Shown here one piece after another: positions 1-43,107 of a DNA stretch of 43,107 bases. The position numbers and the translations under genes are program-made. The stretch covers positions 1-43,107 of the forward strand of contig JAZRHB010000021.1 of the NCBI GenBank assembly GCA_045644605.1. Reading direction: 5' to 3'. Under the pieces are notes generated by a model. The model ran no database searches. It worked only from the letters and a program-made list of their open reading frames with translations, and had not been told where the DNA came from. Source of the stretch: Clostridia bacterium (GTDB lineage: Bacteria > Bacillota > Clostridia > RUG12999). Within the stretch, counting starts at the first letter, position 1. The number at the start of each line of letters is the position of its first letter.

Positions 1-1625
1 ATTTTGAATATATTGTTACCGCTACCGAAACAGAAGCTCTGGTGCTGGAATGTAACCTTATTAAAAAGTATAAACCGTTTTATAATATTCTCCTTAAAGA
101 CAGTAAACAATATCCTTATATAAAGGTTTCGGTGCAAAACGAATATCCTAAAATATCGTTTGTTCGTAAGATATTAAATGATGGTGCAAAATATTACGGC
201 CCGTACACCGGCGGAAGTGCGAGAGAAACAATTGATGTTGTACGGAAGGTTTTTAAAGTGCCGTCGTGTAACAGAGTATTTCCAAGAGATATAGGAAAAG
301 ACAGACCGTGTCTTAATTATCATATAAACAACTGCTCTGCTCCGTGTAGTGGCAGAATTTCCAAAGAAGAATACAAAGAAGTGTTTAAGAATATATGTGA
401 ATTTCTTGATGGGAAAACCGGAGAAATTGAACGTCTTCTTAAGGCAGAAATGAAAATGTATTCCGAAAATCTTGAGTTTGAAAAAGCGGCGCAGGTTCGC
501 GATAAACTGAATAGTATTGCGGCTCTTAAGGAAAAACAGAACATCATTATTCCCGGTGGTGGCGACAGAGATGTAATTGCGGCGGCGTTTGACGGAAGTA
601 CTTCGGATTTGCAGGTATTTAATATCCGCGACGGAAAGCTTATAGGAAGAAAGGGAGTTCATATTTCCTATCTTTTGTCGGAAACTCCGCAGGAAGTGTT
701 TGCGAAGTTTATGGTTCAGCATTATATGGATGAGGAATTTATTCCGGCTGAAATTCTTATAAATACCGAACCTGATGACAAAGAGGCAATTCTGGCATTC
801 CTTACTGGAAAGGCGGGAAAAAAGGTGGAGCTTCGTATTCCGCAAAGAGGACCGGGTCGTGACCTTATTAAAATGGCAACAGATAATGCTGTGCGCTCTC
901 TTGACGAACGGACGGGTCTTTTTGCTAAAAAAGAAGAAGAAAACAGACCTGCCCTTGAAGAGCTTTCGTCTGCACTTGGATTTTCTGTGCCGATAAGAAG
1001 AATTGAGGCGTATGATATATCAAATACGGCGGGACATAATTCTGTAGGTGCTATGGCGGTGCTTTTAAATGGTGTGCCGGAAAGCAGTTTATATAGATTT
1101 TTCAAGATAAAAACCGTTGTTGGTGCAAACGACTATGCATCCATAAAAGAAGTTATTGAAAGACGTCTGGGGCACGGCGATGATGAGGGATTTGGGTCGC
1201 TTCCGGGCGCGATTTTTGTTGATGGCGGTCTGGGACATTGCAGTGCCGCTCTTGCCGCAATGGAAGCGGCAGGGAAGAGTGTGCCGGTGTTTGGTATGGT
1301 AAAGGATAATTTCCATAAAACACGTGCGCTTATTACTCCCAATGGTGAAATTATAGAACTGACAGACAGGGCATTTTCTCTTGTGGCATCTCTTCAGGAA
1401 GAAGTGCATAGAGTGGCAATTTCATATCACAGAAAGCTTGAAAACAAAGAAATGACCCGTTCGGCGCTTGATGAGATTCCGGGAATCGGACCAAAGAAAA
1501 AAAGAACGCTCCTTCGGGCTTTTGGAAGTGTGAAAAATGTAAAGAATGCATCCGCCTCTGATTTGGCGGCGTGTGGAATAGGAGTAAAATCTGCAGAAAT
1601 TGTATATAAATATTTTAATGAATAA
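1..1625 (+). CDS. uvrC: Excinuclease ABC subunit C (5'-truncated by window edge)
   Basis: Frame open from base 3 (FEYIVTATETEALVLECNLIKKYKPFYN); Cys cluster CLNYHINNCSAPC, UVR motif LEFEKAAQVRD, RNase H-like IEAYDISN and VDGG, C-terminal HhH LDEIPGIGPKK. Confidence 0.96.
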   Translation, partial: FEYIVTATETEALVLECNLIKKYKPFYNILLKDSKQYPYIKVSVQNEYPKISFVRKILNDGAKYYGPYTGGSARETIDVVRKVFKVPSCNRVFPRDIGKDRPCLNYHINNCSAPCSGRISKEEYKEVFKNICEFLDGKTGEIERLLKAEMKMYSENLEFEKAAQVRDKLNSIAALKEKQNIIIPGGGDRDVIAAAFDGSTSDLQVFNIRDGKLIGRKGVHISYLLSETPQEVFAKFMVQHYMDEEFIPAEILINTEPDDKEAILAFLTGKAGKKVELRIPQRGPGRDLIKMATDNAVRSLDERTGLFAKKEEENRPALEELSSALGFSVPIRRIEAYDISNTAGHNSVGAMAVLLNGVPESSLYRFFKIKTVVGANDYASIKEVIERRLGHGDDEGFGSLPGAIFVDGGLGHCSAALAAMEAAGKSVPVFGMVKDNFHKTRALITPNGEIIELTDRAFSLVASLQEEVHRVAISYHRKLENKEMTRSALDEIPGIGPKKKRTLLRAFGSVKNVKNASASDLAACGIGVKSAEIVYKYFNE

Positions 1626-1641
1626 AATTAGATGAAAAACG

Positions 1642-1669
1642 TTGACTTTTTTTATATTTTGTATATAAT
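1642..1669 (+). promoter_or_regulatory. SigA-type promoter for small ORF-pfkA
   Basis: TTGACT-16 nt-TATAAT. Confidence 0.6.
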
Positions 1670-1711
1670 GTATTATAGGTTAATTTTTGCAATTTGCTTC
1701 AGGAGGTAAAT

Positions 1712-1897
1712 ATGTGGACTGTTGTATATATATCTCAAAGTGAGGATATAGCAAAAGAAATAAAGGATTTATTGGAAGCGTCGCAGATTTTGGTTATGAT
1801 GCGCAGCGCAGGAGAGAAAGAACAGAAATCTTTTGAAATTCTGGTTCCTGAAACGGAAGTTGAACAGGCTCATAATATAATAATTAACAATAATTAG
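1712..1897 (+). CDS. Small conserved hypothetical protein (DUF2007-like)
   Basis: AGGAGG RBS at 1701-1706 before ATG 1712; MWTVVYISQ...FEILVPETEVEQAH resembles the small protein often found upstream of acc/pfkA genes in Clostridia. Confidence 0.7.
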   Translation: MWTVVYISQSEDIAKEIKDLLEASQILVMMRSAGEKEQKSFEILVPETEVEQAHNIIINNN

Positions 1898-1917
1898 CAG
1901 TAACGGGTGATGAAAAA

Positions 1918-2919
1918 ATGGCAAACAAGAAAATTGGGGTTTTAACAAGTGGCGGTGATGCACCGGGAATGAATAATGCTGTTGTGGCAATCGTTAAAGC
2001 CTGCAGATACAACAATGTAGGGATTGTAGGCGTTAATTACGGTTATCGCGGACTTCTTGACGGTGGTATTTTTGATATTGCCGACATGGATACGGATGAT
2101 ATTATAAACCGTGGCGGTACAATTCTCGGAAGTGCAAGATGTCTTGAATTCAAAGAACCGGAAAATGTAAAAAAAGCGGTTGAAGTTGCTAAAGCTAACG
2201 GCATAGAAGGTATGATTGTAATTGGTGGTGACGGTTCGTTCCGAGGTGCAAGAGATTTAAGTCTTGCAGGTCTTCCTACAATCGGTATTCCGGCAACTAT
2301 TGATAATGATATTTCGTGTTCCGAATACACACTTGGCTATGATACGGCACTTAATACAGTTATTGATTGCTGTGATAAAATTAATGATACAATGCGTTCA
2401 CATAACAGAACAGCGTTTGTTGAGGTTATGGGTAACAAAGCAGGTTATCTTGCGGTTGAAGTTGCCATTGCCTGTGGTGCGGATGCGGTTCTTGTTGCAG
2501 AACAGAATTTTGATATTGAAAAGAATATTGTTGATGTTATTGCAAGAAAATATGAAGAAAAGAAACATTTTATGATTATTGTAGCTGAAGGTGTTGAAAA
2601 AGTATGCGGTAAATCAACAAAGAAAATAATGAATGAAACCGTTGAAATGATTGATAAAAAATATGGTATTCAGCTTGATGCCAAATTAACCGTTCTCGGT
2701 CATATTCAGCGTGGCGGTAAACCGACATATAAAGACAGAATTGCCGCAAGCAGAATGGGGGCGGATGCGGTTAAACTGCTTATCAACGGCATAGGAAACA
2801 GAGTTGTTGCTCTTCGGAACGGTAAAGTTGTTGATTACGACATACTTGAAGCTCTTGAAATGAAAAAAAGTATAGAGGATGAACTTCTTATGCTTTCAAA
2901 AATCATTTGCGAAAAATAA
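1918..2919 (+). CDS. pfkA: ATP-dependent 6-phosphofructokinase
   Basis: GVLTSGGDAPGMN, GGTILGSAR, IGGDGSF, PATIDND, EVMG and LGHIQRGG motifs. Confidence 0.97.
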   Translation: MANKKIGVLTSGGDAPGMNNAVVAIVKACRYNNVGIVGVNYGYRGLLDGGIFDIADMDTDDIINRGGTILGSARCLEFKEPENVKKAVEVAKANGIEGMIVIGGDGSFRGARDLSLAGLPTIGIPATIDNDISCSEYTLGYDTALNTVIDCCDKINDTMRSHNRTAFVEVMGNKAGYLAVEVAIACGADAVLVAEQNFDIEKNIVDVIARKYEEKKHFMIIVAEGVEKVCGKSTKKIMNETVEMIDKKYGIQLDAKLTVLGHIQRGGKPTYKDRIAASRMGADAVKLLINGIGNRVVALRNGKVVDYDILEALEMKKSIEDELLMLSKIICEK

Positions 2920-2931
2920 TATTACCAATAA

Positions 2932-2955
2932 AAAGGACGGCAGATGCCGTCCTTT
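2932..2955. terminator. Bidirectional intrinsic terminator
   Basis: AAAGGACGGCA-GA-TGCCGTCCTTT perfect inverted repeat between convergent pfkA and XRE genes. Confidence 0.8.
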
Positions 2956-3157
2956 ATTCGTTTTCAAATATGAGAAGTTCATCTATGGAGCATTCCAGAA
3001 GATAGCACATTGCTTCTAAATTTTCGTACCTTACCGATTTGGTTTCGTTGTTTATCATTTTATTGAAATTCTGATAACTCATTCCCAGTTGTTTGTATAA
3101 CCAGTATTTTGTTTTACCTTTTTTCTCAAGTAATGAAATAGCATTCAGTTTAAGCAT
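2954..3157 (-). CDS. XRE/Cro-C1 family HTH regulator (YozG-like)
   Basis: LLEKKGKTKYWLYKQLGMSYQNFNKMINNETKSVRYENLEAMCYLLECSIDELL; AGGTG RBS before ATG at 3157. Confidence 0.85.
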   Translation of the reverse strand: MLKLNAISLLEKKGKTKYWLYKQLGMSYQNFNKMINNETKSVRYENLEAMCYLLECSIDELLIFENE

Positions 3158-3210
3158 ATATATCAACACCTTATCTGTTTTATACATACTATATTATTAC
3201 AAAACTTATC

Positions 3211-3243
3211 TTGACATATAGATTATTACATTATATAATGTAA
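3211..3243 (+). promoter_or_regulatory. Consensus SigA promoter with overlapping 18-bp palindrome (candidate operator)
   Basis: TTGACA(3211)-17-TATAAT(3234); perfect palindrome TTACATTATATAATGTAA at 3226-3243 covers the -10. Confidence 0.75.
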
Positions 3244-3267
3244 ACATTAGGGTATGGGGAGAGAAAA

Positions 3268-3477
3268 ATGATTATAGATATAACAGGAATTGAATTAACT
3301 CCGGGGAATAATAGGATTAATTGCAGGGGAAATGGGGCATATACAGATAAGGATGGAATATTGGTGGAATGTTGTTGTGAAGAATGTGATTATATGCTGT
3401 GTTGTCTTGAAAGCCATGATTCAGAGGAATGTGAAAATTGTACAGATGAAAATTGCCCTAATGTCAAAGGAATATAA
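3268..3477 (+). CDS. Small cysteine-rich acidic protein, putative metal-binding
   Basis: 69 aa with 10 Cys (ECCCEECDYMLCC...CENC...C); GGGGAG RBS and consensus promoter upstream. Confidence 0.7.
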   Translation: MIIDITGIELTPGNNRINCRGNGAYTDKDGILVECCCEECDYMLCCLESHDSEECENCTDENCPNVKGI

Positions 3478-3652
3478 AAGGAAACTGCCCTTTTTAGCTG
3501 TAATAAGCGGGCAAGAATGATAATAAAATTAAAAGTGCACAAATATATACTTATTATATAGGATATTTTCACTATGAATGTAAAAAGTGGTAAAATCAAG
3601 AGTAAATGAGAGTATTTTGGATATAATTTCAAATAATGAGCAAAACAGGGAC

Positions 3653-3681
3653 TTGAATATATCCCCCAAAAATAGTAATAT
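3653..3681 (+). promoter_or_regulatory. SigA promoter of groESL
   Basis: TTGAAT-17-TAATAT immediately upstream of the CIRCE element. Confidence 0.6.
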
Positions 3682-3692
3682 ATTCTATGTGG

Positions 3693-4032
<340 letters not shown>

Positions 4033-4049
4033 TAAAGGAGTTGTTATAA

Positions 4050-5687
<1,638 letters not shown>

Positions 5688-5750
5688 TCCAGTTCCGAAA
5701 AGGCGCAGATGCGCAAAGGAAAAAATTTAAATAAAGTATTTAATTATGTG

Positions 5751-5785
5751 GAAATCTGCAGCATTGCTGCAGATTTCTCTTTTAT
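5751..5785 (+). terminator. groESL intrinsic terminator
   Basis: GAAATCTGCAGCA-T-TGCTGCAGATTTC inverted repeat followed by TCTTTTAT. Confidence 0.75.
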
Positions 5786-5902
5786 AAAAACCTTTGCGCT
5801 CGCACTCTCTCTTCACCTCTTACGCGTACCATGTACGCCTTCGGGCAGGGCATAAATGCTTCAGATTGAGCGCGCTACATCCTTTTCAATAAGGCAAAAA
5901 GA

Positions 5903-5926
5903 AAAAGCCGTGCAGTCACGGCTTTT
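5903..5926 (-). terminator. Intrinsic terminator of the minus-strand SGNH gene (likely bidirectional)
   Basis: AAAAGCCGTG-CAGT-CACGGCTTTT with A/T tracts on both sides, directly after the stop at 5932. Confidence 0.8.
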
Positions 5927-5931
5927 GTTTA

Positions 5932-6555
5932 TTACATTATTTCTTTAAAGGCTTTTATCCATTCGCGGGCAATAAGCTCGTGACCTGCGGCTGTCGGATG
6001 TACACCATCTATAATCCAGTAGGTTTCGGGAGCAAGTTTTGCCGCTTCATTGAATTTTTCCTGAAGAGGTATAAACTTAATGCCATATTTATCAGCAACA
6101 CGTTTTGCAGCTGCGGCACGTTTTGCAACTTCTTCTTTGAAGTAGTCAATATTTGCTGTTGTTGAAGGGCCTTCAAGAACGAATGGTTCAAGAATCATAA
6201 GCTTGAGGTTAGGAAGCTTTGCTTTAAGCTCTTCAATAACAAGGCAGTATACCATTTCAAACTTTTCTTCTTCTACACCATTGTTATGATTAAGCTCGTG
6301 CCACACGTCATTAACGCCGATAAGAAGACTCATATAATCAGGCTGAAGTGCAACGATATCTCTTCCGATACGGGCATAAATATCAACAATTTTGTTGCCG
6401 CTTATACCACGGTTCAAAATTTCAAATTCGCCTGGATAGTCAAGCAAAAGCTCACCGGATACCATTGTGGAATAACCAAATCCTCTTAAATGGTCAAGCT
6501 CGCGATTTCTGCCTGCGTCTGTTATGGAGTCGCCCTGAAATAAGATTTTTTTCAT
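5932..6555 (-). CDS. SGNH/GDSL hydrolase
   Basis: Block I FQGDSITD, block II NRGISG, block III IGVND, block V DGVHP; no signal peptide. Confidence 0.92.
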   Translation of the reverse strand: MKKILFQGDSITDAGRNRELDHLRGFGYSTMVSGELLLDYPGEFEILNRGISGNKIVDIYARIGRDIVALQPDYMSLLIGVNDVWHELNHNNGVEEEKFEMVYCLVIEELKAKLPNLKLMILEPFVLEGPSTTANIDYFKEEVAKRAAAAKRVADKYGIKFIPLQEKFNEAAKLAPETYWIIDGVHPTAAGHELIAREWIKAFKEIM

Positions 6556-6589
6556 GTAAAATCACCCTTTTATGTAATTTAATAGTTTA

Positions 6590-6618
6590 ATTATATAGTA
6601 ATCTTTAGGTAATGTCAA
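6590..6618 (-). promoter_or_regulatory. Consensus SigA promoter of the SGNH gene
   Basis: Minus strand TTGACA(6618-6613)-17-TATAAT(6595-6590). Confidence 0.75.
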
Positions 6619-6714
6619 GCAAAAAGGAACAAATATAATGTCGAAATTTTGGGATGGAAAATAATACCAATAACTGTAAAAATATGGTATAATTAACCCG
6701 AAAGGAGAAGACAA

Positions 6715-7476
6715 ATGAGACTTAAATATATTGACATTGATAAAATAAAGGTGTGTCCTAATCAAACCAGAAGCTTTTTTGATACAACGGCTTTGCAGGG
6801 GCTTGCAGAGTCGATAAGGAAATATGGGATTATTGAGCCGATATGCGTAAGGCGGGTGCGGGGGAAATATGAGGTCATTTCAGGCGAAAGACGTATTCGT
6901 GCGGCAAGGATGGTGGGTATGAAGAAGGTGCCTGCGATTGTACGGTTTATTAAAAATGATGCGGCTCTTCCGTCGGCGCTGATTGGAAATACAGGGCGTC
7001 AGAGTATCAGTATTTTTGATGAGGGCGAGGCGTATAAAAAGATAGTTGAACGGTCTATTATTACCCGGGCGCAGCTTGCGGCACGGATAGGGATAAGTGA
7101 AGAAAGCATTTTAGCTAAAATCAAGGCACTTAACATTACAGATAAAGCAAAACGTATTGCAGGACGATATGGTCTTGATGAATGGCAGGTGACGGAGACA
7201 ATGAGAATACCTGACAGAAAAAGACAGGAGGAGCTGCTTGAAATTGCGGGGAGAGAAAGGCTTACTCCCGACAGAATAAGACGGATGATTGCAGATGAGG
7301 AAAACGAAAATAAGGAAAATGTGCCAAAAAGAAAACAGGTTGTTAAAAATGAAAGGATATATATTAATACAATAAGAAATACCGTTTCTATGATGAATGA
7401 GGCGGGCGGCATTGCAAAATGGGCGGAAAAAGAAGACGACGAATATATTTTATTTACGCTTGAAATTAAAAAGTGA
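6715..7476 (+). CDS. ParB/Spo0J/Noc-like protein (divergent)
   Basis: PNQTR, LAESIRKYGIIEPI, ISGERRIRA (ParB CTP-binding motif), HTH-like segment and Noc-like C-terminus (RIYINTIRNTVSMM...EDDEYILFTLEI); AAAGGAG RBS. Confidence 0.85.
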   Translation: MRLKYIDIDKIKVCPNQTRSFFDTTALQGLAESIRKYGIIEPICVRRVRGKYEVISGERRIRAARMVGMKKVPAIVRFIKNDAALPSALIGNTGRQSISIFDEGEAYKKIVERSIITRAQLAARIGISEESILAKIKALNITDKAKRIAGRYGLDEWQVTETMRIPDRKRQEELLEIAGRERLTPDRIRRMIADEENENKENVPKRKQVVKNERIYINTIRNTVSMMNEAGGIAKWAEKEDDEYILFTLEIKK

Positions 7477-8774
7477 CAGTAGTAAACCCAAAGTTTGGTG
7501 TATTATGGTATCATCAAAGGTTTTGGGGAGGGGATGAGTGTATTACATACAGCGAAAGACAAAAAGAGCTTATCGGGTTATGGAAAAGTGACGGACTTAA
7601 AAGAATCAATGTTCTTGAGGGGTCAGTCAGAAGCGGTAAAACATGGATAAGCCTTGTGGTGTGGGCGCTCTGGGTTGCCGGTATGCCTGAAGATGCAAGT
7701 TTTATTATGGTTGCAAAAACCATTTCCTCACTTCGGCGCAATGTTATTGAATTGCTTGAAGAGCTTGTTGGGGCAAAACAATTTAAATATTCACTTTCTA
7801 AAAAGGAAGGCCGCCTGTTTGGGCGGCTTGTTTATTTTGAGGGAGTAAGCGACTGCCGTGCTGAAAGCAAGATAAGGGGGATGAGCCTTTCGGGAGCGTA
7901 TTGCGATGAGATTACGCTTTTTAATGAGGACTTTTTTACTATGCTTTTATCGAGGTTAAGTAAGCCCGGTGCAAAGCTTATAGGAACAACAAATCCGGAT
8001 AATCCGAATCACTGGTTCAAGAAGAAATATCTTGATAGAAAAGGCGAACTTGACCTTCTTGATATGAAATTTCTGATTGATGATAATCCGTTTTTAAGCG
8101 ACGATTATGTGGAGAACTTAAAAAAAGAATATACGGGAGTATTTTATGACAGGTTTATTCTTGGACTCTGGAAAGCGGCGGAGGGGATTATATACCGCGA
8201 GTTTGCCGAAAACACAAAAGGTTTTTTTGCGAGTGGCGATGAGGACATAATGCTTGCATCAATTGGTGTGGATTTCGGTGGTAACAAATCGGCACACGCA
8301 TTTGTTTGTACGGGATTTACAAAGGGGTTTCGTGAAGTGGTTGTGCTTGAAGAGTTCTATATGAAAAAGGCGGTTTCACCGGAAGAGCTTGAAAAATGTT
8401 TTGTGGAGTTTGTCAGGATGTGCAAAGAAAAATATCCGGTTTACGATGTGTACTGCGACAGTGCCGAAACTACGCTTATTGCCGGGTTTGAGGTTGCGGC
8501 GGCACGGGCGGCACTTGCCGTTGACGTGCGAAAGGCAAAGAAAACAAAGGTTACGCAGAGAATAAGATTTTTCAATATGATTATGTCACAGAGGCGGTTT
8601 AAGATAAGACGGGAGCTTGTGCATCTTATTGATGCAATTTCGGGTGCATTATGGGATGATAAGAGTTCGGGTGACGTAAGGCTTGATGACGGCACGGTTA
8701 ATGTGGATTCGCTTGATGCAATGGAGTACAGTGTGGAAAGCTATATGGATGATATTTTAAGCCGAGTGGAATAG
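7473..8774 (+). CDS. terL: Phage terminase large subunit (PBSX/SPP1-like)
   Basis: Walker A EGSVRSGKT, Walker B GAYCDEITL, coupling motif GTTNPDNPNHW, nuclease IGVDFG / CDSAE / DSLDAMEY. The true start may be near 7542 (GGAGG at 7527). Confidence 0.93.
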   Translation: MTVVNPKFGVLWYHQRFWGGDECITYSERQKELIGLWKSDGLKRINVLEGSVRSGKTWISLVVWALWVAGMPEDASFIMVAKTISSLRRNVIELLEELVGAKQFKYSLSKKEGRLFGRLVYFEGVSDCRAESKIRGMSLSGAYCDEITLFNEDFFTMLLSRLSKPGAKLIGTTNPDNPNHWFKKKYLDRKGELDLLDMKFLIDDNPFLSDDYVENLKKEYTGVFYDRFILGLWKAAEGIIYREFAENTKGFFASGDEDIMLASIGVDFGGNKSAHAFVCTGFTKGFREVVVLEEFYMKKAVSPEELEKCFVEFVRMCKEKYPVYDVYCDSAETTLIAGFEVAAARAALAVDVRKAKKTKVTQRIRFFNMIMSQRRFKIRRELVHLIDAISGALWDDKSSGDVRLDDGTVNVDSLDAMEYSVESYMDDILSRVE

Positions 8775-8864
8775 AACACCACAAGGTTTAAAACCATAAA
8801 TTTTGCGTAATACGGCAGAAAATTCTACAAATATACGCGAAAATCAGTTTTAAGGAGGAATGAT

Positions 8865-10163
8865 ATGGATAGTATCAGAAGTTATTTGAAAAACGAGGGG
8901 TATAATGTAATTGACGACTCGTTCTACAGCCATATTTCAAAATGGCTGGGTTGGTATCAGGGAAAGGTAAGCAGTTTTCACGATTATACGCAGTATAACG
9001 GGAAAACGGTGGTGGCACGAAGCAGAGCTACGCTCAGTATGGCAAAAAAAGTGTGTGAGGACTGGGCAAATCTTATTATGAATGAGAAAGTGAAAATCTG
9101 TGTCGGAAATGAAACGGCACAAAGCTTTCTTGATTCGGTGCTTGATAAAAACAATTTCAAGGTAAGGGCAAACCGTCTTACAGAAATTTGTTTTGCGCTT
9201 GGCACGGGCGCGTTTGTGGAATATAAGGATGGCGATGATGTTGTAATTGATTACATACGCGCCGATATGATATATCCGCTTTCGTGGGAAAACGGACGGA
9301 TTACCGGATGCGCATTTGCAAGCGAAAGAATTGTGGATGAGACAGAATGTGTGTATATGAATATACATACGCAGGAAAACGGCAGATATATTGTAAGAAA
9401 CAAGCTGTTTAAAGCGGAATATTCGGGTCTTACCGAAATGGCTTTGCCGGAGGGTGTTTTAGGGGAATACGAAGCAGGAGATATGCCGATGTTCCAGATT
9501 ATTACGCCGAATATTGTGAATAATATTGACCTTGATAACCCAATGGGGATTTCGGTTTTTGCGGACAGCATTGACGTGCTGAAAGGGATTGACCTTGTGT
9601 ATGACAGCTATCAGAATGAGTTCCGTCTTGGTAAAAAAAGAATTATTGTGCCGGCGGGTATGGCACAGATTTCGCAGGGGTCAGGATTTAATCCGTTGTT
9701 TGATGATAATGATACCGAATTTTATGCAATGACGGATAAGTCGCTTACGGATTTGCGTGAAATAAATATGGAGCTTCGTGCCGAGCCGCACGAAAAGGCG
9801 TTGCAGAAAAACCTAAATCTTCTTGCCGCAAAGTGCGGACTTGGCAATGATAGATACTTAAGCACCCGTAATGAGATAAAAACTGCAACAGAGGTCATAA
9901 GTGAGAAATCCGAGCTTTATCAAAATCTTAAAAAACACGAGCTTGTGTTTGAAAAGGCGGCTATTGATATGGCAAGGGCGGTGCTCTACCTTGGCGGGTT
10001 TGACACTCAGGATGTTACTGTTTTGTTTGATGACAGTATTATTGAGGACAGCGGTGCTATTGCAGAGCGTGCAATGGAGGAGCTTAAGAATGGAATTATT
10101 GATAAAAAGCAGTATCTTATGAGAGTATACAATATGAGCGAAAATCAGGCGGAAAAGTATTGA
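8865..10163 (+). CDS. Phage portal protein (A118/SPP1 gp6-like)
   Basis: Follows terL; SMAKKVCEDWANLIMNE, NPMGISVFADS, EFRLGKKRIIVP, KTATEVISE; AAGGAGG RBS. Confidence 0.9.
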   Translation: MDSIRSYLKNEGYNVIDDSFYSHISKWLGWYQGKVSSFHDYTQYNGKTVVARSRATLSMAKKVCEDWANLIMNEKVKICVGNETAQSFLDSVLDKNNFKVRANRLTEICFALGTGAFVEYKDGDDVVIDYIRADMIYPLSWENGRITGCAFASERIVDETECVYMNIHTQENGRYIVRNKLFKAEYSGLTEMALPEGVLGEYEAGDMPMFQIITPNIVNNIDLDNPMGISVFADSIDVLKGIDLVYDSYQNEFRLGKKRIIVPAGMAQISQGSGFNPLFDDNDTEFYAMTDKSLTDLREINMELRAEPHEKALQKNLNLLAAKCGLGNDRYLSTRNEIKTATEVISEKSELYQNLKKHELVFEKAAIDMARAVLYLGGFDTQDVTVLFDDSIIEDSGAIAERAMEELKNGIIDKKQYLMRVYNMSENQAEKY

Positions 10164-10188
10164 CAATAATGTAGTGGTATGGTAAAAT
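10160..10188 (+). promoter_or_regulatory. SigA promoter of the inserted SGNH gene
   Basis: TTGACA(10160)-17-TAAAAT(10183) with extended TG at 10180; the portal TGA stop lies inside the -35. Confidence 0.8.
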
Positions 10189-10213
10189 GACCCTTGAAAG
10201 AGGAGGGCTACAT

Positions 10214-10942
10214 ATGAAGCTTCGTGAAAAATTTATGAATTATGACGCTATGGGTGATGACAGAAACCCTATTACAATTGCTTTCTTTGGCGACAGCGTG
10301 ACTCACGGTGCGTTTGAAGGTATTATGACACCGAAAGGATATGCGGATGTTTTTGATTATGACAATGTATATCATAATGTGCTGAAACAGATGTTTGCGG
10401 AAATTTATCCGAGTGTGCCTGTTAACATTATAAATGCAGGTAAATCGGGAGATAATGCAACACATTCGCTCTGGCACGGATTTCTTGAAAGATTTGTACT
10501 TTGCTACAATCCTGACCTTACGGTTGTTTGCTTTGCACTTAATGATAGCGGTGGCGGTCTTGAGCTTCTTGAAAGATATGAAAATTCACTTCGTGAGATT
10601 TTCATAAAGCTTAAAGAAGCCGGTGGCGAGGTTATCTTTATGACGCCGAATATGACGGCTACATATATTTCGCCAGATATAGATGAAGATATGCGTCCAA
10701 GAGCAGAAAAAAATACAAGACGCTTTGAAACTGGAATACTTGAAAAATATGTTGAAGCAGCTAAAAAAGTGGCGGCAGAGTGCGGTGTTCCCGTGTGTGA
10801 CTGCTTTGCAAAATGGAAGAAGCTGTATCAGGCCGGGGTTGATGTTACAAGCTTGCTTGCTAATAAAATGAATCACCCTACAAGACCGATGCACATGATG
10901 TTCGCACATTCGCTTTTTGAAATGATTATGTTTGAAGACTAA
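10214..10942 (+). CDS. SGNH/GDSL hydrolase inside the head module
   Basis: FFGDSVTHG, INAGKSG, FALND, NHP; AGGAGG RBS before ATG 10214; own promoter and terminator. Confidence 0.9.
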   Translation: MKLREKFMNYDAMGDDRNPITIAFFGDSVTHGAFEGIMTPKGYADVFDYDNVYHNVLKQMFAEIYPSVPVNIINAGKSGDNATHSLWHGFLERFVLCYNPDLTVVCFALNDSGGGLELLERYENSLREIFIKLKEAGGEVIFMTPNMTATYISPDIDEDMRPRAEKNTRRFETGILEKYVEAAKKVAAECGVPVCDCFAKWKKLYQAGVDVTSLLANKMNHPTRPMHMMFAHSLFEMIMFED

Positions 10943-10956
10943 AAAACTTAATAATT

Positions 10957-10984
10957 AAGGACACTTAAAAGGTGTCCTTTTTTT
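10957..10984 (+). terminator. Intrinsic terminator
   Basis: AAGGACACT-TAAAA-GGTGTCCTT followed by a T run. Confidence 0.8.
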
Positions 10985-10985
10985 G

Positions 10986-11085
10986 TGCCCCGGGCATGGC
11001 GTTAAAACTGCCTTTTATATAGATTCTCCTGCAGTATGAGATATAAACTGCTGACCTTTTTTGTGGCGAAACCACATATAAAAAC
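10986..11085 (+). ncRNA. Candidate structured cis-RNA (tandem H-type pseudoknots) upstream of the scaffold gene
   Basis: Two units with compensatory stems (TGCC/GGCG + GGGCA/TGCCT; TCTC/GAGA + GCAGT/ACTGC), then a GTGG-CGAAA-CCAC hairpin before the RBS. Confidence 0.5.
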
Positions 11086-11099
11086 TAAAAGGAGGAAAT

Positions 11100-11651
11100 A
11101 TGGAATTTTTAAAAGAGGCACTGGGGGATGAGCTTTTTGGTGCGGTGGAAGAAAGGCTTGCGGGAAATGAAAATATCAAGCTTGCCAATCTGGCGGGCGG
11201 CGGATATGTAAGCCGCGAAAAATATACCGCGCTTGAAAATGAAAACGGTGCCAATAAAAAAATGCTTGAGGAGCAAAGCGGAAGACTTGCGGCGTATGAC
11301 GAAATGAAATTGGCATATGATGCGCTTAAAGAAAAATATGATGCGGACACTGCAGGGTTTGCACATAAGATGGCGGAAACGGGTAAATCACATGCGATTG
11401 ACATGGCACTTATGAGCCGCAGGGCTAAAAATATCAAAGCGGCGAGGGCACTTCTTGATATGGATAAAATTGAATTTAAGGACGGAGTGCTTTCCGGATT
11501 TGATGAGCAGATGGAAAGGGTTTTTGCCGATAATGAATATCTTTTCGGGGACGAAATAAAGCTTGCCGGAGGTATGAGGCATTTGGGCAAAAATCAGGCT
11601 TCTCAAGGCTTTTTACAGACAATTTATGAAAATCAGGCTAAAAGAAATTAG
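11100..11651 (+). CDS. Capsid scaffolding protein (Phage GP20 family)
   Basis: Coiled-coil with AKNIKAARALLDMDKI...LSGFDEQM...NEYLF signature; directly upstream of the capsid gene. Confidence 0.85.
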   Translation: MEFLKEALGDELFGAVEERLAGNENIKLANLAGGGYVSREKYTALENENGANKKMLEEQSGRLAAYDEMKLAYDALKEKYDADTAGFAHKMAETGKSHAIDMALMSRRAKNIKAARALLDMDKIEFKDGVLSGFDEQMERVFADNEYLFGDEIKLAGGMRHLGKNQASQGFLQTIYENQAKRN

Positions 11652-11660
11652 GAGGAAAAA

Positions 11661-12806
11661 ATGAGTTATTTAAAAGATGAATTAACAGGTTTTGTGCCTG
11701 CGGAGCAGGCAAAAGAAATTCTTGCAGGTATTGTAAGGGGATCAAGCGTTCTTCGCCTTTCTAAAGTAGAGGCAATGAATTCAGATAAAAAGAAATTCAA
11801 CGTTCTTGTTGACGGACCGGGTGCTTACTGGGTTGGCGAAGGTCAGAGAATTGAAACATCGGGTGCATCATGGATTCATCCCGAAATTGAGGCTAAAAAG
11901 CTTGCGGTTATTATTCCGGTTACAAAAGAAAAGCTGAACGATTCCACAATCAACGTGTTTGAAGAACTCAAACCGCAGATTCAGGAAGTGTTCTACAAAG
12001 CAATTGACAAGGCTTGTCTTTTCGGCGAAAATTCTCCATTTGCAACTAACGTTATGGCGGCGGCGGAAGGCTCTGGCATGGTTATAAAATCAAACAATGA
12101 TATTGACCTTGCAATTTCCGATACTATGGAAGCGGTTGAAGCTAACGGATACGAAGTTACAGGTTTTGCCGGTCATATCGGTGTTAAAAATGCACTCCGC
12201 AAATTAAGAGATGCAAATGACGCTCCGGTTTACATTGAAGGTATCAATGAAAAAGAACTTTATTCACAGCCGATTGAATTCGTTCGTAACGGTTCATGGG
12301 ATAAAAATAAAGCTGATATTATCGGCGGTGACTGGAAATACAGCATTGTTGGTATGCGTTCGGGTATCGAATTTGAAGTTCTTACTGAAGCAACTCTTCA
12401 GGGAACACTTGATGCCGACGGCAAACCGCTTTCTCTTGCAGAACAGGATATGATTGCTATTAAAGCTACTATGAGAATTGGCTATCTTGTTATTAAAGAC
12501 GATGCGTTTGCTGCATATAAATATGCAGCACCTGAAATAAGACCGCTTAATGTAACATCAACAGAAGGAAGCGAAGAAGGAACTACTGTTATTGAAGTAA
12601 CTCCGGATGCTTCTATGGGTAACAGCCTTGTTTACAAGGTTGGTGCATCAGCAACAGAAGTTTCCTACGATGAAGATTTATCTTCGTGGGATGTATTTGA
12701 CGGCAGAGAAATTTCTGCTACCGAAGGTCAGTACATTACTGTTGCGGAAACCGATACCCTTGGTCTTGCTAAAAAAGCCGGCAGCTGCGTTGTAGTTTGC
12801 AAATAA
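11661..12806 (+). CDS. Major capsid protein (HK97 fold) with C-terminal beta-rich extension
   Basis: GAYWVGEGQRIETS, AKKLAVIIPVTKEKLNDS, AIDKACLFG, SLAEQDMIAIKATMRIG; about 90 aa extra C-terminal domain. Confidence 0.92.
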   Translation: MSYLKDELTGFVPAEQAKEILAGIVRGSSVLRLSKVEAMNSDKKKFNVLVDGPGAYWVGEGQRIETSGASWIHPEIEAKKLAVIIPVTKEKLNDSTINVFEELKPQIQEVFYKAIDKACLFGENSPFATNVMAAAEGSGMVIKSNNDIDLAISDTMEAVEANGYEVTGFAGHIGVKNALRKLRDANDAPVYIEGINEKELYSQPIEFVRNGSWDKNKADIIGGDWKYSIVGMRSGIEFEVLTEATLQGTLDADGKPLSLAEQDMIAIKATMRIGYLVIKDDAFAAYKYAAPEIRPLNVTSTEGSEEGTTVIEVTPDASMGNSLVYKVGASATEVSYDEDLSSWDVFDGREISATEGQYITVAETDTLGLAKKAGSCVVVCK

Positions 12807-12818
12807 GCAGGTGGTAAT

Positions 12819-13151
12819 ATGCAGTATGTGGATTTTACATATTACAGCGAAGCCTTTGGGGGAGATTTAATCCCCCAGAGGCTTTTTGCCAGGTATGAGC
12901 TCAAGGCAAGAAGCTTTATTGATAATATTACGTTTGGGAATATTGAAGTCCCATGTGATGATAAAATAAAAACGGCTGTTTGTGAAATGTGTGAAGCATT
13001 CTACTGTGATGACGAAAAAAAGAACATTCATTCCGAGGAGCATGACGGATACGGTATTGTTTACGATGAAGATGTTCTTGAAGAAAAGCTTGCAAAAATT
13101 GCCGAAATTTATCTTGCGGCTACAGGATATCTGTACGGAGGGATTTATTAA
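12819..13151 (+). CDS. Head-tail adaptor (gp15-like)
   Basis: YVDFTYY...ARSFIDNITF...IKTAVCEM...YLAATGYLYGGI pattern and position after the capsid gene. Confidence 0.75.
   Translation: MQYVDFTYYSEAFGGDLIPQRLFARYELKARSFIDNITFGNIEVPCDDKIKTAVCEMCEAFYCDDEKKNIHSEEHDGYGIVYDEDVLEEKLAKIAEIYLAATGYLYGGIY
12851..12887 (+). terminator. Intragenic terminator-like hairpin just after the capsid gene
   Basis: AGCCTTTGGGGGA / TCCCCCAGAGGCT 13-bp stem (one G-U) followed by TTTT. Confidence 0.55.
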
Positions 13152-13441
13152 TGATTCTTCGCGGGGATATTACGGTATATGATAAAGATAAAAGGATGCA
13201 GTTTTGCGGTGTTCGTATATGCGACAGTACAAGTCTTGAGATGAAAGAACGCGGCGTGGTAAAATCGGGGAGCGTTATCATAAGGATTTTTGAAGATGGT
13301 GTAGTCATTCCGGAAGGAGCAAGGCTTGTGATTGGACACTGCGGGGACGAGGTTTGTCCCCCGCAGGCATTTTTTATTACAGCTGTTAAGAAAAATAAAG
13401 GTATTGGAAAAGCACATTATAAAGTGGTTGCCGAAAGGTAA
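13151..13441 (+). CDS. Putative head-closure protein
   Basis: Small beta-rich ORF (DITVY...IIRIF...HYKVVA) coupled to the adaptor; assigned mainly by synteny. Confidence 0.55.
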   Translation: MILRGDITVYDKDKRMQFCGVRICDSTSLEMKERGVVKSGSVIIRIFEDGVVIPEGARLVIGHCGDEVCPPQAFFITAVKKNKGIGKAHYKVVAER

Positions 13442-13843
13442 GTGATATTTTTGATTACAGAAAAAATAGTTGAAATAGTAAACGAATTTGATTGCATTAA
13501 AAATCGCTCTTGCGAGGTGGATTTTCTTGAAAATGACGGTATCAGTATAGTGCCGGTTTCAGATGATGAAATAAGGAAATATGTAAGCGGCGACGCACTC
13601 CGTCAGTTTGTATTTAAGCTTGTAGTAAATACGGATTATCTTAAAGAAAATGTAAAAGAAATTTACGGCTTTTTTGAACAGTTCAAATCGGAACTGGAAA
13701 GTCATAAGGCAGTGGATATAGATGATAATCTACAGGCACTTAATTTTTCGCAGGAGGGCGAGTTTGAGGCAGAGCATTTAAGCGCAGCTCAGATGAAATA
13801 CGCAGTGAAATGCTCTTTGAATTATTATAAAAGGGGAGAATAG
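13442..13843 (+). CDS. Putative tail terminator / tail completion protein
   Basis: VDFLE...SIVPV...RKYVSGDALRQFVF...KYAVKCSLNY; immediately before the tail tube gene. Confidence 0.65.
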   Translation: MIFLITEKIVEIVNEFDCIKNRSCEVDFLENDGISIVPVSDDEIRKYVSGDALRQFVFKLVVNTDYLKENVKEIYGFFEQFKSELESHKAVDIDDNLQALNFSQEGEFEAEHLSAAQMKYAVKCSLNYYKRGE

Positions 13844-13847
13844 ATAA

Positions 13848-14327
13848 ATGAATATTGTTAAAAGAAGCAAGGTACTTCCGTTTTATGCAGTAGATGACGG
13901 ACAGTTCGTAAGAATGACCGGATTTACACAGGCAAGCGTAAACAGAAGTCCGATTGAATATTCACGTCAGTATATTGATGAAGAATTCAAGAGAAATGAC
14001 GTTGTGGGTTATGATACTGCAATGTCTTTTTCTTTTGATTTGTTTGAAAACAATGCCGTACACAGCGATATTGCAAACATTGCTGAAAATGAGTTTGTTG
14101 GCGGCGATGCAATAAGAGAAATTGTCAGCGTTGATTTAAGCAGCGCTGATGAAAACGGCAGCTGCAAAGCAGTTAAAAGAAGTTTTTCCGTTATGGTTGA
14201 AAACGAAGGCGATGCAGCGGAAGCATACACATACAGCGGAAGCTTTAAAGCGTCCGGAGAAAAAGTGTTTGGCAGGGCAGTTTCGGAAGATAACTGGCAG
14301 ACCTGTACATTCGTACCCGGAGAATGA
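13848..14327 (+). CDS. Major tail (tube) protein
   Basis: RMTGFT...PIEYSRQYIDE...DVVGYD...YTYSGSFKASG...TFVP, typical of clostridial siphophage tail tubes; synteny. Confidence 0.75.
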   Translation: MNIVKRSKVLPFYAVDDGQFVRMTGFTQASVNRSPIEYSRQYIDEEFKRNDVVGYDTAMSFSFDLFENNAVHSDIANIAENEFVGGDAIREIVSVDLSSADENGSCKAVKRSFSVMVENEGDAAEAYTYSGSFKASGEKVFGRAVSEDNWQTCTFVPGE

Positions 14328-14881
14328 GTATTCTAAATACTCCGCTTCCTGAATATGTTGAAGCTTTTGGCGGGAATTATGGCATTTATACCGATTTCAG
14401 ACGGTGGATTGATTTTGAACAGATGATGAAAATTAACCCGCCGTCAAAGAGGTATGCCGAAATTTTTAAAAAATATTACATCTCGCTTCCGCCAAAATTT
14501 TCCGAGGCTGTTTATGCCCTTTGCAGGTTTTATGCAGGGGGCATTATGCCCCGGGGAAATACCGGGGGCAGAGGCAAGAGACTGTATTCGTATAAGCAGG
14601 ATGCTGATTTGATTTACTGTGCTTTTTATGCGCAGTATCATATTGACCTTGAAAAAGAAAATATGCATTGGTGGAAGTTTCTGACACTGTTTAGGGGGCT
14701 TGACCAAAACTCTAGGTTTATGCAGATTGTAAGACTTCGCAGTATGGATTTAAATGAAATAAAAGATAAAAATGAAAAAATAAGAGTTGCCGGACTTCAA
14801 AAGAAATATGCGCTTATTGATGAACGCAGTCCGGAAATAAAAGACGAAGATTTTGCAGATAAGATATCTATGCTGTTTTAG
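14324..14881 (+). CDS. Tail assembly chaperone (A118 Gp15 family)
   Basis: IYTDFRRWIDFE, YSYKQDADLIYCAFYAQYHIDL, MHWWKFLTLFRGL. Confidence 0.85.
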   Translation: MSILNTPLPEYVEAFGGNYGIYTDFRRWIDFEQMMKINPPSKRYAEIFKKYYISLPPKFSEAVYALCRFYAGGIMPRGNTGGRGKRLYSYKQDADLIYCAFYAQYHIDLEKENMHWWKFLTLFRGLDQNSRFMQIVRLRSMDLNEIKDKNEKIRVAGLQKKYALIDERSPEIKDEDFADKISMLF

Positions 14882-14905
14882 GAGGCGATTGAAATAAAAA
14901 TTGAT

Positions 14906-16066
14906 TTGAATGTTAAAAAGATATTATCCGATTATCTGGACTCAATTAAAGGGTCCATTGTAAATATAGGGAAAGAGAAAATCGGGAAAGCGCTTTTTGG
15001 GGGCGTGCGGGAAGCAGCTGTACCAAACAGCGGAGTTTTGAAAAAGCTTGCCGCAAATATGGTGAAAGCTATTGATGCAAAACATAAAGCGGGAGTTATC
15101 AGCGAGCAGGAATACTATAAAAAACTTGAAAATATACGTGATAAATATTTGAATAAGGGCAGTGTTGAATGGTGGAAATATACTGCAAAGATTGGTGAAT
15201 ACGAAAGTAAAGTGCTGGAGGAAAATGCCGAGGCGGTGGCTATTGCATATGAAGAGATGGCTGGCAGCGCGATGGAGAATGTAAGTAATCTGGCAGAGGA
15301 AGCAGAAAAAACGTTTGAAAATATTCTCAAACAGAAAGAAGAATTTTCGGAAAAGCTGTCCGATTACGGCGGACTTTATTCCAAAGGTACGGTTACGATT
15401 AAAAATGCCGGACCGGGAATGCAGCTTATTGATGGTTCGTGGATTGACCAGAAAGATATTGTTTTTGATTATGTGAAGTTTGCTGATTTTGAAAAACAGG
15501 TGAAGGTGCTTGAAGAGTATAAGGACGCACTACTTGGTATCAAAGAACGCGGAAATGTGCCATACGAGATATTTGATTCCATAAGAGAGCTTTCTGTTGA
15601 GGATGGTCTTGATGTTGCAAAGGCTCTTCTCAAAATGCCGGAGGGAGAGTTTAAGAAATATGTTGACGGATATCTGACTAAAAAACGGCTTGAAAGCGAA
15701 ATTACAAATGAAATTTTTAATAAAGATATCGAAAATGCAAAAACATATTATACAGAAACTACGAATGACCTTCTGGAAGAACTTTCAAAATCTTTTGAAA
15801 AAGTGCCCGAAAGTTTTGCTCTCGGAGGAATAGATTCTGCAAAAGCCTTTGGTGAGGGGTTTATGCAGAGTATCGACGGCATTATTGATGCCATCAAGAT
15901 TGAATTTGCAGAAAAATTAGGGGAAATAAGCGGACAGATATCAGTAGGATACGGCAACCCGAATGTATATAATTCGAACTATAATTTTTACGGAAGCGGG
16001 CAAACCGTAAGTCAACAGCTTGAACAGGCAAGAATTGCCGATACAGTGAACAGGTTAAGGGGGTAA
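14906..16066 (+). CDS. Short tape measure-like protein
   Basis: Helical/coiled-coil ORF between chaperone and Dit, ending in TMP-like GxxxAxxFGEG and NSNYNFY segments; start may be at 14888 or 14894 (AGGAGG at 14880). Confidence 0.65.
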   Translation: MNVKKILSDYLDSIKGSIVNIGKEKIGKALFGGVREAAVPNSGVLKKLAANMVKAIDAKHKAGVISEQEYYKKLENIRDKYLNKGSVEWWKYTAKIGEYESKVLEENAEAVAIAYEEMAGSAMENVSNLAEEAEKTFENILKQKEEFSEKLSDYGGLYSKGTVTIKNAGPGMQLIDGSWIDQKDIVFDYVKFADFEKQVKVLEEYKDALLGIKERGNVPYEIFDSIRELSVEDGLDVAKALLKMPEGEFKKYVDGYLTKKRLESEITNEIFNKDIENAKTYYTETTNDLLEELSKSFEKVPESFALGGIDSAKAFGEGFMQSIDGIIDAIKIEFAEKLGEISGQISVGYGNPNVYNSNYNFYGSGQTVSQQLEQARIADTVNRLRG

Positions 16067-16073
16067 TCGTGGA

Positions 16074-16919
16074 ATGTATATGTATTATAAAAATGATGCC
16101 GGAAAAATAGATTTCCGGTTTGGTGGGGATTACCCTGTAAGAGTTACGGATATTGACGGGCTGTATCCCCTTGAAAGGACGTTCAATACAGTAGCTTATG
16201 CCGATATTGACGGAGTTGACAGTGTATCTTCTTCTGTAGGGGGAAGAACGGTTACTGTTGGCGGAGATATAAAAATTTCAAACAAACAGTTTTTACGGGA
16301 TATTCTTAAGGTGCTTGACAAACCCGGGGAATTGTATATGGATTTCGGTGAGAAAAAACGAAAGCTTGTTTGCCACAATGCACATTTTACGCCGGGTGAA
16401 CGTAACAGCAAATATATGAGATTTGTTATTGTCTTTTCTTCCGATATGCCGTATTTTTACGGATTTGATGAGGAGACGGAATATATAAGAAAAAGGCAGA
16501 ATACAATAGGTTCAAACTTTATACTGCCGTGTGTTTTTACATCGAGCAACTCGGAAAGTGATATTATTGTAAATGGTGATGCCGAAAGCGAACCGGTTTT
16601 TGAAATAAAATGTATAAAAGAAACTACAATGCCGCCGGAAGAAGCCGGAATTACTGTGCTTAACGAAACAACCGGAGAAAGTATTAAGCTTTGTGTATAT
16701 CTTGTGCAGGATGAAGTTATTGAAATTGATGTTGAAAACAGAAAAATCACAAGCAGTGTGCGTGGGAATATGCTTAACTATATTTCCGAAGATACGTTCT
16801 TGCACAGATTCAAACTTATGCAGGGGGCAAATCATATAAAAGCTATCACTGATAATACAAATGAACAGATAAATGTTCTGTGCAGATACAGATGCCGGTA
16901 TATTGAGGGGGTTTATTGA
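16074..16919 (+). CDS. Distal tail protein (Dit)
   Basis: VTDIDGL, RTVTVGG, FSSDMPYFY, IVNGDAESEPVFEI, FKLMQGANHI, typical of the Sipho_tail family. Confidence 0.8.
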   Translation: MYMYYKNDAGKIDFRFGGDYPVRVTDIDGLYPLERTFNTVAYADIDGVDSVSSSVGGRTVTVGGDIKISNKQFLRDILKVLDKPGELYMDFGEKKRKLVCHNAHFTPGERNSKYMRFVIVFSSDMPYFYGFDEETEYIRKRQNTIGSNFILPCVFTSSNSESDIIVNGDAESEPVFEIKCIKETTMPPEEAGITVLNETTGESIKLCVYLVQDEVIEIDVENRKITSSVRGNMLNYISEDTFLHRFKLMQGANHIKAITDNTNEQINVLCRYRCRYIEGVY

Positions 16920-17920
16920 TGGAAGATATAAGATTATACGATTTTGATTTTAATCTTCTGTGTATTGAAAACCGTATAATATCAAGCAACTGGCATCTGA
17001 AAAACAATGATATAGGAAGCTTTGAAATGCATTTTACACCGGATAGTGAGGTTTGTGAAACTATTCAGGAAAGCTTTGACATAAAAAACAACAAGCTTAT
17101 TGTTGTTGTGCAAGGGAACAAACAGGGTATTCTGACGGGGTTTCGCGTTAAAGATGAGATTGCTATTTATGGTAAGACATGCAATTTTTTGCTTTCAAAA
17201 AGATTGGTGCCGAAATTTACCACCAATGGTCTTGATATAAAAAAAGATGTGGAAAGCATTTCGCGGTATTGCGTGGAAAATGCGTTTTCTGATGTGGAGA
17301 ATTTTGTGATTGGTGATGCTCGGGGCTTTGACGAAATATATGTGGATGATAAGCATTTCTGGAGAAATGTATATAATCCGGCAAGCGAAGTTGTGCACGA
17401 CCTTATGGATATCGGTGGCGGCGGTCATTTTGTTTTATTTGATATAAAGAATAAAAAATGGGTTTTTAATACAACAAAAAACACGGTCAATCCAATGATT
17501 ATTTCTGTGCAGATGAAAAATGCGTATGGTATTGAGAATACAAAAATGATTGGTGATTACTGCAGCTGCGGATGGTATGAGATGCAGCAGAAAATGGAAG
17601 ATGGTGTGCGCCCGGATTCCGTATGGACTTATATAGAAAAAGATGAAAAAACCGGAATTTACAGGTGGGAAGGAAAACTTGACGGATTATACGAAAGCGA
17701 GGCAATATCAGACCTTGAAAATAAAAAAATTACTGATGATACAGAGCTTTCTCTTCGTAAAATATATTTTGAAAAAGATTTTCAGCTTGGAGATATTATC
17801 ACGCTTCAGTATAAGTTTGGAAGATATGAAAAAACAGTACAAAAAATTATAGACGGAGTATATCTTACATTTGAAAACAATAACATATCGGAAAAACCGG
17901 TTTTTAAGGAGGTTAAATAA
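16919..17920 (+). CDS. Tal / baseplate hub protein (ReqiPepy6 Gp37-like)
   Basis: IRLYDFDFNLL...IGSFEMH...FLLSKRLV...YFEKDFQLGDIIT; follows Dit. Confidence 0.75.
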   Translation: MEDIRLYDFDFNLLCIENRIISSNWHLKNNDIGSFEMHFTPDSEVCETIQESFDIKNNKLIVVVQGNKQGILTGFRVKDEIAIYGKTCNFLLSKRLVPKFTTNGLDIKKDVESISRYCVENAFSDVENFVIGDARGFDEIYVDDKHFWRNVYNPASEVVHDLMDIGGGGHFVLFDIKNKKWVFNTTKNTVNPMIISVQMKNAYGIENTKMIGDYCSCGWYEMQQKMEDGVRPDSVWTYIEKDEKTGIYRWEGKLDGLYESEAISDLENKKITDDTELSLRKIYFEKDFQLGDIITLQYKFGRYEKTVQKIIDGVYLTFENNNISEKPVFKEVK

Positions 17921-18735
17921 TGGGATTTAGTGTTGATTTTATAGATAATAACTCCATTTCGGCAGAGTCACTTAATGAAATTCTTGCCGAGGTGGGAGAT
18001 GACAGTGTAAGCGCAAGCAGTGAATTTGTTAACGAAAGTTTGTTTTATACTGACAAGCTGAACTGCATAAGAAGCGAAATTGTGACGGGTGGAATACGCT
18101 CCGGCTGCGAGGCGGCTCTTTGTGAGACAGGTGTTATCATAGGTGAAGGCTTATGCTTTTTTGACAGCGGTATGAGAATGAAAATTGATGCAGAGGGAAT
18201 TTCACTTACTGTTTCGGCAGACAAAGAAAATTTTGTTTATTTATATGCATCAACAAATTTAAACATTGCCACTGCGGTAGTAACCACGGAGAAAAAAGAA
18301 GGAAACGAATATGTGCCGGTATGCAGGATTGATGCAGATGGAGTTCTTTATGATGAAAGAGTGTGGTGCTGTTCGAAAATTCCGATGATGAATTCGAGAT
18401 TTGTGCAAAAAGAGACATTTACACTTTCAAACAGCGCATCGGGGACGGTTCTTGTGAAACAGGTACCGCTTGTATGTAAAGCATATGCATACATAATCGT
18501 TATGGCTAAAGGAAGTATAGCTGTTTATTCGCGTGATACGGGGAAATATACATATATCATTACCACCGGGGTATACGGTGCGGATCGTAAGGTTGATATG
18601 GACTATTTTAAAATAGGATATGACAGCGGTAATAACTATTACGGAAACGTGCATTTTGAGGAAGCAAGCTCCTGTATTAACATATTTATCAGAGGAACAC
18701 AGTCTAAAAAAGAAGTTGAGATGATTGTGTTATAA
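17920..18735 (+). CDS. Putative baseplate/tail structural protein
   Basis: AAGGAGG RBS, beta-rich, position after Tal; C-terminal part is Tyr/Gly-rich. Confidence 0.55.
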   Translation: MGFSVDFIDNNSISAESLNEILAEVGDDSVSASSEFVNESLFYTDKLNCIRSEIVTGGIRSGCEAALCETGVIIGEGLCFFDSGMRMKIDAEGISLTVSADKENFVYLYASTNLNIATAVVTTEKKEGNEYVPVCRIDADGVLYDERVWCCSKIPMMNSRFVQKETFTLSNSASGTVLVKQVPLVCKAYAYIIVMAKGSIAVYSRDTGKYTYIITTGVYGADRKVDMDYFKIGYDSGNNYYGNVHFEEASSCINIFIRGTQSKKEVEMIVL

Positions 18736-18744
18736 GGAGGCAGT

Positions 18745-19245
18745 ATGATTGAGTATAGAATAAAAATAGATACAAAAAGTGAAAAAATTTATTACAGTGA
18801 TTTTATATTTACAACAGGAGACGTGCGTGCATATAAATTTGTATTTGATTTTGTGGATTGTGATACGGAAAACTGCAGTATTGGTGTAAAAGCAAAACGT
18901 GCGGACGGCACTGTTGTAATTGCAAAAAGCAGTGATTGCAAAAGCTTTGTACTGCCCGGAAACATGTACGCTGTAGCGGGAGAGGTTTTGTTTGAAATTG
19001 CTCTTTATGATGCGGCGGGCGGTTGCATCACAACCAAGGTTGTTGCGGCAACTGTGCGAAAAGGGTTTGGTGAAGAAGGACTTGCATCGGACGACAGATA
19101 TCCGGTGCTGACATCTATGATTAATGAAGTGAACGCACTTAAATTTTCTGTTATTGATGCTATTACGGAATTGGGCGATATTTCTGCCGCACTTGATGAA
19201 ATTATAGCTATGCAAAACAGTCTGATTGGCGGTGAGTCTGTATGA
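18745..19245 (+). CDS. BppU-like upper baseplate protein
   Basis: FTTGD...VKAKRADG...YAVAGEVLFEIALYD...YPVLTSMI followed by coiled-coil. Confidence 0.65.
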   Translation: MIEYRIKIDTKSEKIYYSDFIFTTGDVRAYKFVFDFVDCDTENCSIGVKAKRADGTVVIAKSSDCKSFVLPGNMYAVAGEVLFEIALYDAAGGCITTKVVAATVRKGFGEEGLASDDRYPVLTSMINEVNALKFSVIDAITELGDISAALDEIIAMQNSLIGGESV

Positions 19246-20030
19246 GCATTGCAAATAAGCTGACGATGGTTGCTGATAATGAGAAAAAAGTATATGATGC
19301 AGGGCAAGGGGCAGGTTATATTGACGGCTTTAATGACGGTTCGGCAAACGGAAAAAAGCTTGGCAAAGAAGAAGGAAAAAAAGAACAATATAACTTGTTT
19401 TGGAACAAGTTTCAACGATGGGATGAGGCAACGCAAACAACAAAAAGAGAAGACTACAGACGTGCTTTTGCTTATTGGTATTTAGCTGATGAAATATTTA
19501 AACCAAAATATGATGTTGTTCCTGTTGGTGATGCATCTTATATGTTTTGGAATTTCAGAACATGGGCTGATTTAACTAACATTACAAATATGGACGGCAA
19601 AGTTATAAACTTTGATTTTTCGAAAGTAACAAAATTTGCTTATATGTTTGATAATTCGTTGATTAAAAATGCGGGGACTGTAGATTGTAGTTCAACTAAT
19701 TCTTTAGACAATGCTTTTTTTAACGCAACAAGCCTTAAAACTATAGAAAGGCTTATACTGCACGAGAGGATTACAAGTTATAGTTATTGTTTTGCCAACA
19801 CGTCACTACTACAGGACATAACGGTTGAAGGAACTATTGCCGGAACAGGTATATTTCTTTCTGCACATACAGGATTAACACACGATAGCTTGATGAGCTT
19901 TATTAATGCTTTAAAAGATTATTCAGATACTGCTACAACAAAAACTATAACATTTGGTGCAACGAATTTAGCTAAATTAACCGATAGCGAAAAAGCGATA
20001 GCGACACAGAAAGGATGGACACTGGCGTGA
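19242..20030 (+). CDS. Putative receptor-binding/tail fibre protein with BspA/DUF285-like repeats
   Basis: Repeated YMF/NAF/YCF-type units (DFSKVTKFAYMFDNS, DCSSTNSLDNAFFNA) and the phage-type C-terminus LTDSEKAIATQKGWTLA. Confidence 0.6.
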   Translation: MSIANKLTMVADNEKKVYDAGQGAGYIDGFNDGSANGKKLGKEEGKKEQYNLFWNKFQRWDEATQTTKREDYRRAFAYWYLADEIFKPKYDVVPVGDASYMFWNFRTWADLTNITNMDGKVINFDFSKVTKFAYMFDNSLIKNAGTVDCSSTNSLDNAFFNATSLKTIERLILHERITSYSYCFANTSLLQDITVEGTIAGTGIFLSAHTGLTHDSLMSFINALKDYSDTATTKTITFGATNLAKLTDSEKAIATQKGWTLA

Positions 20031-20206
20031 TTGAAACGACAATTGAATTAAGAAAACTTACTGCTGCAGAGGGGATGACTTTAACAAATGGTGAAGAGTT
20101 TGGAAAAGAAATATTTCTTGGTAAAAATGACAGTGCTGATAACTGGTACGAAATAACAGATGAAGAAGCAGAAAACCTGCAGAAAGAGCAACCAATGGAG
20201 GAATAA
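20027..20206 (+). CDS. Small phage protein (possible fibre chaperone)
   Basis: GTGA overlap with the upstream stop; KLTAAEGMTLTNGE...IFLGKNDSADNWYEITDEEAE pattern often follows fibre genes. Confidence 0.6.
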   Translation: MIETTIELRKLTAAEGMTLTNGEEFGKEIFLGKNDSADNWYEITDEEAENLQKEQPMEE

Positions 20207-20207
20207 A

Positions 20208-20528
20208 ATGGAAGCTATAATAATGGCGGCAGGAATTCCATCTGCAATAACGGGGCTTCTTGTGTGGTGGGTAAAAAAGAAAATTGATAAGCAGGATGAA
20301 GAGCGTCAGGAACGCGAAAAAAATCAGGAACGGCTGATGATACTTATTATGCAGACGGGCAGGGCAACAAGTGTCCTGTCCGAAGCCACCGCCCGTGCGG
20401 TACAACGCATCCCCGATGCGCATTGCAATGGCGATATGAAAAAGGCACTTGATGATGCCAAACGAATTCAGACAGAAGAAAAGGATTTTCTTATAAACAA
20501 AGGGATTAAACATATTTTTGAGGAGTGA
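20208..20528 (+). CDS. Single-TM membrane protein of the lysis module (holin-like/accessory)
   Basis: GGAGG RBS; N-terminal TM ([16 protein letters not shown]), coiled-coil and HCNGDM motif. Confidence 0.65.
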
Positions 20529-20533
20529 TTGGG

Positions 20534-20716
20534 ATGATGTGGATAAAAGCAGCAGGTATAAGGGCGGTTAAAACAGTGGCGCAGACGGCTATTGCAACAA
20601 TAGGAACGGCGGCTGCAATGGGTGATGTGAACTGGATTATGGTAGGAAGTGCAGCAATTCTTGCAGGTATATTGTCACTTCTTACATCTGTGGCAGGGCT
20701 GCCGGAAGTGAAATGA
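20534..20716 (+). CDS. Holin (phage r1t family)
   Basis: [22 protein letters not shown]...DVNW...[17 protein letters not shown]. Confidence 0.88.
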
Positions 20717-20717
20717 T

Positions 20718-21404
20718 ATGGATATAATTAAAGATTTTGTTCCGGCACATAAATACGGGCTGAAATGTCCGTATTCTATGGTGCCGGAATTTTTTGTAAT
20801 ACATAACACATCGGGAGATGCAAGCGCAAAAAACGAGATTGCATATATGAAGAATAATAACTTGCAGACAAGCTTTCATTTTGCTGTGGATGACGTTGGA
20901 GTTCGCCAGGGCATCCCGATTGACCGCAATGCATTCCATGCAGGCGACGGTATGAAAGGTAAGGGTAACCGCAAGGGGATTGGCGTTGAGATATGCTATT
21001 CCAAATCAGGCGGCGAGAGGTTTGAAAAAGCGGAGGAAAAAGCGGCGGAATTTGTGGCGGAAAAGCTGATAGAATTCAGATGGGGAATTGATAAAGTAAA
21101 AAAGCATCAGGATTTTTCGGGTAAATACTGTCCGCACCGCACACTTGACTTTGGCTGGGAAAGATTTTTGAAAAAGGTGGAATTATATATGGATTTACTT
21201 AAAAGGGTTGAAGCTCTTGAAAAAAAGACGGATAAATTTATCTATGCGTGGGTGGATGATAATATGCCGGACTGGGCAAAGCCTACGGTAACAAAGCTTA
21301 TGAATAAAGGGATTCTGAAAGGCGACGAAGAAGGCAAACTGAACCTTGATGAAACAATGCTACGTATGCTTGTTATAAATGACAGGGCGGGATTGTATGA
21401 TTAA
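20718..21404 (+). CDS. Endolysin, N-acetylmuramoyl-L-alanine amidase (Amidase_2, XlyA-like) with SLH-like C-terminus
   Basis: IHNT, SFHFAVDD, AFHAGDG, IGVEIC, KHQDFSGKYCP; C-terminal PDWAKPTVTKLMNKGILKG. Confidence 0.92.
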   Translation: MDIIKDFVPAHKYGLKCPYSMVPEFFVIHNTSGDASAKNEIAYMKNNNLQTSFHFAVDDVGVRQGIPIDRNAFHAGDGMKGKGNRKGIGVEICYSKSGGERFEKAEEKAAEFVAEKLIEFRWGIDKVKKHQDFSGKYCPHRTLDFGWERFLKKVELYMDLLKRVEALEKKTDKFIYAWVDDNMPDWAKPTVTKLMNKGILKGDEEGKLNLDETMLRMLVINDRAGLYD

Positions 21405-21924
21405 AAATAAATATGTGTCCTTCAGCGACAAGTGGAAACACCGTGTGTCGGTTGTTGATATTAAAAGGTGCTTGCCTTGTAAAGAAAAGCATGGTAAAAT
21501 ATATGGTATAGAGGAGTTTGTTTTTGATGCTCCGCCCGACCATTTATTCTGCCGCTGCAGAATTGAAAAAATGCGAGCAGTGATTGCAGGAAATGCAACG
21601 GAAAAAGGGGTGGACGGAGCGGATTGGTATCTGAAATATTACGGAATATTGCCGTATTATTATATTTCATATGACTATGCCGAAAAAGCAGGGTGGCGAT
21701 CTGGAAAGCCAAACTTACATTTAAAATGTCCGGGAAAGATGATAACAAGAGGACGATATAGAAACGACAACGGACACTTACCCTTAAGCCCCGGACGAAT
21801 ATGGTATGAGGCGGATATTGACTATGAAAGCGGAAGGAGAAATTCAAAGCGCATAGTATATTCCAATGACGGGCTGATTTTTGTTACATATGATCATTAC
21901 CATACATTTGTTGAAATAAAATAG
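21397..21924 (+). CDS. MuF-motif-barnase fusion (putative ribonuclease toxin)
   Basis: N-terminal CLPC..HGKIY....PPDHLFCRC (MuF/phage head morphogenesis C-terminal motif); remainder aligns by eye to barnase (YL..Y..LP..YI, GW, NL, PGK, WYEADIDY.SG.RNSKRIVYSNDGLIF.T.DHY.TF). Confidence 0.88.
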   Translation: MIKNKYVSFSDKWKHRVSVVDIKRCLPCKEKHGKIYGIEEFVFDAPPDHLFCRCRIEKMRAVIAGNATEKGVDGADWYLKYYGILPYYYISYDYAEKAGWRSGKPNLHLKCPGKMITRGRYRNDNGHLPLSPGRIWYEADIDYESGRRNSKRIVYSNDGLIFVTYDHYHTFVEIK

Positions 21925-21935
21925 GGGGTAGCAAC

Positions 21936-22259
21936 GTGAAAGAACATGATGAAAGCTATTATGAGTTTAAAGAAATAAAGGAAAATCCTATAATAATTGA
22001 TTTTTCTTCGTGTAGACCGGAGGAAATACATACAATGCTGAAAGAAAAATTCGGATTTCCGGAATATTACGGGGAAAACTTAAGTGCATTGTGGGATTGC
22101 CTTGATGGACTATTTTACGGTGAAGGAGAATATAAGGTGAAGATATACGGATACAATTCTCTTGATGAAGATGTTAAGGAATATTGCGGGAAAATACTAA
22201 AAATATTTGATGATGTACACAAACGAACACCAAACATAACCTTTGAAATTATTTCGTAA
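21936..22259 (+). CDS. Barstar family ribonuclease inhibitor (immunity protein)
   Basis: LKEKFGFPEYYGENLSALWDCL matches barstar LPEYYGENLDALWDCL; directly downstream of the barnase-like gene. Confidence 0.93.
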   Translation: MKEHDESYYEFKEIKENPIIIDFSSCRPEEIHTMLKEKFGFPEYYGENLSALWDCLDGLFYGEGEYKVKIYGYNSLDEDVKEYCGKILKIFDDVHKRTPNITFEIIS

Positions 22260-22261
22260 TC

Positions 22262-22290
22262 TTGACAATATTTCCCCAAAGTAGTAAAAT
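22262..22290 (+). promoter_or_regulatory. SigA promoter of htpG
   Basis: TTGACA(22262)-17-TAAAAT(22285). Confidence 0.75.
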
Positions 22291-22321
22291 ATATTTATAT
22301 TTTTTATTGGAGGCAAAGACT

Positions 22322-24115
22322 ATGGCAAAAGGTAATATTGCAGTACATACCGAGAACATTTTTCCTGTGATAAAGCAGTGGCTTTATTCAGACAAGGATA
22401 TATTTGCACGTGAGCTTGTTTCAAACGGCTGCGATGCTATTTCCAAACGCAAAAAGCTTGTGCTTGATGGGGAAGCAAAGGCGCCTGAAAAGTTTGAAAT
22501 TAAGGTTACGGTTGATAAACCTAATAAAAAGCTTATTTTCAGCGATAACGGACTTGGAATGACAGCTGAAGAAATCGAAAAATACATTACTCAGGTGGCA
22601 TTTTCCGGTGCGGAAGATTTCTTAAGTAAATATAAGGATGACAAAACCACATCCATAATCGGTCATTTTGGACTTGGCTTTTATTCCGCTTTTATGGTGG
22701 GTGATACGGTTGAAATTGAAAGTCTTTCGTATAAAGAGGGCGCAAAACCTGCAAAATGGAGCTGCGACGGTGGCACAGAATATGAAATCGGCGAAGGCTC
22801 AAGAACTGAGGTGGGTACGGATATTATCCTGAACGTAGGTGAGGAAAACGAAGAATTTCTTGACTATTCAAGAATAAGCGGAATTTTATATAAATATTGC
22901 TATTTCCTGCCCGTTGACATTTATGTAATAAACGCAGAGGATGAAAAATCCGGCGAAAAACCGTTTAACGATAAAGAGCCGCTGTGGCTTAAAAAACCGT
23001 CCGAATGCACAGAAGAGGAATATAAAGATTTTTATACAAAAGTGTTTATGGATATGGATGCGCCGCTGTTCTGGATTCATCTTAATGTAGATTTTCCGTT
23101 TAACTTAAAAGGCATCATCTATTTCCCGAAGCTCAAGCACGAGGCAAGCGGTCTTGAAGGACAGATTAAGCTGTATAATAATCAGGTGTTTGTTGCGGAT
23201 AATATAAAAGAGGTTATTCCCGAATATCTTATGATGCTCCGCGGCTGTATTGACTGTCCTGACCTTCCGCTTAACGTATCAAGAAGCTTCCTTCAGAATG
23301 ACGGATATGTTAAAAAGGTATCGGCACACATTATCAAAAAGGTTTGCGATAAGCTGACCGGAATGTTTAATACCGAACGTGAAACGCTTGAAAAATACTG
23401 GGATGACATCAGTCCGTTTGTGAAATACGGCAGCATGAGAGATGAAAGCTTTTACGAAAAAGTAAAAGATATTGTAATGCTCAAAACCACCAAAGGCGAG
23501 TATAAAACTGTTGCTGAATATCTTGAAAGTGCAGATGAAAAGCATAAAAATATCATTTATTATGCTACAAATGCGGATGTTCAGGCGCAGTATATCGATA
23601 TGTATGAACAAGACGGGGTAGAGGTGGTAACCTTCCCGCTTGCAATAGATACGCATTTTATGAGTTTCTGCGAATTTAAAAACCGCGATATAAGATTCAA
23701 ACGTGTGGATTCCGAAATCACATCGGGCGCAGAAACCGATAAGGATGTAGCGGAAAAGCTTACAAAAATATTTAAAGACAGCATTGGCGATGATAAGCTT
23801 ATTATAGAATGTCGTGACCTTAAAACGACAGAACTTCCTGCAATAATCAATATGTCGGAAGAGGCAAGAAGACTTAATGAAATGAGTGTTCTTATGGGTG
23901 GTAATATGCCCGAAATCCCCGATGAGAAGAAGCTTATTGTAAATACGGGCTGTGCAATCACATCATCAATTTTAGCAAGTGAAGATGAGGAGTATAACAA
24001 GCTTGTATGTAACTACATTTATGACCTTGCAAGCCTTGCACACGCACCGCTTACAAGCGAGCAGATGAAGGCTTTTCTTGACCGCTCGGCAAAAATACTT
24101 GAACGAACGAAATAA
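22322..24115 (+). CDS. htpG: Chaperone HtpG (Hsp90)
   Basis: LYSDKDIFARELVSNGCDA, DNGLGMT, IGHFGLGFYSAFMV, DLPLNVSR; GGAGG RBS before ATG 22322. Confidence 0.97.
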   Translation: MAKGNIAVHTENIFPVIKQWLYSDKDIFARELVSNGCDAISKRKKLVLDGEAKAPEKFEIKVTVDKPNKKLIFSDNGLGMTAEEIEKYITQVAFSGAEDFLSKYKDDKTTSIIGHFGLGFYSAFMVGDTVEIESLSYKEGAKPAKWSCDGGTEYEIGEGSRTEVGTDIILNVGEENEEFLDYSRISGILYKYCYFLPVDIYVINAEDEKSGEKPFNDKEPLWLKKPSECTEEEYKDFYTKVFMDMDAPLFWIHLNVDFPFNLKGIIYFPKLKHEASGLEGQIKLYNNQVFVADNIKEVIPEYLMMLRGCIDCPDLPLNVSRSFLQNDGYVKKVSAHIIKKVCDKLTGMFNTERETLEKYWDDISPFVKYGSMRDESFYEKVKDIVMLKTTKGEYKTVAEYLESADEKHKNIIYYATNADVQAQYIDMYEQDGVEVVTFPLAIDTHFMSFCEFKNRDIRFKRVDSEITSGAETDKDVAEKLTKIFKDSIGDDKLIIECRDLKTTELPAIINMSEEARRLNEMSVLMGGNMPEIPDEKKLIVNTGCAITSSILASEDEEYNKLVCNYIYDLASLAHAPLTSEQMKAFLDRSAKILERTK

Positions 24116-24121
24116 TACATT

Positions 24122-24153
24122 GACCGCATCATCTGATGCGGTCTTCTTTTTTT
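24122..24153 (+). terminator. htpG intrinsic terminator
   Basis: GACCGCATCA-TC-TGATGCGGTC followed by a T-rich tract. Confidence 0.85.
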
Positions 24154-24211
24154 GCCTTTTAAAATGGTAAAAAGCACCAAAACAGCGGCATTTATTCTAC
24201 GAAACCGACAA

Positions 24212-24240
24212 TTGACACAAGCATTGCAATTTGATATAAT
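24212..24240 (+). promoter_or_regulatory. Consensus extended SigA promoter P1
   Basis: TTGACA-17-TATAAT with TG at 24232. Confidence 0.85.
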
Positions 24241-24246
24241 AAAAAT

Positions 24247-24311
24247 GTATGTGCATAATATTTTCAGCTGATTTTTTACTCGTTATGCGTGAGGGGAAAT
24301 CAGCTTTTTTA
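24247..24311 (+). ncRNA. Candidate ~65-nt sRNA or attenuator leader
   Basis: Lies between promoter P1 and the hairpin AGCTGATTT...AAATCAGCT plus T run. Confidence 0.45.
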
Positions 24312-24327
24312 TTCCAAAAAAAGTATA

Positions 24328-24356
24328 TTGCCTTTTATATATATGTATGATATAAT
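24328..24356 (+). promoter_or_regulatory. Extended SigA promoter P2 of the polysaccharide locus
   Basis: TTGCCT-17-TATAAT with TG at 24348. Confidence 0.65.
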
Positions 24357-24524
24357 TAAAATGTATGTATTTTTGTTAAACAAAAATACATAGAGCCTAT
24401 GGTTCTTTAGCAGTCTGGCAACTGCACATTCCAATTGACGGCGTCGTAAAAATGCCCTTGCAAGCATTTTTACTCCTGGTAAAATTATATGATAAAGTAT
24501 TATAAAATGAAACGGGTGCAAGTT

Positions 24525-25649
24525 ATGAACAGAAAAATTTATCTTTCATCACCGTGTATGTGCGGAAAAGAACAGGAATACGTTAAAGAAGCGTTTGATA
24601 CCAATTGGGTAGCTCCGCTTGGCAAAAACGTAAACGAATTTGAAAACACAATTAAGGAGTATATCGGCGTTAAAGGTGCTGTTGCAATGAGTGCGGGAAC
24701 AGCGGCAATACATATGGCTCTTCGTGCGGCAGGTATCAGCAGCGACGATATTGTTTTCTGCCAGTCAATGACGTTTGCGGCAAGTGCAAACCCCATTGTT
24801 TATCAGAACGCCACACCCGTATTTATAGACAGCGAGCCTGATACGTGGAACTTAAGCCCCGAAGCATTAAGAAGGGCGTTTAAGAAATATAAAGCAAAAG
24901 CAGTTGTGGTTGTTCACCTTTATGGAACACCTGCAAAAATGGATGAAATTATGGAAATCTGCCGCGAAAATGGAGCTGCTCTTATTGAAGATGCGGCGGA
25001 AGGTCTCGGCGGTGAATATAAAGGCAAAAAGCTTGGCTCGTTTGGTGATTACGGAATTCTTTCGTTTAACGGAAATAAAATCATAACAACCTCGGGCGGC
25101 GGAATGCTTGTGGGTAACGATACGGATAAGCTTTCAACTGTTCTCAAATGGATAACACAAAGCCGCGAGCCTGCAAAATGGTATCAGCACGAGGAGCTTG
25201 GTTATAACTACCGTATGAGCAATATCTGTGCCGGCATAGGCAGGGGACAGATGCATGCACTCGAAGACCACGTTGAACAGAAAACAAAAATATATAATAA
25301 ATATATAGACGTATTTAAAGACATGCCCATTACCCTGCAGCCGTACGAAAGTCATGCAAAACCAAACCACTGGCTGTCAGCGGCAACAATAGACAAAACA
25401 TCGGACGTTTCGCCGTTTGATATAATGGATGTTCTTGCTGAACATAACGTAGAATCAAGACCAATCTGGAAGCCGATGCATATGCAGCCGTTCTATAAAG
25501 ATTGCGACTACTTTGAACACACAGAAGGCGAGGCTTCCGTAAGTGAAGACATCTTCAACAGAGGAATTTGCCTGCCAAGTGATTTTTATCCGCAAATGAC
25601 ACCTGAAGAACATGACGAAATAATAGAAATTATTAAGGGGTGCTTCTGA
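24525..25649 (+). CDS. DegT/DnrJ/EryC1/StrS sugar aminotransferase (EpsN/PglE/WcfR-like)
   Basis: TNWVAPLG, GTAAIHMAL, EDAAE, SFNGNKIITTSGGG (PLP Lys), GYNYRMSN. Confidence 0.93.
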   Translation: MNRKIYLSSPCMCGKEQEYVKEAFDTNWVAPLGKNVNEFENTIKEYIGVKGAVAMSAGTAAIHMALRAAGISSDDIVFCQSMTFAASANPIVYQNATPVFIDSEPDTWNLSPEALRRAFKKYKAKAVVVVHLYGTPAKMDEIMEICRENGAALIEDAAEGLGGEYKGKKLGSFGDYGILSFNGNKIITTSGGGMLVGNDTDKLSTVLKWITQSREPAKWYQHEELGYNYRMSNICAGIGRGQMHALEDHVEQKTKIYNKYIDVFKDMPITLQPYESHAKPNHWLSAATIDKTSDVSPFDIMDVLAEHNVESRPIWKPMHMQPFYKDCDYFEHTEGEASVSEDIFNRGICLPSDFYPQMTPEEHDEIIEIIKGCF

Positions 25650-26272
25650 TGTATAAAAAATACATAAAACGTGCATTTGACATTATCTGTGCCCTTGCCG
25701 CAATAATAGTTTTTTCGTGGCTGTACATAATTGTTGCAATACTTGTAAGGGTTAAACTCGGAAGCCCCGTGCTTTTCACACAGGACCGTCCGGGTAAGGA
25801 TGAAAAAATATTCAAGCTTTATAAATTCCGTACAATGACGGATAAAAGAGATGAAAACGGCAACCTTCTGCCTGATGATGTCCGTCTTACAAAATTCGGA
25901 CGGCTTCTTCGCAAAACCTCTCTTGACGAGCTTCCCGAAGCATTCAACATCTTAAAAGGTGATATGAGCGTTGTAGGCCCAAGACCGCTTCTTACGGAAT
26001 ATCTGCCGTACTATACGGAGGAAGAAAGACTTCGCCATACAATGCGCCCCGGCCTTACAGGTCTTGCACAGGTAAGCGGAAGAAACGCACTTACCTGGGA
26101 AGAAAAATTTGCGTACGATATTGAATATGTCAAAAACCCGACCTTTTGGGGAGATATAAAAATCATATACAAAACCGTTATAAAAGCATTTTTTAAGGAA
26201 GAAGGAATTCTTGTCGGCAAACAGCACATTGTCGGCAGGCTTGACGTTGAAAGACAAAAGCTGGAGGTATAA
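25649..26272 (+). CDS. Initiating phosphoglycosyl transferase (PglC/EpsL/WcfS-like)
   Basis: KRAFDI, YKFRTM, RKTSLDELP, GDMSVVGPRP, RPGLTGLAQV. Confidence 0.93.
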   Translation: MYKKYIKRAFDIICALAAIIVFSWLYIIVAILVRVKLGSPVLFTQDRPGKDEKIFKLYKFRTMTDKRDENGNLLPDDVRLTKFGRLLRKTSLDELPEAFNILKGDMSVVGPRPLLTEYLPYYTEEERLRHTMRPGLTGLAQVSGRNALTWEEKFAYDIEYVKNPTFWGDIKIIYKTVIKAFFKEEGILVGKQHIVGRLDVERQKLEV

Positions 26273-26275
26273 CCG

Positions 26276-26791
26276 GTGTACATAAAAGAGAATGACGTTG
26301 CAATCCGTAAATTTGACTTTGCGGATGTTGAACTTAAAGTTAAATGGATAAACGACGGAAAAAATAATAAATATCTGCACTATGCACTTCCTCTTTATGA
26401 GGATAAAACAGCCGAGTGGTGGGAGCGAACCAAGGATGCGGATGGCCGCCTTGACTGTACAATTCTGTATAATGATGAGCCTGTAGGACTTATCGGACTT
26501 CTTGGAATTGACAGGGTAAATAAAAAAGCAGAATACTATGTGTGCCTCGGCGAACATAGCTGCAAAGGGAAAGGCGTTGCCAAACAGGCAAGCCGCCTGC
26601 TTGTTAAGTATGCTTTTGAAGTCCTTGATTTAAACAAAGTTTATCTTTATACGGAAGAGGAAAACATTCCGGCACAAAAGCTTTTTGAAAGTCTTGGTTT
26701 TAGAAAAGAGGGACTTCTTATTGAAGACCTTATATATAACGGCAGAAAAGTAAACAGATTTGTATATGGACTGCTGAAAGAAGAGGTATAG
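26276..26791 (+). CDS. GNAT (RimJ/PseH-like) N-acyltransferase
   Basis: GKGVAKQA acyl-CoA motif, LNKVYLYT, NIPAQKLFESLGFRKEG. Confidence 0.85.
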   Translation: MYIKENDVAIRKFDFADVELKVKWINDGKNNKYLHYALPLYEDKTAEWWERTKDADGRLDCTILYNDEPVGLIGLLGIDRVNKKAEYYVCLGEHSCKGKGVAKQASRLLVKYAFEVLDLNKVYLYTEEENIPAQKLFESLGFRKEGLLIEDLIYNGRKVNRFVYGLLKEEV

Positions 26792-26792
26792 G

Positions 26793-27707
26793 ATGAATCC
26801 TACGTTAATTCAAAAACTGAATACAGAATTAAACGAAAATCAAATATATATGAAACGTGACGATTTGCTTCCGTTTTCTTTTGGCGGCAACAAAGCACGT
26901 AAAGCGCTGCTTTTTTTTGAGGATATTGATAAAAAGGACGTAGATACGGTTGTTACATATGGTGCAGGCAGCTCAAACCATTGCAGAATAATTGCAAACG
27001 GTGCGGCGGCAAGGGGCAAAAAATGTGTCATAATATCTCAGAAAGAGGGATATACATATACATCCAACAGCAAACTGATGGATTTGTTTGGCGCGGAAAT
27101 TATAAAAACCCCACGTGAAAAAGTTGGCGAAACCATTAAAAATACATTATTGGAGCTTAAGAAAACCGGCAAACCGTATTTTGTGCCCGGCGGCGGCCAC
27201 GGAAATATCGGCACTGAGGCGTATGTTGGTGCATATAAAGAGATTCTTGAATATGAACAGGAAACCGAAATATATTTTGACTATATCTTCCATGCAACAG
27301 GCACAGGCACAACACAGGCAGGTCTTGTTTGCGGACAAATTATGGAAAAAGACGAAAACCGCAAAATTGTGGGCATAAGCATTGCCCGTAAAAATCCGTA
27401 CGGAGGCGATATTGTTGAAAAAAGCGTTGCCGAATATCTGGAATGTCCGCAGGAGGAGATAAAGAAATACGTCATTTTTGATGATAACTACATTTGTGGT
27501 GGCTATGGTCAGTATGATGACGATATTAAAGAAACGGTTAAATCCGTTATGATAAACGAAGGTATAGGACTTAATACAACCTATACGGGAAAAGCATTCT
27601 GCGGAATGAAAAAATATCTTGAAAACAGCGGTATAAAAGGAAAGAACATTCTGTTTGTAAACACAGGCGGAACCCCACTGTTTTTTGATGATTTAAAGGT
27701 GATTTGA
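26793..27707 (+). CDS. PLP enzyme, ACC deaminase/D-cysteine desulfhydrase family
   Basis: KRDDL..FGGNKARK, SNHCR, ATGTGTTQAG, YTGKA, NTGG. Confidence 0.88.
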   Translation: MNPTLIQKLNTELNENQIYMKRDDLLPFSFGGNKARKALLFFEDIDKKDVDTVVTYGAGSSNHCRIIANGAAARGKKCVIISQKEGYTYTSNSKLMDLFGAEIIKTPREKVGETIKNTLLELKKTGKPYFVPGGGHGNIGTEAYVGAYKEILEYEQETEIYFDYIFHATGTGTTQAGLVCGQIMEKDENRKIVGISIARKNPYGGDIVEKSVAEYLECPQEEIKKYVIFDDNYICGGYGQYDDDIKETVKSVMINEGIGLNTTYTGKAFCGMKKYLENSGIKGKNILFVNTGGTPLFFDDLKVI

Positions 27708-28666
27708 TGAACATTCTTATTTTAAGCGCAGGCACAAGAAACAAAGTAGTGCAGTATTTCAAAAAGGAGCTTTCGGGGAAGGGCACCGTTGTTGCAACGG
27801 ATTGCAGCAACCTTGCTCCCGCAATTTATGATGCGGATAAATATTACATAGTACCGCCGATGGTAGAGGACGGATATCTTGACGTAATTCTTGATATTTG
27901 CAAAAAAGAAAAAATAGATGCAGTGCTTACACTTATCGACCCCGAAATAAGCTTACTTTCCGAAAATTTGGGCAAGTTCAAGGCACTCGGCACAACACCT
28001 ATTGTATCGGACTACGATAAGGTTGAAATGTGCTTTGATAAATTCAAAATGTATGAATTTCTTATAAATAACGGCTTTAAAACAGCTAAAAGCTATATAG
28101 ATAAAGAAAGTTTTTATGCCGACCTGGATAGCGGCAAAATCACTTTCCCTGTGTTTGTAAAGCCTGTTAAAGGAAGTGCAAGCATAAACATAAACAAGGT
28201 ATCGTCAAAAGAGGAAGTGGAAGTTCTTTTCGCACTTTGTGACAACCTTATGATACAGGAATTTATGAACGGTACGGAATACGGTGCAGACTGTTACATT
28301 GATATGCTTTCGGGCGAGCCGGTTGCAATATTTACAAAACAGAAAATCAAAATGCGTGCAGGCGAAACTGATAAATCAGTTTCCGTTAAAGATGAAAAGT
28401 TGTTTGACCTTATTACAAAGTTTATCAAAACAGCAGGCTTTAAAGGCATTATTGATATAGATATATTTGATGTCGGCAGCGAGTATTATATTTCCGAAGT
28501 AAACCCCCGTTTCGGCGGCGGATACCCTCACGCATACGAATGCGGCGTAAATGTACCGAAGCTGATTTACGAAAATATCAGCGGCAGGGAAAATGCTTCT
28601 GAAATCGGCGCTTATGACGAAGGCGTTTATATGATGAAATATAACGAACTTAAAATTATGAAATGA
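27707..28666 (+). CDS. ATP-grasp ligase (CPS-like) 1
   Basis: CFDKFKM, FVKPVKGSAS, IQEF..GTEY, SEVNPRFGGG. Confidence 0.88.
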   Translation: MNILILSAGTRNKVVQYFKKELSGKGTVVATDCSNLAPAIYDADKYYIVPPMVEDGYLDVILDICKKEKIDAVLTLIDPEISLLSENLGKFKALGTTPIVSDYDKVEMCFDKFKMYEFLINNGFKTAKSYIDKESFYADLDSGKITFPVFVKPVKGSASININKVSSKEEVEVLFALCDNLMIQEFMNGTEYGADCYIDMLSGEPVAIFTKQKIKMRAGETDKSVSVKDEKLFDLITKFIKTAGFKGIIDIDIFDVGSEYYISEVNPRFGGGYPHAYECGVNVPKLIYENISGRENASEIGAYDEGVYMMKYNELKIMK

Positions 28667-28679
28667 GGAAGCGTGTTTT

Positions 28680-29966
28680 ATGAGAAATATAAGATATTAT
28701 GTTTTCTGGGCTCTTGATGCATTAAAGAAAAACAGAATTGGAAACAGCTATAAAGAAATATGCAGGCTGATGAAAGAAAAAGACATCTTGGAATGGCAAA
28801 AAAATAAAATACAGGAATTGATAAAAGAAGCAAGCTCAAATTGTGAATATTATAAAAGCTATAGCGAATATTCAGATATAAAACAATGTCCCGTAATAAA
28901 TAAAAATACAATTAAAGAAAATTTTGAAGGCGTAATGTCGAAAAAGTATGACAAATCAAGCCTTCATAGGATGTCTACAAGTGGTTCTACAGGAACACCG
29001 TTTGAAATTTTTCAGAATCCGGCAAAAAGAACGAGGGTTTTGTCTGAACTTATTTATTTCAATGAATTAGCAGGACAATATGTAGGGGATAAATTTATTT
29101 TCTACAGAGTGTGGACAGAAAAAAACAAGAAAAGCAAAATGGAACAGGTGAAACAGAATTTGTTACCGATTGACATTTTGCATCTTGATGATGAAAATAT
29201 GAAATACATTGCAGACGTTCTTCTTAAAGATAAAGCAATAAGAACAACACTTGCATATGCATCTACATATGATGCTATTTTAAAGTACATAACAGAAAAT
29301 AATGTTACAGGAAAATTTAATTTAAGATCAATGGTAAGTAGCTCGGAAATTCTGCTTGATGAAACGCGTGCAGGTTTGGAAGAAAAGATTGGCTGTAAAG
29401 TAATTAACAGATATTCCAATCAGGAATGCGGCGTTATTGCACAAAGCACATTTGATACAAATAAAATGGTTGTTAATAAAGCGTCTTATTATGTTGAACT
29501 TCTGAAGTTGGACAGTGATGAGCCGGCAGAAACAGGTGAGCTCGGCAGAATTGTTGTAACGGATTTGTTTAATTATTCAATGCCGCTTATCAGATATGAT
29601 ACAGGTGATTTAGGGATTACAAGTGAGGATACGGCGGATGAAATAAAAAGTTTTGATAGTATTCAGGGCAGACGAGTGGATATCATTTATAATACTCTCG
29701 GCAAACCGCTTACCCCACATACCTGGAGTGTCTATATGTGGAAATATGATAAGCTGAAGCAGTATCAGTTTATTCAGAACGGTAAAAAAGAATATGTTCT
29801 TAAAGTGAATGGAGCAGAAGGAATTTATATAAAAGAAGATTTTGATGCAACATTAAGACCAATCTTGGGTAATGATGCTCAAATTGAAATACAGTATGTG
29901 GATGATATTCCTGTTTTAGCTTCAGGTAAATTCAAAAAAACGGTTTGTAATTATAAACCGGAATAA
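28680..29966 (+). CDS. CapK / phenylacetate-CoA ligase-like adenylating enzyme
   Basis: STSGSTGTP, RYSNQECG, VTDLFNYSMPLIRYDTGD, GRR.D, SGKFK. Confidence 0.88.
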   Translation: MRNIRYYVFWALDALKKNRIGNSYKEICRLMKEKDILEWQKNKIQELIKEASSNCEYYKSYSEYSDIKQCPVINKNTIKENFEGVMSKKYDKSSLHRMSTSGSTGTPFEIFQNPAKRTRVLSELIYFNELAGQYVGDKFIFYRVWTEKNKKSKMEQVKQNLLPIDILHLDDENMKYIADVLLKDKAIRTTLAYASTYDAILKYITENNVTGKFNLRSMVSSSEILLDETRAGLEEKIGCKVINRYSNQECGVIAQSTFDTNKMVVNKASYYVELLKLDSDEPAETGELGRIVVTDLFNYSMPLIRYDTGDLGITSEDTADEIKSFDSIQGRRVDIIYNTLGKPLTPHTWSVYMWKYDKLKQYQFIQNGKKEYVLKVNGAEGIYIKEDFDATLRPILGNDAQIEIQYVDDIPVLASGKFKKTVCNYKPE

Positions 29967-29983
29967 TGAAAAGAAGTGAAAAA

Positions 29984-31189
29984 ATGAATATTTTATTTTT
30001 AACAATGGCAAGGATTAAATCTCTGGATTTTCAGGGAATATATCTGGATTTGTTAAGAGAATTTATTAAAAACGGACATTACATTTCGATTGCGGCTCCG
30101 GCAGAGCGGCAGTTCGGCGAAGAAACAAACTTAAAACAATTTGACAATTATGATGTTTTGCGTATTAAAGTAGGAAACCTACAAAAGACAAACGTACTTG
30201 AAAAGGGCATTTCAACAGTACTTCTTGAAAGTCAGTTTTTGTCTGCAATAAAGGAATATTACGGAGATAAAAAGTTTGATATTGTCCTTTATTCAACACC
30301 GCCGATAAATTTTGGTAGTGTAATAAAATTTGTGAAAAAACGTGACGGGGCAAAGTCTTATCTTCTTCTTAAAGATATTTTCCCTCAGAACGCAGTTGAC
30401 CTCGGCATGTTTTCCAAATCAAGCCCGATATATAAAATGTTCAGAAATAAAGAAAAATCTCTTTATAAACTGTCCGATAGCATAGGTTGTATGTCGCAGG
30501 CAAATGTAGATTTTGTGCTTAAACATAATCCGTATATTGATGAAAAAAAAGTACATATTTCACCTAACAGCGTGGAATTTCTTGATAAAAATATTGATGC
30601 CGAAACCAAAGAAAATATAAGAAAAAAATACGGCGTACCGACAGATAAAAAGGTGTTTATTTATGGCGGTAACCTCGGCAAGCCACAGGACATTCCGTTT
30701 GTTATAAAATGTCTTAAAGCAAACGCAGGAAAGACCGACAGATTTTTCATTATATGCGGCACCGGTACGGAATATTCTAAATTAAAAGCATATATGGAAG
30801 CTGAAAAGCCCGAAAACGTGCTTGTAATAAACGGACTTCCGAAAGACGAATACGAAACCTTTGTAGCTTCGGCAGACGTGGGACTTATTTTCCTTGACCA
30901 CAGGTTTACAATTCCGAACTGTCCGTCAAGAATGCTTTCATATATGCAAAACAAAATGCCTGTTATTGCATGTACGGACAAGGCTACTGACATCGGCAGC
31001 ATCATTGAAGAAGGTGACTTTGGCTGGTGGTGTGAGTCCACAGATGCAGACGAATTTGTGAAAATATGTGACAAAGCGTGCAGTGCAGATTTGATACAAA
31101 TGGGTGAAAATGCAAAGAAATGCCTTGCTGAAAACTATTCAGTAAAGCACAGTTATGAAATAATTATGGGGGCAATAGGGTGCGAATAG
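29984..31189 (+). CDS. Glycosyltransferase family 4 (WbuB-like)
   Basis: YSTPP, KDIFPQNAVDLG, YGGNLGKPQ, PSRMLSYM; alternative start at 29966. Confidence 0.9.
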   Translation: MNILFLTMARIKSLDFQGIYLDLLREFIKNGHYISIAAPAERQFGEETNLKQFDNYDVLRIKVGNLQKTNVLEKGISTVLLESQFLSAIKEYYGDKKFDIVLYSTPPINFGSVIKFVKKRDGAKSYLLLKDIFPQNAVDLGMFSKSSPIYKMFRNKEKSLYKLSDSIGCMSQANVDFVLKHNPYIDEKKVHISPNSVEFLDKNIDAETKENIRKKYGVPTDKKVFIYGGNLGKPQDIPFVIKCLKANAGKTDRFFIICGTGTEYSKLKAYMEAEKPENVLVINGLPKDEYETFVASADVGLIFLDHRFTIPNCPSRMLSYMQNKMPVIACTDKATDIGSIIEEGDFGWWCESTDADEFVKICDKACSADLIQMGENAKKCLAENYSVKHSYEIIMGAIGCE

Positions 31190-32214
31190 TTGTAAATGAT
31201 ATTGCGGCAAGCTCAGGCGGAGCACTTTCCGTTTTAACTGATTTTTATAATTTTGTCAAAGAAAATTATAAAGATGACGAATGGATTTTTTTGCTTGGCG
31301 ATAATTACATAGAAGAAACGGAAAATATAAAGGTTGTTCTTTTTCCTGAAATCAAAAACAGCCATAAGAAAAAGCTTATGTTTGATTTCTTTACGGGCAG
31401 AAAGGTTATTAATGACCTTAACCCCGATGCGGTAATTTCGCTTCAGAATATCATTACATTTGGTGTTGATGCACCGCAAATGGTGTTTATACATCAGGCG
31501 CTTCCGTTTCAGGACTATAGAAAGTTTTCGTTTTTTAAGGCTTCCGAACGTTCTCTTGCAATAGTACAGCATATTATTGGCGCAATCATCAAAATATCTG
31601 CAAAATTTGCGGATTTGGTTGCCGTGCAGACAAGATGGATGAGAAGAGCAGTTGCAAAAAAGGCAAATGTAAAAATGAAAAAGATTATTATTTGTCCGCC
31701 GGAAATAAGCATAGAAAATGGCGGTGCTAATCCCGATACAAAAAGCTTTTTCTATCCTACGGGAAATCTTATTTATAAAAATAACGAATGTATATATGAG
31801 GCTGCAGAGCTTCTTAATGAAGAGGGAATAAAAGATTTTAAAATAAAGCTCACACTTAATGAGGAAAATACGGAAAATTTTGAATATACCGGCAGACTTT
31901 CAAGAGAAGCTGTAATAGATGAGTATAAAAAATCGGTACTTATTTACCCGTCGTATATTGAATCTTTTGGATATCCTCTTGCAGAAGCTGCACGTACCGG
32001 TACAATTATTTTAAGTAGCGATACACCGGTTGCCAAAGAAGCTCTTGCTGAATATAAAAATGCATATTATTTTGACCCGTTTGAACCCGCTTCGCTTGCT
32101 GACCTGATGAAAAAGGTTATAACAGAGGAAATAGAACAAAAGGAAACAGAAACTTTAGAAAATGAAGATGGTGGTTGGTCGGTTTTGATATCGGCATTGC
32201 AGGAGATGGTATAA
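31180..32214 (+). CDS. Glycosyltransferase family 4
   Basis: SGGAL, YKNN, PSYIESFGYPLAEA (EX7E). Confidence 0.88.
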   Translation: MRIVVNDIAASSGGALSVLTDFYNFVKENYKDDEWIFLLGDNYIEETENIKVVLFPEIKNSHKKKLMFDFFTGRKVINDLNPDAVISLQNIITFGVDAPQMVFIHQALPFQDYRKFSFFKASERSLAIVQHIIGAIIKISAKFADLVAVQTRWMRRAVAKKANVKMKKIIICPPEISIENGGANPDTKSFFYPTGNLIYKNNECIYEAAELLNEEGIKDFKIKLTLNEENTENFEYTGRLSREAVIDEYKKSVLIYPSYIESFGYPLAEAARTGTIILSSDTPVAKEALAEYKNAYYFDPFEPASLADLMKKVITEEIEQKETETLENEDGGWSVLISALQEMV

Positions 32215-33393
32215 ATGATATTCTTAGGATGTCTGTTTGACAGAAAAGAAGAAAAAAATATTTTGGAAAATAATAAAGGCGGCCTTTCAAATGCCGCAAA
32301 TACGTTTCAATGGAATCTTATTGACGGCATTGACGAAATTTCAGATGCTCCGATTGACATTGTGAACGTACTTCCTGTCGGTACCTATCCAAACAGCTAT
32401 ACAAAGCTTTTTCTTGAAACAAAAAAATGGTCGTATATGGGTTCAGACAACACAGAAATAGGAAGTATTAACCTGCCCTTTTTAAAGCAGCTTGTAAGAG
32501 AAAAAAAGGTAAAACGACTGATAAAGAAAAAAGGCGATAAAAACATAATAATTTATTCGGCGTATCTGCCGTTTCTCCGTGCGATAAGACGACTTAATAA
32601 ATCATACAATATTTCTCTTATAGTAACGGATTTACCTGAGTTTTATGACCTTGGGAAAACTTCGGGAATAAGGAAATTTCTTCGCAAGGCAAACAACAGG
32701 CTTATATATAAATGCCTGAAACGTATTGACAGTTTTGTTCTTTTAACTGAGCAGATGAAGCATCCGCTGAAAGTGGGCACAAGACCCTATACTGTTGTGG
32801 AGGGAATAGCAAACACAACGCAAATGGCTGTAAATTTACCGGAGTCGGGTAAGCGAATTATATTTTATGCAGGAACACTGCATTATCAGTTTGGAATAAA
32901 AACACTGCTTGATGCATTTGAAATGATAGATGATGAAACTTACGAGCTTTGGATTTGCGGCAGTGGCGATGCAGAAGAGGAAATCCGCACACTTGCAGAA
33001 AAAGACAGCAGAGTTAAGTTCTACGGATATTGCACAAAACTTGAGGTGTCGCGATATCAGAGCCGTGCAACCGTTCTTGTCAATCCGAGAACAAACGAAG
33101 GCGAATATACAAAATATTCGTTTCCGTCAAAAACAATGGAATATCTTGCAGCAGGAAAACCTGTTATTATGCACAAGCTTGACGGTATTCCTGATGAATA
33201 TGACGAGTATTTGTACTACATAGACGGAAATACTGCCGAAGATTTAAAAACTGCAATTATGAAAGCTTGTTCAAAAACAGATAATGAGCTTGCTCGTTTT
33301 GGAGCAAAAGCATCAAAATGGGTTTTGAAAGAAAAAAGCCCAGCCGGTCAAGCTAAAAAAATAATTAGGATGATTGAAAATGAGAGAATCTAA
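32215..33393 (+). CDS. Glycosyltransferase family 4
   Basis: YAGTL, LVNPR...YSFPSKTMEYLAAGKPV. Confidence 0.88.
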   Translation: MIFLGCLFDRKEEKNILENNKGGLSNAANTFQWNLIDGIDEISDAPIDIVNVLPVGTYPNSYTKLFLETKKWSYMGSDNTEIGSINLPFLKQLVREKKVKRLIKKKGDKNIIIYSAYLPFLRAIRRLNKSYNISLIVTDLPEFYDLGKTSGIRKFLRKANNRLIYKCLKRIDSFVLLTEQMKHPLKVGTRPYTVVEGIANTTQMAVNLPESGKRIIFYAGTLHYQFGIKTLLDAFEMIDDETYELWICGSGDAEEEIRTLAEKDSRVKFYGYCTKLEVSRYQSRATVLVNPRTNEGEYTKYSFPSKTMEYLAAGKPVIMHKLDGIPDEYDEYLYYIDGNTAEDLKTAIMKACSKTDNELARFGAKASKWVLKEKSPAGQAKKIIRMIENERI

Positions 33394-34840
33394 TAGAATT
33401 TTAATATTTCTTACACTAGCTGTTATAACGGCACTGCTGTTTGTGCTGGGTTATAATGATACAGGTGTTAATTTAATGATGGTGGCAACACTTTTGTTAT
33501 TTACCAACACACTTATATATAGTCTGTCGTATGGAAATAAAATGATAATTTTTAGCGCATTTTTAGTGTGTTTCTTTACGTTCGTACTTGGTTCGTGGGG
33601 CGTAAACTTTTTAATAGGTGAACCCTGGGGCACAGAATTCGACCGCATAACAATAAAACACGTTCTTCTTTGTGTGTATTTAAGCATAGCATCAATATTT
33701 ATTGGGGCAATGGTAGGGAACATAAAATCAGAAAGGAATCAAAGTAAAGTTGATTTTAAAATATATCAGCAGGAAAATGCGAAATTCGAAGGTGCAATTC
33801 GTGTGCTGCTGTACATAACAATGATATTCAGTGCCATAGATATTATAGACAGAGTAATATTTGTTATGCGTCACAGCTACGTAGGTCTGTATACCGGTGA
33901 AAGAACAAGTATGCCGTATATGGTGCAAAAGTTGTCTGCCTGCAGTACATTTTTGTTTTTCTCCTATCTTGCAATTCTGCCGGACAAGAAAAAAGCAAAA
34001 AAACCGATTTTCCTGTATCTTGCACTTCACATCTTCTCAATACTTGGAGGTGTACGTGGTGACGGTGTAAAGGTTGCAATAATGGTATTTGCATATTGCC
34101 TTTTCAGAAACACTGTAGATGAAGAAAAATGGGTTACGAAAAAACATATAATCATGATTTGTATTGCAGCACCTGTCGGAATAGTTCTTCTCAGTCTTTA
34201 CAATTTCTGGCGTAACGGAATGAGCGCACATTACTATGGTTTCTGGAATGAATTTATTAACTTTTTCACCACGCAGGGCGGAAGTATTAAAATTATAGCT
34301 TATGAAAAACAGCTTCATAATTTGCTTCCGGCAACAAACCTTTCATATACTTTTGGTCCTATTATCAATTGGTATAAACATGGTTTTCTTGGAAATGTAA
34401 TCAGCATATTTACAGGGCAGAACTTTATTAAATATTCGGGTAATACGGTAGGGGATGCAATGTACGGTAACAACCTTGGCGCAACCATTACATACCTTGT
34501 AATGCCCAACAACTATCTTTCAGGTGTAGGTATGGGTACACAGTACATAGCCGAGCTTTATTCCGATTTCGGATATGCCGGTGTCGTTATATTTAACCTG
34601 CTGCTTGGCTGGTTTATTACAAAATGTCGATTTATATATTTTAAACGTTGGTACTGGAATGCAATTACAATAGGTGTTGTACACTTCCTGTTCGGTATTG
34701 GACGTGACTTTGCAACAACCTTTGCGGCATATTATGTTTCTGTTGTTAACTGGGCAACCGTAGCGCTTGTTTATGGACTCTGCAGGATTAAACTAAAAAA
34801 ATATGGAGATTTGCGTGATGAAAATACTGTGGATTTGTAA
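33380..34840 (+). CDS. wzy: Polysaccharide polymerase Wzy
   Basis: Multi-TM protein with G.RG, FFTTQGGS, YLSGVGMGTQYIAELYSDFGYAG motifs. Confidence 0.85.
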   Translation: MRESNRILIFLTLAVITALLFVLGYNDTGVNLMMVATLLLFTNTLIYSLSYGNKMIIFSAFLVCFFTFVLGSWGVNFLIGEPWGTEFDRITIKHVLLCVYLSIASIFIGAMVGNIKSERNQSKVDFKIYQQENAKFEGAIRVLLYITMIFSAIDIIDRVIFVMRHSYVGLYTGERTSMPYMVQKLSACSTFLFFSYLAILPDKKKAKKPIFLYLALHIFSILGGVRGDGVKVAIMVFAYCLFRNTVDEEKWVTKKHIIMICIAAPVGIVLLSLYNFWRNGMSAHYYGFWNEFINFFTTQGGSIKIIAYEKQLHNLLPATNLSYTFGPIINWYKHGFLGNVISIFTGQNFIKYSGNTVGDAMYGNNLGATITYLVMPNNYLSGVGMGTQYIAELYSDFGYAGVVIFNLLLGWFITKCRFIYFKRWYWNAITIGVVHFLFGIGRDFATTFAAYYVSVVNWATVALVYGLCRIKLKKYGDLRDENTVDL

Positions 34841-36065
34841 TTTAATATTGCCGCAGATAGCAAAAGCTTTAAATACGGCAGTTCCGTACGGTGGCGGCTG
34901 GATGGCAAGTCTTGCCGATGACATTGTAACTGCAGAAAATGTAAGCCTTTCGGTGTGTTTTCCGTACAGTAGTGCGATTGACGGAACGGCGGGAAAAATC
35001 CGCTATTTCGGTTTTGACAGTGAAAATACAATCTACAATATAATTAAAAAAGAAAACCCCGATGTAGTGCACATTTTCGGTACGGAATACATGCATTCAT
35101 ATTATGCGGCGCGTGCCTGCGAAAAGCTTGGTATAGCTCATAAAGCTGTGGTAAGTGCACAGGGTATTGTGTCGTTTGCTTCAAAACATTATTTCGGCGG
35201 AGTGCCAACATATGTGAAATATGCAAGGTCATTTCGTGATGTGTTAAAACGAGAGAGTATAAACAAAGCAAAAAAGACCTTTGAAAAGAGAGGAATATTT
35301 GAAAGAAAAACATTAAATACAGTAAAACATGTAATAGGAAGAACAGATTGGGACTATGCGTGCACACGGCAGATAAATCCGGATATTAAATATCATTTTT
35401 GTAATGAAACCCTTCGTGATTCGTTTTATGAAAACAAGTGGGATATAGAAACTTGTGAAAAACACTCGATTTTTGCAAGTCAGTGCAACTACCCGCTTAA
35501 AGGATTTCACAGGGTGCTTGAAGCAATGCAGACGGTACTTAAGTTTTATCCCGATGCAAAGCTTTATACAACTGGCAGAAACCTGCTTAATCAAAAAGGG
35601 TTTTCAGCAGGACTTAAACTTACATATTACGAAGTTTATATTAAAAAGCTTATTAAAAAATATAACCTTGAAAATGCGGTGTTTTTTTTAGGACCGCTTG
35701 ATGAAAAGAAAATGTGCGAAAGATACCTTAAATCGCACGTGTTTGTAGCGGCATCATCAATAGAAAATTCACCTAATTCACTTGGTGAATCAATGATACT
35801 TGGTGTGCCGACAATAACTTCGGATGTCGGCGGAATAAAAGCACTGTTCAATCATAATGAAGACGGATTTATGTATCAGGCGGATGCCCCGTATATGATG
35901 GCAGAATGTATATGCAAAATTTTTGCATCGGACGAGCTTGCAAAAATGTTTTCGGAAAATGCCAAAAAACATGCAAAAGTAATACACAACAAAGAAAATA
36001 ACCTTAAAACAATGCTGAAAATATATGGCGAAATAGCTGGGGGAGAAACAAATGAGACCGTATGA
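34818..36065 (+). CDS. Glycosyltransferase family 4
   Basis: MKILWICN, GGGWM, HIFGTE, SSIENSPNSLGESMILGVP. Confidence 0.9.
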   Translation: MKILWICNLILPQIAKALNTAVPYGGGWMASLADDIVTAENVSLSVCFPYSSAIDGTAGKIRYFGFDSENTIYNIIKKENPDVVHIFGTEYMHSYYAARACEKLGIAHKAVVSAQGIVSFASKHYFGGVPTYVKYARSFRDVLKRESINKAKKTFEKRGIFERKTLNTVKHVIGRTDWDYACTRQINPDIKYHFCNETLRDSFYENKWDIETCEKHSIFASQCNYPLKGFHRVLEAMQTVLKFYPDAKLYTTGRNLLNQKGFSAGLKLTYYEVYIKKLIKKYNLENAVFFLGPLDEKKMCERYLKSHVFVAASSIENSPNSLGESMILGVPTITSDVGGIKALFNHNEDGFMYQADAPYMMAECICKIFASDELAKMFSENAKKHAKVIHNKENNLKTMLKIYGEIAGGETNETV

Positions 36066-37053
36066 AGTAGATGTGCCCGTAAGGGTGATGCTGTGGACAA
36101 GACCGGAATGTCTGAAAAGGCAGTTTGAGGTGCTTAAAAAAGCGGCACCGAGCACGCTGTTTCTTATTTCCGATGGCGGCAGAAACGAGCGCGAAATGGC
36201 GCTTATCCGTGAAAGTCGCGCGATATTTGAAAATATTGACTGGGACTGCACGGTGCACAAACTGTTTTTCGAAGAAAACCAGGGTATGTATACTATGATG
36301 AAGCATACACGTAAGCTTATATGGTCAAATGTGGACAGATGTATTTTTCTTGAAGATGACCATGTGCCGGCGGTTTCATTTTTTAAGTTTTGTGCTGAAA
36401 TGCTGGAAAAATATAAAGATGACCCGCGAATAGAAATGATTACCGGACATAACATTCTGGGCACATACTCCGATGCTGAACCATATGATTATTTCTTTAC
36501 TCAAAACGGCTGGTCAATATGGGGAACAGCATCCTGGAAAAGAACTGCAGAGGGAAGGGAATATCCTTTTGAATATGCCGATAACGAATACATAAAAAGA
36601 TGTATTAAAGATAATACAAACGATTTCTGGTACAAAAAAGTTGATGGTTATTGTAAAGGAGAGCTTGTTGACAATCATATTCCCGGCGGGGAGTATTATC
36701 ACGCAATTAACAGCGTCCTCAACCACCGACTCAGTATAGTTCCTACAAAAAATATGATAAATAACATAGGAACGGTGGGCGAGCATACAAACCTCAATCA
36801 GCGTATCAAGGGTGACGGTGCGTGTCTGTTCAATATGGAAACCTACGAGATGGAGTTTCCTCTTAAACACCCGAAATATGTTATTGATGATAAGCATTAC
36901 GGAAATATTTATGCAAAAAAACTTGGACAAATAAAGAAAAGTGTATTCATCAGAATATATAAAAAGTTCAAACATGGATTCATTTATTTAATTCACGGCG
37001 AGCTTTTTGATGCAATAAAACGAAAATTAAAGAAAAAGGAAATAGAAAAATAA
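36052..37053 (+). CDS. GT-A fold nucleotide-sugar transferase (HlpA-like)
   Basis: WTRP, SDGGR, IFLEDD (DxD-like), WGTASW, NMINNIG. Confidence 0.75.
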   Translation: MRPYEVDVPVRVMLWTRPECLKRQFEVLKKAAPSTLFLISDGGRNEREMALIRESRAIFENIDWDCTVHKLFFEENQGMYTMMKHTRKLIWSNVDRCIFLEDDHVPAVSFFKFCAEMLEKYKDDPRIEMITGHNILGTYSDAEPYDYFFTQNGWSIWGTASWKRTAEGREYPFEYADNEYIKRCIKDNTNDFWYKKVDGYCKGELVDNHIPGGEYYHAINSVLNHRLSIVPTKNMINNIGTVGEHTNLNQRIKGDGACLFNMETYEMEFPLKHPKYVIDDKHYGNIYAKKLGQIKKSVFIRIYKKFKHGFIYLIHGELFDAIKRKLKKKEIEK

Positions 37054-38505
37054 ATGGATGAATCAATAAAAGGAAAAGCCATATTCGGCTTTATATGGAG
37101 ATTTTTGCAAAACGCAGGAACCCAGATAATAAGCTTCATAATTTCCATAGTACTTGCCAGAGTGCTTATGCCGGAAGACTATGGCCTTGTTGCAATGATA
37201 ACGGTGTTTACCGGAATTGCAATGGTGTTTATAAACACGGGGTTTTCCTCGGCAATTGTTCAAAGGAAAAACTTAACCGATGAAGAAACAAGTACGGTAT
37301 TCTATTTCAGTATCGGAATGGGAATTTTGATGTACGGGATTTTGTATTTTGCAGCTCCGTATATTGCGCAGTTTTACAGCCAGCCAAAGCTTGTTTCAAT
37401 GCTCAGAGTAGAAAGCTTTATTGTAATAATAGGCTCGCTTTATTCTGTGCCGCAGGCACTTATAAACCGCAGAATGCAGTTTAAAAAAAGCTTTATAGTA
37501 AGCCTCAGTGGTGTTCTTGTACAGGGAATAGTGGGAATAACCCTTGCATACAGTGAATTTGGTCCGTGGGCACTTATATATGCAACGCTTGCAAACTATG
37601 CGGTAAATGCAATAATAATGTGGATAGTTGTTCGCTGGATACCAAAACTTTGTTTTTCCGTGAAAGCATTTTCCGGAATGTTTATGTTCAGCCTTAAAAT
37701 GTTGCTTTCAGCCCTTTTCGATACAGTGTTCAACAACATCCGTTCAATAATAATCGGCTGGCAGTATACAAGCGCAGACCTTGCATATTACAACAGAGGC
37801 TATCAGTTCCCGTCACTTCTTATGACGCAGATAGACAGTGCAATAACAACAGTACTTTTTTCATCGCTTTCAAAATTCCAGGACGACTGGGAAAGAGGAA
37901 TTATGGTGCTTCGCCGTGCAATGAAAACAAGTATGTATGTGTGTTTGCCGCTTATCGCAGGACTTTGTGCGGTTGCAAGACCTATGGTGTCACTTCTTTT
38001 AACAGATAAATGGCTTCCTTGTGTTGATTATATAAGAATAACGGCAATTTTGTGTGCGTCGTGGCCGCTCTCGGCACGTCGCCATGCACTTAACTCACTC
38101 GGTAAAAGCGGAATTTCACTTATCCTTAACATTATGGGTAAAATTATAACCCTTGCAGCTATATTTATAACATATAAACATAGCGTGAAAGCGCTTATAA
38201 TCGGTACAGTAGTAGCTTCATACATCGGTCAGATCGTTGCAACTGTTATTTATGCAAAAGCGCTTAAATATCCGGTTATAGACCAGATAAAGGATATTCT
38301 TCCAAGTGTCCTCCTGTCAGTATTTATGGGAGTATGTGTATGGAGCATAAGCTTGCTTCAGATTCCTGATGCGATGCTTCTTGTTATTCAGGTAGCGGCG
38401 GGAGTAGTGATTTACATAGCGTTATCAAAAGTATTTAAAATGGAATCCTTTAATTATACACTTAATATGGTTAAATCTATATTGAATAAAAAAGCTAACG
38501 GGTGA
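37054..38505 (+). CDS. wzx: Flippase Wzx (WzxC-like)
   Basis: LARVLMPEDYGLVAM, GFSSAIVQ, LLTDKWLP; multi-TM MOP pattern. Confidence 0.92.
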   Translation: MDESIKGKAIFGFIWRFLQNAGTQIISFIISIVLARVLMPEDYGLVAMITVFTGIAMVFINTGFSSAIVQRKNLTDEETSTVFYFSIGMGILMYGILYFAAPYIAQFYSQPKLVSMLRVESFIVIIGSLYSVPQALINRRMQFKKSFIVSLSGVLVQGIVGITLAYSEFGPWALIYATLANYAVNAIIMWIVVRWIPKLCFSVKAFSGMFMFSLKMLLSALFDTVFNNIRSIIIGWQYTSADLAYYNRGYQFPSLLMTQIDSAITTVLFSSLSKFQDDWERGIMVLRRAMKTSMYVCLPLIAGLCAVARPMVSLLLTDKWLPCVDYIRITAILCASWPLSARRHALNSLGKSGISLILNIMGKIITLAAIFITYKHSVKALIIGTVVASYIGQIVATVIYAKALKYPVIDQIKDILPSVLLSVFMGVCVWSISLLQIPDAMLLVIQVAAGVVIYIALSKVFKMESFNYTLNMVKSILNKKANG

Positions 38506-38511
38506 GATTTG

Positions 38512-39516
38512 ATGAATGTTTTGCTTGCGTCGGTAGGCAGAAGAAGTTATTTAATAAAATATTTTAAAGAAACAAATGGGGTTGATGCAGTACATGTATC
38601 AAATTCAGAAGAAACGGTTGCGTTTCAGTATGCGGATAAAGCGGTTATTTCGCCAATGATTTATGATGAAAACTATATTCCGTTTATGATAGATTATTGT
38701 AAAAACAATAAAATTGACCTTCTCATTTCGCTTTTTGATATTGACCTGCCGGTACTTGCGGCAAATAAAGAAAAGTTTGAAGAAATAGGTGTAAAGCTTG
38801 TAATATCCGATAAAAAAGTTGTTGATATATGTAACGATAAATGGAAAACCTACGAATTTTTAAAAAGCAACGGATTCAATGTGCCTAAAACTTACCTTAA
38901 ACTTGAAGATACTCTTGCGGCACTGAAATTGGGTGAACTCTCATATCCGATTATCATAAAACCGCGTTTCGGTTGCGGCTCACTTGCAATGTCTTCTGCC
39001 GAGGATGAAGATGAGATTATGTATTACTACAAACGTAATACAAGGGCGGTAAGCAGAACCTATATTAAATATGAATCAAACGCTGTTGAAGACAAAATTA
39101 TATTTCAGGAAAAGCTTGACGGTCAGGAATATGGCGTTGATATTATAAACGATTTAGACGGCAATTTTAAATCAGCCGTTGTGAAAAAGAAAATGGCAAT
39201 GCGTGCCGGTGAAACTGATATTTCCGAAACGGTAAACGAACCGGCGGTTTTTAAAGAGGCGGCGCGTCTCGGACGGTTAACAGGGCATATTGCCAATATG
39301 GACTGCGACTTTTTCCTTGTTGACGGGAAAGCATATGTGCTTGAAATGAATGTCCGCTTCGGCGGAGGCTATCCGTTCAGTCATATTGCAGGGGTAAACC
39401 TGCCGCAGGCAATTGTAAACTGGGCAAAAGGTGAAATAGTGCCGGACGAAAGTCTGGCGGCAAAATGCGGCGTAAAAGCATTTAAAGAAATTGAAATAAA
39501 AAAAGTGGGGGATTAA
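38512..39516 (+). CDS. ATP-grasp ligase (CPS-like) 2
   Basis: CNDKWKT, IIKPRFGCGS, FQEKLDGQEY, MRAGETD, LEMNVRFGGGYP. Confidence 0.88.
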   Translation: MNVLLASVGRRSYLIKYFKETNGVDAVHVSNSEETVAFQYADKAVISPMIYDENYIPFMIDYCKNNKIDLLISLFDIDLPVLAANKEKFEEIGVKLVISDKKVVDICNDKWKTYEFLKSNGFNVPKTYLKLEDTLAALKLGELSYPIIIKPRFGCGSLAMSSAEDEDEIMYYYKRNTRAVSRTYIKYESNAVEDKIIFQEKLDGQEYGVDIINDLDGNFKSAVVKKKMAMRAGETDISETVNEPAVFKEAARLGRLTGHIANMDCDFFLVDGKAYVLEMNVRFGGGYPFSHIAGVNLPQAIVNWAKGEIVPDESLAAKCGVKAFKEIEIKKVGD

Positions 39517-39517
39517 A

Positions 39518-40063
39518 GTGAAAGTTATACCTGCAGAAATAAGCGAAGTAAAAATTATTGAACCGAGAATTTTTGATGATGACAGAGGTTTTTTTTACGA
39601 AACTTTTAATATTAACAAGCTTGAGGGAAACGGCATAAATTTTGTTCCTGCTCAGGAAAACTGTGCATTTTCACTCAAAAAAGGCACAATAAGGGGACTT
39701 CATTTTCAGAATAATCCAATGGCACAGGCAAAAATTGTACGTTGCCCTAAAGGTCGCGTAATGGATTATGCAATAGATTTAAGAAAAAACTCTCCCACAT
39801 ATCTTAAATATGTGGCGGTGGAATTATCAGAAGAAAATAAGCGTCAACTTTATATCCCACGCGGATTTGCTCACGGAGTTATTTCCCTTGAAGATAATAC
39901 AATGATAGAATATTTTGCGGACAACCCCTACAGTCCGGAAAATGACCGGTCAATAAGATATAATGACCCTGATATCAATATCAGATGGGGAATGGATGAG
40001 CTTATTTTGTCGGATAAAGATAAAAATGCACCGTTTGTAAAAGAATGTGACTGCAATTTTTAA
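39518..40063 (+). CDS. rmlC: dTDP-4-dehydrorhamnose 3,5-epimerase
   Basis: DDRGFFYE, GTIRGLHFQ, QAKIVRC, IPRGFAHG, LSDKD. Confidence 0.95.
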   Translation: MKVIPAEISEVKIIEPRIFDDDRGFFYETFNINKLEGNGINFVPAQENCAFSLKKGTIRGLHFQNNPMAQAKIVRCPKGRVMDYAIDLRKNSPTYLKYVAVELSEENKRQLYIPRGFAHGVISLEDNTMIEYFADNPYSPENDRSIRYNDPDINIRWGMDELILSDKDKNAPFVKECDCNF

Positions 40064-40093
40064 ATATAAAAATTAAACCGGAGGTTATTGGAT

Positions 40094-41194
40094 ATGGAAA
40101 ATAAAAGAATTAATGTTACACGTTCGTCAATGCCGACGTACGAAGAATACTGTGAGGAAATAAAAGAACTGTGGGACAGCAGATGGCTTTCCAACAGAGG
40201 AGCAAAGCACAAGCTGTTTGAAGAGCAGCTGCAGAAATATCTTATGGCAAAAAATGTTGCACTTTTTGCAAACGGACACGTTGCACTTGAAGTTGCAATT
40301 GATGCTTTTGACCTTAAAGGCGAAGTTATCACAACACCGTATACCCACTGTTCAACCACACACTCTATCGTAAGAAACGGACTTACACCGGTATTTTGTG
40401 ATGTGAACGATGTGGACTATACAATTGATGTTGAAAAAATTGAAGATCTTATAACAGAAAACACATCTGCAATCATCACAACTCACGTATACGGCGGCGT
40501 TTGTGATGTTAAAGCAATTGAAAAAATTGCAAAGAAACATAACCTTAAAGTAATTTATGATGCGGCGCACGCTTTTGGTGTAACAATTGACGGCAAAGGA
40601 GTTTCCGACTGGGGCGATGCTTCAATGTTTAGCTGCCACGCAACAAAAGTTTTCCATACAATTGAAGGCGGTATAACCACTTTTAATGATGAAAAAGCTT
40701 TTGTAAAAATTGACCAGCTTACAAACTTTGGGTTTACAAGCCACGAATCAGTAGGATACGTAAGTACAAATGCCCGTATGAACGAATTTGAAGCGGCAAT
40801 GGGTATATGTAACTTGAGACATATTGACGGCGAAATTGAAAAGAGAAAAACCGCTGTTGAACGTTACGAAGAACGACTTGGCGGAGTTAAAGGTATTAAA
40901 CTTATAGCACCGCAAAAAGGCGTAACAAGAAACTATTCATATTTCCCGGTATTCTTTGACGGATATAAAATGAACAGAAACGAAGTGCAGCAGGTACTTG
41001 CCGATAACAACGTATTTGCAAGAAAATACTTCTATCCGCTTACAAATGAGCTTGAATGCTATGCGGAATATGCTTCTTCTGTAAAGGATACACCGGTGGC
41101 AAAAAATGCGGCAGAAACAGTGCTTACACTTCCGCTTTATGCCGATCTGACAGTGGAAGACGTGGACAGAATTTGCGATATAATTTTGAAATAG
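40094..41194 (+). CDS. DegT-family dTDP-amino-dideoxyhexose aminotransferase (VioA-like)
   Basis: INVTRSSMP, YDAAHAFG, SCHATKVFHTIEGG, NARMNEFEAAMG, RKYFYP. Confidence 0.9.
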   Translation: MENKRINVTRSSMPTYEEYCEEIKELWDSRWLSNRGAKHKLFEEQLQKYLMAKNVALFANGHVALEVAIDAFDLKGEVITTPYTHCSTTHSIVRNGLTPVFCDVNDVDYTIDVEKIEDLITENTSAIITTHVYGGVCDVKAIEKIAKKHNLKVIYDAAHAFGVTIDGKGVSDWGDASMFSCHATKVFHTIEGGITTFNDEKAFVKIDQLTNFGFTSHESVGYVSTNARMNEFEAAMGICNLRHIDGEIEKRKTAVERYEERLGGVKGIKLIAPQKGVTRNYSYFPVFFDGYKMNRNEVQQVLADNNVFARKYFYPLTNELECYAEYASSVKDTPVAKNAAETVLTLPLYADLTVEDVDRICDIILK

Positions 41195-41207
41195 AAGGTG
41201 AATTAAA

Positions 41208-42074
<867 letters not shown>

Positions 42075-42077
42075 AAT

Positions 42078-43103
42078 ATGAAAATTATAGTAACAGGCGG
42101 TGCCGGCTTTATCGGCAGTAACTTTGTTCATCATATGACAAAAAAATATCCGGACTATAAAATAATTGTTCTTGATAAGCTTACATATGCCGGCAACCTT
42201 GAAAACCTTGAACCGGTTATGGATAAAATTAAGTTTGTAAAAGCCGACATTGCGGATAGACGTGCTGTTTTTGAGCTTTTTGAAACAGAAAAACCTGATG
42301 TTGTGGTTAACTTTGCAGCGGAAAGCCATGTTGACCGTTCAATTGAAAATCCGGAGGTTTTCCTTGTAACAAACATTCTCGGGACACAGGTGCTTATGGA
42401 TGCATGTCGCAAATACGGCATAAAAAGATATCATCAGGTATCTACTGATGAAGTATATGGCGATCTGCCGCTTGACAGACCCGACCTTTTCTTCACGGAA
42501 GAAACACCAATCCATACATCAAGTCCGTACAGCGCAAGTAAAGCAAGTGCCGACCTTCTTGTTCAGGCATACCACAGAACATTCGGCCTTCCGGCAACAA
42601 TCTCAAGATGTTCAAACAACTACGGTCCGTATCATTTCCCGGAAAAGCTTATTCCGCTTATGATTGCAAATGCACTTAATAATAAATCCCTTCCCGTATA
42701 CGGAAACGGACTTAACGTGCGCGACTGGCTTTATGTTGAAGACCATTGTAAAGCTATTGACCTTATCATCCATAAAGGTAAGGTGGGCGAGGTATATAAC
42801 ATTGGTGGACATAACGAAAAGACGAATATTGATATTGTAAAAACAATACTTAAAATTCTGGACAAACCCGAAAGCCTTATAACATATGTAACCGACAGAA
42901 AAGGTCACGATATGCGCTATGCAATTGACCCGACAAAAATCCACAGTGAACTTGGCTGGCTTCCGGAAACAATGTTCGCCGATGGTATTGTAAAAACCGT
43001 TAACTGGTATCTTGAAAACAAATCCTGGTGGGAAAAGATTATCAGTGGCGAATATACAAAATACTATGAAGAAATGTACGGTAACAGGGAGGAACTGAAA
43101 TGA
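42078..43103 (+). CDS. rmlB: dTDP-glucose 4,6-dehydratase
   Basis: TGGAGFIGSNF, AAESHVDRS, STDEVYG, YSASKAS, SNNYGP..FPEKLIP. Confidence 0.97.
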   Translation: MKIIVTGGAGFIGSNFVHHMTKKYPDYKIIVLDKLTYAGNLENLEPVMDKIKFVKADIADRRAVFELFETEKPDVVVNFAAESHVDRSIENPEVFLVTNILGTQVLMDACRKYGIKRYHQVSTDEVYGDLPLDRPDLFFTEETPIHTSSPYSASKASADLLVQAYHRTFGLPATISRCSNNYGPYHFPEKLIPLMIANALNNKSLPVYGNGLNVRDWLYVEDHCKAIDLIIHKGKVGEVYNIGGHNEKTNIDIVKTILKILDKPESLITYVTDRKGHDMRYAIDPTKIHSELGWLPETMFADGIVKTVNWYLENKSWWEKIISGEYTKYYEEMYGNREELK

Positions 43104-43107
43104 GTAT
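43100..43107 (+). CDS. Start of next gene of the locus (truncated by window edge)
   Basis: ATG overlapping the rmlB stop (ATGA) with GGAGG at 43088. Confidence 0.5.

Follow-up and report, generated by a model that had tools for sequence, protein, structure and literature searches.

RcGTA, the type of gene transfer agent (GTA) known from Alphaproteobacteria, is encoded by a siphovirus-derived head-tail cluster of ~15 kb that comprises a large terminase (TerL), a portal, an HK97-type capsid, a short tail, and a holin/endolysin lysis system. Its genes include no integrase or replication functions, are distributed over several loci, and are inherited vertically under purifying selection. PBSX is a fixed, conserved, and non-infectious phage-like particle of Bacillus subtilis with a contractile tail and its own regulators, and capsid-forming PICI/satellite elements carry their own integrase and replication genes without tail genes.

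In gut Clostridia, FpGTA of Faecalibacterium has been described along with GTA-like packaging in Ruminococcaceae, Oscillospiraceae, and Christensenellaceae (PMC12946183; 2026). In the available text of that report, FpGTA is podovirus-like, is encoded by two operons 125 kb apart (operon I for packaging and head, operon II for baseplate and lysis) with a TerS-like gene, is near-universal in its host genus, and needs no other prophage. For Coprocola, a core cluster of 14 kb is put forward in the available part of a 2026 preprint. The initial annotation of the locus described here considered such a system to be uncharacterised in Clostridia, and these accounts make that claim outdated. By these accounts, GTA-like elements in gut Clostridia were known already, and what is new is a lineage of siphovirus type.

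Our locus lies in a 43,107-nt stretch of Clostridia DNA (the window) from a genome of 1.36 Mb (G000, genus g1), where a cluster of ~15.5 kb occupies positions 6715-22259 on the plus strand. A set of particle genes had been proposed for this interval, and ORF calls, Pfam and PHROG profiles, and a predicted fold (tail tube) confirm it, with every gene in place on the plus strand. The order is ParB-like protein, TerL, SPP1-type portal, scaffold, HK97-type capsid, connectors, tail tube, chaperone, short tape measure, Dit, Tal, distal tail proteins, holin, amidase, mini-MuF/barnase toxin, and barstar. The cluster sits between SGNH/groESL and htpG, and host genes do lie directly on both sides: to the left are uvrC, pfk, groES, groEL, and, within 160 nt, an SGNH hydrolase, and to the right are htpG, which adjoins the cluster directly, DegT, and a sugar transferase. 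The features are as follows.

5932..6555, minus strand: host SGNH/GDSL hydrolase, left boundary (Pfam Lipase_GDSL_2 E 1.1e-23; 92% identity in G002, directly upstream of parB)
6556..6714, plus strand: upstream region with an extended -10 promoter-like site (6612-6639) and a further block, both conserved (G000/G002 alignment; putative function)
6715..7476, plus strand: ParB-like protein, ParB N-terminal domain and HTH (ParB_N E 5.3e-25, HTH_ParB E 7e-8; PHROG ParB-like partition protein)
7473..8774, plus strand: large terminase TerL, ATPase and nuclease (Terminase_3/6N; phrog_2; dN/dS 0.05)
8754..8851, no strand assigned: short genome-wide repeat, partial copy, lying between terL and portal (repeat copies elsewhere in genome)
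8865..10163, plus strand: SPP1-type portal (SPP1_portal E 4e-25; phrog_533 E 1.3e-101; dN/dS 0.04)
10187..10942, plus strand: SGNH/GDSL hydrolase cassette, moron-like insertion (Lipase_GDSL_2 E 1.2e-17; promoter/terminator scan)
11100..11651, plus strand: scaffolding protein (Phage_scaffold E 8.9e-25)
11661..12806, plus strand: HK97-type major capsid protein with Ig-like C-terminal domain (Phage_capsid E 1.7e-33, S-l_SbsC_C E 1.2e-15; dN/dS 0.05)
12819-13151, plus strand: head-tail adaptor (phrog_541 E 2.9e-20)
13151-13441, plus strand: 96-aa connector protein, o96 (within connector block 12819..13843)
13442-13843, plus strand: tail completion protein (phrog_3266 E 5e-11)
13848..14327, plus strand: tail tube (major tail) protein (predicted fold: AlphaFold pLDDT 82.6; Foldseek PDB E down to 1.5e-6)
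14324..14881, plus strand: Gp15-type tail assembly chaperone (Phage_Gp15 E 3.3e-36)
14906..16066, plus strand: short tape measure protein, 386 aa (by position between chaperone and Dit)
16074-16919, plus strand: distal tail protein Dit (SPP1_Dit, Sipho_tail; PHROG Dit)
16916-17920, plus strand: Tal, Gp37-like (Sipho_Gp37 E 1.6e-13)
17920..20030, plus strand: three distal tail genes of 271, 166, and 262 aa (by position)
19242-20030, plus strand: candidate receptor-binding protein (RBP), 262 aa (o262), last distal tail gene (by position)
20015..21404, plus strand: lysis cassette of 63-aa and 122-aa small proteins, holin, and amidase (phrog_443, phrog_9428, Amidase_2; dN/dS 0.07-0.13)
20525-20716, plus strand: holin (phrog_443 E 1.3e-14)
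20718-21404, plus strand: amidase (Amidase_2 E 1.9e-16)
21379..21924, plus strand: mini-MuF that retains just the Cys-rich C-terminal core, joined to a barnase-type RNase, polymorphic-toxin-like (Ribonuclease E 5.5e-10)
21936..22259, plus strand: Barstar immunity protein (Barstar E 3.1e-17)
22322..24115, plus strand: host htpG, right boundary (HSP90 E 2.4e-49; start at ~22322 taken from G001/G002 alignment)

The connector block has a weak DUF6751 match below cut-off, and the tape measure matched no family in profile searches (Pfam, PHROGs). For the tail tube model, the top Foldseek PDB matches are the tubes of 80alpha, NF5, lambda, monocin, and RcGTA. A promoter/terminator scan gives htpG its own promoter-like site (22262-22290) and a terminator-like site (24122-24143). 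As to the proposed tight coupling of the cluster genes, 20 of 22 junctions show an overlap or a gap of no more than 24 nt; the proposed strong ribosome-binding sites are only partly borne out because a Shine-Dalgarno core precedes just nine of 23 first-in-frame starts.

Genes for mobility were sought in several ways. Within 6715-22259, Pfam and PHROG profile searches found no integration, excision, or replication family and no recognizable small terminase (TerS), and the ParB-like protein is the sole DNA-metabolism-type gene. A tRNA scan of the window returned none, and a scan for att-like repeats flanking the cluster gave just short imperfect repeats. In the 1.36-Mb genome, tyrosine recombinase matches are confined to contigs C52 and C44 and serine recombinase matches to C50, with none on the window's own contig; a search for second copies of the element proteins found none. 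Profile searches, repeat scan, and recombinase search thus agree with the initial annotation, which saw no integrase, repressor, replication gene, small terminase, or att repeat, and they gave no sign of an intact temperate prophage, which would have an integrase, att sites, and genes for lysogeny and replication beside the structural genes.

Because only genes for building a DNA-filled tailed particle and for lysis have been kept, whereas those for excision, replication, and self-control have been lost, we think it likely that the cluster is a GTA-like element (viriform), namely a chromosomally fixed, vertically inherited siphovirus descendant. It has the attributes of a viriform: chromosome-resident structural genes with vertical inheritance and purifying selection, and no detected genes for integration, excision, or autonomous replication. 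With all of its genes in one locus in the window, the cluster on anatomy alone still resembles a recently truncated prophage. Such a defective remnant would have lost its left arm (integrase, repressor, replication), would be in neutral decay, and would appear intact through the recency of its truncation; a single contiguous locus of phage-typical order, ending in lysis genes and a moron, has this appearance.

Comparison within the genus speaks to the age of this state. All three species carry the cluster at the same junctions, the result of a synteny check suggested at the outset. In G002, the genes from SGNH-parB-terL to o96 are on contig C14, whereas C33 holds those for tail and lysis and C51 holds barstar-htpG; in G001, C13 carries o262 through three barstar copies to htpG. 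The G001 and G002 assemblies are 61% and 74% complete, and both lack the middle of the element (window ~13.4-18.0 kb); all genomes are MAGs. Between G000 and G002, dS (a simple Nei-Gojobori estimate, saturated in g3) is 0.36-0.94 for the element (terL 0.73, portal 0.72, mcp 0.39, amidase 0.60) versus 0.55-0.80 for flanking host genes (uvrC 0.73, pfk 0.55, SGNH 0.80, htpG 0.64). Since element dS of ~0.4-0.9 equals that of the flanks, the truncated state should be older than the species split.

Selection since that split has been strong. Packaging, head, and lysis genes have dN/dS of 0.04-0.15 within a cluster-wide range of 0.04-0.37, the head genes show no indels between G000 and G002, and stops relative to the sister species occur only upstream of likely starts, without internal stops or frameshifts; a proposed selection check was therefore passed. 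The same pattern in g3, together with dispersed yet intact pieces that persist in four further genera, runs against neutral decay. Although groESL, beside the cluster, is inverted between G000 and G002 and a repeat has been inserted between terL and the portal, as would suit such a remnant, we judge a decaying remnant to be highly improbable.

Some parts of the cluster do vary. The terL-portal repeat, which matches no Rfam family, also occurs elsewhere in G000, in nine near-full and five partial copies, and many times in G001 and G002, and it is missing at the locus in G002 and in contigs of public runs X2 and X5 (compared as assembled contigs). A second SGNH gene (10187-10942) lies inside the head module between a promoter-like site (10160-10188) and a terminator-like site (10957-10979); it is unrelated to the upstream SGNH gene, and the cassette is bypassed in one contig of run X2. 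The distal tail genes have dN/dS of 0.26-0.37 (G000 versus G002), and identity to G002 falls to 27% for the 262-aa protein, compared with 65-78% for its neighbours; in one contig of run X2, other sequence stands in the region of this protein.

TerL has the Walker A sequence GSVRSGKT, and residues D145, E146, T172-N174, D267, D329, and D401/405/412/415 are invariant in 15 of 15 relatives. These we take to be the Walker B, coupling motif, and nuclease aspartates, under which naming the ATPase and nuclease motifs are intact, as was claimed. In the sister species, two stop codons fall within the first 18 codons of the long TerL frame, and the true start is probably near codon 20-25. Against the GTA-like reading, both the uncertain start of TerL and the 97-bp repeat that separates its gene from the portal gene might hamper expression in G000. 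The ParB-like protein (70% identity in G002, dN/dS 0.13) was found only in the window's genus, with no match in the other genera surveyed. Its gene occupies the position where a small terminase usually sits, and this DNA-binding protein may have a packaging role in place of a small terminase.

A survey of 25 genomes of the family found the portal in 12 and Dit in 13. In five species of g3, the cluster (portal to o271, and to amidase/holin in three of the five) adjoins rnfC/rnfD, and TerL is alone on a separate contig beside hrcA-grpE-dnaK, at least 81 kb away in G004. In g6 and g8, TerL-portal is on one contig and scaffold-to-tail on another, with the G007 TerL-portal pair flanked by IMPDH and citrate synthase, and in g2 the gene set is in three pieces. 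In these sister genera the gene set is thus split between two or three places on the chromosome amid housekeeping genes, and the multi-locus layout of RcGTA fits them and not the window, where the cluster is a single locus. Within g3, most cluster genes and host flanks alike follow the identity order G010 > G024 > G015, with dN/dS of 0.04-0.30. Tape measure homologues in related elements are 170-456 aa long. The window-type capsid was found only in g1, g6, and g8, with other capsid families in g3, f37, and f3; the difference in capsid gene among genera indicates that module exchange occurred.

Trees of UvrC, portal, TerL, and Tal recover the genera as monophyletic, and their nested orders within g3 (G015 outermost, G004 grouped with G010) and f37 are identical or compatible. 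The TerL tree splits 11 rows of the window's family (f1) from four f37 and f62 rows (97 SH-aLRT), and for the portal, monophyly of f1 is not rejected by an AU test (p 0.645). The 11 carriers tested form one clade in the UvrC tree (98 SH-aLRT), the single gene on which the host tree is based, with five non-carrier genomes (g4, g5, g7) outside. TerL and portal therefore follow the host at and within genus level, as proposed; deeper, the expectation fails in one case, because f37 nests inside f1 in a 52-row portal tree. Portals of f37, another family, are 60-63% identical to the window's and as close as those of its own family, whereas UvrC of f37 is 42-43% identical versus 51-57% within the family. 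This disparity and the nesting mean that descent has not been purely vertical at depth.

These data also bear on whether the cluster could be a still-mobile prophage or satellite, with integrase and replication supplied in trans by a helper phage or distant gene and with same-site re-insertion in each species. Related compact clusters occur as "viral" IMG/VR contigs (L130, L134; 12.8-15 kb), capsid modules have been exchanged with phages, and the f37 portals are unexpectedly close to the window's. This reading must be set against the lack of att repeats and of a contig-borne recombinase, the equal dS of element and flanks, and the restriction of all carriers to one host clade. Furthermore, TerL and portal in g3, g6, g8, and g2 are at least tens of kb of housekeeping genes from the other genes, a layout that does not allow the set to be packaged or excised as one unit. 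We therefore find continued mobility very hard to credit.

No near-identical complete phage was found, in agreement with expectation for a fixed element: among 50,697 phage records the best TerL match has 51.7% identity, and the top portal match in IMG/VR has 57%. In the portal tree, the 35 best IMG/VR matches are all placed outside the clade of f1 and f37 (94 SH-aLRT). Phage relatives L131, L133, and L135 have a 370-516-aa gene after the portal, and at the tape-measure position L131 has a 753-aa protein, compared with 386 aa in the window; in the elements, each of these two features has shrunk or been lost. Overall, the shared junctions in three of three species, dS matching that of the flanks, dN/dS of 0.04-0.15 in packaging, head, and lysis genes, and largely host-like trees support the original proposal of a host-maintained cluster that would be neither a mobile nor a decaying prophage.

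The initial annotation also proposed that the particle packages host DNA, delivers a toxin, or does both, and these are candidate roles. The MuF core is a domain that places proteins in SPP1-type heads. The MuF fragment scores 25.1 bits for Phage_Mu_F, below the 29.6 cut-off, and covers profile positions 67-111 only; the barnase domain scores 40.1 bits (cut-off 24) and the directly downstream Barstar 62.7 bits. The fusion is 181 aa in all and has 948 relatives of similar length, and most of the 120 relatives listed carry precomputed PF04233+PF00545. Barstar is present once in G000 and in three tandem copies in G001, and run X5 contains a tandem-duplication joint.

A domesticated particle might accordingly serve as a weapon, either as a PBSX-like killer or by delivering mini-MuF/barnase into cells without barstar, with packaged DNA irrelevant or undelivered. 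The toxin-immunity pair and its variable barstar number suit this idea, as does IMG/VR contig L126, in which the same mini-MuF/barnase follows a 484-aa ORF for a putative portal. A MuF toxin family has been described (PMC5576092), and PBSX is cited as tailocin-like in PMC12946183, each in the available text. The pair was found only in g1, apart from a barstar-like gene in G003, and not in the elements of g3, g6, g8, f37, or f62; it therefore cannot be the reason that the particle genes are conserved. Also, the toxin gene follows the lysis genes, a typical moron position. TerL, with its invariant ATPase and nuclease residues, is strongly constrained even where it stands alone, which points to selection on DNA packaging. 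A weapon rather than a gene carrier thus seems unlikely, although it is the best placed of the alternatives.

For a GTA-like element, the gene content suggests the following sequence of events. The conserved promoter upstream of the ParB-like gene would drive the cluster in a fraction of cells, and TerL would fill capsids by a headful mechanism, without a classical small terminase; in the window's genus, the ParB-like protein may act as one. Packaging of this type would favour the element's own DNA little or not at all. The producer cell would then be lysed by the holin and amidase. Tail length follows ~1.5 Å per tape-measure residue, and by this rule the particle would be short-tailed, at ~58 nm. 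It might bind related cells via the fast-evolving 262-aa distal tail protein and then eject its contents. The mini-MuF/barnase-barstar pair may be a genus-specific add-on, either a particle-borne toxin or a moron-type competition/addiction module.

At least two other Clostridia families hold compact elements related to this one. A broader scenario, which we offer as doubtful speculation, is that an old siphovirus-derived GTA lineage entered the ancestor of this five-genus clade of small-genome gut Clostridia, and might be a gene set behind GTA-like packaging outside Faecalibacterium, with kin discrimination by barnase/barstar and a ParB-type clamp for a small terminase. If true, the particle in the window's genus would also carry a barnase anchored by the mini-MuF, gene delivery would be safe only for kin with matching barstar, making this a GTA with built-in kin discrimination, and DNA would be loaded by the ParB-type clamp in place of a small terminase.

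Compared with known systems, the cluster differs from F-type (monocin-like) tailocins, which have tail genes only, in retaining TerL, portal, scaffold, and capsid with dN/dS of 0.04-0.15, and from capsid-forming PICI/satellites in having a full tail module and no detected integrase or replication gene. With PBSX it shares chromosomal fixation, conservation, a predicted lack of infectivity, its own terminase, head, tail, and lysis genes, a Gram-positive host, and a possible action on neighbours. PBSX has a contractile tail and regulators, whereas no sheath family or regulator was found in the window, which has siphovirus-type Dit, Tal, and tape measure proteins. As in the MuF polymorphic toxins of temperate phages, to the extent set out in the available text of PMC5576092, a putatively MuF-derived N-terminus is joined to a variable C-terminal toxin (here barnase), with an immunity gene directly downstream. 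Unlike those toxins as described there, the window's keeps only the C-terminal MuF core, at a MuF score below the Pfam cut-off, and its gene follows the lysis genes rather than the portal, in an element that is not a temperate phage.

FpGTA, by the available description (PMC12946183), is likewise a GTA-like element of gut Clostridia with TerL, portal, scaffold, and capsid in one operon. It also has genes for baseplate, RBP, holin, and endolysin, is present almost throughout the genus of its host, and depends on no other prophage. The same description sets the window apart by its tube, chaperone, tape measure, Dit, and Tal, its single locus in place of two operons with podovirus-like tail genes, and its lack of a recognizable TerS. 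Relative to RcGTA-type elements (Alphaproteobacteria, Rhodogtaviriformidae), domestication in Clostridia would be independent, the portal is of SPP1 type, the scaffold is without protease, and packaging of random host DNA and its transfer are predictions here; the window's genus also has a ParB-like protein in the TerS-like place, lysis genes inside the cluster, and a toxin-immunity pair. Shared with RcGTA are a siphovirus-derived cluster of ~15 kb with TerL, portal, HK97-type capsid, short tail, and holin/endolysin lysis, the lack of integrase and replication genes, vertical inheritance, purifying selection, genes over several loci (here in the sister genera, not in the window), and a tube fold that matches the RcGTA tube among others. 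[quoted passage not shown]

The initial annotation had described a cluster of phage-like particle genes between positions 6715 and 22259, and this observation was confirmed. The cluster lies in a metagenome-assembled genome (MAG) of Clostridia bacterium that measures 1.36 Mb and is 94% complete, and it has the make-up of a phage-type late region, with 23 closely packed genes on the + strand:

6715-22259, + strand: phage-type late region, comprising the following parts
+ strand: head and packaging part, with a ParB-like protein, the large terminase (TerL), an SPP1-type portal, an SGNH hydrolase, a scaffold, and a capsid of HK97 type that has an Ig-like end
+ strand: connectors, with adaptor and tail-completion proteins
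+ strand: tail tube, a protein of 159 aa with a predicted fold (pLDDT 82.6) like the tubes of siphovirus tails, among them the tube of the alphaproteobacterial RcGTA
+ strand: Gp15-type chaperone, a 386-aa protein at the tape-measure position, and the distal tail proteins Dit and Tal
+ strand: three distal tail proteins, small membrane-type proteins, a holin, and an amidase
+ strand: a 181-aa protein consisting of the C-terminal core of MuF joined to barnase, with barstar downstream of it

The genes overlap or lie no more than 24 nt apart at 20 of the 22 junctions. One wider gap, between terL and the portal gene, holds a 97-bp repeat, and the other contains the terminator-like end of the SGNH cassette. 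Shine-Dalgarno cores precede only nine of the 23 first-in-frame starts, in part because the longest frames run past the true starts. Neither GC content nor skew sets the element off from its flanks, and searches of the entire window with Rfam returned no family matches.

The notion that this is a domesticated particle maintained by its host is well supported by comparative evidence, beginning with the two other species of the genus (genomes G001 and G002), where the element occupies the same junctions. In G002, one contig runs from SGNH-parB-terL to the gene for a 96-aa protein, a second carries the distal tail genes through the amidase, and a third carries barstar-htpG. The G001 piece extends from the last distal tail gene to the toxin, followed by three barstars and htpG. 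Queries with DNA, Dit, and the tail tube did not match the middle of the element in either genome, a result that is uninformative on absence given MAGs that are 61% and 74% complete and contigs that end within the element.

Synonymous divergence (dS) is equal for the genes of the element (0.36-0.94) and for the flanks (0.55-0.80) once the slowly evolving groESL is set aside. Values of dN/dS are 0.04-0.15 for ParB, TerL, portal, scaffold, capsid, connectors, and lysis genes, and 0.26-0.37 for the distal tail genes. Divergence at the pace of the flanks together with low dN/dS therefore indicates that the truncated, integrase-less state predates the split of these species and has been maintained by selection. 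The stops that the search tools flagged for TerL, htpG, and the holin all precede the likely start codons of these genes.

The beginning of the TerL frame (window positions 7473-7545) has a feature of its own. Read from a GTG that shares bases with the stop codon of parB, the frame stays open, and the same frame in G002 has two stops within its first 18 codons. From there to the Walker A motif there is no in-frame ATG, GTG, or TTG. Because a strong GGAGG-type site precedes an in-frame ATT, the use of an unusual start codon by TerL is possible.

The flanks of the element contain host genes: uvrC, pfk, groES, groEL, and an SGNH gene on the left, and on the right htpG with its own promoter-like site, followed by polysaccharide-type genes. 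There is no tRNA in the window, no att-like repeat was found around the element, no recombinase gene is present on the contig, and the 1.36-Mb genome carries no second copies of the element proteins. The chaperone neighbors had hinted at a heat-shock link through HrcA, which is unsupported because the sole CIRCE site in the window (3693-3719, one mismatch) sits upstream of groES, and CIRCE is absent near the element and htpG. The groES-groEL segment itself (window 3748-5687 versus L013:4529-6465) is inverted between the source genome and G002, with the orientation of uvrC-pfk and SGNH-parB kept. No inverted repeats that might explain this inversion were found, and it could be real or an artifact of MAG assembly.

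Family-wide mapping provides evidence of another kind. The survey covered 25 genomes, which also represent the entire order because the order holds only this family (f1), and maps were made by phmmer on called ORFs with neighbors checked against Pfam. In these maps the gene set of the window recurs, broken into pieces. Relatives of the portal (57-63% identical) occur in 12 of the 25 genomes and relatives of Dit in 13, including for both proteins all genomes of genera g3 (6/6) and g6 (2/2); the portal was found in none of the 11 genomes of g4, g5, and g7. In g3, a cluster running from the portal to a 271-aa ORF adjoins rnfC/rnfD, extends to the amidase or holin in three of five mapped species, and has the same flanks in all five. 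An intact, conserved TerL of 408-416 aa, 58-63% identical to that of the window, stands alone in these five species (L017:8998-10227 in G004; L019, L023, L016, and L021). Its neighbors, on a separate contig, are an ABC transporter for amino acids on one side and hrcA-grpE-dnaK on the other, and the cluster from portal to lysis genes is far off, at a distance of at least 81 kb in G004. Most g3 cluster genes and flanks rank the species alike by protein identity, with dN/dS of 0.04-0.30 and saturated dS.

Other genera show further arrangements. TerL and portal share one contig and the scaffold-to-tail genes another in g6 and g8, and in G007 the TerL-portal pair is followed by genes for IMPDH and citrate synthase. 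Genus g2 has three pieces, located beside AraC/SLH, GH38, and Spo0A/RhaA genes. A gene set whose function depends on expressing TerL, portal, and the remainder from separate chromosomal places cannot be a mobile phage.

Phylogenetic trees of UvrC, portal, TerL, and Tal each recover the genera as monophyletic, and the nested order within g3 (G015 outermost, G004 with G010) and within family f37 is the same or compatible among them. The 11 TerL rows of family f1 stand apart from those of families f37 and f62 (97 SH-aLRT), and an AU test on the portal did not reject monophyly of the family (p 0.645). When five non-carrier genomes were added to the UvrC tree, the 11 carriers formed one clade (98 SH-aLRT). 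For this clade, one acquisition in the ancestor of g1, g2, g3, g6, and g8 suffices.

Relatives beyond the family were sought in 399 genomes sampled evenly from the class. Portals at E ≤1e-50 are present in 34 of them, concentrated in f1 (9/14), f3 (12/15), and f37 (eight matching genomes). Clusters in f37 and f62 are compact (11-14 kb), lie between housekeeping genes, and have no visible integrase; in f37 they are bordered by a PBP transpeptidase and ETF, with identical flanks in two species that belong to one genus. Representatives in f3 have another type of TerL and a P22-type coat. Portals of f37 are as near to that of the window as are portals of its own family, though UvrC is more distant; a 52-row portal tree nests f37 within f1, and capsid genes differ from lineage to lineage. 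The closeness of the f37 portals and the differing capsids thus indicate exchange with phages or between lineages at depth.

Several details of these distant relatives deserve mention. In f37, small ORFs just upstream of TerL (L098:10461-10859 and L102:9751-10122) match DUF1492, a sigma-70 region-4-like fold, at E values around the Pfam cut-off (6e-5 and 3e-4). These matches would suggest that f37 relatives retain a phage late-gene activator that is absent from the element of the window. In the f3 genome G067, some 6.5 kb separate a related head-tail cluster (L106:2626-5830) from an htpG and a DegT-like gene, a pair also found 3′ of the window's element, which may reflect chance or an old common neighborhood. 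In the same genome, at L106:16268-17601, Dit directly follows the tail tube gene, and neither a chaperone nor a tape-measure gene was detected in between.

No cultured phage is close, the best TerL being 51.7% identical and capsids 31-39%. Portals in IMG/VR are up to 57% identical, and the 35 best all fall outside the f1 and f37 clade. Real phage relatives among the best IMG/VR portals are contigs of 26-40 kb with a gene for 370-516 aa after the portal, and in one of them (L131) the tape-measure position is occupied by a protein of 753 aa. The elements have lost this post-portal gene, and their tape measures span 170-456 aa.

Parts of the stretch were present in 18 public runs, all available as assembled contigs, none of which (0/18) covers half or more of its words; no RNA run containing it was among those listed. 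The contigs of four runs, which carry no read depth, were aligned to the window and left some parts uncovered. In addition, two joints (6587 to 17530 and 6693 to 17717) pass over some 11 kb, with sides of only 21 letters. These were not counted as empty sites.

Three components are specific to genus g1: the ParB-like gene, the internal SGNH cassette, and the toxin pair. The ParB-like protein, which carries the GERR box, is 70% identical in G002 and has no matches in other genera. The SGNH cassette is skipped in one contig of public run X2, and its gene has no detectable relationship to the upstream SGNH gene. Proteins built as mini-MuF/barnase are common: 948 of them, with lengths of 99-317 aa, match at E ≤1e-5, under the NCBI name “phage head morphogenesis protein”. 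This architecture is rare in IMG/VR, where an alignment-based scan yielded four loci and a single-protein scan one; in one of the four it follows a portal-sized ORF. Barstar copy number is variable.

Window positions 8754-8851 are a partial copy of a short repeat (roughly 100 nt or longer) that has many copies in all three genomes of the genus. Further copies in the source genome are on contigs C72, C105, C94, C2, C8, C77, C106, C68, and C46. Other copies are longer at one end, where they share a start codon and a short open frame on the opposite strand. The repeat has no Rfam family, and may represent either something MITE-like or a small gene of the toxin type.

The initial annotation had also proposed that the particle packages host DNA, delivers a toxin, or both. 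We infer that it may be a GTA in the functional sense, and that the particle may deliver the toxin. The analysis provides a concrete gene set of the siphovirus type, for which comparison gives strong evidence of domestication: its site is fixed, its divergence is host-paced, it is under purifying selection, TerL and portal have dispersed stepwise from the cluster, and, relative to phage kin, the tape measure has shrunk and the MuF gene has been lost. The natural series of one, two, and three loci offers a way to study how a prophage becomes a host organ. TerL, portal, and Tal can serve as markers for finding such elements in metagenomes, where prophage callers call them viral or overlook them. 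The gene set also connects the production of particles with a polymorphic RNase toxin and with kin recognition in a way that can be tested.

To our knowledge, nearly all studies of GTAs have been conducted in Alphaproteobacteria. In the literature on GTAs of Clostridia and Bacillota beyond the works of 2026, we found no published description of the present lineage; the supplementary data of PMC12946183 may bear on it. That paper (PMC12946183, 2026) describes FpGTA of Faecalibacterium, podovirus-like and organized in two operons; in gut Clostridia, this was the first published gene cluster of a GTA-like particle. It also reports that host fragments of 4.6-8.9 kb are packaged in a GTA-like way in Ruminococcaceae, Oscillospiraceae, and Christensenellaceae; for such packaging outside the family of FpGTA, the study did not find the genes. 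For Coprocola, a preprint of the same year (10.64898/2026.07.08.737213) proposes a core cluster of 14 kb and, in addition, a lysis cluster. Compared by description, FpGTA is podovirus-like, whereas the present gene set is of the siphovirus type.

Follow-up and report, generated by a model that had tools for sequence, protein, structure and literature searches.

The stretch of DNA analysed (43,107 nt, called the window below) carries a phage-like gene cluster flanked by the host genes groEL and htpG, and a barnase-type toxin gene and a barstar-type immunity gene lie at its distal end. The features to which the text refers are the following:

6715–21404, + strand: phage-like cluster (ParB-like, TerL, SPP1-type portal, GDSL hydrolase, scaffold, capsid, adaptor, tail genes, holin, lysin)
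20525–20716, + strand: holin (Pfam, ORF)
20718–21404, + strand: Amidase_2 endolysin (Pfam, ORF), whose stop overlaps the toxin start
21397–21924, + strand: toxin gene encoding 175 aa, in which a barnase domain follows a MuF-derived N-domain (ORF, Pfam, family alignments, AF2)
21397–21603, + strand: N-domain, residues 1–69, a β-hairpin with CxxC...HxxCRC, putative zinc knuckle, about the last 45 Pfam MuF positions
21604–21921, + strand: barnase domain, residues 70–175 (family profile, Foldseek, invariant catalytic residues)
21925–21935, + strand: spacer of 11 nt containing a G-rich ribosome-binding site (sequence)
21936–22259, + strand: barstar-type immunity gene, 107 aa, GTG start (PF01337)
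22262–22290, + strand: promoter-like site for htpG, TTGACA-17-TAAAAT, near-consensus (11/12), beginning 3 nt past the barstar stop
22322–24115: htpG, whose product shares 97.5% identity with that of the sister species

Holin and endolysin directly precede the toxin gene, which is the location after the lysis genes given in an earlier note on this DNA. The toxin ORF begins with ATG at 21397 and stops at 21922–21924; its start and the endolysin stop overlap by 8 nt, and the gene is probably translationally coupled to that of the endolysin, so that it would be produced alongside the late and lysis genes. No terminator-like site was found from the lysin through barstar, no strong promoter of the toxin's own was seen in the window, and on the right the cassette is bounded by the promoter-like site of htpG. 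Integrase, repressor and replication genes were not seen from groEL to htpG, and PADLOC returned 0 defence families. The portal is of the SPP1 type (89.1 bits). The slot between portal and scaffold is filled by the GDSL hydrolase gene (10187–10942), and the toxin gene lies 11 kb further on, past the lysin. Base composition was not anomalous over the cassette and so gives no hint of recent transfer.

Both halves of the toxin were examined by profile and fold searches. The earlier note had proposed a two-domain toxin (a MuF-type motif joined to barnase) followed by barstar and had named the HMM families to be sought; the ribonuclease and barstar families were found above their cut-offs while Phage_Mu_F stayed below its own, and the domain calls were upheld by Pfam together with the fold. 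Phage_Mu_F (PF04233) matched residues 13–56 at profile positions 67–111 of 112 with 24.9 bits (cut-off 29.6), and TIGR01641 (NCBIfam) matched with 23.1 bits (cut-off 39.65). The PF04233 hit is precomputed for many relatives of the toxin, and the window toxin is the only match to this family in its genome. The CxxC...PPxHxxCRC motif described for the ~60 N-terminal residues is present (C25-x2-C28 ... P46-P47-x-H49-x2-C52-R53-C54, read from the sequence) and near-invariant, each Cys and His being conserved in 111–114 of the 114 family members. The N-domain alone was modelled by AF2 with a pLDDT of 91, and when the model was searched against BFVD with Foldseek, the named matches among the top 50 were mostly MuF, minor capsid or head morphogenesis proteins (probability 0.92–1.0, TM ~0.5–0.6, E only 1e-3 to 1e-1), the best of them superimposing with an rmsd of ~2 Å across ~50 columns; a fold search of the PDB with the N-domain gave nothing at E < 1. 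Supported by this predicted fold, the sub-cut-off profile match suggests that residues ~10–60 correspond to the tail end (45 positions) of the MuF/SPP1-gp7 domain. The N-domain is basic, with a median net charge of +4 and a positive charge in 54 of 65 sequences. As a separate lead, an ESM Atlas search with PF00545 excluded gave three small clusters at a score of 0.87, two of which were partly PF04233.

The full toxin was modelled with a pLDDT of 91.1 and a pTM of 0.86, and in this model the N-domain and the barnase domain are packed rigidly together. No hydrophobic stretch is present at the N-terminus, which forms a β-strand in the model, in line with the missing signal peptide remarked on earlier. 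Ribonuclease (PF00545) matched residues 95–174 with 40.2 bits (cut-off 24), again as the sole match in the genome, and the family profile aligned toxin residues 70–174 with barnase residues 5–109 (E 4e-35; offset 65). Foldseek comparison of the AF2 model with barnase gave TM scores of 0.87–0.89 (target-normalised), and the alignments to barnase and binase structures had 47–50% identity. The Glu, two Arg and His of the barnase active site that had been read from the sequence were all recovered: the general acid–base pair E73/H102 is represented by E138 (WYEAD) and H167 (DHY), the phosphate-binding arginines R83/R87 by R148 and R152 (RRNSKR), and these four residues are present in 114/114 family members. 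The substitution of K27 and R59 was likewise borne out, the two sites being occupied by Y92 and D124. In the family, K or R is found at the K27 site in 57/114 and at the R59 site in 68/114 members; by sequence comparison the substitution is lineage-specific, and since both equivalents are absent, the activity of the window toxin may be lowered.

Barstar was recognized by PF01337 with 62.7 bits (cut-off 23.4), no other Pfam domain being found there, and the 11-nt spacer agrees with the distance stated in the earlier note. A barstar homologue lies immediately 3' of the toxin gene in 78/83 loci. Residues 29–59 of the window protein align to barstar residues 15–45. D35 and D39 are acidic residues of the barstar binding helix; the D39 equivalent is conserved (D54 in the window, kept in 76/78 loci) and the D35 equivalent is Ser (S50) in the window. 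The two sides of the interface covary in charge: with loci counted as independent despite kinship, a basic residue at the toxin R59 site was accompanied by an acidic residue at the barstar D35 site in 32/37 loci, and an acidic R59 site by a non-acidic D35 site in 17/20. Two to four barstar genes are present in 13/83 loci, and the sister species (genome G001) has three in tandem, which diverge most in the binding helix.

For analysis of the family, the short MuF-barnase form was collected at E ≤ 1e-3, which yielded 1516 protein clusters (1530 candidates, 96–307 aa). Among the matches listed, most are 168–176 aa long and contain PF00545 plus PF04233; only 2 close longer forms, of 311–313 aa, were found. 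Carriers number at least 593 species genomes within the Clostridia, with Pseudoflavonifractor sp. MSJ-30 and Faecousia intestinalis CLA-AA-H192 as cultured representatives. When the N-domain profile was used, barnase followed in 58 of the best 150 representatives, and the remaining 92 were by eye mostly fragments or frameshifted ORFs entering the barnase linker; long classical MuF proteins lacking a toxin domain numbered 2 among these best 150. The short form is thus, as far as the sequences tell, an old and fixed architecture. Plasmids gave barnase-domain matches only, mostly from Bacillus, and none of these spanned 80% of the query. Literature searches gave no description of the short MuF-barnase architecture; the toxin-domain tables of Jamet et al. 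2017 may already list such entries.

The surroundings of the pair were compared over 83 loci. In tblastn searches with the window proteins, all 83 matched the toxin and 69 matched barstar; 2 matched the lysin and none the portal. The flanks contained 194 Pfam families in 148 upstream ORFs and 182 in 145 downstream ORFs; the commonest flank family, XRE-type HTH, was represented by 12 ORFs, a number exceeded by no partner family, and transposase or integrase genes were located near a few loci. The pair behaves as an autonomous cassette, and its flanks are otherwise unrelated between loci. In a class-level sample of 300 near-complete genomes (the order-level sample had 13 genomes only), any toxin match was found in 43, and 5 full-length or near-full-length matches contained in-frame stops. 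The family is a large, unstudied group of two-gene cassettes of gut Clostridia, mostly non-phage.

Linkage to virion genes was analysed with Pfam families within ~2.2–2.6 kb of the pair and in 75 larger same-strand upstream ORFs. About 8/83 loci were phage-linked, and in five of these the pair lies past the lysin, never past the portal; at family level, the pair is mostly unlinked to virion clusters, an outcome that the earlier note had named as refuting its reading. Because the census spans a narrow region, counts the 25 commonest families per scan (which may understate isolated lysin or tail genes) and, at locus L025, leaves TerL just outside the 10-kb flank, the phage-linked share of ~10% is a lower bound. 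The five loci in which the pair directly follows lysis genes belong to four phage-like clusters (that of the window with L003 of G001; L004; L025; L084/L085), those of L004, L025 and L084/L085 being unrelated phage-like clusters, and the window lysin was found by tblastn at L003 and one other locus only. Among the 300 class genomes, an SPP1-type portal was present in 10/19 toxin carriers and 81/281 others (odds ratio 2.7, p 0.04, kinship ignored), and in 3/19 carriers the toxin gene follows such a portal, in the same orientation, at a distance of 9–23 kb. In a set of 50 carrier genomes, an SPP1-type portal was found in only 11, on the contig of the toxin in one. The carriers G035 (100% complete) and G011 (96%) had no match to PF05133, PF04860 or PF05065. 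No toxin relative was found in 50,697 phage records, and only 4 were found in IMG/VR. The portal excess among carriers speaks for some phage link; the association of toxin and portal is weak and inconsistent across genomes.

The history of the insertion was followed in related genomes, of which 12/41 carry the toxin. The portal cluster occurs without the toxin in 6/6 genomes of group g3 and 2/2 of g6, and the toxin occurs without this portal in 4/5 genomes of g5 and 4/5 of g7. In G004 the cluster ends with lysin and holin and the toxin is absent, and the distance from portal to scaffold gene is only ~400 nt; in the g3 genomes the PF04233 matches lie on contigs other than that of the portal. 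The related clusters therefore show no MuF gene, and tblastn on stretches of these clusters detected neither gene of the toxin–barstar pair. In the sister species the order lysin-toxin-barstar-htpG is the same as in the window. Synonymous divergence from this species is similar along the region (dS 0.69 for the toxin, 0.64 for the lysin, 0.62 for htpG), and with a dN/dS of 0.17, the same value as for the adjacent barstar copy, the toxin is under purifying selection.

The explanation favoured overall, with a probability of roughly 0.6, is that a widespread mobile RNase–immunity cassette has been captured behind the endolysin of a MuF-less phage-like cluster. The pair would then be one copy of a horizontally mobile toxin–immunity cassette of gut and rumen Clostridia, which in this genus would have been captured at a site behind the endolysin and ahead of the htpG promoter. 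The toxin would be a barnase-type RNase made in the cytoplasm and, judging by its residues, catalytically competent; its N-terminus would be a fixed, conserved 60-residue module that goes back to the zinc-knuckle-like motif at the C-terminus of phage MuF (SPP1 gp7-type) head proteins, and barstar would neutralise it via the classical barnase–barstar interface. The host cluster would consist of vertically inherited head, tail and lysis genes that never had a MuF gene of their own, with the cassette at the distal end, and through its coupling to the endolysin the toxin would be produced when the late and lysis genes are expressed and the cell is close to releasing particles.

Several other explanations were weighed against capture of a mobile cassette. 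The earlier note had supposed that most of the MuF domain was lost and the gene relocated. In the corresponding local reading, the cluster once encoded a full-length MuF-barnase toxin at the portal, the N-terminal two thirds of which disappeared and the gene for which was shifted to the lysis end. The GDSL hydrolase in the slot after the portal, where a MuF gene would be expected, and the lack of a second MuF match in the genome would fit such a decay, but it is highly improbable: the short form is the norm (1516 clusters versus 2 longer forms), the toxin is under purifying selection with near-invariant Cys and His residues, and the clusters examined in other genera lack a MuF gene as well as the toxin pair. 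Local truncation and relocation of a MuF gene of the cluster itself is contradicted by the family norm and by these MuF-less related clusters. A tentative but more serious possibility is that the N-domain is a capsid-loading tag, with which the toxin would bind the portal of its own cluster or of a co-resident SPP1-type phage, be packed and be injected into non-immune cells while barstar protects the producer and its kin. In polymorphic toxins the N-terminal domain sets trafficking, and Tox-Barnase and Imm-Barstar are given as MuF-associated in the accessible part of Zhang et al. 2012 (PMC3482391); the excerpted account of SPP1 has the portal directing gp7 to procapsids (PMC6316719). No other export signal is evident in the toxin, expression of which is tied to the late operon, and the window has an SPP1-type portal and no MuF gene of its own, to which the weak portal excess among carriers and the three same-strand cases add. 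Against a tag of this kind, just 45/112 Pfam positions are retained of a protein that is normally ~300 aa long, and the literature found, as far as its accessible text goes, contains no mapping of portal binding to the retained part. Most cassettes have no phage genes nearby, most of the 50 carrier genomes have no SPP1-type portal, two carriers have no match to the three profiles named above, relatives are missing from the phage records and nearly so from IMG/VR, and in the model the N-domain is held rigidly on barnase rather than free. An unlikely variant is that the 60-residue remnant is a minimal, portable capsid-docking tag with which a chromosomally encoded RNase rides in trans in the heads of any SPP1-type phage or transfer-agent-like particle made by the cell, or of a superinfecting phage. 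If it were true, the cassette would serve either as a weapon carried by particles against neighbours that lack barstar or as a defence through 'poisoned' capsids, and the domesticated head-tail-lysis cluster of the window would be the delivery vehicle.

Two further readings do without a capsid. As a toxin–antitoxin, abortive-infection or addiction module, the pair would free its RNase upon locus loss or phage attack, and the MuF-like piece might be a portal-sensing decoy. A mobile two-gene cytoplasmic cassette with patchy distribution (12/41 relatives; 43/300 class genomes) would suit this role, as would the divergent XRE-type regulator among the upstream ORFs (12/148), the transposase or integrase genes nearby in a few loci and the location at the far end of an element resembling a prophage, where such cargo is common. 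The addiction-module alternative of the earlier note nevertheless fits poorly and is unlikely, since the toxin gene comes first, barstar has no DNA-binding domain, tandem arrays of 2–4 inhibitor genes are typical of immunity against foreign toxins, and PADLOC finds nothing; moreover, a toxin coupled to the endolysin and without a strong promoter of its own would be silent until the lysis operon fires, which defeats addiction and sensing. A slightly fainter prospect still is release by lysis, in which holin and endolysin would free the toxin–barstar complex, directed at competitors or extracellular RNA, and the N-domain would be a nucleic-acid-binding or regulatory extension. The barnase–barstar complex is extremely tight and would remain inhibited once released, no entry of free barnase into a Gram-positive competitor is known, and lysis genes are not adjacent to most cassettes. 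In its favour are the pairs directly past lysis genes in the five loci, the basic N-domain, the rigid packing of both domains in the model and, by analogy, the 80alpha protein in the MuF position, gp44, which according to the available portion of the report may serve as a precedent in binding DNA via its C-terminal domain (PMC7290940).

Within the favoured reading of a captured mobile cassette, we infer from the immunity arrays, the charge covariation at the interface, the toxin-first order and the decaying toxin copies that the pair is a delivered inter-bacterial toxin with its immunity gene rather than a toxin–antitoxin module, and the MuF-derived module is presumably the trafficking or docking part of this toxin. 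The domain identities, their conservation, the autonomy of the cassette, its insertion history and the covariation at the interface are, by contrast, shown by the sequence comparisons. Of the routes considered for the toxin, loading into capsids through the portal is the likeliest single one, though less likely than not, and toxin–antitoxin or abortive infection and release by lysis are each unlikely to about the same degree.

MuF toxins are a recognised class that has barely been tested, with Apk2 and Bxa as characterised members in the text available (PMC11699363). The excerpts of Jamet et al. 2017 (PMC5576092) place a portal or terminase near 85–87% of muf genes and 96% of these genes in prophages or their remnants, and Tox-Barnase is listed together with MuF trafficking and Imm-Barstar in the available part of Zhang et al. 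2012 (PMC3482391). The cassette shares with the MuF polymorphic toxins an N-terminal MuF-type sequence with a C-terminal toxin domain, a small immunity gene directly 3' (with extra immunity genes in some loci) and the occurrence in gut Firmicutes. It differs from them in that the window toxin has 175 aa with the last 45/112 MuF positions, whereas theirs have ~300–1000 aa; in that the N-module is tied to one toxin type and not joined to varied toxin domains; and in that the cassette is not beside the portal, with ~10% of loci phage-linked and those past the lysin. SPP1 gp7 and 80alpha gp44, for which ~1–2 copies per capsid and DNA binding are given in the accessible sections of the reports (PMC6316719, PMC7290940), share the CxxC...HxxCRC motif and the fold with the toxin N-domain, but are ~300 aa long, are encoded between portal and scaffold and have no toxin domain.

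With barnase–barstar of Bacillus amyloliquefaciens and binase (PDB 1BRS, 1A2P and 1GOU, among others), the pair has in common the full barnase fold, E73/R83/R87/H102, the D39 equivalent in helix 2 and the order of toxin and inhibitor. The window toxin, in contrast, has no obvious signal peptide and has an extra N-terminal domain, its K27 and R59 sites are replaced and the barstar D35 site is replaced in step with R59; the inhibitors of the cassette occur in arrays, and the pair lies within a phage late operon. As in nuclease colicin operons, a tight immunity protein and a lysis function are co-expressed with the toxin and immunity specificity diversifies. Such colicins are encoded on Gram-negative plasmids in operons of toxin, immunity and lysis genes and have receptor-binding and translocation domains, whereas here a phage holin and endolysin bring about lysis and the toxin shows no evident uptake domain. 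The family, which is abundant in gut and rumen Clostridia, shrinks the MuF part to ~60 conserved residues attached to an enzyme–inhibitor pair that is very well understood, so that it becomes directly testable whether this piece is a capsid cargo tag or serves zinc or nucleic-acid binding or enzyme regulation. For most copies, which lie outside phages, the database label 'phage head morphogenesis protein' is misleading.

The toxin gene overlaps the end of the lysis genes of the phage-like cluster and is followed directly by barstar (window coordinates, all on the + strand):

20525-20716, +, r1t-type holin gene (Pfam), upstream of the endolysin gene
20718-21404, +, Amidase_2 endolysin gene (Pfam), its stop overlapped by the toxin start
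21397-21924, +, toxin gene (ATG 21397, stop 21922-21924), ORF of 175 aa
21936-22259, +, barstar gene (GTG start), ORF of 107 aa, 11 nt past the toxin, with a G-rich ribosome-binding site before the start

The toxin was matched by Pfam Ribonuclease with 40.2 bits (cut-off 24) and the downstream gene by the Barstar family with 62.7 bits (cut-off 23.4), while Phage_Mu_F reached 24.9 bits in the toxin, below its cut-off of 29.6 (residues 13-56 on profile positions 67-111/112), and TIGR01641 scored under the NCBIfam cut-off. With a family profile, toxin residues 70-174 were aligned to barnase residues 5-109 (E 4e-35), so the barnase domain is complete and extends beyond the 80 residues marked by Pfam. 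In the register of this profile E138, R148, R152 and H167 are the equivalents of the catalytic E73, R83, R87 and H102, and all four are invariant in 114 family members. K27 and R59 are replaced by Y92 and D124; since the two sites vary across the family (basic in 57/114 and 68/114 members, respectively), these substitutions are a trait of the window's lineage. Pfam, family profile and fold searches thus agree with the earlier note on the MuF-type motif, barnase and barstar, and the active-site residues it named as kept or substituted are exactly those found. The observation and its domain reading are right; the history built on them, a MuF gene cut short and moved inside this cluster, is not.

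Truncation was assessed in the protein family. The toxin search (proteins of 96-307 aa) gave 1516 clusters at E ≤ 1e-3, and the relatives listed were mostly 168-176 aa long with both Pfam domains and, where named, were called 'phage head morphogenesis protein'. Against these 1516 clusters stand only two close longer relatives (311-313 aa), the other longer proteins being RHS and CdiA toxins that have the barnase part alone in common; the short architecture is therefore the family norm and not a loss within the window's cluster. When a profile of the N-domain only (residues 1-69) was searched against 1.84 billion representatives, 2799 matches passed E ≤ 1e-3, of which 167 also passed E ≤ 1e-10. 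Barnase was detectable in 58 of the best 150, the remaining 92 were by eye mostly short or frameshifted ORFs entering the conserved linker to barnase, and long classical MuF proteins made up two of the 150. Because most of these matches carry or lead into barnase, the N-module is fixed to it, with no sign among the best 150 of toxin-domain swapping. One representative protein of this search (P0191, 98 aa) has N-domain and linker joined straight to a barstar-like C-terminus, which looks like a deletion of the barnase domain.

At least 593 toxin loci were confirmed in the genome collection. Carriers among the matches listed were all Clostridia, including Oscillospiraceae and Acutalibacteraceae, and were mostly gut or rumen MAGs plus two cultured strains; IMG/VR gave four toxin matches only, the phage record set no toxin relative (0/50,697), and plasmid matches were to the barnase domain alone. 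For neighbourhood analysis 83 loci were used (79 from genomes, 4 from viral contigs). By tblastn of the window proteins, toxin was found in 83, barstar in 69, lysin in two, holin, capsid and TerL in one each and portal in none; at a looser threshold barstar lay directly 3' of the toxin in 78/83. When all flanking ORFs were clustered, no gene family besides toxin and barstar occurred in more than 15 loci. The upstream Pfam scan (148 ORFs, 73 loci, to about 2.2 kb) returned 194 families, the commonest being XRE-type HTH (12 ORFs), transposase (5), PG_binding_1 (3) and Prophage_tail (2), and the downstream scan (145 ORFs, 70 loci) 182 families, each in at most three ORFs. Among 75 larger same-strand ORFs 2.2-10 kb upstream (38 loci), PHROGs marked two portals, at most two TerL and two integrases. 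In 4 of 50 carrier genomes Terminase_6N lay less than 25 kb from the toxin on the same contig, and in one an SPP1-type portal did. At L007, L008, L021, L035, L051, L052, L054, L062 and L071 a divergent minus-strand gene for an XRE-type HTH protein (about 200-270 aa) sits 90-250 nt upstream of the toxin and may be a dedicated regulator.

At family level the pair lies mostly outside virion clusters, the outcome that the earlier note named as speaking against its reading. Ordinary chromosomal genes flank most cassettes, and about 8/83 loci are phage-linked, a lower bound because the flanks reached 10 kb and each scan lists its commonest families only:

Window and sister species: toxin after lysin
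L004: TerL, internal virion protein, two endolysin-like genes, then toxin
L025: portal, structural protein, holin, endolysin, then toxin
L084 and L085: tail endopeptidase, PG-binding lysin-like gene, then toxin
L053, 9965-12262: toxin-barstar directly upstream of the large terminase gene (TerL), a different phage slot
L082 and L083: phage-linked

Where the pair stands at a late-operon end (five loci) it follows a lysin each time and never a portal, and in tblastn of the 83 loci the window's own lysin had a match at two loci only, one of them that of the sister species. The clusters of L004 (959-10852) and L025 (2641-10809) are 9-10 kb long, run from TerL or portal to endolysin without recognisable tail genes, both end in toxin-barstar, and have no tblastn match to the window's cluster genes.

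Relocation was judged from related clusters in the same family. The portal was present as a single copy per genome (57-63% identical) in genera g2, g3 (6/6), g6 (2/2) and g8 (1/2), and g5 and g7 gave no portal match; toxin presence was the opposite (g3 0/6, g5 4/5, g7 4/5). The syntenic cluster of the relative G004 ends lysin-holin without toxin, and PF04233 matches in g3 genomes sit on contigs other than the portal's; therefore no MuF gene is seen as part of the cluster, and the cassette was added to it in the window's genus (g1) specifically. The sister species (G001) has the order lysin, toxin, barstar, htpG as in the window, and because synonymous divergence between the two is alike across genes (dS: toxin 0.69, lysin 0.64, htpG 0.62), the cassette is older than their split; dN/dS was 0.17 for toxin, 0.17 for the adjacent barstar copy, 0.09 for lysin and 0.02 for htpG. 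The missing toxin match in the relative G002 is an assembly gap, since its contigs break within lysin and within barstar. No terminator-like sites were seen among lysin, toxin and barstar, and a near-consensus promoter-like site for htpG begins 3 nt past the barstar stop.

In the sister species (L108, 10033-11023) the toxin is followed by a tandem array of three barstar paralogues, which show 75-78% identity to the one barstar of the window and diverge most in the RNase-contacting helix; the window barstar resembles copies 1 and 2 at its N-terminus and copy 3 at its C-terminus, a pattern that recombination between copies, or deletion of copies, would give. Two to four barstars were found in 13/83 loci, and in-frame stops in five full-length or near-full-length toxin matches of a 300-genome sample. 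Barnase R59 and barstar D35 touch in the barnase-barstar complex. The D35 equivalent was acidic in 32/37 loci with a basic R59 site and non-acidic in 17/20 with an acidic one (Fisher's p 1.2e-4, related loci counted as independent), and the D39 equivalent was conserved in 76/78 loci. Toxin-first gene order is described as a feature of polymorphic toxins in passages of Zhang 2012 (PMC3482391), and PADLOC gave no matches. Gene order, barstar arrays, covariation and the PADLOC result disfavour the addiction module offered as an alternative by the earlier note and, together with the decaying toxin copies, lead us to interpret the cassette not as a toxin-antitoxin module but as a toxin-immunity system acting between bacteria.

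For the N-terminal piece, C25, C28, H49, C52 and C54 were each conserved in 111-114/114 sequences. AlphaFold2 modelled the whole toxin with pLDDT 91.1 and pTM 0.86, the latter suggesting that the N-domain packs firmly onto the barnase domain, and residues 1-69 alone (pLDDT 91) as a long beta-hairpin that is closed off by the Cys/His cluster, which we infer to bind zinc. This model had no PDB match; its named BFVD matches (top 50) were mostly minor capsid, MuF or head-morphogenesis proteins, with probability 0.92-1.0, about 2 Å over about 50 columns at best, and E 1e-3 to 1e-1, values that are weak, as a domain of this small size would lead one to expect. On profile and model, we accept the piece as homologous to the MuF C-terminal motif.

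That this piece would provide a capsid route for the toxin is put at about one in three. In its favour, the route of polymorphic toxins is set by their N-terminal domain; passages of Zhang 2012 (PMC3482391) list Tox-Barnase under MuF, those of PMC6316719 have SPP1 gp7 loading depend on portal, the window's cassette is in a late-operon position, and SPP1-type portals are weakly in excess in carriers (10/19 versus 81/281 near-complete genomes, odds ratio 2.7, p 0.04, kinship uncorrected). However, such a portal was found in only 11/50 other carrier genomes, most cassettes have ordinary chromosomal neighbours, only a fraction of the MuF domain is kept, and in two near-complete carriers none of three portal and capsid families was matched, although both do have TerL (in G035 8.3 kb upstream of the toxin). 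The passages on MuF proteins do not state through which part MuF binds the portal. Those of PMC7290940 place a DNA-binding activity of 80alpha gp44 in its C-terminal domain, and the retained piece may accordingly bind nucleic acid; the N-domain is basic (median net charge +4).

The MuF-barnase-barstar combination is already catalogued (passages of Zhang 2012, PMC3482391). For the minimal fixed architecture and its abundance, and likewise for the non-phage setting of most cassettes, the post-lysin slot in phages and the immunity arrays, no description was found in the literature searched, the supplements of Jamet 2017 lying outside the search.

The cluster itself includes the following genes:

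6715-21404 (14.7 kb), +, head-tail-lysis cluster: ParB-like, TerL, SPP1-type portal, GDSL hydrolase, scaffold, capsid, adaptor, tail completion, tail genes, 386-aa protein, Dit, holin, lysin
6715-7476, ParB/Noc-like gene, 4-nt overlap with the TerL start, in the small-terminase place
10187-10942, GDSL/SGNH hydrolase gene between portal and scaffold, the usual MuF slot
5932-6555, -, second GDSL lipase gene, just outside the cluster

No integrase, repressor or replication genes were found in it between groEL and htpG, several further genera within the family share its gene order, and it has the look of an element passed on vertically and possibly domesticated, of gene-transfer-agent or defective-prophage type. 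The ParB/Noc-like protein is only 70% identical in G002 versus 93-97% for TerL, portal and capsid; the GDSL/SGNH hydrolase is 84% identical there, and G004 has just about 400 nt between portal and scaffold. The 386-aa protein (14906-16066) stands in tape-measure position, where its length would be far below that usual for siphoviruses, and had no PHROG match. At the C-terminus of the major capsid protein (11661-12806) is an S-layer SbsC-like domain (PF18316, 58 bits).
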